Shown: positions 1-64,000 of the stretch, one piece after another
Numbering within the stretch: position 1 is the stretch's first letter
How the letters are laid out: every line of letters starts with the position of its first letter
Origin: Nitrosopumilaceae archaeon
GTDB lineage: Archaea > Thermoproteota > Nitrososphaeria > Nitrososphaerales > Nitrosopumilaceae
DNA: 64,000 bases
Direction: 5' to 3'
NCBI GenBank assembly: GCA_965200155.1
Contig: CBDATR010000034.1
Coordinates: 96,001-160,000, forward strand
Translations under genes and position numbers: made by a program
Notes under the pieces: generated by a model
Told to the model about the DNA's origin: nothing
Databases searched by the model: none
The model's input: only the letters and a program-made list of their open reading frames with translations

Positions 1-2
1 TG

Positions 3-629
3 GAGCGATGTGACATCATATCTGATATCATAATAATCTGTGATCTGTCTGGACTGGGTGGACAGATAGAGCACCACTATTCTGGCTACACTGGCAAAAA
101 AATAACATTCATCCAGGACTCGGGTCAGGGGACCGGCGGAGACTTGCTGCACGCTCCACTCCAGAACGAGTCAGAGTTCCTTTTGTGGTTCTGCGACAAC
201 CTGTGCAGCCTGGACATTGTTGCAATGCTGGAGCGGTATCGTGACAAGCATTCGCTGGCATGCATCGCTACCCGTAAACATCGCCAGGAGGAGACCGGCT
301 TCGCAGATGTCTCTGACGGAATAATAACCAGTTTCCGGGAAAAGCCAATCCTGGAGTTACCATTCCATGAGTGCCTGGGCATGTACATCCTTAATGGCTC
401 CCTCCTAGACATGATAAGGCAAAAGGGGGGTCCTGTTAATCTCTCATATGATATCTTGCAAAACCTGCCCCTGGGTAGCATATCCGCTCATGACATTGGT
501 GATTCCCGCTGGATTGACGCCGAGTCGCCCGCCATTATAGAACGGAATCAAAAGTACGTCTCTCACATTATACGTTCCATGAGCGATCATTCCTCTCATA
601 GTTCTCAATCACAGACTCGTACTTCATAG
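3..629 (+). CDS. Nucleotidyltransferase (NTP_transferase-like), 5' end outside window
   Basis: Frame open from position 3; motifs GQGTGGDL, LLWFCDNL and WIDAE resemble sugar-phosphate nucleotidyltransferases. Confidence 0.7.
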   Translation, partial: ERCDIISDIIIICDLSGLGGQIEHHYSGYTGKKITFIQDSGQGTGGDLLHAPLQNESEFLLWFCDNLCSLDIVAMLERYRDKHSLACIATRKHRQEETGFADVSDGIITSFREKPILELPFHECLGMYILNGSLLDMIRQKGGPVNLSYDILQNLPLGSISAHDIGDSRWIDAESPAIIERNQKYVSHIIRSMSDHSSHSSQSQTRTS

Positions 630-1128
630 TCTGGGCAATCTCGTCTAGCCCTTCCAGTAGAATGGTGCGTTTGTACGGATCAATCCGGAATGGTATCGTT
701 CTAGCAGGTAATGTTATCACCTGTTTCTCCAGATTCACCGTAACGGGGCCCCTCTCGTCCATCATATCGTTGGTATCGTCAAGTCGTATAGGCAAGACGC
801 CATTCTTGATACAATTGCTGTAAAATATCTCCGCAAAGGATGTGGAGATTATCACATCGAAGCCGTAATCTTTTAGAGCCCAGACTGCGTGCTCCCGGGA
901 CGAGCCGCACCCAAAGTTGTCCCCGGCCACCAGTATGCGCGAGCCACGGTACCGGGAGTCATTCAGTACAAAGGCAGTACTTTTCATCCTGTCATAGAAC
1001 AGGTATCGGCCAAATCCGCTGCGTGTAACCAGTTTCAGGAACTGCTTTGGTATTATTTGATCCGTGTCTATGTTGGGCTCCGGCAGGGGCGTCACAATTG
1101 ATTGCACAGTCCGGAATGGTTCCATCAT
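568..1128 (-). CDS. leuD: 3-isopropylmalate dehydratase small subunit
   Basis: [37 protein letters not shown]. Confidence 0.93.
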
Positions 1129-2522
1129 AATTCCCGTATGTCCACAAAGCGTCCGTGTATTGCTGCGGCCGCAGCCATTGCCGGACTCACTAGGTGAGTA
1201 CGGCCGCCTGTTCCCTGCCTGCCCTCAAAGTTGCGATTGGACGTACTGGCGCACCGCTGTCCGGGCTCTAGTATGTCCGGGTTCATACCCAGACACATGC
1301 TGCATCCGGAGTTGCGCCATTCAAAGCCCGCCTTTGTAAATATATCGTCCAGCCCAAGCTTCTCGGCCTCGTGCTTTACCATCTGCGAGCCCGGCACCAC
1401 CATGGCCCTGACGTTTTGCGCCACGCGATTCCCCTGAATTATACCGGCGGCCTCCTGCAAGTCCTCTAATCTTGCATTAGTGCAGGAGCCAATGAATACC
1501 CTGTCTATCATTATATCGGTTACATGGGTCCCCGGTTCCAGGTCCATATACTGCAATGCCCTTGTGGCGCCTTTCTCCGCGTTCAGGTTATCCTTCCCGT
1601 ACTCTTCCGGGTGCGGGATGGTCTCGGTTACATCACAGGTCATGGCCGGGTTGGTCCCCCATGATACCTGGGGCGCCACCATGCCCACATCTATCGTGTA
1701 TGACCTGGCAAAGTGGGCCATTCTGTCACTGTATAACGTATCCTTCCAATGCTCCACCATTTCATCATAGTTATTCGGGGTAAACTGCCTGTCCCTCAGG
1801 TAATCATAGGTGGTATCATCGGGCGCCACCATTCCCGCCCGGGCTCCACCCTCTATGGACATGTTGCATATGGTCATTCTCTGCTCCATGGTCATGTTAC
1901 TCACTGCCTCCCCCATGTACTGGAATACGAATCCGGTACCGCCCGCCGTTCCGATGCTGCGTATGAGGTATAGTATGAGGTCCTTGGCAGTTATCCCCTT
2001 CTTTAGTACGCCATCCATGATAATGCTGTATGATTCAGGCTTCTCCAGCCACAGTGTCTGGGTTGCCAGGACATGCTCTACCTCGCTGGTGCCTATTCCT
2101 AGTGCATATGCGCCAAAGGCCCCGTGGGTGGATGTATGAGAGTCACCGCAGGCTATTGTAGTGCCGGGGAGAGTTATTCCCATCTGCGGTCCTATAACGT
2201 GGACTATGCCCTGATTCGGGCTGTCCATGCCAAACAGTTTGATGCCGTATTCCTGGCAGTTCCGCTCCAGTGCGTGTATCTGGGTTGCCGATGTCCTGTC
2301 TATTATGGGCAGGCCCCGCTTCTCTGTCGGTATGTTATGGTCTACCGTAGCAAAGGTCAGGTCGGGTCTGCGCACAGACCTGCCCACCAGCCTTAATCCG
2401 TCAAATGCCTGCGGTGATGTCACCTCGTGTACCATGTGCCTGTCTACATATATGAGGGACTGGTTGTCACGGGTTGTTATAACGTGAGAATCCCATATCT
2501 TTTCAAAGAGCGTTCTGTCCAT
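1125..2522 (-). CDS. leuC: 3-isopropylmalate dehydratase large subunit
   Basis: [59 protein letters not shown]; start taken at MDRTL (2522). Confidence 0.95.
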
Positions 2523-2523
2523 T

Positions 2524-3015
2524 TCACTCGGGCTTGTATTTGAATATACCACCAGCCCTTATTATGTCTAGTATTATACCGGGGAACGGTTTTGTGTCAT
2601 ATGTCTTGTTTGTAGTGTGATTGGTGACCGTATTTGTCTCAATGTCCAGGTCTATGGTATCGCCGTCCGATATGCCGTTATACGCGTCATTGTCTATCTC
2701 AACCGGTAACAGAAAGGCACCATCAACACAGTTGCGGTAGAATATTCTGGCAAAGGAGGGTGCCAGTACCGCCTTGATGCCCGACTGCGATAAGGCAATG
2801 GGGGCGTGCTCCCGGGACGAGCCGCACCCGAAATTCCTTCCCGCCAGTATGTATGTTCCATTTTTTGCATGAAATTTATCATCCAGTCCCTCCATGGCGT
2901 GAGTCGCCAGCTCGTTGTAATCGTGTATCTTTAGGTACTGGCCGGGTATTATGACATCCGTATCTATATTGTCCCTGTCATACTTTATGACTTTGCCACT
3001 CATATCATATGTCAC
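2524..3015 (-). CDS. Archaeal-type aconitase-family small subunit (LeuD/HacB, homoaconitase-like)
   Basis: [34 protein letters not shown]. Confidence 0.88.
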
Positions 3016-4273
3016 CGGGGTTAGTTATGCGGCCCGTTATGGCGGAGGCCGCGGCCACTGCCGGGGATGCCAGATAGGTGCGGGAACCTGCATGTCCCAT
3101 GCGGCCGGGAAAGTTACGATTAGTGGTACTTATGCAGACCTCGCCGTCTGCCAGTACTCCCATGTGGGCACCACAGCAGGCGCCGCATGTGGGCGGCCCT
3201 ACGGTGGCTCCCGCGTCTATCATTATGTCTACCAGCCCGCCCTTTATTGCTCGCCGGTATATGGATATTGTAGCGGGCAGTACCTCTGTTCTTATCCTGA
3301 CACTCCTGCCCTTGAGTATGCGGGCTGCCGCCTCCAGATCCTCGTACTTTGCACCGGTACAGGAGCCAATGTATGCCTTGTCCAGTTCTTCGGATGGAGC
3401 CTCGGAGACGGGGACCACATTATCAGGCGAGTATGGCTTGGCCACTACCGGTACCAGGGTTTCCGCATCATACTCTCTGGTATCATGATATGATGCGGTA
3501 TTATTCCGTTCCATGGTTTTCACGTTGTGGGCACCCCGTCCCTCCAGGTATGATACAGTTTTTTCATCCGCGGGCATTATCCCGTTCTTGGCTCCTGCCT
3601 CCGTAGTCATGTTGCATATGGTGAGTCTGTCCTCTACGGACATGCTCCTTATGGTGCTCCCGTCAAACTCCATGGCCCTGTATGCGGCGCCCTCAGTTCC
3701 CATGTCGCCAATTATACTAAGTATGACATCTTTGGCCATGACATCACGGGGCAGGGTCCCGTCAATCTTTATGTGAATGGTCTCCGGAATGCGGAACCAA
3801 ATGCGTCCCTTTAGCAGTACGTATGCCATGTCCGTGTGTCCCAAGCCACAGGCAAAGGCGCCCAGGGCACCCGTGGTATTTGTATGAGAGTCGCCGCCGA
3901 CGTATACCTCTCCTGGTAATACAAGGGCCTCCTCATGAGAGAGCGAGTGGCATATACCATACTGGCCCATGCCATACTTGAAGTGCCTTTCTATACCGTG
4001 GGACTTGGTGAATTTGGACAGTTTTATGATATTCTGCGCCGATATCTTCTCCGCGGAGGGCACAAAGTGGTCCTCGGCAACCCATACCTTGGTGGGGTCC
4101 CACAGCCTGTCTGTGGGTATGCCCTGTTTTCTCAGCTTCTCAAAGACCTTCATGACTCCCGGTCCTGACACGTCATGAATCATTGCCTTGTCCACGTTCG
4201 CGAATACCACGTCTCCCGGTGATACCCTGTCCTTTCCGGATGCGCGTGCAAGTATCTTCTCGGTAAGGTTCAT
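3005..4273 (-). CDS. Archaeal-type aconitase-family large subunit (LeuC/HacA, homoaconitase-like)
   Basis: MNLTEKIL, DSHTNTTGALG, IGSCTG, CGACCGAH, STTNRNFPGRMG. Confidence 0.9.
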   Translation of the reverse strand: MNLTEKILARASGKDRVSPGDVVFANVDKAMIHDVSGPGVMKVFEKLRKQGIPTDRLWDPTKVWVAEDHFVPSAEKISAQNIIKLSKFTKSHGIERHFKYGMGQYGICHSLSHEEALVLPGEVYVGGDSHTNTTGALGAFACGLGHTDMAYVLLKGRIWFRIPETIHIKIDGTLPRDVMAKDVILSIIGDMGTEGAAYRAMEFDGSTIRSMSVEDRLTICNMTTEAGAKNGIMPADEKTVSYLEGRGAHNVKTMERNNTASYHDTREYDAETLVPVVAKPYSPDNVVPVSEAPSEELDKAYIGSCTGAKYEDLEAAARILKGRSVRIRTEVLPATISIYRRAIKGGLVDIMIDAGATVGPPTCGACCGAHMGVLADGEVCISTTNRNFPGRMGHAGSRTYLASPAVAAASAITGRITNPGDI

Positions 4274-4323
4274 GGTACTGGAATAAATCCGCGGGATTTT
4301 AAAACTTTGGCAGGATATGTTGG

Positions 4324-4648
4324 TAATCGTTTGTATGAGTTCACGTCTTCCGGAATCTTATGCACAAATCACATTAACTAGAACAACCTGTTCCATCAGT
4401 TATGCGTAAATTTAGACACAGGTGAACTCATACAATCGTTTAGGTCGCTCAAGTAATTTTCTGTATATGCTACCAAGGCAGAGACCAAATCCTGTAATTC
4501 ATTTCGTTCGTGACATTTGCATAACAAGGTATCCCAGCATTAGGCTTGCAGGAACCATTCCCTACCGTTTTAGGATATGGTTTGCTTATGCTTACCGGAT
4601 TTTGTGCCATGAAAACGCGTCTCAATTCGGCGCAACCTAAACGGTTAC
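4324..4648. mobile_element. MITE family B (GTAACCGTTTAGGTC-type ends); left TIR interrupted by a family A MITE
   Basis: Ends gtaatcgtttaggtcgc and gcaacctaaacggttac; interior similar to 15610-15880. Confidence 0.6.
4333..4433 (+). mobile_element. MITE family A (101-bp type)
   Basis: TIRs gtatgagttcac/gtgaactcatac; 8-bp TSD aatcgttt. Confidence 0.92.
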
Positions 4649-4666
4649 CCACAAGGGGTGCTCATG

Positions 4667-4764
4667 GTAACAGTTTAGGTCACTCATGCAGGGAATACCA
4701 TGGTGGAAAACGCAAGATTTGTGGTGTCCTCAAACGGTTGCTCGAGGGCGCCTTAAACGGTTAT
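4667..4764. mobile_element. Degenerate MITE family B
   Basis: gtaacagtttaggtcac ... ccttaaacggttat. Confidence 0.45.
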
Positions 4765-4934
4765 GGGGACGATTTTTATGCATGTGCCGGGAGATAGTAA
4801 TGGTGTGGAAAAAAGTATAGATGATATGTTCGATGAAATGATACTGGGGGACTGAAGATGAAAGAAATAGTTTCCACTTTTACACAAAAAGATGAAGAGT
4901 TTGACGTGAATGGTATAGGCTTGGGTACCAATTC

Positions 4935-5228
4935 GTGAATTACCAAACTTATCCGGGATAGAAAAGGAGATTGATAAAGAAGCGGCAAAGGGCAGTCCTG
5001 TTTACAAAGTTAGACGAAAATATGTCGCAAAATTATCCAAAATCACAGGACGAAACACAATACTGTTCCGGATGGTTGCAGAAACCAAGCATACCGATCA
5101 AACAGCTCGTGTCAATTAACGACGATGAAAATGGGTTCATGACAACAGTAAATGGTCTCAATACTTCCAAAGGGCTTGACTTGATACTTCATACACCGGG
5201 AGGAGATGTGGGAGCAACAGAATCAATG
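4935..5228 (+). pseudogene. Truncated SDH/ClpP-fold serine protease fragment
   Basis: [10 protein letters not shown] and [18 protein letters not shown]; frameshifted and cut by a MITE. Confidence 0.6.
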
Positions 5229-5309
5229 TATGAGTTCATGCCTTCGCCAATCAGTGCCTGAATCTCTGCGATCCGCCGTGCATAAATTTAGACGGAGATG
5301 AACTCATAC
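5229..5309 (+). mobile_element. Divergent 81-bp MITE related to family A
   Basis: TIRs gtatgagttcat/atgaactcatac, shared taaatttagac, different interior, no TSD. Confidence 0.75.
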
Positions 5310-5650
5310 CAATGAACCGTTCCATGCGCGAGAACCGGGTAGGCGAGTTCCGCCGGAAAGTAGTACAAAAGTGCGAGGCACTGGGGATTGAATTGATATT
5401 TGTGCCAGCGAAATACACGAGGGGGCGGTTTACCCGCCCAACGGTATGAGTTCACCTGTGTCTAAATTTACGCATAACTGATCGCGACCGTTAATGTGAT
5501 TTGTGCATAAGATTCCGGAAGACGTGAACTCATACGCCCAACGAGCCAGACCTGTCATGCGTGCGGGCACCATTCCAAGGATTCTAGATTAACCAGGGAC
5601 ACTTTCAATATGTAACCAGTAATTTCACGCCGATATCAACGCGGCGTTTA
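5310..5650 (+). pseudogene. tnpB: tnpB (IS200/IS605-type RNA-guided nuclease) C-terminal remnant
   Basis: After removing insertions reads GEFRRKVVQKCEALGIELIFVPAKYT-SQTCHACGH...HADINAA (zinc finger and RuvC-III motifs). Confidence 0.75.
5444..5535 (-). mobile_element. MITE family A (92-bp type)
   Basis: TIRs; 8-bp TSD gcccaacg; inside tnpB remnant. Confidence 0.92.
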
Positions 5651-5837
5651 GTAACCGGTTTCCCTGTGTGGGGCGGCAGAGCGTGTCGTCCGGGAGGCGG
5701 GGAACAGTTCCCCGCCCAACCGGAGGCGTCAGGGCGGGAATAATGGTGACAAGCCAAAGCCATGTACTGTCCGGGAACGAGATGCCATGTTCTCAAAGAC
5801 TTATGGTGACCACTGTATGCCAACTTCCACACAATAG

Positions 5838-7083
5838 GAGTTTGTTGCATAACTGACTTTGACAGAATACAGGTTCCCCATGTCGTAATCTACGTTACTG
5901 CCGCGTCCGCCCACTCGTTGCACTCGTATGTTATCCCATTTCCGCGCCATTAATCCGTGCCCGAATAATCGTTTGAACGGGAACCGGCTCTGATTATCTC
6001 GATTATCCATCGCCTGTTGTACCCTTTTGCCGCCTTCCAGTACTGCTTGTTTTCGGCCTTTTCCTCATCAGAAAGGCGGAAAATGGGCGATTCCGGGCTT
6101 CCTCCAAGACTGCAAGTCCCCATGAGTCGCCTTTCCTTTGGTGGAATTTAGCTGAAGTGGAATGGTTGTCCGGATTCGATTATCACTGCACAATTTCATG
6201 TTATCCCTGGACGCGTATGCGCCATCTGCAAGCAACTCGAGGTTGCATGCGCGCTTCTCATCATTATTCAGTAAGAGGGACACACCGTTAGTCAGCGCCT
6301 TTCCGGGTTGTGGCTTATCTGTTGGTCCTGCCAGGGATGGCAACTGTTGCAATGGGTCCGGAACTTTCCAATTCCAGGGTGATCAAGTATAGGTGTGTTA
6401 TTACAGCGGGCCATAATGTTGCAATGGGTCCGGAACTTTCCAATTCCAGGGTGTGCTCCCTGTCCAGTTGTGGCTCTTCTGCATACGAGTCCAGTACTGC
6501 ATTGTTTAACATGCGCGTATCCCCAACCCACTCGCCGGTAACCGTAAATGCATATGCTCTCCCAGTCCGCGAGCATTGATGAATCCGCGCCTCTTTTTCC
6601 ATTTGGTTCTAATCCACTCGCCACGATTCAAGGCCGGTCGAGTTAACAATCATGGTTCTAGTTAGCTTTTTGTCTGTGCCGACAATCATACCATTCCCCT
6701 TCTATGTCAAGATCTTTTCCGCGTCTGTAGTGGAGTAGTGCGGGGTTTGGTGTCCTTCCAGTAGTCCTGCAAGGAATCCGGATACCTGCCTGTATCTCAT
6801 ACCTAATGCCGTTCTCAGTGTCATGTAACATGTCCACGACATACCGGTAGGGAGCACCCTCCTTTATGGTTGGCCTTTTCAATCCCATACATGATCAAAG
6901 CCAAATAGCCTTCCGCTGGACGTACTTGCATTGTCGGTGAATACCATCAAGTTTGTTTAAAATATCTCAGATATTAATGCTTGGATCCAAGTTAGTAATC
7001 ACTATGACAGAATAAACGAAAATACTCAAACCGTTTCTCACATACATTTTTGATCTAACTTGTTTGGAGTTATACAACAAAGT
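5838..7083 (-). mobile_element. IS5 family (IS903 group) element with a pseudogenised transposase
   Basis: Imperfect TIRs gagtttgttgcataact/agttatacaacaaagt, 9-bp TSD acacaatag, motifs GEWIRTKW, LLADGAY, YNRRWII; multiple frameshifts. Confidence 0.8.
6345..6453. repeat. Isolated repeat-spacer-repeat unit 1 (37+35+37 bp), CRISPR-like geometry
   Basis: tgttgcaatgggtccggaactttccaattccagggtg at 6345-6381 and 6417-6453. Confidence 0.9.
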
Positions 7084-7122
7084 ACACAATAGTTAATATT
7101 TACATGCACTAGAGCGAATAGC

Positions 7123-7311
7123 ATGGACGTATTGATGGGCTTGGTAATTGTAACCATAATACTGGCGGGAGGCTGGGTTGGATACCATTCATGGCAGCAT
7201 TCCATGGAGGAAGGTTATGACTCCGGTGAGGCGCACGCAATAGGGCCGGAACAGCAGCTTGTACTATATGACGGGTCACATACTGGTATTGTAATTGCCT
7301 CTAACCGATAG
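7123..7311 (+). CDS. Small membrane-anchored hypothetical protein
   Basis: 62 aa with N-terminal hydrophobic helix; AT-rich upstream region. Confidence 0.45.
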   Translation: MDVLMGLVIVTIILAGGWVGYHSWQHSMEEGYDSGEAHAIGPEQQLVLYDGSHTGIVIASNR

Positions 7312-7501
7312 GGAGATAATACTGGTGCACATATCAAACGCGCTAACCGTATATGCTATAGGCCGCGCGGAGAATCGCATACCGGTCCATACCACACCGC
7401 ACCAGTTTGTCTATGATTCCATTCCGGAGAAATTCCGGCCCAATCTTGGTGCGGACTTGATAGACGAGATATTTGCAGCTATCCAAACGGTTCATAAATA
7501 G
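7295..7501 (+). CDS. Small hypothetical protein
   Basis: 68-aa ORF tightly packed upstream of purP. Confidence 0.5.
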   Translation: MPLTDREIILVHISNALTVYAIGRAENRIPVHTTPHQFVYDSIPEKFRPNLGADLIDEIFAAIQTVHK

Positions 7502-8540
7502 CGCCCAAATGCAATATTTTGGTATGGTTGCCATCTCTACGCTGGGTTCGCATTGCGCCCTGCAGGTGCTCAAGGGTGCCAAGGACGAGGGCCTAGATAC
7601 CATACTGGTCTGCGAGAAGCGCCGCCTCTCCCTGTATGGCCGTTTCCCGTTCATTGACAAGATAATTCCCGTTGACTCCTTTGCGGAGATAATGACCGAC
7701 TCGTACATGACTGCCTTGCAGGACTCCGTACTGATACCCCATGGCACGCTGGTGGCCCAGATGGAGCCGGATACTATCGAGTCCATTTCTGTACCGGTAT
7801 TTGGTAACAAGTACATACTCCGGTGGGAGTCGGATCGCGCACTGAAAGAGAGAATGATGATCCAGGCGCGCCTGCCCGTACCAAACGCCGTGGCATCACC
7901 GGATGACATAGCATCACAGGTAATAGTAAAGCGACAGGGCGCTGCTGGTGGCAAGGGGTATTTCATGGCATCCTCCCCGCAGCAGTTCCGGGACCGGCGC
8001 GACTCGTTGGTGGCCAGCGGAGTAATATCTGATGACGAGCAGTTATACATACAGGAGTATATAGCTGGCGTACTGGCATACTTGCAGTTCTTTTATTCCC
8101 CTCTCAGGGGCGAGGTGGAATTTTACGGATGCGACCAGCGTCACGAGTCCGATATTGAGGGTCTTGCCAGGATACCATCATCCAGCCAGAACCGGGACTG
8201 GGTACCCTCATTCAATGTCATAGGGAATAGTCCACTCTTCCTAAGGGAGTCCCTTCTTGATGAGGCCTACAAGATGGCTGATCGTTTCGTAAAAGCTGCC
8301 AAAGATCTTGCCCCGCCGGGTATGAACGGCCCCTTCTGCATAGAGGGCGTCTATGACGGGGATGGCAGGTTTTCATCATTCGAGTTTTCCGCCCGTATAG
8401 TGGCAGGTACCAGCATCCACATGGATGGCTCCCCGTACTATACGATGCTCTTTGGCCAGCCACTGAGTATGGGAAGGCGCATAGCCCGGGAGATAAAAAA
8501 CGCCAATGACCGTGGCCAGCTAGATATGGTGACCACCTGA
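7473..8540 (+). CDS. purP: FAICAR synthetase (formate-dependent, ATP-grasp); true start probably slightly downstream
   Basis: TLGSHCALQVLKGAKDEG, LRWESDR, GAAGGKGYF, GPFCIE, FEFSARIVAGT. Confidence 0.9.
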   Translation: MQLSKRFINSAQMQYFGMVAISTLGSHCALQVLKGAKDEGLDTILVCEKRRLSLYGRFPFIDKIIPVDSFAEIMTDSYMTALQDSVLIPHGTLVAQMEPDTIESISVPVFGNKYILRWESDRALKERMMIQARLPVPNAVASPDDIASQVIVKRQGAAGGKGYFMASSPQQFRDRRDSLVASGVISDDEQLYIQEYIAGVLAYLQFFYSPLRGEVEFYGCDQRHESDIEGLARIPSSSQNRDWVPSFNVIGNSPLFLRESLLDEAYKMADRFVKAAKDLAPPGMNGPFCIEGVYDGDGRFSSFEFSARIVAGTSIHMDGSPYYTMLFGQPLSMGRRIAREIKNANDRGQLDMVTT

Positions 8541-9335
8541 GGCAGTCTGCTTATCTATACCGCGCTGCGACTTTACTACGTATAGGTCACGAAGTTTCGT
8601 ACTAATGAAATCTATCACAAGTACCAGAACCAGCACCACAAGCATAAAGAATGCTGCCTTGCCATACTCAAAGAACCTGATATGCGTAATTATGTAGAAT
8701 CCAATCCCCCCTGCCCCCACGATTCCCAGTATACTGGACTGCCTGACGTTATAGTCGAACATGTACAACAGGTGGCCTAAAAGGTGGGACGCGGACTCGG
8801 GTATTACCACGTGCCTTATCATCTGCAGTTTCGACAGTCCGATGGAACCTGCTGCATCCATTGGTTCCACATCTATGGACTCTATTGACTCATACTGCAT
8901 CTTTGCCACAAAGCCTACCGTATACATGATTATTGCAAGTATCCCAGCAAAGGGGCTGGGGCCCACCATTATGACGAATAGCAGCGCCCACAGTATGGCG
9001 GGAAACATTCGGAGGGCGGCCAGCAACATGCGCATGGGGGCGTACACCCACTTGCCCATAACGTTGCGGGATGCCAAGAGACCCATGGGCAGTGCTATGC
9101 CATATCCCACCACGGTTCCTACAAATGCCATCTGTACGGTCTCCAGCATGGACCACAGTGCGCGCTCCAGCATTCTTTGGTCTACTTCCTGTAGCTCTTC
9201 TACTATCTCGTCCATGACCAATGCCAAATTGGGCAGGCCTTCCACAAACTCCTGGGGACTGGCCTCCATGTTCCATGATATGGCAATTACTGCTGCGACT
9301 ATGACTGCTATGGTGATGTTAGTCTTGGGGGTCAT
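8520..9335 (-). CDS. phnE: Phosphonate/phosphite ABC transporter permease
   Basis: ETVQMAFVGT, YMFDYNVRQSSILGIVGAGGIG; several TM helices. Confidence 0.9.
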   Translation of the reverse strand: MTPKTNITIAVIVAAVIAISWNMEASPQEFVEGLPNLALVMDEIVEELQEVDQRMLERALWSMLETVQMAFVGTVVGYGIALPMGLLASRNVMGKWVYAPMRMLLAALRMFPAILWALLFVIMVGPSPFAGILAIIMYTVGFVAKMQYESIESIDVEPMDAAGSIGLSKLQMIRHVVIPESASHLLGHLLYMFDYNVRQSSILGIVGAGGIGFYIITHIRFFEYGKAAFFMLVVLVLVLVIDFISTKLRDLYVVKSQRGIDKQTASGGHHI

Positions 9336-10101
9336 TGTACATTTCCATTATCTCTTGAGTGGTACAGTTGCCTGTATGAAATGATGTTATTCTCCTGTCA
9401 CACAATCCAAGCTCCATAACCTTCTTGCCATGCTGTATGAGCGCAACATGGTCCGCAAACTCCAGAGCCAGATCCACGTTATGGTGTATCATGACGGCTG
9501 TAAGCTCGCTCCCCTTCTGGATCTCCGCTACTAGACTCATCACTTCCCGGGCGGTCTTGTCGTCCAGTTCAGAAAGCATCTCGTCGGCGAGCAGAATAGT
9601 CGGCCTCTGCATGAATGCCCTGGCAATAGCGACCCTTCTCTTCTCGCCGCCACTGAGCATGTACACCTTGCGATACTCCTTGCCTGACAATCCAACCTGC
9701 TCCAGTATCTCCAGTGCGCGTTCAGTCTCCTCTGCCGGATAGCGCTTGATAAGCGAGTCTAACTTTTTCATGCGGGGCAGCGCCCCTATCATTACGTTAT
9801 CAAAGACGGTGGAATTGCGCACCAAGCCCAGGTGTTGTGGTATGTATCCTATGTGGGACATCACCGATCTAAACCTGCGACTGCCCTGGTCCGGAGTGTG
9901 ACCGTCCACCGCTATACTGCCCTTGTACGGCATCATGAGTCCGTTCATAAGCTTGAGGAGGGTGGATTTGCCGGATCCTGAAGTACCCACTATGGCATAG
10001 TTGGAATTTTTCTTTATATCCATATTTATCTCCTGCAGTATTATGCTTTTCTTGTTGTAAGATGCCCAGACATCATTCATGCGAATTATGCTATCCGGCA
10101 T
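9319..10101 (-). CDS. phnC: Phosphonate/phosphite ABC transporter ATPase
   Basis: Walker A GTSGSGKS, signature LSGGEKRRVAIARA, LLADE. Confidence 0.88.
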   Translation of the reverse strand: MPDSIIRMNDVWASYNKKSIILQEINMDIKKNSNYAIVGTSGSGKSTLLKLMNGLMMPYKGSIAVDGHTPDQGSRRFRSVMSHIGYIPQHLGLVRNSTVFDNVMIGALPRMKKLDSLIKRYPAEETERALEILEQVGLSGKEYRKVYMLSGGEKRRVAIARAFMQRPTILLADEMLSELDDKTAREVMSLVAEIQKGSELTAVMIHHNVDLALEFADHVALIQHGKKVMELGLCDRRITSFHTGNCTTQEIMEMYNDPQD

Positions 10102-10320
10102 ATCTTGGGACTAGAGTGGCTAAATATATAACAAATGTTTCATGGAGAATTAAATTTTCTGAGATATGCCTGTCATAATGTTGCGTAATTAATTTGCGCA
10201 ATGTTCGCGCAATGTATTACAACTATTCATATAGTAATTGGAAAGACGTGAACTCTATTTGTATTCCACAATTGTAGAATTATATTTTATAATTATGTTA
10301 ACGAGGCACAAAAAAAAACA

Positions 10321-11382
10321 CTATCTAAAGTCCTTTTTGTCCAGGATAAGTTGATCAAGACCGATCAAGTTGTCAATGTATTCACCAAAGTTGCCAATGT
10401 GCAGTGATGTAGTTGTGGGCAATAGTGCCTGTGCACCATAGAGGTCACGAAGTATCTGGTTGTAATCATCATTGTTGAGACCTATCATGGCATCTACAAG
10501 GGCCTGGCGCGTACCACTACTCATCTCGTCACTTACAACAAATACGTGCGATGGAACAGGGCCCAGAACTGCCGCTTTCCGCACCATTCCCTGCTCTTCT
10601 GGTTCCAGATACAGTTGGGGTGCGATGTCTGAACCAAAGGCCACATCCACATTCCCTGCTATCAAAAGTGCCAATGCCTGCGAATAGCCACCAGCAAAGG
10701 TATGCTGCTCAAAAGCATCATTTACTGCCTCGTTCAATGCTATAACGTCATCACCATTTATGGTTACATGACCCTCGCTTACCAGTGTACCAAAGGGTCT
10801 AACAAATCCCGATGATCCAGTCTGGCTGGTGAAAGCCACTTTCTTGCCCAGCGTATCCTCGATGGAATTGATATCCGTGTTGTCGGCTCTTACCCAGACT
10901 GTTGCATCATAACTGATACTGCCATCCCTCTTGACCTCTGCCATGACCACATCGGCTCCTGTTCTGGTATGTGCAATCCATCCGGGTCCTGTATCCATGA
11001 ATGCCGCATCAACGTGCCCGAATCGTAATCCCTCTATAATGGTTTCATAGTTGCTTGGTATGATTACGTCCACCTCTACACCCAGATCCGCCTCCAGGTA
11101 TTCCTGAAGCGCGGCAGCTCCTGCCGCTAGATCATCGGCCTTCTCTACGGGTATGAACCCGATGGTTATTGCGTCCGCATCTACTAGCGGATACTGGATT
11201 ATGTTGGCATTTACAAGATACTCTATGGCTCCGGTGAATTCCTCGTCCGTAGCACTGCCACTTGCCCACTCTCCGGCGATAACCCTTATCCAGTCCGGTA
11301 TTGCGGCTTCAGCGGATTGCATGGCTAGCGGTGCACCCATGAGCGTAATTGCTGCAATTATTGCTAATGTTACTTTAATCAT
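10321..11382 (-). CDS. phnD: Phosphonate/phosphite ABC transporter substrate-binding protein
   Basis: Signal peptide; ITIGFIP, FTSQTGSSGFVRP; adjacent to phnCE. Confidence 0.88.
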   Translation of the reverse strand: MIKVTLAIIAAITLMGAPLAMQSAEAAIPDWIRVIAGEWASGSATDEEFTGAIEYLVNANIIQYPLVDADAITIGFIPVEKADDLAAGAAALQEYLEADLGVEVDVIIPSNYETIIEGLRFGHVDAAFMDTGPGWIAHTRTGADVVMAEVKRDGSISYDATVWVRADNTDINSIEDTLGKKVAFTSQTGSSGFVRPFGTLVSEGHVTINGDDVIALNEAVNDAFEQHTFAGGYSQALALLIAGNVDVAFGSDIAPQLYLEPEEQGMVRKAAVLGPVPSHVFVVSDEMSSGTRQALVDAMIGLNNDDYNQILRDLYGAQALLPTTTSLHIGNFGEYIDNLIGLDQLILDKKDFR

Positions 11383-11470
11383 TAAACACCGCCTGAATAT
11401 AATTTGTATATTAACATAACCACAATTTTAAATTGATAAAATGCAATTAAGTAATAAAAGCAAAAAATAT

Positions 11471-11562
11471 GTATGAGTTCACGTCTTCCGGAATTTTATG
11501 CACAAATCACATTAACTGTCGCGATCAGTTATGCGTAAATTTAGACATAGGTGAACTCACAC
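11471..11562 (+). mobile_element. MITE family A (92-bp type)
   Basis: TIRs; 8-bp TSD aaaaatat. Confidence 0.92.
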
Positions 11563-11703
11563 AAAAATATTACTTTGTGATGAGCAATTAATTTTTGGAC
11601 ACGTTATACCAAAAATACTGGATATTGTACAAATAGGCTTGTAAAATAACCAAGTTAAATGATCATGCACAAAATCTACACATATGGGTTTGCCTACAAA
11701 TGA

Positions 11704-11928
11704 GTAACAGCTTAGGTTATACGTGGATAGCCGTTTAAAATACATGTATGAGTTCACCTGTGTCTAAATTTACGCATAACTGATGGAACAGGTTGTTCTA
11801 GTTAATGTGATTTGTGCATAAGATTCCGGAAGACGTGAACTCATACAAATGCATCACTAGCATACAATTATTGTCCTTTCTATCATAATACCTCATGTAT
11901 GGATGTCTACGCGACCTATAGCGGCCAC
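11704..11928. mobile_element. Degenerate MITE family B carrying a nested family A copy
   Basis: gtaacagcttaggt ... gcgacctatagcggccac; interior resembles 15466-15599. Confidence 0.45.
11746..11846 (-). mobile_element. MITE family A (101-bp type)
   Basis: TIRs; TSD aaatacat/aaatgcat (1 mismatch). Confidence 0.92.
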
Positions 11929-12184
11929 CATAAGTCTTTGGGCGACTAATTTGATCAAAATATCACAATTATCACAGGCTTATTTGCGCGCCCCCAGGGG
12001 GTGGTTAATTTGGCATGTTAATATGGTATTATGTACAGCTAAATATGGTACTTTGAAGCAAGATAAAAGTTAAAAACTTGGATCTTATATACTAGTATAA
12101 TGGATCGCGCCCAACAATTACACCAAATTCAGGCAAGCTAGGGATCCGGGCAAATTGCGCGCCGACTGGGTATGCTGATATTAT

Positions 12185-12285
12185 GTATGAGTTCACCTGT
12201 GTCTAAATTTAAGCACAACTGATGGAACAGGTTGTTCTAGTTAATGTGATTTGTGCACAAGATTCCGGAAGACGTGAACTCATAC
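12185..12285 (-). mobile_element. MITE family A (101-bp type)
   Basis: TIRs; 8-bp TSD gatattat. Confidence 0.92.
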
Positions 12286-12329
12286 GATATTATTGCTGAA
12301 TATGCAGCTTAATTTTGCGGAAGCCGCCA

Positions 12330-12610
12330 TAAAGTATCAGTGTGATACGCACTGTCATAACGTGGTATAACCGGTTACGGCAGGGTGGTAATGATACAGC
12401 GGGAATCAGAGACTGACAAGCCCAGATCAGCTCGCCCCACGAAAATAAAGCGAGAACAGCTGGAGAGGGCCCGTTTATGGGCGCAAAGCCACGTATTCAT
12501 CACCAGGATTACCTCGAAGAGATATCCGGAATAAGACTGAGCGCAAATCAGGCTCAAGCGTTACGCCAAAAAGTGTGGTTGCTCCAACAAAAAGTCATCG
12601 CTCATCAAGG
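12330..12610 (+). pseudogene. IS630-like transposase N-terminal fragment
   Basis: PRSARPTKIKREQL HTH-linker motif; partial second copy at 40910-40983. Confidence 0.4.
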
Positions 12611-12711
12611 GTATGAGTTCACGTCTTCCGGAATCTTGTGCACAAATCACATTAACTAGAACAACCTGTTCCATCAGTTGTGCGTAAATTTAGACACAGG
12701 TGAACTCATAC
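12611..12711 (+). mobile_element. MITE family A (101-bp type), no TSD
   Basis: TIRs; flanks catcaagg/aaatgccc differ. Confidence 0.92.
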
Positions 12712-12839
12712 AAATGCCCTGTGATGTGCAGATTTTAAGCAAGGCAAGCATTGTGTGCATTCGCGCCTTCCCCGGTCTTGTACACAAATCATTTTGACAT
12801 GGGCGAAATCATACGGACAAATAATCGCCGTACATGCGG

Positions 12840-15413
12840 TTATTGCAGTGCCGCCTGTGCCGCGGCTACCGTAGCTATTGGTATTCGATGAGGTGATGCG
12901 CTAACATAATTCAGGTCCAGTCCGTGGCAGAAGCGTACCGAGTCCGGGTCCCCGCCATGCTCGCCGCATATTCCTATCTCCATATCCGGCCTCACCGTTC
13001 TACCGCTGGATGTGCCCATCTTCATTAACTGGCCCACCCCGGATATATCTAGGGTCTGGAAGGGGTTTCGTTCCAGTATGTGTTTTTCCATGTATTCGGG
13101 AAGGAACTTACCTTCCGCATCCTCTCTGCTGAAAGAGTATGTGGCTTGCGTCAAATCATTGGTACCAAAACTAAAGAACTCGGCGGTTCCTGCCAGCTCA
13201 TTCGCGGTGAGGGCTCCTCGCACTACCTCTATCATGGTTCCAAAGTTCACGGTAATGGTGTCATACTGCGACTTTACAGAGTCGTATATGGCCTTGATAT
13301 GGTCCAGCTCCTGTATGCTGCCTACCTGAGGTATCATTATCTGGGGTATGGCCTTTATGCCCCGCCCCTTGAGGATGGATGCCGCCTCGAATACTGCACG
13401 AATCTGGGTTTCATAAATTTGTGGATATGTTATTCCCACCCTGACGCCCCGGTGGCCCATCATGGGGTTTACCTCTGCTAACTCCTTGGCCCTGGTGGCA
13501 ACGGGATCATCATACGGCGGCTGGGGCTCCGGCAGGAATTCGTGTAGTGGCGGATCAAGTAGCCGTATGGTAACGGGGTATCCTTCCATGGCTTCCAGTA
13601 TCTGTACAAAGTCGTCCCGCTGAAGCTTCTGTAGTGATGCCAGAATGGTTTGGCGCTCGTTATCATTTCTGGCCATTATCATATCAACAAACAGACCTAT
13701 GCGGTCCTCCGCGTTGAACATGCGCTCGGTACGGCACAACCCTATGCCTTCGGCGCCATACTGGCGGGCCAGTTTTGCAGCCTGGGGGGTGTCCGCGTTG
13801 GCGCGTATTCCGAGCCTCTTGGATCCTCTGGCCCACTGCAACACGGTCTGAAAGTCGCTGGTTATCTCCGGCTGAATGGTGGGCACAACGCCCTGGAATA
13901 TGTTACCGGTGGCCCCGTCTATGGTTATGTATTCGCCCTCTTTTATGGTGAGGCTTCCGTTGGTGAACTGTTGCGCCTTGTAATCAATGTGAATGCTGGT
14001 GCACCCCACTATGCAGGGTAATCCCTGTCCCCTGGCCACTACCGCAGCATGGGATGTCTTGCCCCCCCGGCTGGTAAGTATGCCCACTGATGCAAAGAAT
14101 GCAGGTACATCCTCCGGCTTGGTCTCCTCCCGTACCAGAATTATATTCTTGCCCTCCTCGCCGTATGCCAGGGCCCGCTTAACGTCAAATACGGCAATTC
14201 CGGATGCGGCTCCGGGTGAGGCTGCTATTCCCTGAGCCAAAAGTGTGTGCTTTTTGGAGGCTTCTGTATTTATGCTGGGATGTAATAGTTGCTCCAGCTG
14301 CGCGGGATGCAGTCGGCGGATTGCCTGATCCCTGTCTATGAGTCCCTCCTTGACCATCTCCACTGATGTTCGTATCATGGACGCCGCGTTCATCTTGGCA
14401 TTGCGTGTCTGGAGCAGGTAGAACTTGCCCCGCTCCAGGGTGAACTCTATATCCTGTGGTTCCTTGTAGTGCTTCTCCAGTATGTCACAGACATTACTCA
14501 GCTGGGTATATGCGGAGGGCAGCTCCTGCTCCATGTTGGATATGGGCTTTGGTGTCCGGGTACCGGCCACTACATCCTCGCCCTGCGCGTTTACAAGATA
14601 GTCGCCAAATATCTGGTTGGATCCATCTCCGGGATTTCTGGTGAATACCACACCGGTGGCCGAGTCATTTCCCATATTTCCAAATACCATGGATACAACA
14701 TTGACGCCCGTACCATCGGCTATGTCCGGGGTTATGTTGTTCTTTTCCCGGTACACTATGGCACGCTCACCCATCCAGCTGTCAAAGACTGACTTTATGG
14801 CCAGCTCCAGCTGGGTATCCGGATCATCGGGAAAGTCCTGGCCTGTGTGTTTTTTGCACACTTCCTTGTACTGCTCTATTATGATATGCAGGGATGCCTC
14901 GTTCAGGTCCCCGTCCAGTGTGACGCCCTGGCGCCTCTTTTGCCCGTCCAGTATCTCATCGAACAGAGTATCGTCTACGCCAAAGACCACCTTGCCGAAG
15001 AGCTGCACGAATCTGCGATACGAGTCCAGGGCAAAGCGCATGTTGCCGCTCTGCGAGGCCAATCCCTGTACGGTATAATCATTTAAGCCCAGATTCAGTA
15101 TTGTATCCATCATGCCGGGCATTGATATGGCGGCGCCGGATCTTACAGAAACCAGTAACGGATTTGTATCAGACTTCCATTCCTTGCCGGTCTTTTGAGC
15201 TATGCGGGTTATCATCTCCAGTACTGAATCCATAATTTGTGGTGGCAGGACGCGACCATTATTGTAATATTCCTTGCATACGGTGGTGGTTATGACAAAA
15301 CCCGGAGGAACAGGCAGGTTCAGGGATGTCATCTCACAAAGCCCGGCACCCTTGCCGCCAAGTATCTTGCGGCTTACACCGTGACCCTCGTCATAAAAAT
15401 AGACCGGCTTCAT
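12840..15413 (-). CDS. ppdK: Pyruvate, phosphate dikinase
   Basis: LGGKGAGL, LLVSVRSGA, GGKTSHAAVVARG, GIGLCRTE, FFSFGTNDLTQ, GICGEHGGDP. Confidence 0.96.
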   Translation of the reverse strand: MKPVYFYDEGHGVSRKILGGKGAGLCEMTSLNLPVPPGFVITTTVCKEYYNNGRVLPPQIMDSVLEMITRIAQKTGKEWKSDTNPLLVSVRSGAAISMPGMMDTILNLGLNDYTVQGLASQSGNMRFALDSYRRFVQLFGKVVFGVDDTLFDEILDGQKRRQGVTLDGDLNEASLHIIIEQYKEVCKKHTGQDFPDDPDTQLELAIKSVFDSWMGERAIVYREKNNITPDIADGTGVNVVSMVFGNMGNDSATGVVFTRNPGDGSNQIFGDYLVNAQGEDVVAGTRTPKPISNMEQELPSAYTQLSNVCDILEKHYKEPQDIEFTLERGKFYLLQTRNAKMNAASMIRTSVEMVKEGLIDRDQAIRRLHPAQLEQLLHPSINTEASKKHTLLAQGIAASPGAASGIAVFDVKRALAYGEEGKNIILVREETKPEDVPAFFASVGILTSRGGKTSHAAVVARGQGLPCIVGCTSIHIDYKAQQFTNGSLTIKEGEYITIDGATGNIFQGVVPTIQPEITSDFQTVLQWARGSKRLGIRANADTPQAAKLARQYGAEGIGLCRTERMFNAEDRIGLFVDMIMARNDNERQTILASLQKLQRDDFVQILEAMEGYPVTIRLLDPPLHEFLPEPQPPYDDPVATRAKELAEVNPMMGHRGVRVGITYPQIYETQIRAVFEAASILKGRGIKAIPQIMIPQVGSIQELDHIKAIYDSVKSQYDTITVNFGTMIEVVRGALTANELAGTAEFFSFGTNDLTQATYSFSREDAEGKFLPEYMEKHILERNPFQTLDISGVGQLMKMGTSSGRTVRPDMEIGICGEHGGDPDSVRFCHGLDLNYVSASPHRIPIATVAAAQAALQ

Positions 15414-15465
15414 CAGGAATAGGTCTTTTCATGAGGCTATTTTAAAGCATTGCAACTATCATGGG

Positions 15466-15599
15466 GTAACCGCTCAGGTCACCCCTGGACAACCGCCTAA
15501 AATACACCGCGGGTATGCCCATTCTTTTTCATAATGTCTCAAATATGCCTATGATTTTACCGTCTGGATGTTTATGGTTAACGCGACCTAAACGGTTAC
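15466..15599. mobile_element. MITE family B (about 134 bp)
   Basis: gtaaccgctcaggtcac ... gcgacctaaacggttac; similar along its length to 47890-48013. Confidence 0.7.
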
Positions 15600-15609
15600 C
15601 ATTCATGAG

Positions 15610-15880
15610 GTAACCGCCCGGCTCACTCTTCCATATATGGCATAGACTGAATCCTGCTATTCTACTAGTATGACAAGGCAGCGCCGGACACGTCAGGACT
15701 GGCGGGAGGTAATTCCATACCGGATTTTGTACCCTGAAAACACGCCACAATTCGGGGCGACCTAAACGGTTGTATGAGTTCACGTCTTCCGGAATCTTAT
15801 GCACAAAAGAACCGGTTCTTTAACTGTCGCGATCAGTTATGCGTAAATTTAGACACAGGTGAAATCATACAAACGGTTAC
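15610..15880. mobile_element. MITE family B; right TIR interrupted by a family A MITE
   Basis: gtaaccgcccgg ... gcgacctaaacggtt[MITE]aaacggttac. Confidence 0.6.
15772..15870 (+). mobile_element. MITE family A (variant with internal palindrome aaagaaccggttcttt)
   Basis: TIRs; 8-bp TSD aaacggtt. Confidence 0.9.
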
Positions 15881-15921
15881 ACTGACAACGGTTTTTAATG
15901 TAGTATGAAAGTAGTGGAATC

Positions 15922-16572
15922 GTGCGTGTGGGCATTATTGTCTTTCCGGGCAGCAACTGCGACAGGGACGTACACAGGGCTCTGGAGAGAGAGGGTGCGG
16001 ACGCCCATTATATCTGGCACGAGGATACCATACCTGATACGGATGCCTTAGTACTGCCCGGCGGGTTCTCTTACGGGGACCGCCTGCGCGCGGGAATTAT
16101 AGCATCCCGGAGTCCTGCAATAAAGTCAGTTAAAGATATGGCTCATAACGGAATGCCCGTACTGGGTATATGCAACGGATTCCAGATACTCACAGAAGCT
16201 GACTTGCTCCCGGGCGCCTTGATACATAATGACAAGACCGGCTTTATGTGCCAATGGACTGATATCATATATGACGGTATGAGAACACCCTTCACGAAAT
16301 ACGTGGAGCCGGGCGGTATCGTGCACATACCTGTAGCCAACGGGCAGGGGCGCTACTATGCTGATCATGCTACCATTCATGACATGGAACAAAGGGGCCA
16401 GATAATATTCCGGTACACCAGCGGCCTGAACGGCTCTATTCATGATATAGCGGGAGTCTGCAACCATGCCGGTAATATTCTGGGCATGATGCCCCATCCG
16501 GAACGAGCCGCGGAGATACACCAAAATGATGCTGCCGCGTCCATATTCAAATCCCTGGTGAATTCAAAATGA
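15922..16572 (+). CDS. purQ: FGAM synthase glutaminase subunit
   Basis: FPGSNCDRD, LPGGFSYGDRLRAG, GICNGFQIL, GMMPHPER. Confidence 0.96.
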   Translation: MRVGIIVFPGSNCDRDVHRALEREGADAHYIWHEDTIPDTDALVLPGGFSYGDRLRAGIIASRSPAIKSVKDMAHNGMPVLGICNGFQILTEADLLPGALIHNDKTGFMCQWTDIIYDGMRTPFTKYVEPGGIVHIPVANGQGRYYADHATIHDMEQRGQIIFRYTSGLNGSIHDIAGVCNHAGNILGMMPHPERAAEIHQNDAAASIFKSLVNSK

Positions 16573-18692
16573 CACTATTTCCATCTGAGATGTCATACCT
16601 GATAGAGTCACTGGAGCGAAAGCCCACCAAGACGGAGCTGGCAATGGTCTCTGCGCAGTGGTCGGAGCATTGCTCATACAAGTCGTCCCGCATTTATATT
16701 AAACAACTGTACCGGAAAAGTGCATCTTCCCAGGGCGGCCTGGACTCTGGGGTTCTTGACATAGGGGACGGATATGTGGTGACTGCCCACATAGAGAGTC
16801 ACAACCACCCTTCCGCGGTTGAACCTTATGGCGGCGCGGCCACGGGGGTTGGGGGCGTACTGCGGGACATAATATCCGCGGGCACAAGACCCATAGCCGT
16901 ACTGGACGGGTTGCGCTTTGGTGACATATCTGTCGACAGGCACTCTGCATGGAGACTCAAGGAGGCCGTGCGAGGCATATCGGACTATGGCAACTGCATG
17001 GGCATACCCACCGTATCCGGGGAGACCGGCTTTGACTCATGCTACACCGACTATGCGCTTGTGGATGTGGGCGCCATAGGTCTAGGCAAAAAAGATACCA
17101 TTATCCGGAACCGGGCATCCCCCGGCGACAATATATTATTGATTGGGGGGTTGACCGGCCATGATGGCGTCGGCGGCGCCCAGTTCGCGTCCGACTCTTT
17201 GGATTCACATGACAGGGACGCGGTCCAGATACCGGATCCCTTTATAGAAAAGATTACGATGGAGGCAATATTCGAGGCACTCCCCCACATCCACGCCATA
17301 AAGGATTTGGGCGGCGGGGGATTGGCCTGTGCCATATCCGAAACTGCACACTCACATAATGTAGGCATGATGATAAACGCGGATTCCGTACATACACGGG
17401 AGTCCATGGAGACTCATGACATTATGGTATCCGAGTCGCAGGAGAGGATGCTAGTCATAACTGATGATGCAGGTATGGGGGCCGTCAATAAAGCATGTTC
17501 CAAGTTCCGTGTTATGTGCTCGCTCATTGGCACCGTTAACGATTCCGGAGTGATTACCGTTCATGACCGTAATGGTATCCGGGCCAACATGCCTGCATCC
17601 CTGTTGGCTATAGCACCAGTCCTGAAATGGCCTGCATCCGACATTCCCATAACACATGAAAGCCACAATGACATGGGACCACTGAATGATTACACCGATG
17701 TAATATATGAGATGCTTGCCGGCATGCACTGCTCCAGCAGGCATTCCATATATCGGCAATATGACTACGAGGTAGGTGTCCGTACCATGATAGGACCGGG
17801 CCAGGATGCATCATTACTACGAATGGATAACGACATGTATCTGGCGGTATCGATGAGTGGAAACCCCGGCCATTGTTACTCCAATCCATACAAGGGTGCC
17901 ATGGGGTGCTTTGAGGAGGGATACCGGAATGTCACCTGTGTGGGTGCCACGCCCGTGGCCATGCTGGATCATTTACAGTTTGGGAGTCCGGAGGATCCCA
18001 AAATATTCCGCACATTCACAGACAGTGTATCCGGACTGGCCGCATACGGAAAAGGAACAGACATACCCTGCATAGGCGGCAAGGTCAGCTTGTACAACGA
18101 GACTGCTCACGGCCCCATCAAGCCGACACCGGTCATTATGGTACTGGGTATGTCAAAATCAATACCGGCCATATGGGAACCCAAAGAGGGCGACTCATTA
18201 GTAATGATAGGCAGCACCAAACCGGAGCTGGGCGGCTCCATATATTACAGCATGAATAATTACGCTGGTGGTACCTGTCCTGCAGTTGATATAACTGAAT
18301 CAATAAAGAATGGCGATACGGCAAGGCACATGATACACGACTCTGTGGCATCACGTATTCATGACTGCTCCGGCGGGGGGTTGGCAGTAGCGCTTGCCCG
18401 TTTATGCATGGGTGGTGATATAGGCTGTAGCGTGAATCTGGGCGACATGTTACAGGAGTCGTGCCTTACAAATCACATGCTATTCTCGGAGAGTCATTGC
18501 AGGTACCTGGCCGTAATACCGGAGAAACATTCCACACCAGATGTACTGGGGCGATACGGCTTACAAGTCTTGGGCCATTTCGGCGGTGACTCTATAGTAT
18601 TTCATTCAAATGGAATAATAGCAAATGTCATGGTTGATAAGGTGAAGAATATGTGGCATGAATCATTGGAGTGCATGATGCACAATGGTTAG
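16569..18692 (+). CDS. purL: FGAM synthase subunit
   Basis: WSEHCSYKSS, ESHNHPSAVEPYGGAATGVGG, SESQERM, GGKVSLYNET. Confidence 0.96.
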   Translation: MTLFPSEMSYLIESLERKPTKTELAMVSAQWSEHCSYKSSRIYIKQLYRKSASSQGGLDSGVLDIGDGYVVTAHIESHNHPSAVEPYGGAATGVGGVLRDIISAGTRPIAVLDGLRFGDISVDRHSAWRLKEAVRGISDYGNCMGIPTVSGETGFDSCYTDYALVDVGAIGLGKKDTIIRNRASPGDNILLIGGLTGHDGVGGAQFASDSLDSHDRDAVQIPDPFIEKITMEAIFEALPHIHAIKDLGGGGLACAISETAHSHNVGMMINADSVHTRESMETHDIMVSESQERMLVITDDAGMGAVNKACSKFRVMCSLIGTVNDSGVITVHDRNGIRANMPASLLAIAPVLKWPASDIPITHESHNDMGPLNDYTDVIYEMLAGMHCSSRHSIYRQYDYEVGVRTMIGPGQDASLLRMDNDMYLAVSMSGNPGHCYSNPYKGAMGCFEEGYRNVTCVGATPVAMLDHLQFGSPEDPKIFRTFTDSVSGLAAYGKGTDIPCIGGKVSLYNETAHGPIKPTPVIMVLGMSKSIPAIWEPKEGDSLVMIGSTKPELGGSIYYSMNNYAGGTCPAVDITESIKNGDTARHMIHDSVASRIHDCSGGGLAVALARLCMGGDIGCSVNLGDMLQESCLTNHMLFSESHCRYLAVIPEKHSTPDVLGRYGLQVLGHFGGDSIVFHSNGIIANVMVDKVKNMWHESLECMMHNG

Positions 18693-20085
18693 GGAGAATT
18701 GTGGAGTCGTTGGGGTATTCAGTGATGATAATGCCAATGTCATACCATTAGTTATAGATGCCCTCCGCGCCATGCAGCATCGGGGTCAGGAGGCATGGGG
18801 GCTAGCCATACCCAATCGCGAGCCGCTAAGACGCATGGGACTGGTCTCTGATTCTGCCTCGGACTTTCAGGATATGGCCCGCGATTACCAGTCATCCTGC
18901 GCCATCGGCCATGTAAGATATTCCACAATAGGCAGGAGCAACCTGGAGAACGCGCAACCACTGAGAGTACAAGACCTGTGTGTCGCGCATAATGGTACCA
19001 TTACCGATGTGCACCAGATGAAGAATCTGGTGGGCGGGTGCACCTTTAGTCCCCAGACCACTAGCGATACGCTCATGGGCGCCAAACGCCTTGTGGATTT
19101 AATGGGTGGTGGTGGCAGTATGAGTAAGGCATTACAGATACTAAAGGGCGAGATGATGGGCTCCTACTGTTTCACGTTCATAGCCGATGACGGCTCCGTT
19201 TATGCGGCACGTGATTCTAGGGGCTTTCGGCCCATGGTTCTTGGGTATAGGAATAATGATAGAGTGCATATTGTGGCCTCAGAATCCGCGGCCTTGGGTT
19301 CCATAAGGGCCGATCTGGTGAGAGATGTGCGTCCCGGCGAGCTATTACAAATAAGTAAAAACGGCCTCAAGAGCGAGATGTTCTCAGAGGGTGAGCGCCA
19401 CGCGCACTGCTCCTTTGAGTTTACGTATTTTGCGCATCCGGCTAGCCGCATGGAGGGGGCCAACATATACCTGACGCGCAAAAGAATAGGCAGGAGATTG
19501 GCGCGCAAGTTTCCCATATATGACGCGGATTTGGTAATCCCGGTCCCGGACTCTGCCAGGCCCGCGGCCCTAGGTTATGCTCAGGAGCTCTCCATACCAT
19601 TTGATGAGGGACTGCTAAAAGATAGATACAGCAAGAAGGGCCCCTTGCGCAGTTTCATTGAGCCGCAACAGAGGGACCGCATGGAGATAAACCGCTGGAT
19701 AATACCAATCCAGGAGATTGTAAATAACCGTCATGTAGTAGTCATAGATGATAGTCTGGTCCGGGGCACAAGCTCTCGCGCTATAATAAAGGCCCTGCGG
19801 GACGCGGGCGCCCGCAAGATAAGCATGTTAATCACGTATCCACCAGTCCGATTCCCGTGCTACGCGGGTATTGACTTTCCGTCCCGGGAGGAATTGGCAA
19901 CGTACTCTGATAAGGATTTGAGCGAGACCGAGACTATCGAGATGGTGCGAAAAGATATCGGCGCGGACTTTTTGGGACATAATGACTCAGAGAATCTTGC
20001 GCGCGCAGTAGGGATACCCCATGACTCCATGTGCTTTACCTGTTATACGGGCGATTACAGCACGCTGGGAATAAAGCCACAGTAG
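18685..20085 (+). CDS. purF: Amidophosphoribosyltransferase
   Basis: ENCGVVG, QHRGQE, GHVRYST, HNGT, PVPDS, DDSLVRGTS. Confidence 0.96.
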   Translation: MVRENCGVVGVFSDDNANVIPLVIDALRAMQHRGQEAWGLAIPNREPLRRMGLVSDSASDFQDMARDYQSSCAIGHVRYSTIGRSNLENAQPLRVQDLCVAHNGTITDVHQMKNLVGGCTFSPQTTSDTLMGAKRLVDLMGGGGSMSKALQILKGEMMGSYCFTFIADDGSVYAARDSRGFRPMVLGYRNNDRVHIVASESAALGSIRADLVRDVRPGELLQISKNGLKSEMFSEGERHAHCSFEFTYFAHPASRMEGANIYLTRKRIGRRLARKFPIYDADLVIPVPDSARPAALGYAQELSIPFDEGLLKDRYSKKGPLRSFIEPQQRDRMEINRWIIPIQEIVNNRHVVVIDDSLVRGTSSRAIIKALRDAGARKISMLITYPPVRFPCYAGIDFPSREELATYSDKDLSETETIEMVRKDIGADFLGHNDSENLARAVGIPHDSMCFTCYTGDYSTLGIKPQ

Positions 20086-20253
20086 CCGGTTCACGACACC
20101 CTTGTGGCGTAGATCGTGTTTATCGGCGTCTTGCACGAATGATTATGATTCTATGGCAACTAAGTCTCTGAATATACATACAGTTTCCGTCTTGTGTGCA
20201 ACAGACTTGTGTGACCTGCTATACCCGCATTCTGCCGCGGAGAGGCACGCGGG

Positions 20254-20364
20254 ATTGAGGGAAGCATGAAAAATTATGCCCTGGTATGGGACCCACCACG
20301 GGAGTGACCACCGCAGCGGCCGTGCCTATTGAGGGAAGCATGAAAAATTATGCCCTGGTATGGG
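20254..20364. repeat. Isolated repeat-spacer-repeat unit 2 (37+37+37 bp), CRISPR-like geometry
   Basis: attgagggaagcatgaaaaattatgccctggtatggg at 20254-20290 and 20328-20364. Confidence 0.9.
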
Positions 20365-20449
20365 TGACTCCCGGTGACTTGTGCCGCCTTTTTGGGAGGC
20401 TCCTGTTTAACGCGACACATTTATCTTAATAACGCGTAATTGTCAGTCT

Positions 20450-20989
20450 GTGAGGCGCAAGGAGAGAGAACAAATCAGGGTTGGCGACCTTGTCATAAAC
20501 ATAAGAAGGACCAGCAGGCGAAAAACTATGGCGATTCATGTTGAAAGGGAGGGTGTGGAAGTGCGGACACCATTATCCACACCTAACACAACGATTAGAA
20601 AAATTGTTATCAACGACAGAGAGTGGATTAACAAAAGGCTCAAGGTGTTTGAAGATATGGTGATTCCCACCGTAAAGGCCAAGCCGGTGTCATTATTGGT
20701 TACAAGAGTCCATGAATTGGCCAAAGTGATGGGCGTGAATCCCGCCAAGGTTACCATAAGAGTGATGAAGACGCGCTGGGGTAGTGCAGGTAAAAATGGT
20801 AATATCACGTTAAACGAGAAACTGACACTGGCCCCTGATCCGGTAATAGACTCTGTCATAATTCACGAGCTGTGCCACTTGGTACACCATAATCACTCCC
20901 CGGCATTTTGGGAACTGGTAAAAGGATATGACAAAAACCTTGCAACTAGCAAAGAATGGCTTCGAAAGAACGGACTGTGGCTTGCATAA
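20450..20989 (+). CDS. YgjP/DUF45 (M48-like) zinc metallohydrolase
   Basis: MKTRWGS, VIIHELCHLVHHNHSPAFW. Confidence 0.85.
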   Translation: MRRKEREQIRVGDLVINIRRTSRRKTMAIHVEREGVEVRTPLSTPNTTIRKIVINDREWINKRLKVFEDMVIPTVKAKPVSLLVTRVHELAKVMGVNPAKVTIRVMKTRWGSAGKNGNITLNEKLTLAPDPVIDSVIIHELCHLVHHNHSPAFWELVKGYDKNLATSKEWLRKNGLWLA

Positions 20990-21060
20990 GTTTCATCCGT
21001 GTATGTTGGTGTGCACACAAGCTGGCACACCCTGATTTTTAGATATGCTTTCATGGCCGT

Positions 21061-21915
21061 GTAACCGTTTAGGTCACACGACACCTTAACCATATGTTCT
21101 GATTAATCCAATACATGTCATATGGAAGACCCAGAGGTTGAGATTCTGGGGGACAAGCTAGCCATGGCTGAATACAAAAGAAACATCAAGATCAATGAAG
21201 AAAAAGATGTGACTATCCGCAGATTATATGAGAAGGATCTCGAATCAGTCAATGCCAATATGCGTAAAGAATTGGAATTGCGGGAGTGTTTAGCTCGACT
21301 AATGGAAGAATACAACCGTAAGCATAACTGTTGAAAGGCTGCCGGATGATATATCCGGAAATCAAAATACTGCGGGACAATCTGACCAAGGCCATAGGCG
21401 TGAATGGTAAACTGATAAGAATAATTCGTGGGAAAGAAATTATCATCGAGATACAGTCAGACGAAATTACAAGGTTAGAGACAACGTTGAAGATACTCCT
21501 TGCAGCAAGGGATAAAGTTAATAAGGAAGAATCTCCGGTATTATGAAAACTCGCATACCCCTTCATCCTAGAACTCCATTCCACCGAAGTCAAAAAGGGC
21601 TGCACAAAGAAGGGCTAATGCCGCAAAAAATACCGGCAAATGTGGCCGGAAGAATGGACACTGGAAAATCCCACAGCAGAAAGCCGGACACAATAGTGCT
21701 CAAGACACCTGACAAGTACCCAAAATCTGGAAAAGACCGGCAACACAACAACAGACATACCCGCCATTCCGAAAGCGGAGGTTACCGCACACATGACGAA
21801 TAAGTGTCGGTGCCGGGAATGCAATACCATTATCGATACGGTGCATGATCCCGACGTAATCCAGGGCACGCAATTTGGACGCAACTTACTGACCATCATA
21901 ACCGACTCATCAATA
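21061..21915 (+). mobile_element. Decayed IS66-family element, left part; probable partner of MITE family B
   Basis: Starts gtaaccgtttaggtcac; coiled-coil ORF pieces, YENSHTPSS, CRCREC zinc-finger piece, GTQFGRNL. Confidence 0.6.
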
Positions 21916-22256
21916 GTACGAAAAGTAAGTCCACTTAGGATCCAGCGTACAGTAGCTCAGATTGCACAAGCCAGATGGTAAAGAGAATAACAGAGGAATC
22001 AAGACAAAAGAGGCGTTGCCACAACCAACATCTCAAGACCTGAAACAAGACACGTACGAAGATTGTGAACCAGAGAACGGGAACGACTTAAGATGGGCAT
22101 GCCTATGATACCAATCACCGCCACCCAGATACGAATGGTAACTGAAGCACACAGCAAGGATCCCGCCGGAGTAGTACGTATTGCAAAGAGGCTTAGACAT
22201 GATACATATCGCGCAGTATGTCGCATAATGAAAAAGAACGGTACGGCAGCCTCATC
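21915..22256 (+). pseudogene. IS481-like transposase N-terminal fragment (second copy about 24674-25019)
   Basis: HSKDPAGVVRIAKRL...YRIMKKNG resembles HKKEPVGVLRTAVRL...YCIMKNN at 26900-27050. Confidence 0.55.
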
Positions 22257-22357
22257 GTATGAGTTCACGTCTTCCGGAATCTTATGCACAAATCACATTA
22301 ACTAGAACAACCTGTTCCATCAGTTATGCGTAAATTTAGACACAGGTGAACTCACAC
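22257..22357 (+). mobile_element. MITE family A (101-bp type), no TSD
   Basis: TIRs; flanks differ. Confidence 0.92.
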
Positions 22358-22545
22358 TGTTTTTCTTCTAATTTCTCTTCCAATTCATTTACATAATTTC
22401 TAATAATTTGGAAATCTTGTATGTGATTTCGTATTTCTTCTATGGTGCGTGTGACATATGTGCTTCCAATACTCTCAGACGTTCCTTGTAATGTGCAAGA
22501 TCTTTCTTGGTAGACGCAAGGGTATCCTGAAGAAGCTTATTTTTC
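22358..22545 (-). mobile_element. Internal fragment of the IS66 element
   Basis: Reverse complement closely matches about 37093-37280. Confidence 0.8.
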
Positions 22546-22646
22546 GTATGAGTTCACGTCTTCCGGAATCTTATACACAAATCACATTAACTAGAACAAC
22601 CTGTTCCATCAGTTATGCGTAAATTTAGACACAGGTGAACTCATAC
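22546..22646 (+). mobile_element. MITE family A (101-bp type)
   Basis: TIRs; left flank tatttttc equals the right flank of the copy at 25020-25111. Confidence 0.92.
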
Positions 22647-22871
22647 AACAATCCAGCGTAGCAGGCTCTGCGATACGCAGTGGTATTCCGCAAGATTAGT
22701 GGCCAGATAAAGGGTGGTGAAAGGGCCATGCGCCGCATGTCCACATGTGTTCAGAGATGGCGGGCTCAGGGCCTTTCTGTAATGAGCGAGGTTGCTACCA
22801 GAATGCAATTATAATTAAAAAACTGGGATGCATTCTATCTTATTATGTGATCAAAACACGTGAACTCATAC
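22647..22871 (+). mobile_element. Right-end fragment of the IS66 element
   Basis: Matches 38408-38642 including TIR tgatcaaaacacgtgaactcatac. Confidence 0.85.
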
Positions 22872-22881
22872 CAGAATAGAG

Positions 22882-22973
22882 GTATGAGTTCACCTGTGTC
22901 TAAATTTACGCATAACTGATCGCGACAGTTAATGTGATTTGTGCACAAGATTCCGGAAGACGTGAACTCATAC
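22882..22973 (-). mobile_element. MITE family A (92-bp type), no TSD
   Basis: TIRs; flanks differ. Confidence 0.92.
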
Positions 22974-24364
22974 CTTAACTTTTCTGTTTCACACGAGTCT
23001 GTGTGGGAAAACCCATGATATTAGGTCAATTGCTCGTATCTAACAACTTGGTTTAGACGTGCAGGGTGGGAGAAGTGATTCTGCGCATACGGTCTAATAT
23101 CGCAAATCAAGTCAACACCCGACTTTAAGGAAATTGTTCCAGGCCGAGCCGGAGGGGAGATAAAGACTGACGGGACACATGTACGCGTACAACGTCCTGA
23201 AAAAAATCAGGAGGCAATGTACTCTGGTAAACAAAAAACCCACACGTATAACGTACAGATAACATCAAACAAGAAAAGACTGATAATTCACGTCAGTGGA
23301 GTATATGAGGGAAAAAGACACGATTATGGTATATTCAAGAATGATATTCCCCTTGGAGGCAAATGGGGCAAGTCCCTAAAAGAATCAACCACGCTGCCAT
23401 CTGAGAAGATAACAGTAATAGCAGATGCAGGATACCAGGGTATGAAAGACTTCCTACCCGGCGCAAAGGTCATAATTCCATACAGGGGTAGGGAATCACT
23501 CACTAAAACTGAAAGGAAATACAACCAATATGTATCAAAAAGGCGCATATTAATCGAGAATGTAATTCGAATGCTAAAGGTATATCGTAGATTAAGTCAG
23601 GTATATGATGGTAGTCGTGAGGAATTCCGGGAAGATCTACTCGTAGTATCCGGGTTGCATAATTTACACATTATGCACAAGCATACCAGGTACAAGAAAT
23701 TTTTGAAAAATATCTGTCCATAATTTCCGTGTTATTATAATTCGAATATTACTCATCAGAAAATCCACTAAATTAATGGGTTTTGTGGTAACCATTTAGC
23801 TCACTCATGATATACGTCATCAAGATCCGGTCACCCCACTACACGACATTTGTAATCACGGCATACGTTAGTGCTGACAGGTGCCATTAACATTGTTCAT
23901 GCTTGCCTGATTGTGTGCCATAAAATACACCCCAGTTTGAAGCAACATGGGCTATTCCTGTCAATCATGCGCATAAGGTCTATTGCTTTTGCAACGGTAT
24001 CGGCCGTTGGGAGTATCTTGATCAGTCCCTGCTTTGTAAACTGGATGTAACGACATATGTTTGACTGGTTTATCTTGAGTATTGCAGCAAGAAGCTCTTG
24101 CTTTGTATTGCAGCGCAGGCGTATCAGTGTAACTAATGGTACATGCCTGACCGGAAATTTGTTCACGTGCCCGCGATCATTTGTAAGTTCTAAGAATCGC
24201 CGTGCATCATCGCCTTCCAGGGACTCTACGTATTCTGTGAATCTGATTAGTATCCATTTGAACTCTTCCGGGGTGCATCCGGTCAGGGAATGAAGCTGAT
24301 CCTTGCGTTCTATGATATCATCAAGATTTGAAACGAGGGCATTCTTTGTTTGAGCTTCAAGTTT
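22974..24364. mobile_element. Rearranged IS5-family (ISL2/DDE_Tnp_4-type) element, inside-out
   Basis: Left TIR ends at 23095; C-terminal half on + (TDGTH, YSGKQKTH, ADAGYQG, IENVI) with right TIR ending at 23981; N-terminal half on - (23982-24364). Confidence 0.8.
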
Positions 24365-24465
24365 GTATGAGTTCACGTCTTCCGGAATCTTATGCACAAA
24401 TCACATTAACTAGAACAACCTGTTCCATCAGTTATGCGTAAATTTAGACACAGGTGAACTCATAC
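24365..24465 (+). mobile_element. MITE family A (101-bp type), no TSD
   Basis: TIRs; flanks differ. Confidence 0.92.
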
Positions 24466-25019
24466 CCTGACAAGTACCCAAAATCTGGAAAAGACCGGCA
24501 ACACAACAACAGACATACCCGCCATTCCGAAAGCGGAGGTTACCGCACATATGACGAATAAGTGTCGGTGCCGGGAATGCAATACCATTATCGATACGGT
24601 GCATGATCCCGACGTAATCCAGGGCACACAATTTGGACGCAACTTACTGACCATCATAACCGACTCATCAATAGTACGAAAAGTAAGTCCACTTAGGATC
24701 CAGCGTACAGTAGCTCAGATTGCACAAGCCAGATGGTAAAGAGAATAACAGAGGAATCAAGACAAAAGAGGCGTTGCCACAACCAACATCTCAAGACCTG
24801 AAACAAGACACGTACGAAGATTGTGAACCAGAGAACGGGAACGACTTGAGTAAAGATGGGCATGCCTATGATACCAATCACCGCCACCCAGATACGAATG
24901 GTAACTGAAGCACACAGCAAGGATCCCGCCGGAGTAGTACGTATTGCAAAGAGGCTTAGACATGATACATATCGCGCAGTATATCGCATAATGAAAAAGA
25001 ACGGTACGGCAGCCTCATC
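24466..25019 (+). repeat. About 550-bp near-identical duplicate of 21708-22256
   Basis: Same sequence from cctgacaagtaccc to gcagcctcatc; both copies end at a MITE. Confidence 0.9.
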
Positions 25020-25111
25020 GTATGAGTTCACGTCTTCCGGAATCTTATGCACAAATCACATTAACTGTCGCGATCAGTTATGCGTAAATTTAGACACAGG
25101 TGAACTCATAC
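25020..25111 (+). mobile_element. MITE family A (92-bp type)
   Basis: TIRs; right flank tatttttc. Confidence 0.92.
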
Positions 25112-25243
25112 TATTTTTCAGCTCCAATTCCTTATAGGACCGGCGTCTTCTCATTAGATTCTTATTGTAAATTTGGTATTTAAGCAAAATATTGTCATAC
25201 CAATCTATATCTTAGTGAATGATCAAAACACGTGAACTCATAC
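25112..25243 (-). mobile_element. Left-end fragment of the IS66 element
   Basis: Reverse complement matches 36969-37100 including TIR. Confidence 0.85.
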
Positions 25244-25402
25244 GAATCATGAACTAGATTCACAAGGTGTGTGTAATTGGTAAATTCATGAACCCGTAAT
25301 AATTCGCAGGTTCCCGATTACGCGCCCCATTACCATTGAGGCACATTTCGCCGCATACCAGTTATGACTAGGTATGTCACTATCCGGTAATAGTCTTCCA
25401 GT

Positions 25403-26191
25403 TCATTTGTAGCGGCCCTGCCATGCATACTTTTGCCCTATTCTGCCCTCGGATAATCGACTCTTTATCATCTCTACGTATCGTGATTGCAGCTCGCACG
25501 TCATGTATGTTAATCCCATACTCTTTGCCTGAATGACCTCCGAGCCGCTCCCCCCGAATAATATGAAAATGGTATCGCCGGGAATGGTGCACGAGCGCAT
25601 TAACAGCCCGGATAAACTTTCAGGTATCTGGCATGGGTGTATGGTTTTAGTCCTGGATACGTTCTTGATTAAATTCATGTTAATCCAGGAATAGGGCATT
25701 CTGCCCATGTGGCCGTCTTTTATACGCTGTTGTATTCGGCTATCTGTTGGATTCTGGTACGGCTGCGCCACCTGTTCCTTGTAGAATTTATTGTTCCTTG
25801 ATTTTGTAACATGTAATATGGAGCGGTGAGCCGTGGTGAATCTTCGCGGAGAATGCCCTACATTGGTATTATACACCCATACATAGTCATGTACTGAGTG
25901 GGCATTATCATCCAAGTACTTGACGCGCAAGTGGGCATTCTGCTTTGGGTAGTTAATGAAGAATAAGTTTCCGTCAGGTTTCAGAATACGTAAGCACTCC
26001 TTGGCTAAACTCACATACCATTCTATGTAATCCTGAAATGATGTTGTGAATGATTCCCCGTCATACTTTATACCTACATTATAGTCAGGGTCTCCGTATA
26101 TCATGTCTAGAGAATTATCTGGCATGTCATTCATTACCCCAAATACATTCTCGTTAAGTACGGCATTCCTGTATTTTTCCGGTAACACCAT
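25403..26191 (-). CDS. Orphan N4/N6 DNA methyltransferase (beta class)
   Basis: Catalytic-like motif GDPDYN precedes HPCQIPESL and SAM-binding-like LFGGSGS; no adjacent restriction gene. Confidence 0.85.
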   Translation of the reverse strand: MVLPEKYRNAVLNENVFGVMNDMPDNSLDMIYGDPDYNVGIKYDGESFTTSFQDYIEWYVSLAKECLRILKPDGNLFFINYPKQNAHLRVKYLDDNAHSVHDYVWVYNTNVGHSPRRFTTAHRSILHVTKSRNNKFYKEQVAQPYQNPTDSRIQQRIKDGHMGRMPYSWINMNLIKNVSRTKTIHPCQIPESLSGLLMRSCTIPGDTIFILFGGSGSEVIQAKSMGLTYMTCELQSRYVEMIKSRLSEGRIGQKYAWQGRYK

Positions 26192-26308
26192 TTACGGATG
26201 TGTATAATGATTTGTTATTTATGTACGCGTCATTCAAATCCTGACTGTTTCATACCGAAATTATGTCGCTTAGTCATCCGTATCCCTCTCCATCCATTTT
26301 GGGTCGTT

Positions 26309-27293
26309 CTATCTTGATGCGCGCCTACTATGAAATGCCCTGAGCGAGGTCTCCAGATTATACATGTAAAGAGCAAAGTGAAGCCGTATCTCATTGTAGT
26401 ACTCTACATAATCTGACAAGCTTTCATAATGGAATATCTCATCCTCGATGCTCCGGTGAAATCGCTCCAGCTTACCATTGGTCTGGGGCTGGGCTGGGAC
26501 GGCTATTGATGAGCTCAATACCCCGATTGAGCAGCTCTTTTTCGAATATTGCAGGCCTCCATTTCTTCTTTGGAGCCTTGCTACACACTCCAACGAGGCA
26601 TGATCCATTATCCGACCTGTATATTTTGGTGGCATCTTTCGAAATGAACATCCCGCTACACACTCCAACGAGGCATGATCCATTATCCGACAGTATAGCT
26701 GCCGGGGTTCAGAACTGCTCTATCGCCTTGCGTAATACCGTAATGGCGTTTTCTGACGTGGCCTCCCGGAACAGTTGAGCGGCAACTATGCGGCGCGAGG
26801 AGTCATCTATGCGATTCAGGCCCTCAAACCGCGGTTCTTTCATGACATACCGGTCAACATGCCACAGGGCATTGGAATACTTTCTTTCATATCGCACCCA
26901 CTTGCGTTTTTTAGATTTTGCGGGGGATGCGGTCACCAGATTGTTATTTTTCATGATACAATATATGCGCCGGTACTGATCTTTCCTCTGAGCCTGACAG
27001 CTGTACGCAATACACCAACAGGCTCCTTTTTGTGAGTATCCAGAACCTGTCGTATTTCTTGAAGTGTGATCTCCATACTGGGACGGCTGGCGCGTCCGGG
27101 AACCGGATACTTGCCGGTCCTGTGGAATTCGGTCTGAATGTGCCTTTGCAAGACACCCACTTCCCGGATATGTTCGAGGTGCTCTTTCCCTTACTGATGA
27201 CGTATCGGAGAACTTTTTCATCTCAGGTACTTGACCATGTTTTTCTTTGATTTGTAGAATCTCTGTTAGCCGTTTTTGGACTTTGCTAAACAC
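26309..27293 (-). pseudogene. IS481-like (rve integrase core) transposase pseudogene
   Basis: RYERKYSNALWHVD, DDSSR, ILSDNGS, PQTNGKLERFH, YYNEIRLH; frameshifted. Confidence 0.8.
26580..26691. repeat. Isolated repeat-spacer-repeat unit 3 (37+38+37 bp), CRISPR-like geometry
   Basis: gctacacactccaacgaggcatgatccattatccgac at 26580-26616 and 26655-26691. Confidence 0.9.
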
Positions 27294-27356
27294 TCATTCA
27301 TTAGCGCTTTAATCTTAGTGCGACCTAATTTTGATACACTTGATGTGTGAGTAATG

Positions 27357-28694
27357 CTATACAGGTACGCCCTTGTACTGGTATCGAAGTATCTTGTGGA
27401 ACAGGTTATGGGATGCGCCTATGGCAGTCATACTGGCAAGAACCCCCACAAAATTGCGTATTACCATTTCAGGATTTAGCTCCGCAGAGATTATGGGCTC
27501 CTCAAAGACTGTATGAAAATTATCAACCAGCCAGAATGTCAGGGTCACCCAGGACAGTATTCCAGCAATCATATAGCCCAGCCTAGTCCTGTTATGTACC
27601 ATGAGAGTGGCAAACACTATCACTCCATACCATATGATGGAGACCGGAAGCCACGGCACTCCGTATACATCTGGCCTGTCGTCTAGCCAGTAATACGTGG
27701 TTCCACATATTCCCAGTATGAACAAGGATATCATGAGAATCCTCTGATTCAGCCGGAACCCGGTTCTCTCGTTACGGGGCAGCGATTCATAGGGGGGCAG
27801 GTGATCAGTCTCCTTTACTACAATATCGATAGACTGGGTGATGGTCTTTAACTGCAATGGCATGATGTGATTAATGGAGTCATCGGACACAACCGTATCG
27901 TGCACCAAGCTATCAATCAGCGGCCTTGCCAGTGATGCCTTTACCGGCGTTATCAAGTCAACCCACAATGACGACAGGCGTGTACTCATGAATGGTATAC
28001 GCAGAATAATCAGCCTGCGGTTCAGGTATGCCGAGTAAGTCCTCATTAATTGCTCATATGTGACAATGTCGGGGCCGCCAATCTCGAATATCCGCCCCAC
28101 AGTCTCGCTCTTTTTGAGGCATCCTGCCAAATACTCCACCACATCGTCTATTGCAATGGGTTGTGCGTATGAGCCCACCCACGAGGGACAGATCATCACT
28201 CGCAGTCTCTCCACCAGGTAGCGCAACATGTTAAAGGAGCCCCCTTGCGCGCCGATAATTATGGAGGCGCGCAGCTCAGTTACGGGTATACTCCCGGATG
28301 CAAGAATCTCTCCCACACTCTTTCTACTCTTCATGTGAGGGGACAGTGACGTCTCATTCTCGTCGGTTAGCCCGCCAAGGTAGATGATTCTCCTGACATT
28401 TGATGCCTCTGCTGCCTCCAGAAAATTCCTGGCCTGCTGCTTCTCCCTTTCGGCAAAGTTATTCCATTCCCTCTTGCTTCCTTCCATGGAGTGTAACAAG
28501 TAGTATGCCACATCTATGCCCTTCATGGCGCGTTTCAGCGAATCCACATCAAAGGCGTCGGCTTGCATATATTCCACGTTACTATCATTCATATCCTGGC
28601 GGCTCATGCCCCGTACCTGATAATTTAGCAAGGCAAGTTTTCTTACCAGCCGGGATCCCACGAATCCCGTACAGCCGGATACCAGTATTGTCAT
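27357..28694 (-). CDS. NAD(P)-binding SDR/epimerase (YbjT-like) with C-terminal membrane domain
   Basis: GCTGFVG, AYYLLHSM, IIYLGGL, ELRASIIIG; four C-terminal TM helices. Confidence 0.85.
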   Translation of the reverse strand: MTILVSGCTGFVGSRLVRKLALLNYQVRGMSRQDMNDSNVEYMQADAFDVDSLKRAMKGIDVAYYLLHSMEGSKREWNNFAEREKQQARNFLEAAEASNVRRIIYLGGLTDENETSLSPHMKSRKSVGEILASGSIPVTELRASIIIGAQGGSFNMLRYLVERLRVMICPSWVGSYAQPIAIDDVVEYLAGCLKKSETVGRIFEIGGPDIVTYEQLMRTYSAYLNRRLIILRIPFMSTRLSSLWVDLITPVKASLARPLIDSLVHDTVVSDDSINHIMPLQLKTITQSIDIVVKETDHLPPYESLPRNERTGFRLNQRILMISLFILGICGTTYYWLDDRPDVYGVPWLPVSIIWYGVIVFATLMVHNRTRLGYMIAGILSWVTLTFWLVDNFHTVFEEPIISAELNPEMVIRNFVGVLASMTAIGASHNLFHKILRYQYKGVPV

Positions 28695-29089
28695 TGTATG
28701 AGCCCCCTAATGGTTACAAGACGTGAATTCATTGGCGCCTCCCTGTTGTACCAATATTACCATTAATACATACGAGAAATATTAGTTTGTTTAATGATTC
28801 CCGGAACCATTTAATTACGTCTGCAAGATTCTGCCACAAAGCAATAACATTGCGCCAGATTGGCATGAATCATACGTTGGATATAATCAGGCCATGAACT
28901 GCTCGTATGGCTGCCTGCATTATGTCCTGTTCTCTCATGTGATAATGATTCCCAGACTTGAAAAGTGACAGGGAGCCGTATCCGCGTTATGAGAGAATCA
29001 TTCATGTGTAGCGGGGACAATTCATTCTTAACGACGATGCAGGCGAACTTATCCAATGAGTTTTATATTATTTCTAGATATCATCACGA

Positions 29090-29542
29090 ATGATTGTGTG
29101 TCCGAACTGCGGTAGCCGGGACACACTACCAGATGCCGGTGCAAGCCAAAATACCAGAGCATGCCTAAAGTGCAACGCCAGATTTCATGATGAGAACAAC
29201 TACTCCGGACCGGAAAGTGGGAGTTACAATACGCAAGGCAGGAGACCGAGAGGGTATAACCACAAAAGTGAGAGAGCCACGCTGGTTCTGGCAGTGGTGC
29301 TGGGATTATTTGGACTGAGTGGCATAGGTCACATCTATCTTGGCAAGCTTCAAAGAGGATTGTGCATACTGGTTGGGTCCTTCTTACTAGCGGTGGTTGG
29401 CGTGGCCACCATTCCATTGTTTGTAGGGATTGTACTGCTAATCGTGGCCTTTATCATATTCATATGGCACATATTCAACGCAAGAAATCTGTGCAGGCAG
29501 TACAATGATCAACTTGCCAGAACCGGGGCGCCACCATGGTAG
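29090..29542 (+). CDS. Zinc-ribbon plus TM2-domain membrane protein
   Basis: CPNC and CLKC; LGLFGLSGIGHIYLGKLQRGL. Confidence 0.75.
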   Translation: MIVCPNCGSRDTLPDAGASQNTRACLKCNARFHDENNYSGPESGSYNTQGRRPRGYNHKSERATLVLAVVLGLFGLSGIGHIYLGKLQRGLCILVGSFLLAVVGVATIPLFVGIVLLIVAFIIFIWHIFNARNLCRQYNDQLARTGAPPW

Positions 29543-29790
29543 TGTCATATGGTACCAGAATTAAAGGTCCCTCGCATAATGGTCGATAACGGGGTCCACC
29601 AAGATTCATGTCATTTACAATCCAGTGACAGGCGCCGCGCCATCATCTGGGCGGTCATGGAGTATGAATCACAAGTCCCGGTCATAAAAGGCCAACTTGA
29701 CAGGCGCCAGATTGTCATCTTGTATGATCTAAGCGACTACCGACAAATTTACCTATATACATTTATACCACAATATCTTAATAATATAGA

Positions 29791-29961
29791 ATGGCAACAG
29801 CGCGATACTCGGGAGCATTTAACATGACTATAAAAGAATACAACATAATGAACAAGCTTGTGGACGAAAAGAAGATCCGGTCACGCAACGCGTTTCATCT
29901 TGAAATGATACGCCGGCACGGTCCGGCCATACTGGAAGGAAAGGAGCCACCGGTTCTGTAA
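29791..29961 (+). CDS. Putative 56-aa ribbon-helix-helix-like protein (below the ORF track cutoff)
   Basis: MATARYSGAFNMTIKEYNIMNKLVDEKKIRSRNAFHLEMIRRHG...; AT-rich tttata upstream. Confidence 0.4.
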   Translation: MATARYSGAFNMTIKEYNIMNKLVDEKKIRSRNAFHLEMIRRHGPAILEGKEPPVL

Positions 29962-30383
29962 TCATTTTTTATTTCTCTCAAGATAATTACCACGGGGACA
30001 CAGTTTCCTGCTTACATGTACTGGTTTGTGGCAGAATCCATGACATGGCTATGTTTCCGGGAGCGACCATATTTTCCGCTCATTCACCACTGCCCTACAA
30101 AAAACACGATCCCCCAAGGGATACCATTTGGCCAATATGTATACAAACACAAAAGCGGGAGGTACAATCCTGTTCATGTTTACTATAAATTGTATCGGAG
30201 CGGCAGTGATTCAAGTATGGCGTGAATTCGTGTCATGTGTCTGAAATGCCAGGTGAGTGTCACGCGCAAGTCACTCCCGGGTCATTCAAGAATGGCGTTA
30301 TTATACAAGGTGGAGAATGCCGTCATATTTTCAAGGTGTAATACTGTTGCTCTTAAATAATAATTCTTTGATATGACTCTGGT

Positions 30384-33300
30384 TTGCTCTGGTGGATTGT
30401 CTTTGTGGCGGTACTGGCTGTACCTATGGCCTATGCCCAGGTAGTGGAGACCGCCCAGTATACGCCGGACGAGGGACTGGTTACCATAAATACCAGTTAT
30501 GATATTGATCAATTCAACGTATACATCAACTACATATCAATCCAGGACGGGAATCAACGGATAGACATTGTCGGGAGAGATCTTGTCAGCGTGTCGGAGC
30601 GCGGCCTTGTACTGGACCTGGATGACGATACCTTGGACATACTACTATCCATGGACCGGCCCACACTACACCTGGAGCCGGGGGCTTTTAACTCCAATCG
30701 CGGACCCAGCGTGGCTCAGGAGATAGTCCTGGCCAGCACCATACGATTGGGCGTGATTCCGCCTGATGATGCAACCGCTGCCGTCTTTGGGCTCTCGGCG
30801 AGTCACTTTAACGACATGCTGGTTCAGCAGGGCGCCCCCTGGCACCTTGATATCATATATGGTGACAACTCTGATACCGTTGAGTCCTTGCGATTACTCC
30901 AGCAGGAGGGAGCTATTGCCGTTATAGGAGACAGTTCCATATTGGATGCCAAGATAATAGTGGGCGGCGACACCATAGTATTGGCATGCTGCACGCAGGA
31001 TGTGGACGGTACACTATTGCCCGCATACTCTAGTATGCACTCGCTGGCACCTGATGACACCCACAGCCTATCGGCCACGCTAAATACCATGGTTCACCAA
31101 GGCATAACATTCATCATACCAGTATACCCGGACACCGTGCAGGGCAGGCTGGCATATGATTACGTGACAAATAACTCCCAGGTTAGTGTGGATACGGGAA
31201 TACGATACTCATCGACAATACTGCCTGAACACATTGTGCTTCACATGTCTGATATAGTACGAAATAACATCGATGCGTCCATCGGAATATTGCTCATGGA
31301 TGTATCTGACTCTACAGGCATACTGGCCGCGGCCGCGGCCGAACCTCATCTTGGTGCTGCGCGCTGGTATGGACTGGGAAATAATACTGACATACTGGAC
31401 AACGAGAATGCTGCATACATGGCCAATGTAGGCCACTACACCATACCAGTACACAGTGTCACCAGGGGGGCACTTAGCGCTACAATAGACGCTATATTAC
31501 ACGAGGAGTTCCCCCATGTGCCACACCATGCGTATAATGCATATGATGCCATACAGGTACTAGGATACGCCATAGCCGGAGTTGAGCAGTCCCCGTATCC
31601 CGGTTATCCAGCATCTGGCGAGGTATTGTCCCGCACGGAACTGGAACCAGCTACTCTATCCCGGAACCTCCGGTATGTGACACAGGAGTATGGTGGCGTC
31701 TCCGGATACCTGGGCATGGACGAGGCCGGAGCGCTGATGGCGCCCACACTGGACATGATGGAAGTACGGGGTCCCTGGTGGGTACGATCCGCCGTATATG
31801 GAATGCCAGCCATGGAATTTGTGGGCTGGTCCATGCTGGGCGACACTACAACACACGGGAATCTGTACAGCCCGCGACAGGGTACAGTCACAGATACCAT
31901 AAACATAGGATTGCTAGTGCAGGATGGCGACGTATCGCGTATGAGAACAATATCGCACATGGGAATCGCCAGTGTCATGCCAGAATTAGCGGATGTGGTA
32001 CCGGATATTATCACGCGTACGGGCAATGACACGCTGGGAATACTGGCAGACTATTATACAGCCGGGATAGATACCATAGTACAATACTCCACTGAGCCAC
32101 AGACACAAGCCGCGGCCATATTTGTTAACGCCAACGACATGATACTGATAAGTCCCATATCCAGCTCCGATAACCTGGGCCGGGCTGCCGATAACATATT
32201 CAGGCTGACTCCTCCGGATCCTGCCCTTTACAATGTAATAACGGGAACCATGAGAGATGATGGCATACTGGGCCTTCTCATAGTACATGACGCCGGGACT
32301 TTGGATATGGCCGAACAGGTGGCTCTTCAGTTCGGCGAGGGTGCAGTACTGACTGGTGATATCCGCGACGCAAATGATATCGTGATATCGCTGAACCAGC
32401 AGTATGGCCAAGAGTACACCGGAATACTCGCTCTGGGAGATGACATCCCGGGTATGCTGGATTTTGCCGTACCATACGTTGATATGGTATCTGCACCCTG
32501 GTATGGGGTGGCCGGGGCACTACCCAATACGTACGGCATAACATATACCATGATAGGCCAGGCAGTATCCGGCTCGCCCCATACACAGCTTGTAATGAAT
32601 TCAATATCATCACTGCATGGAGTAGTTACACCGCAGGATATGGCCACATTAGAGTCAGTACGGCTGGCCGCCTGGGCACTGTCAGATGATAATGATTCGC
32701 CATACCTGTCCATACTGAGAGCTTCCTCGCAGATGTCGCCGCTGTTACTGGAATCAACAAGACTGGATGTTAACGGCGATCTCAACGACACCACTCACGA
32801 TATATGGAGGGCAGAACAGTCAGCGTGGATTCATGATCACACACGGGACGCAGATGGGAATATAGTAACAAGTGTATCGGTGGGGCTAGCCATTCCCGTT
32901 ACCGGCGAAAAAAATGGTGACGGCCATAACCAGTTGCAGGCGGCCCAGCAGGCCTCATCAGTGTATGGCGGTTCACTGCGTCTTGTCCTTGCAGACACGC
33001 AGGGTGAGCCGCGGCACGCCCTATCCGCGATAGAGACGCTACACGAGCGGGGGATAACTACCATAATAGGTATACCGGATAGCGCCTCGCTGGAGCATAT
33101 ATCATCATACGTGAATGACAATAACATACTAGTCCTGAGCTGCTGCTCGGACTCACCTGAACTGGCATTGCCTGATTCCATATACCGCTTACAGCCGTCC
33201 TTTGATGAGCAGGTACGGGCCCTGCAGCAGGCTATACTACAGGACAGTGTATCACAACTGGTAATAGTTCATGATAATGACCCCCGGGATACACACCTGA

Positions 33301-33794
33301 TAGGTGCCATGCAGGATACATTTGACGTGTATGATGTGGCATCTACGGACGAGCAGTGGACCATAAATACAATTGAGCAATGGGAGCGAGTCTCCCGGGA
33401 GACGCCAGCCGGTATTATTCTAACAGATACAAATGGCGCCCGCGATATAATGAATCTGGCTAGCGTATCGCCGGACTTGGCCGGGGCAAAATGGTATGGG
33501 ATAACCAAGGACTCTATACTGCCCGATAATGTATCCGGTTCCATAAACTTTGTAGTGGTATATCCGTCCCAGCAGGCCGATATTGCAACGTATGGCGCCG
33601 TTATTCTGGTGGGCGCCGCCGCTGAAATAGTGAATGTGGGCACCGGCTCCATACTTTCTGAAATAATCCCCGCAATAGCTGGCAGCGTTGATCAAGCGCC
33701 CCTGCCTCTTGATGAGTTCGGTGACATAATGGCTACAGAATATAATATTCTGACATATGTCGGGGACCGGTGGATTGTAACCGGTATACCGTAG
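30384..33794 (+). CDS. Large secreted protein with about three tandem type I substrate-binding (LivK/ANF-receptor-like) domains
   Basis: Signal peptide ending AYA; repeated modules IRLGVI..LACC..SLAPDD..WYG, INIGLL..FRLTPPD..WYG, VGLAIPVTGE..LSCCS..YRLQP..WYG. Confidence 0.75.
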   Translation: MLWWIVFVAVLAVPMAYAQVVETAQYTPDEGLVTINTSYDIDQFNVYINYISIQDGNQRIDIVGRDLVSVSERGLVLDLDDDTLDILLSMDRPTLHLEPGAFNSNRGPSVAQEIVLASTIRLGVIPPDDATAAVFGLSASHFNDMLVQQGAPWHLDIIYGDNSDTVESLRLLQQEGAIAVIGDSSILDAKIIVGGDTIVLACCTQDVDGTLLPAYSSMHSLAPDDTHSLSATLNTMVHQGITFIIPVYPDTVQGRLAYDYVTNNSQVSVDTGIRYSSTILPEHIVLHMSDIVRNNIDASIGILLMDVSDSTGILAAAAAEPHLGAARWYGLGNNTDILDNENAAYMANVGHYTIPVHSVTRGALSATIDAILHEEFPHVPHHAYNAYDAIQVLGYAIAGVEQSPYPGYPASGEVLSRTELEPATLSRNLRYVTQEYGGVSGYLGMDEAGALMAPTLDMMEVRGPWWVRSAVYGMPAMEFVGWSMLGDTTTHGNLYSPRQGTVTDTINIGLLVQDGDVSRMRTISHMGIASVMPELADVVPDIITRTGNDTLGILADYYTAGIDTIVQYSTEPQTQAAAIFVNANDMILISPISSSDNLGRAADNIFRLTPPDPALYNVITGTMRDDGILGLLIVHDAGTLDMAEQVALQFGEGAVLTGDIRDANDIVISLNQQYGQEYTGILALGDDIPGMLDFAVPYVDMVSAPWYGVAGALPNTYGITYTMIGQAVSGSPHTQLVMNSISSLHGVVTPQDMATLESVRLAAWALSDDNDSPYLSILRASSQMSPLLLESTRLDVNGDLNDTTHDIWRAEQSAWIHDHTRDADGNIVTSVSVGLAIPVTGEKNGDGHNQLQAAQQASSVYGGSLRLVLADTQGEPRHALSAIETLHERGITTIIGIPDSASLEHISSYVNDNNILVLSCCSDSPELALPDSIYRLQPSFDEQVRALQQAILQDSVSQLVIVHDNDPRDTHLIGAMQDTFDVYDVASTDEQWTINTIEQWERVSRETPAGIILTDTNGARDIMNLASVSPDLAGAKWYGITKDSILPDNVSGSINFVVVYPSQQADIATYGAVILVGAAAEIVNVGTGSILSEIIPAIAGSVDQAPLPLDEFGDIMATEYNILTYVGDRWIVTGIP

Positions 33795-33802
33795 TCCGAG
33801 TA

Positions 33803-34081
33803 TCATGAAAAGCGCTTGATTACATGATATCCATACTGGGTCTTTATCGGCTCTGATACCTGTCCTATACCAAGACTGAACGCGGCATCCTCGAACGGTT
33901 TCACCATGCGACCCCGTGCAAAGTATCCCAGGTTGCCATTACGCTTGGCGCTGGGCGCATCAATGGATAGCTCTTTGGCCAGTACCCCGAACTTCTCGCC
34001 ATTCTTGAGGCGCTCCAGTACTTGTAGTGCCTCGCCCTTCTTCTTTACCAGTATGTGGGAGCATTTTATCTTGGCCTGCAT
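33803..34081 (-). CDS. Parvulin-type peptidyl-prolyl isomerase
   Basis: CSHILVK, GNLGYF, MVKPFEDAAF, TQYGYHVIK. Confidence 0.93.
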   Translation of the reverse strand: MQAKIKCSHILVKKKGEALQVLERLKNGEKFGVLAKELSIDAPSAKRNGNLGYFARGRMVKPFEDAAFSLGIGQVSEPIKTQYGYHVIKRFS

Positions 34082-34208
34082 GGTGATGTGATACAGTATA
34101 TTTCGTATATAGACTAAGTGATTGCAGTACCTGTGACGAGAATCTAGCGCACGGTAGAACTACCCGGGTATGCAGTTATCTATACCCTGACAAAATATCA
34201 AAACCCGC

Positions 34209-34571
34209 GAGTTTGTTGCATAACTGACTTTGACAGAATACAGGTTCCCCATGTCGTGATCTACGTTGCTGCCGCGTCCACCAACTTGTTGTACTCGTAT
34301 GTTATCCCATTTCCGCGCCATTAATCCGCGCCCGAATAATCGTTTGAACGGGAACCAGCTCTATGATTATCTCGATTATCCATCGCCTGTTGTACCCTTT
34401 TGCCGCCTTCCAGTACTGCTTGTTTTCGGCCTTTTCCTCATCAGAAAGGCGGAAAATGGGCGATTCCGGACTTCCTACAAGACTGCAAGTCCCCATGAGT
34501 TACCTTTCGTTTGGTGGAATTTAGCTGAAGTGGAATGGTTGTCCGGATTCGATTATCACTGCACAATTTCA
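34209..34571 (-). mobile_element. Right-end fragment of the IS903-group element
   Basis: Near-identical to 5838-6199; cut by a MITE. Confidence 0.85.
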
Positions 34572-34672
34572 GTATGAGTTCACGTCTTCCGGAATCTTGT
34601 GCACAAATCACATTAACTAGAACAACCTATTCCATCAGTTATGCGTAAATTTAGACACAGGCGAACTCACAC
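34572..34672 (+). mobile_element. MITE family A (101-bp type), no TSD
   Basis: TIRs; flanks differ. Confidence 0.9.
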
Positions 34673-34765
34673 AATCAGTTATCATGCAGACTGTAGTGAA
34701 TTCTATCGGTAAAGCTAGGACACAAGAATGATTTGGTATCCGAGTATCCGGTGCATTACATAAGT

Positions 34766-35620
34766 TTAGTCCGACCCAATCATATCTGGATTCCACAACC
34801 CGCGCCTGGTGGCCTCGCCAATTATGGTGTCATATATGCCGGATGCCACATCAAAACATTGGTCAGCCAGTTCCTTGGCTACGGGAATCTTACCATACCT
34901 TGGCGCCTGGTTCATCACTGTTAGAGTGTCCAGATCAGATTTGGATGCTTTAATCCCCCAGTCAGTCGGAACCATGCTGTAAAGGTCTACCAGCTTATGC
35001 GTATGAATGGGCTCGATTCCCGACCATGCCAGCACCGCTTTCAGGGCTTTTTCAGCCGCCTGTTGGGAGGCGTATGCACGGTAGTCTATTTCATATTGTT
35101 CATTGGAATAAACTTTTTTTGCCAACAAAAGATCCTTAAGCGTATGTTCCATGAATTGTGAGCCGGACTCCATGTCATCGGTATAATATAGGTCGTATTT
35201 TAGTATCTGATTGCCGTATAATTCCACTCCTTCCAGTAGGGCCATTCTTTGCACCGAGCCGCGCAAATGGGAATACTTTTCCATGGATGATGGTGTTTCC
35301 ACTATTTTATTGACATCCATTCCCAAACCACTGTCAAGGTATGATGTGCTTAGACTAGCCACCCTCGTATTGGTGCCCTCGGGCATTACAATCATGATAT
35401 CAATATCGCTGTACTTGCTGTAGTCGCCCCGGGCCATGGATCCGAATAATATGACCGATAATGGTTTCAAGTCACGCACTATTCTCTTACAGACAAGTTG
35501 TATTATGCTTGCCTGCTCTGGCAATAACATTGCTACCAATGAGGGCGGCAACGTGATAGAATGATGCTTGGTAGTCATTATATTTGGAGGTGGTAAATCG
35601 GCCAACTCTGTGGATGTCAT
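34766..35620 (-). CDS. Fused MNT (minimal nucleotidyltransferase)-HEPN protein
   Basis: LFGSMARGD..SDIDI, then QQAAEKALKA, HTHKL, PRY. Confidence 0.85.
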   Translation of the reverse strand: MTSTELADLPPPNIMTTKHHSITLPPSLVAMLLPEQASIIQLVCKRIVRDLKPLSVILFGSMARGDYSKYSDIDIMIVMPEGTNTRVASLSTSYLDSGLGMDVNKIVETPSSMEKYSHLRGSVQRMALLEGVELYGNQILKYDLYYTDDMESGSQFMEHTLKDLLLAKKVYSNEQYEIDYRAYASQQAAEKALKAVLAWSGIEPIHTHKLVDLYSMVPTDWGIKASKSDLDTLTVMNQAPRYGKIPVAKELADQCFDVASGIYDTIIGEATRRGLWNPDMIGSD

Positions 35621-36803
35621 GGTATTATGATGCGCGTGGTGGTATATTAGTCACTTTGAGAGTATCTGTATGATATTTTGTAAATCTGCCAGTCGTGTCA
35701 ACTAACCATTCCACAACCCGCGCCTAGTGGACTCGTCAATTATTGGAGAATATGCAGAATCAGACAAATCATCAATTTCCAAAACAAAACATTTCTAAGT
35801 GGAATTATTCCAGTAAATATGATGCCCAAATTTAAGACACTCCCTGAAGAAATGAAGCGTCTTCAAGTGAGTCTTGAACGCGCACATAAGGGGATAAAAA
35901 AGAGGGATAAAAAGCTGGAAGAGAGAGATAGGAAGATCAAGGAACTGGAAGAGTCACCTGCAAACTTAACCACACATGAAAGATGATGCATATCTTCACA
36001 AGATGATCAAAGAGAAAGCTGATCCGGATGATGTACGCCATTACGTAAATTTGGAAAACACAGTAAAGGATCACAAAAAGATGCATGACACTGCATTGTT
36101 GACAATCGAGGCATTCTGGTACATTTGCAGTCGTGTGTCAAAAAACATAGGCAATCACGAAAAGACTCTACTATTCAAGGATCTAGATGCGAATTCAGCC
36201 GAACCGGGGTCCAGACGCAAGCTGCTCTTTCATCATGCTACTAGAGCCAGATCAAAAATGACCGAAGCTGAAATAGTAGCGGGGTGAACCAGTCCACGGT
36301 GAGTCGCTATGTCAGCGTCTTATCAAAACCTGTACAGGAAGCACTGGTATCACCGGTGAAGATAACTGAGGCCATAGGTGCGGCAAAAACCAACGAGGAT
36401 ATCACGAACATGCTGGCAGAGGAGGATGGCGTCATACCTTTGATACTGGATGGTACTGCAGTACGGACGGTGCGTCCCATAGACCCCCGGAAACAAAAAA
36501 GTCAATACTCCGGAAAAAAGAAATCACACGGATACACCATACTAATACTGACCGATATTCACGGGGCCACAATATGGACCAGCGACGCCTTTGATGGCAG
36601 TACGCATGATTTTAGTATTCTAAAGCAGTCCATGGCAAAGCTAAATGGTCTAGGATTACTATTTGAGGCCATGATCAAAAAGAACTCCGGATTGAAGGTA
36701 AAACTGTACACGGATCTGGGATTTGTGGGTATAGAAAAGATATTACCGGGAATAATATCCATCCAGCCGCTCAAGAGATCAAAACATGAGAAACTAACAG
36801 AAG

Positions 36804-36895
36804 GTATGAGTTCACGTCTTCCGGAATCTTGTGCACAAATCACATTAACTGTCGCGATCAGTTATGCGTAAATTTAGACACAGGTGAACTCATAC
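36804..36895 (+). mobile_element. MITE family A (92-bp type)
   Basis: TIRs; 8-bp TSD aacagaag. Confidence 0.92.
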
Positions 36896-36968
36896 AACAG
36901 AAGAGCAGAGGAAACACAACGCGCGTATAAACAAGACCAGAATAAAGGTAGAGCAAAGTATAGGGAAG

Positions 36969-38642
36969 GTATGAGTTCACGTGTTTTGATCATTCACTAA
37001 GATATAGATTGGTATGGCAATATTTTACTTAAATACCAAATTTGCAATAAGAATCTAATGAGAAGACGCCGGTCCTATAAGGAATTGGAACTGGAAAATA
37101 AACTTCTTCAGGATACCCTTGCGTCTACCGAGAAAGATCTTGCACATTACAAGGAACGTATGAGAGTATTGGAAGCATATGTGTCCCGCACCATAAAAGA
37201 AATACGAAATCTCACACAAGATTTCCAAATTATTAGGAATTATGTAAATGAATTGAATGAGAAATTAGTAGAAAAAGACAGGAAAATTGCGGTACTCACA
37301 ACGCGACTTAAATATTATGAGAATGCTCACTCGCCACCATCCCTTCAATCCCTCCAGTACAAGAAGCGAAAACAGGAGGAGCAGAAGCGAAAACAGGGAG
37401 ATAATAAGAAACAGAAAGAAGCCAGTACTAAATCAGCCAAAAAGGCTGGCGCTCAAAAGGGACACAAGGGGGTTTCCCGTTCCCACAACCCCGGCAGAAT
37501 AGTGCATCACACCTTTGAGCATACTCCACTATGTGAGTGCGGCAATATGATGACAAAAATTGGTTGGAAACAACGACACATAACGGAATTAATACCAGCC
37601 AAAATAGAGGAGACCCACCATATGATAGAAATGGCTGCATGCAAGTGCGGCAAAAAACAACTGGCCCCAGCAGCGGGCGTCCCAAAGAGTGGTAGTTTTG
37701 GGGTTAAATTATGCGGTGCCATCACTGCATTGCGTGCGGAAAAGATTCCAATAAAACGCATACCTGTAATTTCGAGGGATCTCTTCGGCCTAAATATATC
37801 GGTGGGTGCAGTAAACAACATAATTGCCAGGGCCGCCGATGCATGTGAATCATTTATGGAAACAATTCATGAGAATATAATAAAATCACCCAGCATTCAT
37901 GTGGACGAAACTGGTATATCACTGGCGGGTAGGCGTGGCTGGGTATGGGGGATGCGAGCCGAAGAGTGGATGATGTCCATATATGACAAAAGTAGGAGTT
38001 CAAATGTAGTGAACAAATACCTGAACGGTTACCATGGTGCGATAGTCACAGACAGGTACGTTGTGTACCGCCGGTTTGATGACGGTGGGAAGCACCAGTT
38101 GTGTTGGGCGCATTTATTGCGCGATACCCAGGCATTACATGCAGGATTCTATATCGATCCCGGTGCTCAGGACACCCGGATCAAACTTGACAACGACCTG
38201 AAAGGATTGTTCCGGAGCGCACGGGAATCCCTGAATCACTGCGGGCCGTCCGCGCAATTACGACACTCATTTGAGACAGGAGCAGAATCCATTCTGCATC
38301 AGTACTGTGATGTTGATGATACTGAACTACAAAAGAAGGTAAAAGGATTGAATAAGGCCATACCCGGCATGTTCGTATTCTTAGAATATGACAGTGTAGA
38401 GCCTACCAACAATCCAGCGGAGCAGGCTTTGCGATACGCAGTGGTATTCCGCAAGATCAGTGGTCAGATAAAGGGTGGCGAAAGGGCAATGCGCCGCATG
38501 TCTACATTTGTATCATGTGTTCAGACATGGAGGGCTCAGGGCCTTTCTGTAATGAACGAGGTTGCTGCCAGAATGCAGTTATAATTAAAAAAACTGGGAT
38601 GTATTCTATATTATTATGTGATCAAAACACGTGAACTCATAC
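36969..38642 (+). mobile_element. Complete single-ORF IS66-family element (ISBst12-like), 1674 bp
   Basis: Perfect 24-bp TIR gtatgagttcacgtgttttgatca; 8-bp TSD tagggaag. Confidence 0.92.
37058..38584 (+). CDS. IS66-family transposase
   Basis: Coiled coil, NAHSPPS, GAQKGHKG, HVDETG, VTDRY, QLCWAHLLR, PTNNPAEQALR. Confidence 0.93.
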   Translation: MRRRRSYKELELENKLLQDTLASTEKDLAHYKERMRVLEAYVSRTIKEIRNLTQDFQIIRNYVNELNEKLVEKDRKIAVLTTRLKYYENAHSPPSLQSLQYKKRKQEEQKRKQGDNKKQKEASTKSAKKAGAQKGHKGVSRSHNPGRIVHHTFEHTPLCECGNMMTKIGWKQRHITELIPAKIEETHHMIEMAACKCGKKQLAPAAGVPKSGSFGVKLCGAITALRAEKIPIKRIPVISRDLFGLNISVGAVNNIIARAADACESFMETIHENIIKSPSIHVDETGISLAGRRGWVWGMRAEEWMMSIYDKSRSSNVVNKYLNGYHGAIVTDRYVVYRRFDDGGKHQLCWAHLLRDTQALHAGFYIDPGAQDTRIKLDNDLKGLFRSARESLNHCGPSAQLRHSFETGAESILHQYCDVDDTELQKKVKGLNKAIPGMFVFLEYDSVEPTNNPAEQALRYAVVFRKISGQIKGGERAMRRMSTFVSCVQTWRAQGLSVMNEVAARMQL

Positions 38643-39070
38643 TAGGGAAGATCAAAATGTCAACTAGAATGTCCGACATATATCTTGGAACCATAGATAT
38701 GAAGAGTTTCAGATGGCTTGTGCCATAGTAAACACAATGGTCATATATTAGTCGGGATCAGGATCCCTTCGGACTGCTACCAGCACCGGAATAAGATCCG
38801 TCATGTTCTGATGTCGTCGGGTGTATGTTTCCCTATTCCTCAGATAGTCGTTAACAGTTTCATGCGGGGCACATTATTGTGATTCCCCACATGTTTTTCC
38901 GGCTTTTAGACTAAAAACGACTGTTTTATAATGAAAATTATGTAGATGAATTTATTCCTAGATATTGGCAGTAGATTCTGTACATTTTATGTTTTAGAGA
39001 ACTGATTATTTGTTTGATTCTACATATTCTCTATTACATCATACATGCAGGATGTCACAGCAACGCAGCG

Positions 39071-39162
39071 GTATGAGTTCACGTCTTCCGGAATCTTGTG
39101 CACAAATCACATTAACTGTCGCGATCAGTTGTGCGTAAATTTAGACACAGGTGAACTCATAC
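39071..39162 (+). mobile_element. MITE family A (92-bp type), no TSD
   Basis: TIRs; flanks differ. Confidence 0.92.
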
Positions 39163-39218
39163 CAAAATGTGTTCCAGTTTGTTATTATAATCTACGAAAA
39201 ATAAGTTGTAACCTACTC

Positions 39219-39446
39219 TTAGAAAAAACCTCTTGGCACGCTTGATGCAACAGATAACATGACTACTGCATAAAATATACCCCAAATAACAATGGGAAGC
39301 CATATTGACATTATGAGGAATTTTCTGGCTACAGCGTAATCATGTTCCTTGTAAAGGACGTAAAATGCAAGTCCGGCGGTCAAACCCAACAGAGCAATAC
39401 CCGGATACCACCAATTGGATACATTAATCGATGACATGAGTGTCAT
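39219..39446 (-). CDS. Small two-helix membrane protein
   Basis: 75 aa, two hydrophobic segments. Confidence 0.5.
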   Translation of the reverse strand: MTLMSSINVSNWWYPGIALLGLTAGLAFYVLYKEHDYAVARKFLIMSIWLPIVIWGIFYAVVMLSVASSVPRGFF

Positions 39447-39541
39447 AATTATACAAAAAGACTATTTAATAACAAGGTATGAGTTCACACATTCTTCAAT
39501 CGTGTGTCCCATATTTGTTTGTCTGCACCACATCAACCAGT

Positions 39542-40442
39542 AGACCGTATGCGCAGAATCACTTCTCCCACCCTGCACGTCTAAACCAAGTTTTTAGATA
39601 CGGGCAATTGACTTAGTATCATGGGTTTTCCCACACAGACTCGTGTGAAACAGAAAAGTTAAGACCTAATTTTGTAGTACCAGGTATGCTAAAAGCAGAA
39701 GAACTCACCAAGGAGCAGTTAGTCAGAGTACAACCGGATACACACCGAGTCTGAGGCCGAAGTAACAAACCTGCGTGGAAAACTTGAAGCTCACAAAGAA
39801 TGCCCTCGTTTCAAATCTTGATGACATCATAGAACGCAAGGATCAGCTTCATTCCCTGACCGGATGCACCCCGGAAGAGTTCAAATGGATACTAACCAGA
39901 TTCACAGAATACGTAGAGTCCCTGGAAGGCGATGATGCACGGCGATTCTTAGAACTTACAAATGATCGCGGGCACGTGAACAAATTTCCGGTCAGGCATG
40001 TACTCTTAGTTACACTGATACGCCTGCGCTGCAATACAAAGCAGGAGCTGCTGGCAGCAATACTCAAGATAAACCAGTCAAACATATGTAGTTACATCCA
40101 GTTTACAAAGCAGGGACTGATCAAGATACTTCCAACGGCCGATACCGTTGCAAAAGCAATATCGCAAATCAAGTCAGCATCGGACTTTAAGGAAATTGTT
40201 CCAGGCCGAGCCGGAGGGGAGATAAAGACTGACGGGACACATGTACGCGTACAGCGTCCTGAAAAAAATCAGGAGGCAATGTATTCTGGTAAACAAAAAA
40301 CCCACACGTATAACGTACAGATAACATCAAACAAGAAAAGACTGATAATTCACGTAAGTGGAGTATATGAGGGAAAAAGACACGATTATGGCATATTCAA
40401 GAATGACATTCCCCTTGGCGGCAAGTCCCTAGAAGAATCAAC
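39542..40442 (+). mobile_element. IS5-family (ISL2-type) element, left part, truncated by a MITE
   Basis: TIR agaccgtatgcgca; ORF 39775-40491 with SLTG, NQSNIC, TDGTH, YSGKQKTH. Confidence 0.82.
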
Positions 40443-40543
40443 GTATGAGTTCACGTCTTCCGGAATCTTATGTACAAATCACATTAACTAGAACAACCTG
40501 TTCCATCAGTTATGCGTAAATTTAGACATAGGTGAACTCACAC
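40443..40543 (+). mobile_element. MITE family A (101-bp type), no TSD
   Basis: TIRs; flanks differ. Confidence 0.92.
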
Positions 40544-40714
40544 GCGGGCCGTCCGCGCAATTACGACACTCCTTTGAGGCAGGAGCAGAATCCATTCTGC
40601 ATCAGTATTCTGATGTTGATGGTACTGAACTGCAAAAGAAGGTAAAAGGATTGAATAAGGCCATACCAGGCATGTTCGTATTCCTAGAATATGACAGTGT
40701 GGAGCCCACCAATA
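40544..40714 (+). mobile_element. Internal IS66 fragment between two MITEs
   Basis: Matches about 38241-38411. Confidence 0.8.
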
Positions 40715-40806
40715 GTATTAGTTCACCTGTGTCTAAATTTACGCATAACTGATCGCGACAGTTAATGTGATTTGTGCATAAGATTCCGGAAGACGTGAAC
40801 TCATAC
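40715..40806 (-). mobile_element. MITE family A (92-bp type), no TSD
   Basis: TIRs (one mismatch); flanks differ. Confidence 0.9.
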
Positions 40807-40983
40807 GAATAATTACGATAATATCTAACTAAAAAAACTTGGATATCTCCTACCAAGCCAAAAACGCTCTTTCTATATTATTATATGATCAAAACACCTG
40901 AACTCATACGATCAGGTCGCCCCACGAAAATAAAGCGAGAACAGCTGGAGAGGGCCCGTTTATGGGCGCAAAGCTACGTATTC

Positions 40984-41084
40984 GTATGAGTTCACGTCTT
41001 CCGGAATCTTATGTACAAATCACATTAACTAGAACAACCTGTTCCATCAGTTATGCGTAAATTTAGACACAGGTGAACTCATAC
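40984..41084 (+). mobile_element. MITE family A (101-bp type), no TSD
   Basis: TIRs; flanks differ. Confidence 0.92.
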
Positions 41085-41423
41085 TATTTCTTGATTATCC
41101 GTAATCACCGCTTGTATAGCAAATTAGACATATTCATGTACCTACCATACATGAAAGATGACAATAAATTGTACAACATAAAATTGTATGAAGATTTAAA
41201 ATTACGGAGTTTGTTGCGCAACTCCAAACAAGCAAAAAGTGTACATGAGAAACGGTTTGGGCATTTTGTTACAGTCTTGGATTCTATCATTAATACCCGA
41301 GTATGGTATTCATTGACAACGGCAAATACAACCAGTGAGCGGACGCGGCGGTGACATTGGAAAATTAGATCAAACTAGCCAAAACATCCAACATAAATAC
41401 AAGTAACACGCTCAGAACACACT

Positions 41424-42302
41424 ATGCCCATAAACGAGTACGATGGTTCCATTATCGAGCTTATCGAAATACGCATGATACGCCCCTCCAAGTTCCCCGT
41501 AAGATACGCGGACCCCAAGGATTCTGATGAGAAACTATCACTAAAAGAGAGCATTAGAGAGCACGGCCTGCTCCAACCCATTGTAGTGCGCCCACTGGAT
41601 CACGGCTTCGAGGTAGTGGCAGGACATCGCAGGCTGGCCGCCTGCCGCTCATTACGGCACCAGTTCATCCAGTGCAAGATATGCGACCTCAGCGACCAGC
41701 ACGCCTACGAGATACAAATCATAGAAAACCTACAGCGCAAGACCCTGGACCCCATTGAGGAAGCCGAGGCATACCAGAAGTATGTCCTGGACTTTGGGTG
41801 GGGCGGCATCAAGGACCTGAGCAAGAAAATAGCAAAGAGCCAAGAGTACGTCTACCACCGAATGCAACTACTAAAGCTCCCGGACAGTGTCAAGACTCAT
41901 GTTGTCGACAAGAGAATGAGCGTCAGCCAGGCCTTGGAAATTGTGGGGGCGCCCGGTCCCAAGGAAGAATTAGTGGACAATATAGTCCAAAACAAGCTTA
42001 CCATAAGCCAGATACGCAAGCTAAAGAGTGACATGAATGCGGTAAAAAATGATGACAATGATAACAGTGTGGCGCGCCGCAGCCGGGAATCAGTATCACT
42101 GGAATCTCAAATAACAAAGCGCAACATTTTCGCCCTAAAGATAGCCCTATCAAGAGTGGATGACTTAATCGAGGATGCCCACGGCGCCAAAGATAACGAA
42201 AAGGCGCCAATCATCGAATTCCTCATGAACACCCGCAGGCAGCTTCATACCATGATAGATGAGACCATACGATTCGAAAAGAGTCGCCCCAAAAGAGCAT
42301 AA
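41424..42302 (+). CDS. ParB/Spo0J-family protein
   Basis: SIREHGLLQPIVVRP, VAGHRRL, IENLQRKTLDPIEEA. Confidence 0.88.
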   Translation: MPINEYDGSIIELIEIRMIRPSKFPVRYADPKDSDEKLSLKESIREHGLLQPIVVRPLDHGFEVVAGHRRLAACRSLRHQFIQCKICDLSDQHAYEIQIIENLQRKTLDPIEEAEAYQKYVLDFGWGGIKDLSKKIAKSQEYVYHRMQLLKLPDSVKTHVVDKRMSVSQALEIVGAPGPKEELVDNIVQNKLTISQIRKLKSDMNAVKNDDNDNSVARRSRESVSLESQITKRNIFALKIALSRVDDLIEDAHGAKDNEKAPIIEFLMNTRRQLHTMIDETIRFEKSRPKRA

Positions 42303-42304
42303 CC

Positions 42305-42838
42305 CTATCTTAGGAAGGGCGGACTCCACTCCGCCAGGAATCGCTTGTACTCGGCCTCCGTATATGATAACGCATACATGGATGCATCAGTCTGCGGGAC
42401 AAAGTCATAGACCTCATACGTCTGCAATATGTCGCCAAACAGATTCCGGTAAATATCATTCTCCTCAAAGGCCATCTCCCGGCTCAGAAATGACTTTACC
42501 GTTATCCAGTCATAGCCACCCAAGGTCTTTCCCGAGAACACTACAAAGGGGGCGTCATTCAGATATTTCTTGAGCCCCTCCAGCCTTTTGGGCAGTGCCT
42601 GGGAGCTGCGAAACTTCACCAAGTCAATGTACACCACTCTCCCCTTCACCTTCTTTGTATCGACAGATATGGTATAACCGCGAATCACCCCGTCATCCTC
42701 CATTCCTTTTATGCGGGACTCTATCTCGTCCTGTGGTATATTATATCCATAGCCCCGGAGAAAGTCCCATATAGCAAAGGGTTTCTGCCGGGAATCCTGA
42801 CTTAGCGCAGACAGTATTAAATCGTCTATCTTGTCCAT
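42305..42838 (-). CDS. Lrp/AsnC-family transcriptional regulator
   Basis: MDKIDDLILSALSQDSR...GVIRGYTISVD. Confidence 0.8.
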   Translation of the reverse strand: MDKIDDLILSALSQDSRQKPFAIWDFLRGYGYNIPQDEIESRIKGMEDDGVIRGYTISVDTKKVKGRVVYIDLVKFRSSQALPKRLEGLKKYLNDAPFVVFSGKTLGGYDWITVKSFLSREMAFEENDIYRNLFGDILQTYEVYDFVPQTDASMYALSYTEAEYKRFLAEWSPPFLR

Positions 42839-42910
42839 TTCATCATTCTATCATTATTTCCATTATTTAACCCGCGCAACTTAACTATAACATGGGAGTA
42901 ACAAAATGTC

Positions 42911-45211
42911 ATGTCCACAATACTCCCGGAGAGTATTGGGTATCTTGTTCTAGTAGGGATGGGCCTACTCATGGTGGTAGCCGTCACGCTACTGGTAAAA
43001 ATAGAGACAAAGTGGCTGGGAACCAGAAAGACATCCGAGTGGTTCTATACCGCGGGCAGGACAATAAAGACCGGTTTAATCGCGTCATCAGTAGTATCTG
43101 CATGGACCTGGGCGGCCACATTACTGCAGTCATCGACTGTAACATACGAGTTCGGCATTGCAGGCTCCTTCTGGTATGCGGCCGGGGCCAGCATACAGGT
43201 AATACTGTTCTCCATACTGGCCATAGAACTGAAACGAAAAGCGCCCATGACACATACATTTCCGGAGATGCTATACGTCAGATACGGGAGACACTCCCAC
43301 AAGGTCTTTCTCTTCTTTGCGCTCATGACAAATACCATAGTCACCGCCATGTTGGCACTGGGAGGGGCAGCGGTGGTAAGCTCGCTCACCGGTATCGACA
43401 TATTCCTGGCGGCATTTCTACTACCCGTAGGTGTTATAGCCTATACCATATTCGGCGGGCTCAAGGCCACATTCTTTGCCGAATACATTAACGCCGGTTT
43501 CATATTTGTCGTAATACTGGTATTTGTATCGGTCATTTACTTCCAGAGTCCCGAGATAGGGGGCGTCACGGGCATGTACGAGCGACTTAGTACCGCGGCC
43601 ATACTGAACCCGGTCGCGGGCAATGCAATGGGAAGTTTCCTTACACTGGCGTCGGTAGGAGCCCTGGTATTTGGCGTGATAAATATTGTGGGCAATTTCG
43701 GCACGGTCTTTGTTGATCAGTCCTACTGGCAGAGGGCAATTGCCACCCGGCCCAAGTCTGCCACGGGCGGTTTTATAATCGGAGGCCTGGCATGGTTTGC
43801 CATTCCCTTTGCATTAGCTACAACACTGGGACTGGCGGCCATAGCCATTGATGTCCCGCTAACACAGGACCAGATTGGCCAGGGATTGGTGGCACCAACC
43901 GCGGCGGCCATACTCATGGGGGACTTGGGAGCAATTCTTATCATATCGATCGTATTTACTGCCGTAACGGCCGCCGGCTCATCACAACTAATCAGCGTCT
44001 CATCGCTGGTAACTTATGACATATTCAGGACGTACATCAAGCCCTCGGCCACGGGCCGCCAGCTCATACAAGTATCACGATATGCCATACTGGTATTCGG
44101 GCTTGGCATGGGCGGCCTGGCATCCATACTATTCCAGCTGGGCGTCTCATTACAGTATGTCTATTTAATGATGGGCGTGCTTATCGGCTCCGCGGTAGCG
44201 CCCATATCACTGTCCATATTGTGGTCAAAGACAAACAGATACGCAGCTACCGGCGGGGCCATCACAGGACTGGTGGGCGGCATCATATCATGGATCATGA
44301 CTGCAATGATTCTGTTCGGGGAGATAACCATAGCCAGTACCGGCTCTATCATACCATTGCTGGTGGGAAATATTACATCCATTATGGCCAGTTTAGCGAT
44401 AACGGTGGGCGGCAGTATTTCAAGGCCGGACAAGTTCGATTACCGCGCCCTGAAACAGAGAATACTAGTGGTAGATGACAAGATACGTTCCCTATTAGAG
44501 CAGGACAGCGACGAGAAGATGCTCAGTCAAGCGTCCCGCGTATGCAAGCAGAGGGGACTGAGTATTGCCATAATACTGGTGATAGTGTGGCCCATGCCAT
44601 TGTTTCTGAGCGGCTATGTCTTTACGTTACAGTCATTTATGATATGGGTATGGCTCGCCATAACATGGATTGTTAGCGCCGCCGGGGCCGTTATAATACT
44701 GCCCGCCTGGGAGGCGCGCCACAGCATTAAAGCGATATTCAATCATCCTGCAGAACAGGCTGGCGATACCAGTCATGATGACTCGGATCTGGACGGGCAG
44801 CCAATCATCAAGGTACTGGTCCCAGTTGACGGCTCTACAAGATCCCTGCAGGCCCTGAATGGGGCGCACTATCTTTTGCGGGGCTCGATTGGCGTGCGAC
44901 TATACCTGTTACATGTCCTGGAGTGGCCGGACAGTGATGACTCCCAGAATGATGACGTCCTGAGTATGCGTATGCTAAAGGAGGGAAAGATGATTCTTGG
45001 CAGTGTTACCGTTCCGCAGGAGGCCGCAGGAGTCCGAAGGATAGTAAAGATGGGAGACCCACCCACAAAGATTACCGAGGTCGCGAACAACCTCAATGTG
45101 GACTTGATAGTCATGGGCAGGCGCGGGCTGGGGAACACTATAAATCCGCTGGGCCATGTAACCATGAAGGTGATACAAATGTCTCCCCGGCCCATTGCAC
45201 TGCTGGACTAG
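42911..45211 (+). CDS. Dur3-type sodium:solute (urea) transporter with C-terminal universal stress protein domain
   Basis: VSAWTWAATLLQS, GNFGTVFVDQSYWQRAIA; C-terminal VLVPVDGS...DLIVMGRRG. Confidence 0.88.
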   Translation: MSTILPESIGYLVLVGMGLLMVVAVTLLVKIETKWLGTRKTSEWFYTAGRTIKTGLIASSVVSAWTWAATLLQSSTVTYEFGIAGSFWYAAGASIQVILFSILAIELKRKAPMTHTFPEMLYVRYGRHSHKVFLFFALMTNTIVTAMLALGGAAVVSSLTGIDIFLAAFLLPVGVIAYTIFGGLKATFFAEYINAGFIFVVILVFVSVIYFQSPEIGGVTGMYERLSTAAILNPVAGNAMGSFLTLASVGALVFGVINIVGNFGTVFVDQSYWQRAIATRPKSATGGFIIGGLAWFAIPFALATTLGLAAIAIDVPLTQDQIGQGLVAPTAAAILMGDLGAILIISIVFTAVTAAGSSQLISVSSLVTYDIFRTYIKPSATGRQLIQVSRYAILVFGLGMGGLASILFQLGVSLQYVYLMMGVLIGSAVAPISLSILWSKTNRYAATGGAITGLVGGIISWIMTAMILFGEITIASTGSIIPLLVGNITSIMASLAITVGGSISRPDKFDYRALKQRILVVDDKIRSLLEQDSDEKMLSQASRVCKQRGLSIAIILVIVWPMPLFLSGYVFTLQSFMIWVWLAITWIVSAAGAVIILPAWEARHSIKAIFNHPAEQAGDTSHDDSDLDGQPIIKVLVPVDGSTRSLQALNGAHYLLRGSIGVRLYLLHVLEWPDSDDSQNDDVLSMRMLKEGKMILGSVTVPQEAAGVRRIVKMGDPPTKITEVANNLNVDLIVMGRRGLGNTINPLGHVTMKVIQMSPRPIALLD

Positions 45212-45837
45212 TGTTTATCAAACAGGACGTCCTGTATTATGTATCGTGCCATGTCATTTATGCCGGTGTCATTTTTGCAGTTGGTCATGAGAAATGGCCG
45301 CTCCCCCCTCATTTTATGAGCATCATCTTTCATTACGTTCAAGCTGGCTCCCACATGTGGCGCCAGGTCAATCTTGTTTATTACAAGCAAGTCACAGCTC
45401 TGTATTCCCAGCCCGCCCTTTCGGGGGTACTTGTCTCCACCGGCCACATCAATGACATAAATGAAATAGTCCGCTAATAATGGGCTAAAGGTTGTGGTAA
45501 TATTGTCGCCGCCGCTCTCTATTATTATGATATCTATCTCCGGGTGATCCGACTCCATCTGCTCTATTACAGCAATATTCATGGAGGGATCCTCCCGAAT
45601 GGCCGTATGGGGACATCCTCCTGTAGCAACGCCTATCACCAAATCCTCAGATACTATGCCCTGGTTCCCTGCCAGATTGGTTCTAATACGGTCCGCGTCT
45701 TCCTTTGATACTACGTCATTGGATATGATGCCTGCGCGGAAACCCTTCCGTACAAGGACTGGTACCAGCCGCTCTATTATCATGCTCTTTCCGGAACCGA
45801 CCGGCCCGCCTATTCCAATACGGGGAATTGGGGACAT
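45208..45837 (-). CDS. ureG: Urease accessory GTPase
   Basis: GGPVGSGKS, TGGCPHTAIRED, ESGGDN, PRKGGLG, INKID. Confidence 0.95.
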   Translation of the reverse strand: MSPIPRIGIGGPVGSGKSMIIERLVPVLVRKGFRAGIISNDVVSKEDADRIRTNLAGNQGIVSEDLVIGVATGGCPHTAIREDPSMNIAVIEQMESDHPEIDIIIIESGGDNITTTFSPLLADYFIYVIDVAGGDKYPRKGGLGIQSCDLLVINKIDLAPHVGASLNVMKDDAHKMRGERPFLMTNCKNDTGINDMARYIIQDVLFDKH

Positions 45838-45989
45838 TACGTATGTTTTCTGTTACATGTTGTATATGAATATGATATTTTTACTTGATACATGATAAGC
45901 CCTGTAGTGTATGTCCGGCTTTGGTATGCACAACTAGTTCTCCTGCGCCTAAATTTACTGAATGGTTGTGTATTTGGTAATGGAATAGT

Positions 45990-46531
45990 AGACCGTATGC
46001 GCAGAATCACTTCTCCCACCCTGCACATCTAAACCATATTGTTAGATACGAGCAATTGACCTAATATCATGGGTTATCCCACACAGACTCGTGTGAAACA
46101 GAAAAGTTAAGATCTAATTTTGTAGTACCAGGTATGCTAAAAGCAGAACTCACCAAGGAGCAGTTAGTCAGAGTACAACCGGATACACACCGAGTCTGAG
46201 GCCGAAGTAACAAACCTGCACGCCAAACTTGAAGCTCAAACAAAGAATGCCCTCGTTTCAAATCTTGATGATATCATAGAACGCAAGGATCAGCTTCATT
46301 CCCTGACCGGATGCACCCCGGAAGAGTTCAAATGGATACTAATCAGATTCACAGAATACGTAGAGTCCCTGGAAGGCGATGATGCACGGCGATTCTTAGA
46401 ACTTACAAATGATCGCGGCCATGTGAACAAATTTCCGGTCAGGCATGTACTCTTAGTTACACTGATACGCCTGCGCTGCAACACAAAGCAGGAGCTTCTT
46501 GCTGCAATACTCAAGATAAACCAGTCAAACA
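45990..46531 (+). mobile_element. IS5-family (ISL2-type) left fragment
   Basis: Near-identical to 39542-40084. Confidence 0.85.
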
Positions 46532-46632
46532 GTATGAGTTCACGTCTTCCGGAATCTTATGCACAAATCACATTAACTAGAACAACCTGTTCCATCAGTT
46601 ATGCGTAAATTTAGACACAGGTGAACTCATAC
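46532..46632 (+). mobile_element. MITE family A (101-bp type), no TSD
   Basis: TIRs; flanks differ. Confidence 0.92.
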
Positions 46633-46828
46633 CTCACACGTTCCTTGTGATGTACAAGATCTTTCTTGGTAGCCGCAAGGGTATCCTGAAGAATCTGATT
46701 TTCCAGTTCCAATTCCTTATAGGACCGGCGCCTTCTTATTAGATTCTTATTGCAAATTTGGTATTTAAGCAAAATATTGTCATACCAATCTATATCTTAG
46801 TGAATGATCAAAACACGTGAACTCATAC
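46633..46828 (-). mobile_element. Left-end fragment of the IS66 element
   Basis: Reverse complement matches 36969-37165 including TIR. Confidence 0.85.
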
Positions 46829-47000
46829 CCAGGGATTCCTACTGGCACTACATAAAAAACCCACAAGATATAGAAAAATCAATCCCCATAATCAAAGTCT
46901 ATCAGATTAAATTTGGACAGTAGCCAAAAACAACATGGCCAATCATGGTGACAAAACAGGCATAGGGAAACTAGTTCCCTGCAAATTATGAAAAATATCT

Positions 47001-47846
47001 TTATCTCTCTATGGGAGCGCCAATGGCGTTTCCCCACTCGGTCCATGAACCGTCATAGTTCACTACTGTTGGATAGCCCAACAAATACTTGAGAACAAGC
47101 CAGGTATGAGATGATCTCTCACCTATCCTACAGTACGTTATGACATTCTTGTCGGGAGTCACTCCTGCATCACGATACAGTTTGGAGAGATCATCGGCAC
47201 TCTTGAATGTGCCATCTTTCTCGTTTACCGCCTTTAGCCAAGGAATGTTGGTAGCTCCAGGTATGTGGCCTGCCCTCTGGGCGCTCTCCGTAGGATACTC
47301 ACCCGGCGCCGATATCAAACCCTGAAACTCCGGCGGGGACCGCACATCCACCAATTGCATGTACTCGTTACTTAGTGACTCTGTGATATCCTTGCGTAAT
47401 ACCCTCAGCTCCGGTGATGGATTAGTCACTTCATACTCTGTGGGGCTAATCTGTGGTGAAACAGTATCATATGACCTTCCTTCCAGTTCCCACTTCGTTC
47501 GTCCGCCATTCATTATACGGACATCCTTGTGGCCATATATCTTGAATACCCACAACGCAAAGGTTGCAAACCAGTTGTGAAAGTCCCCATACAGTATAAC
47601 AGTAGTATCGGGCGTAATGCCACACTTGGACATGAGCGCTTCAAACTGTTCCTGACCAACTATATCTCTAGTAGCATTATCATTGATATCATCTTTCCAT
47701 GAAATCAGACTGGCTCCCGGCACATGACCTTTGTCATAGGCAGCTTGTGGGTCATAATCCACCTCGACTATCCGTAGGTTCTCGCCTAGTGTCTGGGTGG
47801 CGACCCATTGTGTATCTACAAGTATTTCTGGCGTAGCATATTTCAT
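47001..47846 (-). CDS. Tandem-rhodanese sulfurtransferase
   Basis: GHVPGA, LVDVRS, GHIPGA, YCRIGERSSH, YDGSWTEW. Confidence 0.93.
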   Translation of the reverse strand: MKYATPEILVDTQWVATQTLGENLRIVEVDYDPQAAYDKGHVPGASLISWKDDINDNATRDIVGQEQFEALMSKCGITPDTTVILYGDFHNWFATFALWVFKIYGHKDVRIMNGGRTKWELEGRSYDTVSPQISPTEYEVTNPSPELRVLRKDITESLSNEYMQLVDVRSPPEFQGLISAPGEYPTESAQRAGHIPGATNIPWLKAVNEKDGTFKSADDLSKLYRDAGVTPDKNVITYCRIGERSSHTWLVLKYLLGYPTVVNYDGSWTEWGNAIGAPIER

Positions 47847-47889
47847 ACCTAGTCACACGGTGGCTACAATATAATTCTTCTAGGCAATC

Positions 47890-48013
47890 ATAACCGTTTA
47901 GGACACTCCTAGACAACCGCTCAAAATACACCGCGAACACATCCATTCTTGCTTTTCTATCTTACATATGCCCGCGGATTTATCGTCTAGATTTACGCGA
48001 CCTAAACGGTTAC
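47890..48013. mobile_element. MITE family B (about 124 bp)
   Basis: taaccgtttaggacac ... gcgacctaaacggttac; similar to 15466-15599. Confidence 0.7.
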
Positions 48014-48230
48014 AATCATGGTTATTCCAGTTTGAGGCGCGTATATGATGAATTACAAAATTTAGTAAATCTCCCATCGAATCTACCCCATCGAATGGAC
48101 TACGGTCATGTTACTCTCATATAAGATTGGTATCACAGTTGCCGGTAAGGCAAATCATTGCCTCAATGAATGACAACCTAAAACCGTTCCCACACTAAAA
48201 TATTAATTCAGCCAGAAAACCATACCACAC

Positions 48231-49418
48231 ATGACAATAGGAGTATTGGCCTTCTCCGGCGGACTGGACACATCAGTGGTAGTCAAGTATCTACAAGAAG
48301 AGCACGGCATGGACGTAATTACCGTAACCGTAGACGTAGGGCAGGGCGAGGATTACAAGGATATAGATGCCAAATCCAGGGCTCTTGGTACCATAAAACA
48401 TTACACCATTGATGCTCGAAAAGAGTTTGTCACCAATTACATTCATCCGGCCATACGCGCCAACGCCCTGTACCAAGGCAAATACTGTCTTGCGACGGCA
48501 CTGGCCAGACCCCTCATAGCGCACAAGGTTCTGGAAATAGCAAAAAAAGAGGGGGCGACGGCACTGGCTCACGGCTGTTCGGGCAAGGGCAATGACCAGG
48601 TACGATTTGACCTAACATTCAGGTCAGGCTCGGACTTGCCCATAATAGCGCCCATACGCAGCAAGAACCTGGACCGCCCCGCCGAAATAACCTATGCCGA
48701 AAAGCACGGCATACACCTGGATACGGTAGCAAGACAGTTCAGTATTGATCAGAACCTGTGGGGCCGCGCCATAGAGGGCGGTGTCCTGGAGGATGCCTTT
48801 GCAGAGCCACCCCAGGACGCATTCATCTGGACAAAAACAGGTAATTTTCCTGACACGCCCACATATACCGAGATAACATTCCGTGAGGGCATTCCCATAG
48901 CGGTGGATAACCAGGACATGGACCCCGTACATATCATCGAGTACCTGAATAGAATGGCAGGGGAAGCGGGCATTGGCATTATAGACCACATCGAGGACCG
49001 CGCCGTCGGCCTCAAGTCCAGGGAGGTATACGAGACACCCGCGGCCACCTGCCTTATAGAGGCGCATTCTGATCTGGAAAAGATGGTTCATACAATACAC
49101 CAGAGTAGAATGAAGAGAATGATGGACGATGAGTGGGCACGATTAGTATACCTGGGGTTATGGGATGAGCCACTGCGCCGCAACATTGATGCCTGTATCC
49201 ATGACATGCAGAATGTAGTCTCAGGAAAAGTCAGACTCAAGATGTACTGCGGGGCACTAAGAGTAGTGGGCCGCCAGTCACCATACTCCATGTACAACAG
49301 GAGTGTGGCCACGTATGGCTCTGACTCCACCTTTGATCAGAGAATGGCCACCGGTTTTGTAGAGTTGTGGGGCGCACAATCCGCAGAAGCCAATCGCATA
49401 CAGAACAGGGTGGAGTAA
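48231..49418 (+). CDS. argG: Argininosuccinate synthase
   Basis: AFSGGLDTS, AHGCSGKGNDQVRF, SIDQNLWGRAIEGG, KSREVYE. Confidence 0.95.
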   Translation: MTIGVLAFSGGLDTSVVVKYLQEEHGMDVITVTVDVGQGEDYKDIDAKSRALGTIKHYTIDARKEFVTNYIHPAIRANALYQGKYCLATALARPLIAHKVLEIAKKEGATALAHGCSGKGNDQVRFDLTFRSGSDLPIIAPIRSKNLDRPAEITYAEKHGIHLDTVARQFSIDQNLWGRAIEGGVLEDAFAEPPQDAFIWTKTGNFPDTPTYTEITFREGIPIAVDNQDMDPVHIIEYLNRMAGEAGIGIIDHIEDRAVGLKSREVYETPAATCLIEAHSDLEKMVHTIHQSRMKRMMDDEWARLVYLGLWDEPLRRNIDACIHDMQNVVSGKVRLKMYCGALRVVGRQSPYSMYNRSVATYGSDSTFDQRMATGFVELWGAQSAEANRIQNRVE

Positions 49419-50267
49419 TTGTCACGACTGTGCATAGCATATGACATGATGCGGGCCGAAGAAAAGATGCTAAGCAAGGCAGTTACCGCTCTTGGCCATG
49501 ACATACACATGCTGGATGTCAAGGAGAGGCAGACCAGCACACTGGATAGAACGCCAAACATAGGTCATGTAGTACTGGAACGCTGCGTCAGTTATTACCG
49601 TGGCCTGCACTTTACGGCGTATCTGGAATTCATGGATGTACCGGTCATAAACCGGTTTGACGTAGCCATACTATGTGGCAACAAGATGTTTGTCACGCTA
49701 AAACTAAAGAAGCACAACATACCGACGCCTGAAACCAGCTTTGCATTCTCCGGCGATACTGCAAAATCAGTCATGGACCAGCATGGTTACCCCAAGGTAA
49801 TCAAGCCCGTGGTAGGCAGCTGGGGCCGGGGAGTCATGCCACTCCGGGATGTAGATACACTGGATGCCATAATCGAGATACGCAAGGTAACTGACACGCC
49901 CCTGGACCGCATATACTACTTGCAGGACATGATAAAGAGGCCGGACCGGGACATTCGTGTCATAACGGTAGGCGACACACCAATAGCCGCCATGTACCGC
50001 TCATCCAAGGGCTTTCGTACAAATGTCTCCGCGGGAGGAGACCCCCAACCATGTGATCATACAGGTGAGATTGGCGAGATAGCCGCGCGCGCGTCCCGGG
50101 CCGTTGGGGGGGGCATACTGGGCATAGACATGATGGAGGATTCGGACCGGGGCATCGTAGTTCACGAGATAAACAATACGGTAGAATTCCGGGGCATATC
50201 CAAGGTGGCCAAGACCGACATTGCGCAAGAAATGGTTCAATACGCACTGAGTCATGTTAGGAAATAA
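49419..50267 (+). CDS. lysX: LysW-dependent ATP-grasp ligase (LysX/ArgX)
   Basis: VIKPVVGSWGRG, RDIRV, FRTNV, HEINNTVEF. Confidence 0.88.
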   Translation: MSRLCIAYDMMRAEEKMLSKAVTALGHDIHMLDVKERQTSTLDRTPNIGHVVLERCVSYYRGLHFTAYLEFMDVPVINRFDVAILCGNKMFVTLKLKKHNIPTPETSFAFSGDTAKSVMDQHGYPKVIKPVVGSWGRGVMPLRDVDTLDAIIEIRKVTDTPLDRIYYLQDMIKRPDRDIRVITVGDTPIAAMYRSSKGFRTNVSAGGDPQPCDHTGEIGEIAARASRAVGGGILGIDMMEDSDRGIVVHEINNTVEFRGISKVAKTDIAQEMVQYALSHVRK

Positions 50268-50295
50268 ATTATACCCATAGCGTACTCTTGGTATC

Positions 50296-51345
50296 ATGAA
50301 TGTTGGTGTAGTGGGAGCGTCCGGATATGTAGGCGGCGAGACATTAAGACTGTTGGTGAATCACCCCAAGGTGGACATAACCATGGTCACGTCCCGGCAG
50401 CACGTGGGCCAGTACCTGCACCGCATACAGCCCAGCCTCAAGGGATTCACGGATTTGACCTTCTCGGTTCTTGACTATGACCGCATGAGTGACCGGTGCG
50501 ACCTGGTTATTGTGGCAGTCCCCCACGGCTCCGCGACGGACATATCAAAGGCGTTCTATGACAGGGGCGTAAAGGTAATAGATCTCAGTGCCGACTATCG
50601 TCTGCACAATCCTGAGGCATACCAGAAATGGTACGGATGGAAGCACCCATATCCTGAGTATCTGGAAAAGTCGGTATTTGGCATACCGGAACTGCACAGG
50701 GACGATATCAAGAATGCCAGCATGGTATCCTGTCCCGGATGCATGGCTGTCACATCCATACTGGCACTTGCCCCCCTCATACGGAATGATGTCATAGACA
50801 AGGAGCATATTGTCGTAGACTCAAAGATTGGCTCGTCCGGTGCGGGATCAGGTTCCGGTACGGCTCACGCCATGCGTGCCGGTGTCATTCGGCCCTACAA
50901 GCCCTCAAAGCACAGGCACACTGGCGAGATAGAGCAGGAGCTCAGCCAGATAGCGGGCTCGGACATACGGGTATCCATGAGTCCCCATGCCGTAGATGTG
51001 GTACGGGGCATATTATGCACTAATCACACATTCTTAAAAGATGACAGTATAGATGAAAAGGCGCTTTGGCGCATGTACAGGGGTGCATACAGTAATGAAA
51101 GGTTTGTGCGTCTCATACGGGACAAGAATGGGCTGTACAAATTCCCTGACCCCAAGTTCCTGGTAGGCTCCAACTTTTGTGACATTGGCTTTGATATTGA
51201 TCCTGATAATAACCGTCTCATACTGTTATCGGCATCAGACAACCTGATGAAGGGCGCCGCTGGTTCAGCCATACAGAATCTCAACGTCATGTGCGGGTTT
51301 GACGAGAGTGATGGGCTACAGTATACCCCGCTAACGCCGGTGTGA
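50296..51345 (+). CDS. argC: N-acetyl/LysW-gamma-glutamyl-phosphate reductase (ArgC/LysY)
   Basis: GASGYVGGE, DLSADYRL, PGC, DNLMKGAAG. Confidence 0.9.
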   Translation: MNVGVVGASGYVGGETLRLLVNHPKVDITMVTSRQHVGQYLHRIQPSLKGFTDLTFSVLDYDRMSDRCDLVIVAVPHGSATDISKAFYDRGVKVIDLSADYRLHNPEAYQKWYGWKHPYPEYLEKSVFGIPELHRDDIKNASMVSCPGCMAVTSILALAPLIRNDVIDKEHIVVDSKIGSSGAGSGSGTAHAMRAGVIRPYKPSKHRHTGEIEQELSQIAGSDIRVSMSPHAVDVVRGILCTNHTFLKDDSIDEKALWRMYRGAYSNERFVRLIRDKNGLYKFPDPKFLVGSNFCDIGFDIDPDNNRLILLSASDNLMKGAAGSAIQNLNVMCGFDESDGLQYTPLTPV

Positions 51346-51346
51346 C

Positions 51347-52147
51347 ATGTACGTCATAAAGGTGGGGGGCAGTATTGTAGATGGCCTTCACCCCTCTTTT
51401 GTGAATGACATTAGTGACATGGCCGAAAGCGGCCTTATCATAGTGCACGGCGGGGGCAAGGAGGTCACAAAAGTGTGCGGGGAGCTGGGCAAGGAGCCCC
51501 GCTTTGTGACATCACCCAGCGGCATACGCAGCCGCTATACGGACATGGAGACAGCAGAGATATTCACCATGGTTATGTCAGGGCGTATCAACCAGCGCAT
51601 CGTGCGCATGCTGCAAAAGAGCGGCATAAATGCAGTTGGAATGGCGGGCGCAGATGCGGCCATAATAAGGGCTACACGCAAAAAGCGTCTCTTAATAATG
51701 AATGAGAGGGGCCGCCCTCAGGCCATAGACGGCGGGTATACCGGTCGCATTACAGAGGTGAATAACCAGTTTCTCCGCGTAATAATGGATAACGGCATGA
51801 TACCGGTAGTCTCGCCGGTAGCCCTTAGTGAGGAGTACCAGTCACTGAATGTGGACGGCGACAGGGCCGCGGCCTATGTGGCGGGCGCCACCAATGCGGA
51901 CACCGTCATATTCGTTACTAATGTTGATGGACTGATGATGGATGACTCCCTGGTTTCGAGCCTGACACTCGAGGAGGCAAAGAGCATACGGCCAAAGGTC
52001 GGTGCCGGCATGGAAAAGAAGATACTGGCAGCTACTGAGGCCCTGGACATGGGTGTACGCCGGGCCATAATAGCGTCCGGAATGCACGAGAATCCCCTAA
52101 AGAGGGCGCTGTCACAGAAGAATTGTACGGTGATTCAGAATGGGTGA
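51347..52147 (+). CDS. lysZ: LysW-aminoadipate/glutamate kinase (LysZ/ArgB)
   Basis: IKVGGS, VHGGG, SPSGIRSRYTD, GGYTGRI, LNVDGDRAA. Confidence 0.88.
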   Translation: MYVIKVGGSIVDGLHPSFVNDISDMAESGLIIVHGGGKEVTKVCGELGKEPRFVTSPSGIRSRYTDMETAEIFTMVMSGRINQRIVRMLQKSGINAVGMAGADAAIIRATRKKRLLIMNERGRPQAIDGGYTGRITEVNNQFLRVIMDNGMIPVVSPVALSEEYQSLNVDGDRAAAYVAGATNADTVIFVTNVDGLMMDDSLVSSLTLEEAKSIRPKVGAGMEKKILAATEALDMGVRRAIIASGMHENPLKRALSQKNCTVIQNG

Positions 52148-53300
52148 GGATCAGTACACGGGGAACCTGTACCAAAAGTTTCCCGTCACCGTGAAGAGCG
52201 GGAATGGTGCCTCAATCCAGGACGAGAATGGCAGGACATACGTGGACATGATGGGAGGCTATGGCGTGGCCCTTGTAGGCCACTGTAACAGCAGGGTCTC
52301 AGATGCCATAGTGGAGCAGGCTCAAAAAATCATTACTATTCACAGCTCCCTGTACAGCAAGACCAGGGAGGAGTTTCTGGGAATGCTGGCAGGGGTGGCG
52401 CCCCCTGGTCTTGATGCCATACATTTTGGAAATAGTGGCGCCGAATCAGTCGAGGCGGCCATCAAGATATGCCGCAAGTATACCGGCAAGAAGGGCATGA
52501 TAGCCATGCGGGGTTCATATCATGGCAAGTCCATGGGGGCCTTGTCACTTACCTTTAACCCCAAGTATAGGCGGTCATTTCAGCCATTACTGGATGGCGT
52601 ATCATTCTCCAAGTTTGGCGACATGGAGGCATTAAGGTCGGCCGTAAACGAGGATACGGGAATGATAATAATAGAGCCCATACAGGGGGAGAGCGGCATA
52701 CACGTGCCTCCGGACTGCTTTTTGCAGGAGGTCCGGGAGATTTGTGACGGCAAGAACATACTACTAGTCCTGGACGAGATACAGTCGGGTTTGGGGCGTA
52801 CCGGCAAAATGTGGGCGGCCTCGCACTGGGGAGTGGCTCCTGACATACTATGCATAGCAAAGGGGATGGCAGGCGGCGTTCCCATGAGCGCCACTCTGAC
52901 CCGCCAGGACATTTTATCATGCATATCAAAGGGCGAGCACTCCTCCACCTTTGGGGGCAATCCGCTCTCCTGTGCCGCGGGTATAGGCACACTAAAGGCA
53001 CTGACACAGGACGGACTGATAGAGAACGCAGATACGGTGGGCAAGCATATCATGACGCGACTGCAGGACATGAAAAGTGGGCATCGTGTAATACGGGAGA
53101 TTCGGGGCAGGGGCTTAATGATAGGAGTAGAGATGCGCATGGAGGTCAGAGACATACTGATGAGCCTGATAAAACGAGGCGTCCTTATGCTGTACTCTGG
53201 CAGGAACGTGTTGAGGATGCTGCCGCCACTAGTAATAACCACCAAAGAGGCAGATATTGCCCTGGACGCCCTGGAGACAATCCTCTCGGAGAATGAGTGA
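52140..53300 (+). CDS. lysJ: Class III aminotransferase (LysJ/ArgD)
   Basis: NSGAESVE, EPIQGESG, DEIQSGLGRTG, HSSTFGGNP. Confidence 0.88.
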   Translation: MGEDQYTGNLYQKFPVTVKSGNGASIQDENGRTYVDMMGGYGVALVGHCNSRVSDAIVEQAQKIITIHSSLYSKTREEFLGMLAGVAPPGLDAIHFGNSGAESVEAAIKICRKYTGKKGMIAMRGSYHGKSMGALSLTFNPKYRRSFQPLLDGVSFSKFGDMEALRSAVNEDTGMIIIEPIQGESGIHVPPDCFLQEVREICDGKNILLVLDEIQSGLGRTGKMWAASHWGVAPDILCIAKGMAGGVPMSATLTRQDILSCISKGEHSSTFGGNPLSCAAGIGTLKALTQDGLIENADTVGKHIMTRLQDMKSGHRVIREIRGRGLMIGVEMRMEVRDILMSLIKRGVLMLYSGRNVLRMLPPLVITTKEADIALDALETILSENE

Positions 53301-53715
53301 GATGGCACAAGATATCAATGACACAATCCTGGACATGTTGGCAGAGAACTCCCGCGTATCACTTGCCAGTATAGCAAGTGAGACTAACATGTCTGCGCCG
53401 TCGGTGCGCCGCCGCATAGCCCAAATGGTATCAGAGGGCACCATAAAGCGGTTCACCGTAGAGCGGGGAGACGCCGGTACCAGCGCCATTGTATTGGTTA
53501 CGGCAGAGTCAGGCTCAGATACGGCCGCCCTGTCCGAGAGGATAAATGGCATGGATGGCGTAAGGACCGTATACGAGATAACCGGGCAGCATGATATCGT
53601 GGCCATAGTACATGCCCCAGACATATCGGAGATGAATCGCATCATAGACATGATGCGGGAGACGCCGGGAATTCAGGATACCAATACGGCCATAATACTG
53701 CGAAAACTGCACTAA
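53293..53715 (+). CDS. Lrp/AsnC-family regulator (LysM-like)
   Basis: HTH ILDMLAENSR..SVRRRI; VYEITGQHDI; start taken at 53293. Confidence 0.82.
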   Translation: MSEMAQDINDTILDMLAENSRVSLASIASETNMSAPSVRRRIAQMVSEGTIKRFTVERGDAGTSAIVLVTAESGSDTAALSERINGMDGVRTVYEITGQHDIVAIVHAPDISEMNRIIDMMRETPGIQDTNTAIILRKLH

Positions 53716-53729
53716 CTGGCTGCGTTAAG

Positions 53730-53830
53730 GTATGAGTTCACGTCTTCCGGAATCTTATGCACAAATCACATTAACTAGAACAACCTGTTCCATCAGTTAT
53801 GCGTAAATTTAGACACAGGTGAACTCATAC
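53730..53830 (+). mobile_element. MITE family A (101-bp type)
   Basis: TIRs; 8-bp TSD gcgttaag. Confidence 0.92.
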
Positions 53831-53866
53831 GCGTTAAGCACTGTATGTGCCCAACGCCCTGTCAAT

Positions 53867-53988
53867 AGACCGTATGCGCAGAATCACTTCTCTCACCCTG
53901 CACGTCTAAACCAAGTTGTTAGATACGAGTAATTGACCGAGTATCATGGGTTTTCACACACAGACTCGTGTGAAACAGAAAAGTTAAG
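53867..53988 (+). mobile_element. IS5-family (ISL2-type) left-end stub
   Basis: agaccgtatgcgca ... gaaaagttaag; same break point as 22974-23095. Confidence 0.82.
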
Positions 53989-54087
53989 GTATGAGTTCAC
54001 GTCTTCCGGAATCTTGTGCACAAATCACATTAACTGGTAACCGGTTCTATCAGTTGTGCGTAAATTTAGACACAGGTGAACTCATAC
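53989..54087 (+). mobile_element. MITE family A (99-bp variant), no TSD
   Basis: TIRs; interior ggtaaccggttcta. Confidence 0.9.
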
Positions 54088-54926
54088 CAATCTTTCGCTT
54101 CCTGCGCTTACCCTTTCGCGTTCTAATACTCTGGAGTGCGCTAATCTCCCGCAATATGGAACGATGTCTCATGTTATGGATCATCGTTCTGCCATTCGTG
54201 TAAGCTGTTACAGCTACCTGCCAACATCCACACAGCGAACAGCGCCGGTTGGTACATGTTTTGGTGGTTTCTCCCGTATATTGATGTGAATCTCGAATTG
54301 ACGCTCCATACTATTGGTTACTCGTTCCACTATCTTGAATGAGCGCATGTCCAAGGAACGATCGATTGGTTTGGTTGTTCTCACCACACCAATACCCGGC
54401 AGGTATAGTTCGCGAGAACCGCGCCTTATCGGTGGACACACACAAGACAGTATTACTCTATCATTGTCACGCCGGTGTGGTATGTAATTAGAATGATCCT
54501 CGTACGCCCGCCTGCACTCGACAGACGCCTGTAGTATGGCGTCCAGGCCATAGTTAGAGAGTAACTCGCGCACCCACTCCAGATCAGGGCGCCACTTTGT
54601 CAATTCCAGGAACAAACCATTCTTGTTGGACGGGTAAACCGTCCCCTGATAGCCGTTCTAGAACGCGGTAGCTGATTCACGTATAATGAATCACCCTTCT
54701 TTAGGTCATATGGTGACTTGGCGGACTCGTTCTTATTCTTGACCTTGGCCGGATCATGCTTCAATTCAAGAGTGGTTCCAGGTATGTAGTGACCGCCCAG
54801 CGTGATCTCGGGCACCGCTCTATTATAGACATAATCGGATGTGTTACCAAATATCTTGGCGCGCCGGGAGAACTCCTTATCATTCTTCAACGGTATAATG
54901 ACGGTCCGAATTATGTCATCCATCAT
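54088..54926 (-). pseudogene. tnpB: tnpB-like N-terminal remnant, frameshifted and truncated by a MITE
   Basis: FGNTSDYVYNRAV, LFLELTKWR, LYLPGIGVVR, RuvC-I-like VRCVDVG. Confidence 0.65.
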
Positions 54927-55345
54927 CTGGCGATTCTACTCTAGTAGTTGTTCTATAAAAGTACGGTCCCATACCCGGCAAAGACTTATGGTGGGCGCTA
55001 TACAATTTTCTTGCCGCGCCAGCGATATGATTACGCCAGCTATACATTGTCACGTAATCGTTTGTGTTACTCCCGTCATGGATATGTGACTTCCTATTCC
55101 GGGTAGTCAGGAACACTGGTCTGCGTTATCGCAGTGACCTCTGCAAGCTTGCGCCCGAACTTGTATTCTGTGCGGGCTAAGCGGTTACCACATTACGCTA
55201 ACTGCCATACACCTGGTCCTGAATGATACCAATGTTGCGAGTCATTTCTACGTCAGAAACATATGCCAAATAACATCGCAAGTTCACACAGCATAACGAT
55301 TACAGTCACCCATGATAGATAGAACCATGAGCGCGGTTACATATC

Positions 55346-56680
<1,335 letters not shown>

Positions 56681-57042
56681 CATTACATCCAGGTACGGCA
56701 CCATGTCATATTTTATCATGTCACCGGGGCGCACCCACACATATGACACGTTCTCGGAGTTCAGACGCACCATACCGGTATCGCTATAAAACAGGAACGG
56801 GTACACCCATAGGACGCCGCGCCCTACCGGCACATGCACGGGCATGGCACAGGTGACAGGCCTTACATGAGTCATACCGGTCTCCTCGTAAATCTCGGTC
56901 ACGGCCCGGCTTAATGCACTCTCACTACCCTCAATCATGCCGCTAACAGCAGCCCATCTTCCGGGAAATGTTGGCATGTCGTTACTTCTCCGCAACAACA
57001 AAACTCTACCATTCCACCACACAAAGGAGGTGACCGCCCGCA

Positions 57043-57894
57043 TCAGGAGTCCAGCGAGCCGACCATATTCAGCATCTTGCCATATGACTCATCAAGGTTC
57101 ACATTCTCGGACAGTCTCTCCTTGCAGGAATTTATGTATGCCAGAACCTCCTCGGTCTTTGATTCCTGAGTCGATGTAAGCAGTCGTCCCATATCCTTCC
57201 ACACTTCCTCGGCATATTTTCTGAGATCCGGATTTGATATTATAATCTCGATCAAGTCCGGTGACTCAGACATTATGCTCTCGGCCACTACGCGCTGTGC
57301 GCGATAAGTGGGGCCGGACATTTTGTCTACAAGGTGGCCATGACCGTCTTTTGATATGACACTGGCAAAGCAGAGGTTAACCAGGTGCGGCAATCCCAGT
57401 ATAATTGCTATCTTTTTGTCATGCTCCGAGGCGTCTATGGCGACAAAGTTGGCACCCTTGAAGAGTTTCTTTGCCATGCCCAGTTCGGCCTTGGCATCCC
57501 GTATGGGAACCGATATTATGTTGCGCTTTTTCAGCGAGTCTATTCCGGGCCCAAACATCGGATGTATGCATATGGGATTTATCTTGGCAGGCACTCTAGA
57601 CAGGGAGCTCACCACCTTGGATTTCTCCGATGATATATCTATCAGATAGGAGCCGCGCTTCATCTCTTTTGATATAAGGCGTATGACTTCCGGGGTACGG
57701 CGGGTGGGCGTGCACATCAGGACATAGTCGGCACCCAGTATTCCGCCTACAAGGGATTTGGCTACAGTAACGCCCTCTGTTGCTACCTCGGCATTGGTAT
57801 CAAAGCCGGTAACCGCAAAGCCGGAATCTACAAAGTATCTAGAGAACCATCTTCCCATCTGGCCTCCTGCACCAATGATAGTTATCTTTTCCAT
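57043..57894 (-). CDS. tyrA: Prephenate dehydrogenase
   Basis: GAGGQMG, DISSEK, IHPMFGP, EHDKKIA..LPH. Confidence 0.88.
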   Translation of the reverse strand: MEKITIIGAGGQMGRWFSRYFVDSGFAVTGFDTNAEVATEGVTVAKSLVGGILGADYVLMCTPTRRTPEVIRLISKEMKRGSYLIDISSEKSKVVSSLSRVPAKINPICIHPMFGPGIDSLKKRNIISVPIRDAKAELGMAKKLFKGANFVAIDASEHDKKIAIILGLPHLVNLCFASVISKDGHGHLVDKMSGPTYRAQRVVAESIMSESPDLIEIIISNPDLRKYAEEVWKDMGRLLTSTQESKTEEVLAYINSCKERLSENVNLDESYGKMLNMVGSLDS

Positions 57895-59243
57895 GTCATA
57901 TCATGTAATGTGGTACGTAATATGTGCATCCCCTCAGTCACCTGTCCGGTACCCGCGGAGAGACGGACAAATTCCGGATAGTGTCCAAAGCCCATCCCCG
58001 GAGCCAGGGCCAGACCCTTCTGCAGGCACCTCTCTATGAGATCCATGCCAATGATGCCGGGATACCGGACAAACAGGTACATGGCTCCCTGGGGTGGCAC
58101 AAATTGCAGGCCCATCTTTTGTGCCTCCCGGCTCATTATATCCAGGCGCTCCAGCATGGTGCTGGTATTGGACGAGGTATCATGGTTAATCGATTGTAGG
58201 GCGGCATACTGCACCACTCCGGATACTCCTGTCAGGCACAGGGCAGATGCCCGGCTCATGCGGGATATCACACTAGGAGAGGATACCGCATAGCCTATAC
58301 GGAAGCCCATCATGGCATGGGACTTTGAAAAGGACTGTGTGGCTATACCCCGCTCATACTGGTACTCCAGGATGCTCTTGGGGGCGGACTGTGTAGTGTG
58401 GTACTGATGGTATATCTCGTCACTAAGCACATAGATGTTATTTTGCATTGCAATATCCATAATGTCATCCATGATATTATGGGGCAGAATGGTACCGGTA
58501 GGATTGGACGGATAGCACAGAACTATCATCTTTGTCTGTGCCGTTATGGCTCCCTCTATATCGGACATGGGAGGTTCCCACCGGCCCTCCAGTGTAGTGG
58601 ATATGATTCTGGGTTTGGCTCCACAGTATCGTGCCATCTCCTTGTATGCAGGCCAGGCAGGCTCCATGATTATAATTTCATCACCAGGTCCCAATAGTGA
58701 TGTTATGGCGGCAAATACTCCAAAGCGCGCCCCGGGAGTTACCAATATGTTGCCACCGGTACCATAACCGATATGACTTGCCAGGGCGTCCCGTAACTGT
58801 GGCATTCCAGCAGGCAACCCGTACCTTGTATGCCCTGCCTCAAATCCCTCCTTAAGCCAGTGACCGGCCATGGGGGGCGGACCAAAGTCCGGCTCACCCA
58901 CCTCCATGTGTATCACTTTTTGGCCGCGCATCTCCATCTCTTTTGCGCGCCTGAATATGGAGAGATGGGTCGGTGTATCATCGGACTGCTTTTGTATTGA
59001 GTCATAGAATAGATAGTTCAGGAAGCGGTTTGCCGTGTCTGAGGAGAGGCCTATCTCCGAGGCGGTCTGCAGTACGGTATTTCGGAGCTGCGTCTCCCGG
59101 GAATTGCTCGTTACATCAAGGCCCCGTTCCCGCTTTATGTTGCCAATCTGTACAGATATGTCCGTACGCTCCTTGAGCAGGCGTATCATGTCCAGCGTAA
59201 TATGGTCCATACTCATGCGCAAGTCATCCAGTACGTCAGTCAT
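57882..59243 (-). CDS. Chorismate mutase-class I/II aminotransferase fusion
   Basis: N-terminal LDDLR..LLKER..IGNIK..RE (AroQ-like); GEPDF, PSNPTG, SDEIY, SFSKSHAMMGFRIG. Confidence 0.85.
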   Translation of the reverse strand: MTDVLDDLRMSMDHITLDMIRLLKERTDISVQIGNIKRERGLDVTSNSRETQLRNTVLQTASEIGLSSDTANRFLNYLFYDSIQKQSDDTPTHLSIFRRAKEMEMRGQKVIHMEVGEPDFGPPPMAGHWLKEGFEAGHTRYGLPAGMPQLRDALASHIGYGTGGNILVTPGARFGVFAAITSLLGPGDEIIIMEPAWPAYKEMARYCGAKPRIISTTLEGRWEPPMSDIEGAITAQTKMIVLCYPSNPTGTILPHNIMDDIMDIAMQNNIYVLSDEIYHQYHTTQSAPKSILEYQYERGIATQSFSKSHAMMGFRIGYAVSSPSVISRMSRASALCLTGVSGVVQYAALQSINHDTSSNTSTMLERLDIMSREAQKMGLQFVPPQGAMYLFVRYPGIIGMDLIERCLQKGLALAPGMGFGHYPEFVRLSAGTGQVTEGMHILRTTLHDMTWKR

Positions 59244-60337
59244 GATATCACCTGCCCAATCTGGCCGGACATTATACAGTGATCCGCCAGGACCAGTGCC
59301 AGCATGGAATCAACGACCGGCGGGGCACGGGGCACCACGCAGGGGTCATGGCGGCCACCTACCTGCAGTATGGCCGGTTCCATGGTGCTGGTGTTTACCG
59401 TATCCTGCTTTATGGCTATGGACGAGGCGGGCTTGAAGGCTGCCCTCACATGAATGGGCATCCCCGTGGCTAGCCCCCCCAGTATGCCACCTGCATTATT
59501 GGTCTTTGTACGGATATGATTATCCAGTATGTGGTAAGAGTCATTGTTCTGGGATCCCCGCGTACCGGATCCGGCAAAGCCGGATCCAAACTCCACACCC
59601 TTCACCGAGGGTATGGAGAAGAGCGCCGCGGATATGTCCGATTCCAGGGAGTGGTATATGGGCTCGCCTATTCCCGGCGGCACATTGGTGGTTATAGACT
59701 CTATCACGCCGCCCAGCGTATCTCCCTTGCGGCGCGCCTCCAGGATTGCATCCTCCATTATACCGGCAGTATCCCTGTTGGGGCACCGTACAATATTGGA
59801 GTATATGGAATTATGATTAATCATGTCATGAGTTATGTCTGCCCGTATGTTGCCAACTGAGAGGGTATATGAGTTGATTTGTATATTCAGTGTCTCAAGT
59901 AATAGCTTGCGCGCCACCGCTCCCGCCATGACCTGGGTGGCCGTCAGGCGGCCGGAGAATATGCCCCCTCCCCGTGGGTCGTTGTACCCACCATATCGAA
60001 TACTGGCAGGATAGTCCGAGTGGCCGGGTCTTGGAAGTCGCTCCATGATGGAATAGTCCTCGGATCTCTGGTTCTCATTCTGTATCTCCATGGCTATGGG
60101 GGCGCCGGTAGTCCTGCCCCGGTATATACCGGACAGTATTCTGATCCTGTCAGACTCCTTCCTCTGTGTGGATACAAGAGACTGTCCCGGCCGCCGCATA
60201 TCCAGCATGTACTGGATGTCTGCCTCACTTACGGCAAGGCCCGCGGGGCAGCCGGCCAGCAGGCATCCGACACGGCTGCCATGACTCTCGCCATAGCTGG
60301 TTATAGTAAGGCGATGACCCATGGTAGAACCCACCAT
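59240..60337 (-). CDS. aroC: Chorismate synthase
   Basis: GESHG, RRPGQS, PRPGH, RGGGIFSGRLT, GRHDPC; start taken at MVGSTMG. Confidence 0.94.
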   Translation of the reverse strand: MVGSTMGHRLTITSYGESHGSRVGCLLAGCPAGLAVSEADIQYMLDMRRPGQSLVSTQRKESDRIRILSGIYRGRTTGAPIAMEIQNENQRSEDYSIMERLPRPGHSDYPASIRYGGYNDPRGGGIFSGRLTATQVMAGAVARKLLLETLNIQINSYTLSVGNIRADITHDMINHNSIYSNIVRCPNRDTAGIMEDAILEARRKGDTLGGVIESITTNVPPGIGEPIYHSLESDISAALFSIPSVKGVEFGSGFAGSGTRGSQNNDSYHILDNHIRTKTNNAGGILGGLATGMPIHVRAAFKPASSIAIKQDTVNTSTMEPAILQVGGRHDPCVVPRAPPVVDSMLALVLADHCIMSGQIGQVIS

Positions 60338-60488
60338 GCCAGAAGGTGGCGCTACACAGTTATAACTGCTTGAGCATATTGTCCGCCAGGATTGAGACTC
60401 ATCAATTCTCCGCGGCATCAAGTAGTCCCAAATCTATGTCAATACAGGAATGGTCCCCACCATGGTACGCAAGAGCCCAGTCATGTAA

Positions 60489-60577
60489 GCATGAATTCGT
60501 ATATTTTTCAATCCTGTGCACAAATCATAACTATCAATATTCGTCGCGCGTAAATTTAGACAAAAATGAACTCATAC
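60489..60577 (+). mobile_element. Degenerate MITE related to family A
   Basis: gcatgaattc ... tgtgcacaaatca ... taaatttagac ... tgaactcatac. Confidence 0.6.
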
Positions 60578-61130
60578 CCATGTCGGGAAAAATATAGAAT
60601 GTGATTCTCTGATCGTCCCAGGTAATCGTTATTATACTATGGAAGTGAATAAATTATTAATCATGAATAAAGAAAAGTATGACGAAAAAGAATTTAGAAG
60701 AATAATGGCCGAGGCCAAGAAAACAGAAGGAGGCACAAATGAGGAAATAATTAAAAAGTTGATACCCTCATTGGGGAGAAAATACTATCCGACGGATGGC
60801 TTGAGAAAGTATGAGATAACTCGTGTCTAAGTTACACACAACTGATCGTGACTTGTGCACAAGATTCCGGAAGACGTGATTGGTTTGCCATAGGCGCCTG
60901 TTCACATAGAATACCAGTGCGTACCCATGTCAGACATGTTGCTCATCTCTAAGGTATCATGAAATGGCAGATTCACATGATCTTTGCCCGGGGCTACCTA
61001 AATGTATAAAGCAGAATTGGATAGTTTTTCAATGCAGACTCGTATGGCATACCAGTCCAGGCAAAGTCTACTCAATGACAGGACTTGCCACGACCAACAC
61101 ATAAGATAGTCATGTGTTTTTTGATGAACC

Positions 61131-62114
61131 GTGACAGACATACTCTTCTTTGTCAGTCCCATAGGATTGGGGCATGCTAGCCGGGACGCGGCCGTCGCAA
61201 ATCATCTGGGTGACGTCCGCTTTGTGACAGGGGGAGCCGCTGCCAGGCTGCTGGAGGGATATGGATATGTGACAGCGGATGTCTACAGGCCACCGGCCTT
61301 TGACGTACGGGGCGGTCACCTGGTAGGACAGACCTCGTGGCTGTTCCATTATTACAGGTATTATAATAGATGCAAAAAGGTGGCTGCAACCCTAATTGAA
61401 AGACACAAACCGCGACTGGTAGTATCAGACGAGGATTTTGCCGCGCTGGTCCAAGCCCAGAAAAGACAAATCAAGACGGTACTCATTACCGACATACTGA
61501 ATAGCAGGTTCACATCAGGAATTGGCGGAATCATAGAGAGGCGCATGAATGTTTCCATGAAGCGCATAATGGAAGAGTGCAATCATGTGATAATGCCCGA
61601 TGCCGGACAAGATCAAGGTAACATAGTACATGTGGGGCCAATAGTCCGGGATATGCGTCATTCCAGGGAGGAGTTACGAAAAAGGTACGGGATGCACCGC
61701 CCAACAGTACTGGTTACGGTAGGAGGGACCCGCGCGGGGCAGTTCCTGCTGGATGCCATGGAGCCGGTGGCCACCCAATTGAGGCCCCATGCTGATGTTG
61801 TAGTATCGGGGGGACCAATACACGGCAACATGGTGCAGGACCTGCACCACATGATATGTGCCGCGGATGTTGTAGTATCATTGGCGGGCCGCTCCACCAT
61901 GGACGAGTCATCAGTATATGGGACGCACGGCGTCTTTATACCAATATCAGGACACTTTGAGCAGGAGGACAATGCCATGAGGGCAGGCTACACGCATGGA
62001 GACGTGTACAGGTTATATGATATCATACTGGAAAAGCTGAAACAGCCTCGCAGGCCTCAGCCCACCAAGGGTGCCATTACATCAGCAGAACTGATACAGA
62101 ATATCCACTCCTAG
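61131..62114 (+). CDS. GT-B glycosyltransferase (GT28/MurG-like)
   Basis: GLGHASR, HVGPIVR, VTVGGT, AGRST, HFEQEDNA. Confidence 0.82.
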   Translation: MTDILFFVSPIGLGHASRDAAVANHLGDVRFVTGGAAARLLEGYGYVTADVYRPPAFDVRGGHLVGQTSWLFHYYRYYNRCKKVAATLIERHKPRLVVSDEDFAALVQAQKRQIKTVLITDILNSRFTSGIGGIIERRMNVSMKRIMEECNHVIMPDAGQDQGNIVHVGPIVRDMRHSREELRKRYGMHRPTVLVTVGGTRAGQFLLDAMEPVATQLRPHADVVVSGGPIHGNMVQDLHHMICAADVVVSLAGRSTMDESSVYGTHGVFIPISGHFEQEDNAMRAGYTHGDVYRLYDIILEKLKQPRRPQPTKGAITSAELIQNIHS

Positions 62115-62195
62115 TATGATGTGACCGTGTGAGCCGAATCAGGCATGACCATGTGATGACAATAGTTATATTACTGTAGACCATATTTTAACAAA

Positions 62196-64000
62196 ATGTT
62201 ACAATCTACGAACCGTAGCAATATCGTACTTAAAGCTTTAATCGGGGGGGGGGGGTCTCCTCCTTGCACTTTTACTAGTATTAGTACCGGCCACTGATCT
62301 TGCGTTTGCTCAATCAAGCGAGTCTATCACCATATCTGTATCTAGCACCACCTCCACTGGTGCCACCGTTACATGGAATCAGTACTCAAACCATAACGAT
62401 TATGTCGTGGCGTTACGTGATGGAGATGGAAATAGACTTGGGGCAACACGCGTTACCGGAACCACACATGATATTACCGGACTGACTCCTGACACCGACT
62501 ATAGGGTATTTGTCAGAACCATTGGAGACGGCTTTGTCAAGTCCAACATTGTACAGTTTAAGACAAAAGTCGCTCCCTCTAGTTCCATTAATACTATACC
62601 AGACATTACCATGGATGAGACCGAGAAGAAAACCATACCACTCAGTGTAACCCCTGCGAGTGATTCTGTCACATATGCAATAACCAAACAGGACGGCACG
62701 GCTGCACCCAGTTTTGTATTCATAGCTCCCATATCTTCTGACGGTGCAATTACAGACCACATTGTTTTGCTTCCTGCCAGAACCGATAGTGGACAATATT
62801 CACTGCGTGTCACAGCAACTATTGGTAGCGACACCATACATGAGGACTTTGTACTTACCGTAAATGACGACAATATAGATCCACCTATAATCTCAAAAAG
62901 AACGGCAAATTCTATAACTATCGAAGTACCTGGAACTGAACCAACAAATGATAAAGACTCACCTCTTTGTGTAGTAGCTGATGTCTTTGAATCTTCCCCA
63001 TGGAAGCTTATTTGGACCGAATCTCTGACTATTCATGGTAACATGACAATCACAAACCTCTTACCTAATACTGATTACACCATCAGTGTGGTCAACGAAT
63101 GCAAAGCGCTAAGTTTAGCAACCTTCAATGTCAATACTAACCCCCTCAGATTCACTAATACTATACCAGACATTACCATGGACGAGGGTACATCACGTCA
63201 AATAAAGCTAAATGCAACTGATTATAATGATAGAGCCATCACATATAATGTAGAGGTCCTGAACGACAAGACATTACCTGGGTCTGAAGGAACATCAAAT
63301 GGTTACCTCGTTTTGGAGCCTGATAGAACAGCAGCAGGAGAATACACTCTACGTGTCACAGCAACTGCTGGTAGCGACATCATACGTGATGAATTTGTAC
63401 TTACCGTAAGTGATCCTGGTATTGATCCACCCCAAATCAAAACTCAAAATAGCACCTCTGTAACTATAGAGGTCGCCTCAGAGGACTATAATCCACAAGA
63501 CGCAACCTGTACAACCGCCGGTATCTTCGAAACCTCCTCCGGGTTTTTAGGTGCTGAAATAGAGGATTTCGAATCAAACCCCTTGACAATTACGGGCCTC
63601 ACACCTGATACTGCATACACCATAAATGTGTATAAATACTGTGATCCCACTGGACTTCTGGGAACCCTAAAGTTCACTACATCATCTAGTAGCAGTGAAG
63701 ATCAGACATCACCTGATAACAGTCAGACATCACCTGATAACAGTCAGACATCACCTGATAACAGTCAGACATCACCTGATAACAGTCAGACATTAGTACT
63801 AAGTAGAACCATAAGTGGCAATGATGTTACTCTAAGCTGGAACGACTTGGCAGATACTATCTATATCGTGGCGGTATTTGATGGGGACGGAGATCGAGTC
63901 ATTGAAGGCGGAGCAGCACGCGTATCACCTAACTCCTATACCCTCAATGACCTAGATGCTGACACATATACGGCATTTGTGAGAACCCCTGGACCCTCAG
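62196..64000 (+). CDS. Large secreted FN3/Ig-like repeat surface protein, frameshifted at a G12 tract as sequenced; runs off the window
   Basis: Frame open from about 62254 to the window end; ITGLTPDTDY, ITNLLPNTDY, ITGLTPDTAY; two NTIPDITMDE...GxYxLRVTAT modules; signal peptide split by poly-G. Confidence 0.8.
62244..62255 (+). repeat. G12 homopolymer, candidate phase-variation tract
   Basis: atc gggggggggggg tctcc, 16 codons after the ATG at 62196. Confidence 0.8.
63702..63793 (+). repeat. 21-bp tandem repeat, about 4.4 copies (QTSPDNS linker)
   Basis: tcagacatcacctgataacag x4 plus a partial copy. Confidence 0.93.

Follow-up and report, generated by a model that had tools for sequence, protein, structure and literature searches.

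The window, a 64,000-nt stretch of one contig of a Nitrosopumilaceae archaeon, contains three exact 37-nt direct repeats whose copies are separated by inserts of 35, 37 and 38 nt. Unit 1 consists of two target copies (6345..6381 and 6417..6453, period 72) around a 35-nt insert, or spacer (6382..6416), and sits in a multi-copy repeat element without a Pfam match. Unit 2 lies in unique intergenic DNA, with target copies at 20254..20290 and 20328..20364 (period 74) enclosing a 37-nt insert (20291..20327), and is flanked by a purF-like ORF (18685-20085, plus strand) and a YgjP-like ORF (20450-20989, plus strand). The target copies of unit 3 (26580..26616 and 26655..26691, period 75) and its 38-nt insert (26617..26654) fall in the remnant of an rve-family transposase. 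The adjoining minus-strand ORFs (26309-26683 and 26709-27293) have matches to rve_3 and to the rve integrase core, which bears out the initial annotation's placement of this unit in transposase coding sequence. Our repeat search also returned the geometries first described for the three units (37/35/37, 37/37/37 and 37/38/37), with identical copies within each unit and mutually unrelated repeats between units, and detected no further unit of this kind in the window at spacings of up to 150 nt and lengths of at least 18. None of the three window inserts recurs elsewhere in the genome, and searches of viral contigs gave no exact hit for any of them.

Paralogous copies of these loci reveal what was inserted. 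Empty copies, which lack the insert and one copy of the repeat, were found for 35 of the 66 units that we identify genome-wide. Unit 1 has 18 such copies, among them C34:44465-44621, which is 97-98% identical and short by exactly 72 nt, and unit 3 has two (C10:487561.. and C31:22776.., about 91% identity), short by exactly 75 nt; the alignments show clean gaps of 72 and 75 nt. The insertion therefore comprised one spacer and one duplicated target, and the duplication of the local target that was first proposed for unit 3 holds for both units. For unit 1, the real duplication is probably 36-37 nt long, against the 37 nt that are apparent. Unit 2 lies in unique DNA and offers no empty-site comparator, and related genomes are only about 74% identical in the neighboring gene. 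Logan contigs from four runs in two studies end at 20283 and restart at 20335 within this unit. These breaks sit where 31-mer graphs must branch given a 37-nt duplication, and unit 2 is therefore no artefact confined to this one assembly, though coexisting empty and filled alleles are beyond the resolution of contigs built from 31-mers.

The source genome is that of a 2.38-Mb, AmoA-encoding archaeon from sponge metagenomes. Its assembly is a 51-contig bin, 87.6% complete, with some low-GC contigs that resemble contamination, and chimeric joins or misbinning might be suspected of producing repeated units in such a genome. However, the contigs of both studies branch at the two positions expected for unit 2, and an artefact would not recreate the period of the CRISPR array in 66 units, or supply them with inserts that originate on distant contigs within the bin. 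We consider an origin in assembly or binning, of which the initial annotation had warned, to be of negligible probability.

The genome-wide scan that the initial annotation had proposed revealed a repeat-length peak at 36-37 nt. Isolated exact direct repeats number 14 at 36 nt and 15 at 37 nt, and the neighboring lengths of 31-35 and 38-40 nt have 0-2 each. Near-exact repeats outside the main array concentrate at periods of 72 (32), 73 (19), 74 (12) and 75 (6), over a background of 0-6 at periods 60-70 and 0-3 at 76-81. Exact repeats of 36-37 nt at such spacing cannot have arisen by chance in 2.4 Mb. Outside the CRISPR array there are 66 units, which between them hold 62 different inserts and occupy 49 different target sites; at four loci a second spacer has been added. 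Among the 66 units, four are copies of one event carried along by a host repeat element, so that some of the counts record transposition and not integration. The run of three events in about 20 kb is thus real, but it is no local peculiarity, since these are only three of 62.

The same genome holds a type I-G CRISPR-Cas system. In its array, 289 repeats of 36 nt alternate with 288 spacers, mostly of 37 (101), 36 (85), 38 (63), 35 (16) and 39 (15) nt, and Cas4g/Cas1g, Cas2, Cas3g, Csb1 and Csb2 are encoded around it. The only Cas1 in the genome is located on a contig other than the window's. It is fused to Cas4g in the type I-G manner (Cas4g/Cas1g, NF049935, 710.7 bits against a cut-off of 560), is full length and has its conserved motifs intact. 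Cas3g, Csb1/Cas7g and Csb2/Cas5-6 also score above their NCBIfam cut-offs. For the large subunit Cas8g, of the Csx17 or GSU0052 type, the TIGR04113 and TIGR04106 models found nothing in this 87.6%-complete genome, but neither did they produce a valid positive in the control genomes. Upstream of csb1 there is an IS. Five of the events fall within 8.5 kb upstream of the array, including one locus at the junction of the cas1 stop and the cas2 start, which holds two spacers. The search for cas1, cas2 and cas4 suggested by the initial annotation was thus rewarded with a Cas4-Cas1 fusion and a Cas2 beside an array, and of the two candidates it had offered, a promiscuous Cas1 or an unrecognized analogue, the single Cas1 beside a matching array leaves no need for the second. 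Its expectation of a 37-bp resident repeat with 35-38-bp spacers was roughly correct for the spacers (35-39 nt) and wrong for the repeat, which is 36 nt.

In their dimensions the units match this array. Unit periods run from 71 to 75 nt, with one of 78, and their mean is 72.89 versus 72.99 in the array (Mann-Whitney p=0.26). Among 48 exact events, apparent duplication lengths are 35 (1), 36 (17), 37 (20), 38 (4), 39 (3) and 40 nt (3), and protospacer matches extend into those apparent repeats that exceed 36 nt. The 37s are in excess of what pure 36-nt duplication would give (18/20/10 observed versus 27/13.5/7.5 expected; chi-square p=0.03), and therefore either the ruler slips or a boundary-base preference exists. 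A repeat-length ruler was thus correctly recognized at the outset, but rather than being fixed at 37, it is the resident repeat's 36 nt with some 37s.

One could instead take the units for genuine mini-CRISPR arrays of a second, unrecognized system, functional or mobile, that have been spread by host repeat elements. Between 58 and 64% of units do lie in repeated DNA, versus 24% of random sites; one unit recurs with the same insert in at least four further copies of an IS66-family element and so has traveled with it; and the repeat at that IS66-family site contains a short palindrome. Yet 49 unrelated ‘repeat’ sequences would require 49 repeat families, 23 units occupy unique DNA, most element copies are empty at the site, and a second Cas1 is absent. 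The target copies are often plain coding sequence, as at the cas1/cas2 junction and the starts of the SHMT and PyrD genes, and each window unit has two copies of a sequence that resembles neither the array repeat nor the other units, where a functional array would have a leader and several copies of one conserved repeat usable by the crRNA-processing enzyme. We regard such mini-arrays as very improbable, and favor off-target integration by the resident adaptation module.

Target choice under off-target integration shows some selectivity. On average, the 49 distinct sites agree with the array repeat at 12.76 of 36 positions, versus 11.36 (sd 0.31) in the null, and one of 500 nulls reached the observed 12.76. 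The first duplicated base on each strand is preferentially G (15 of 26 junctions). Independent events recur in the same register at hot spots, with one site hit six times, another four times and five others twice. This reuse, together with the small but significant likeness to the array repeat, indicates that target specificity is not as weak as had been attributed to the integrase.

The inserts themselves are 62 different sequences without a common sequence or terminal repeats. A match elsewhere in the same genome exists for 29 of them, 22 at 100% identity over the aligned length, and these self-derived inserts come disproportionately from one 540-kb contig. No array spacer (0/288) has a full-length chromosomal match. 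A TTN motif adjoins 12 of 30 scored protospacers, whereas 12 shifted controls averaged 5.8 (range 3-9); the enrichment is modest, in that 18 of the 30 lack the motif. Among the scored protospacers, the side of TTN bears no consistent relation to target orientation. Tandem duplication by slippage was considered and rejected, as the inserts are unlike their flanks and 29 match loci elsewhere, mostly on other contigs; the initial annotation's concern that they might be templated from adjacent DNA likewise proved unfounded.

Transposases are abundant throughout the source genome. Some other enzyme making a 36-37-nt staggered cut, such as a casposase-like protein or another transposase or integrase, or else a form of DNA repair that inserts templated fragments, could also be imagined as the source of the units. 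Catalysis by Cas1-Cas2 is inferred, there is no shortage of transposases, and a self-derived half of inserts is what templated repair would give. However, the period and insert length equal those of the resident array, only one Cas1-family gene is present, and a 36-nt duplication of the target is not a product of templated repair. Target duplications are a few nt for IS and about 14-15 nt for casposons, far from 36-37 nt. Inserts of 35-39 nt that all differ, many of them from unique chromosomal loci, do not resemble the content of a transposon or IS target-site duplication, and the TTN enrichment and repeat-likeness of the sites indicate CRISPR machinery. We therefore think a different enzyme or pathway highly unlikely.

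Geometry, the repeat-length peak, the adaptation module and the empty sites all agree with the off-target Cas1-Cas2 integration first suggested for this window, and the units are very probably scars that the resident type I-G adaptation module left by such integration, with Cas4g/Cas1g-Cas2 the likely catalyst by virtue of geometry and co-occurrence. In the normal reaction, the complex attacks both borders of the leader-proximal 36-nt repeat and inserts a 35-39-nt prespacer, after which gap repair duplicates the repeat. Off target, the same reaction would proceed on ordinary, loosely repeat-like DNA with borders 36 (sometimes 37) nt apart, yielding a target-insert-target product at least 62 times in this genome. 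Scars would persist where they do little harm, in repeat elements and intergenic DNA, at the ends of genes and in frame within dispensable ones, and selection would in this way shape where they survive. About half of the inserts were captured from the host chromosome. Self inserts may be tolerated because a non-cognate ‘repeat’ probably cannot yield a working crRNA, which would leave the scars immune-silent; a self-spacer in the true array, by contrast, would provoke autoimmunity and hence be purged.

Relatives offer some context for this activity. In 400 kb of one relative with a similar system (G005) we found no units, versus about 11 expected at the source genome's density, a shortfall that weighs against our explanation and suggests a factor specific to the source genome. 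In that relative the cas1 stop and cas2 start are 1 nt apart and free of inserts, and a weak Cas8g2 match lies between cas3g and csb1 (100.8 bits, below the family cut-off of 125). A second relative (G006), with its own 37-nt-repeat I-G array, has three isolated period-72 units in the 400 kb sampled.

A further reading, which we hold tentatively and with slightly more doubt than belief, takes the genome to be a natural, largely unselected logbook of type I-G integrase activity. If the scars are immune-silent, as is probable, they may preserve naive acquisition as it stands ahead of any filtering by autoimmunity. This reading fits the self origin of about half of the inserts, the choice of sites by loose repeat-likeness with a concentration next to the cas operon, and the repeated use of the same units. 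Were this so, the contrast of 29/62 with 0/288 self-spacers would directly measure autoimmune purging of the array, and the clustering near the cas operon would suggest that the integrase acts mostly near its site of synthesis. Because some units received a further spacer after the first, the birth of new arrays may be under way in nature, and the four two-spacer loci offer snapshots of possible array birth. More generally, 62 datable scars in a wild genome allow a natural estimate of integrase fidelity, the 49 real off-target sites are a source from which type I-G target rules may be read, and the scars, half of them self-derived, record spacer capture without interference selection. CRISPR finders and annotators may overlook two-repeat units of this kind, or label them small orphan arrays.

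Off-target Cas1-Cas2 integration is itself already published, and the new part here is its natural scale and the self-derived inserts. In the accessible literature, which includes few subscription journals, we found no report of off-target integration at natural scale, and the available portions of earlier work describe the evidence from natural genomes as circumstantial (10.1101/148544). Nivala, Shipman and Church (2018, Nat Microbiol 3:310) described non-canonical spacer integration that gives rise to ‘neo-CRISPR’ loci, in the portions available working with overproduced Cas1-Cas2 of the E. coli type I-E system and with circumstantial evidence only from two other species (10.1101/148544, PMC7054753, PMC11788318). 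As in that system, a non-CRISPR site is used, a repeat-length target is duplicated and units can seed arrays, here seen as four two-spacer loci. Our case differs in its setting, a wild archaeal symbiont whose type I-G Cas4 and Cas1 are fused and whose single genome carries 62 fixed events; half of these have inserts of self origin, and one locus lies within the cas operon. Pyrococcus furiosus Cas1-Cas2, in the accessible parts of that study, performs full-site integration in vitro at non-CRISPR sites that have G/C at a distance of one repeat length and a few repeat-like internal positions (PMC6698737); G is similarly favored here at both borders, 36 nt apart, in weakly repeat-like sites. The P. 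furiosus substrates were plasmids and its repeat is 30 nt (PMC6698737), whereas the scars described here are chromosomal, fixed in nature and associated with a 36-nt repeat. The Geobacter sulfurreducens I-U Cas4/1, by the available account, yields TTN in 50% of unique naive spacers (PMC6547450); our module shares its fused I-U/I-G architecture (NF049935), with TTN at a similar frequency of 40%. In E. coli, the Geobacter module preferred plasmid over chromosome (PMC6547450, whose available account does not deal with off-target sites), whereas 29 of 62 off-target inserts here are chromosomal. Finally, self-targeting array spacers, as far as the accessible text describes them (PMC6990116), also match their own genome, but the self-derived inserts here are found away from the array and are bounded by non-cognate repeats, whereas among the 288 spacers of the array itself there is not one.

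The three exact 37-nt duplications with short inserts in the window are present as the initial annotation described them, and their repeats share no kinship with one another, as it had also stated. Each unit consists of two 37-nt target copies around an insert: unit 1 (6345-6381 and 6417-6453) encloses 35 nt, unit 2 (20254-20290 and 20328-20364) encloses 37 nt, and unit 3 (26580-26616 and 26655-26691) encloses 38 nt. The element around unit 1 is a multi-copy repeat without a Pfam match; unit 2 lies in unique intergenic DNA with a purF-like gene on one side and a YgjP-like gene on the other, and unit 3, rightly assigned to transposase sequence, among remnants of an rve-family transposase. None of the three inserts has a match elsewhere in the genome or an exact match in viral_contigs. 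Empty sites in other element copies, to which the initial annotation had looked as evidence, exist for units 1 and 3. Alignment to them leaves a clean gap of exactly 72 nt for unit 1 (in the three of 18 empty copies shown) and of exactly 75 nt for unit 3 (in two of two), and each event has therefore added one insert and one extra target copy. Such a product is the signature of a staggered integration with ends 36-37 nt apart and subsequent gap repair.

An orthologous empty site was not found for unit 2, where relatives match only the neighbouring gene, at ~74% identity. Here an assembly artefact is the alternative to be weighed. If the 37-nt duplication is present, a 31-mer graph must branch at exactly 20283 and 20335, and Logan contigs from four runs in two studies stop at 20283 and resume at 20335. 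The breaks thus fall where the duplication predicts, in contigs built from 31-mers, for which all 31-mers of an empty allele also occur in the filled allele.

The window units are members of a class found across the genome. The lengths of isolated exact direct repeats have their maxima at 36 nt (14) and 37 nt (15); the enrichment suspected at 37 nt is therefore real, but 36 nt shares it. Near-exact direct repeats outside the main array (at least 31 of 34 bases matching) concentrate at periods of 72 (32), 73 (19), 74 (12) and 75 nt (6), against a background of 0-6 at periods 60-70 and 0-3 at periods 76-81. From 82 candidate rows we dropped those on low-GC contigs and the tandem coding repeats at C9 12517 and C10 3477xx-3478xx, keeping 66 units, with 62 distinct inserts and 49 distinct target sequences. 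Among the 62 events, 48 have identical repeat copies, 11 show a single mismatch between them and the remaining three show two or three. Further copies of the repeat element in question that hold the target once, without an insert, exist for 35 of the 66 units. Four loci now carry three repeats and two spacers (C9 70400, C24 237593, C24 500916 and C10 210130). At C24:352098-352298, two units stand 92 nt apart and the second target starts with the final 16 nt of the first; the integrations at this place are staggered and overlap.

The geometry of these units is that of the resident CRISPR system. The initial annotation, which saw no cas gene in the window, had proposed a Cas1-like integrase, and on contig C9 there is an array of 289 repeats, each of 36 nt, with spacers mostly of 35-39 nt (37 nt, 101; 36 nt, 85; 38 nt, 63; 35 nt, 16; 39 nt, 15) whose ends lack a strong base bias. 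A Cas4-Cas1 fusion (Cas4g/Cas1g), the only Cas1 found in the genome, and Cas2 flank the array on one side, and Cas3g, a Cas3-extension protein, Csb2 and Csb1 on the other, all exceeding the NCBIfam cut-offs for type I-G. The mean period of the off-target units, 72.89 nt, compares with 72.99 nt in the array (p=0.26). Within the array, one adjacent pair of spacers is identical and several other pairs overlap partly (160/161, 61/62, 139/179, 205/245), which suggests within-array duplications or repeated capture from one source. We considered a defective integrase as the cause, an idea without support: Cas4g/Cas1g can be aligned from end to end with four orthologs in the genus, and its 41 private differences are mostly conservative, with none seen in conserved motifs, a weak test with orthologs only 58-66% identical. 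An insertion sequence (DDE_Tnp_4 and HTH_Tnp_4) lies directly upstream of csb1 at C9 ~99.1-100.4 kb (L003 7200-8830). A search for Cas8g of the Csx17 or GSU0052 type gave no match in this genome, the control genomes not being valid positives. The large subunit may be missing from the interference complex, though the array holds no self-spacers.

Target choice is far from indiscriminate. A site in an IS66-family transposase gene received six hits, with differing inserts, and a second site four, their register agreeing to within 1 nt; five further sites were struck twice. Target specificity is real, and not as weak as first assumed. Resemblance to the array repeat, for which we rely on the de-duplicated test of 49 sites, is slight yet measurable: in the better orientation 12.76 of 36 positions match, against 11.36 (sd 0.31) for random sites treated likewise, and one of 500 nulls was as high. 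A motif search with orientation sampling gives a total information of 9.3 bits against 5.2-5.8 in 20 nulls, a value inflated by including several events per site. At 15 of 26 junctions of unambiguous 36-nt events, with each strand read separately, the duplication begins with G, which fits the rule for non-CRISPR sites described for Pyrococcus furiosus Cas1-Cas2 (PMC6698737). Five of the nine C9 events cluster at C9:62508-70590, within 8.5 kb upstream of the array leader, where simple arithmetic from the genome-wide density predicts ~0.24. Some events in this cluster sit in fragments of a HaeIII-type restriction gene and a D12 methylase gene. At C9 70400-70590 the duplicated 37 nt includes the cas1 stop and the cas2 start; across three repeats and two spacers, both open reading frames remain intact but are now ~148 nt apart, compared with 1 nt and no insert in the relative G005.

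Many inserts derive from the genome itself. Matches elsewhere at E<1e-6 were found for 33 of the 62 inserts; we set aside three that recur inside further copies of their own unit or element, and one that matches an array spacer. Of the 29 chromosomal protospacers left, 22 are 100% identical over the aligned length and 25 lie at single-copy loci. Where the apparent repeat exceeds 36 nt, the protospacer match usually extends into the repeat, and some of the excess is therefore spacer. No array spacer, by comparison, has a full-length match outside the array in a search of the genome, the sole outside matches being a 28-nt overlap with an off-target insert and a 17-nt match at E=0.003. The array thus offered no protospacers in the genome from which to derive its own PAM, and we took TTN from the Geobacter sulfurreducens Cas4/1 fusion, for which PMC6547450 gives TTN in 50% of unique naive spacers. 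The shared PAM envisaged by the initial annotation holds in part: TTN adjoins 12 of the 30 protospacers scored, above 12 controls shifted by 4-15 nt (mean 5.8, maximum 9), but is absent beside the other 18. The side bearing TTN is inconsistent relative to the best repeat-matching orientation of the target (six R+, three L+, one R-, two ties). Contig C10 (540 kb, a quarter of the main contigs) holds 16 of the 29 protospacers (binomial p=7e-4), and this excess may reflect a hot region linked to replication or to breaks, or an effect of copy number.

The host genome, of which the window is C34:96001-160000, comprises 2.38 Mb in 51 contigs and is 87.6% complete. It encodes an archaeal AmoA, and sponge metagenome runs of two studies contain nearly identical DNA, so we read it as a sponge-associated ammonia-oxidising archaeon. 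GC content is ~45-52% in 22 contigs totalling 2.20 Mb. Small contigs at 35-43% GC, against ~47% in the main contigs, carry satellite-like tandem repeats (C2-C4, C6, C8, C11, C14-C18, C21, C26-C29, C32, C33, C38-C42, C44, C45, C47-C49, C51) and probably represent contamination of the bin by sponge or other DNA; C51, though low in GC, has repeat elements and a protospacer in common with the main contigs. Repeated DNA accounts for about a quarter of the genome. In the window, a short MITE-like element with inverted ends GTATGAGTTCAC...GTGAACTCATAC occurs at 22855-22974, 25095-25244 and 40790-40910, and is found at hundreds of places genome-wide (>600 BLAST matches); window bins containing it reach a summed contig depth in the thousands, against ~65-70 in unique DNA. 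At 22403-22479 a high-depth contig of run X5 has 33 other letters in place of 75 nt, probably a variant copy of a repeat element, and at 63702-63806 a 21-nt unit (TCAGACATCACCTGATAACAG) stands in four to five tandem copies.

Repeated DNA holds 58-64% of the 66 units, compared with 24% of 600 random sites. We annotated a subset of ten units in or next to longer open reading frames. They include units at the 5' ends of genes for SHMT, PyrD and a Translin-family protein, units at the 3' ends of an amidohydrolase gene and a metallo-beta-lactamase-fold gene (the latter with its stop inside the repeat), a Mrr-like restriction gene split by one unit, and four units that form in-frame inserts of 24 codons. 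Of the 62 off-target events, 33 have a period divisible by three, compared with 101 of 287 in the array (p=0.01), the pattern that selection against frameshifts would leave.

Cas1 is present in seven of ten genomes of the genus, and the long fusion in four besides this one. In two relatives with their own arrays we examined a 400 kb sample each. G005 (36-nt repeats) yielded no isolated units in its 400 kb, where ~11 would be expected at the density seen here (P about 1e-5), and G006 (37-nt repeats) yielded three, with a period of 72. The reaction is thus not unique to this genome, but the extent to which it has accumulated here is unusual and might be due to high adaptation activity, to weak purifying selection in a symbiont rich in repeats, or to uncoupling of cas1 and cas2. 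Between the two arrays of G006, the open reading frames listed include no recognisable effector genes. Long G006 genes at C1:875-895 kb and 1123-1188 kb contain 75-nt (25-codon) coding repeats and give many period-75 matches, which would mislead a simple search for CRISPR-like units.

Our literature search, incomplete in coverage, returned no report of natural scars at such scale or of self origin. The mechanism matches off-target integration and neo-CRISPR formation as described in passages citing that work and in the P. furiosus in vitro integration study (PMC6698737). The scars are an extreme natural case of already known off-target integration, in which the scale and the self origin are new.
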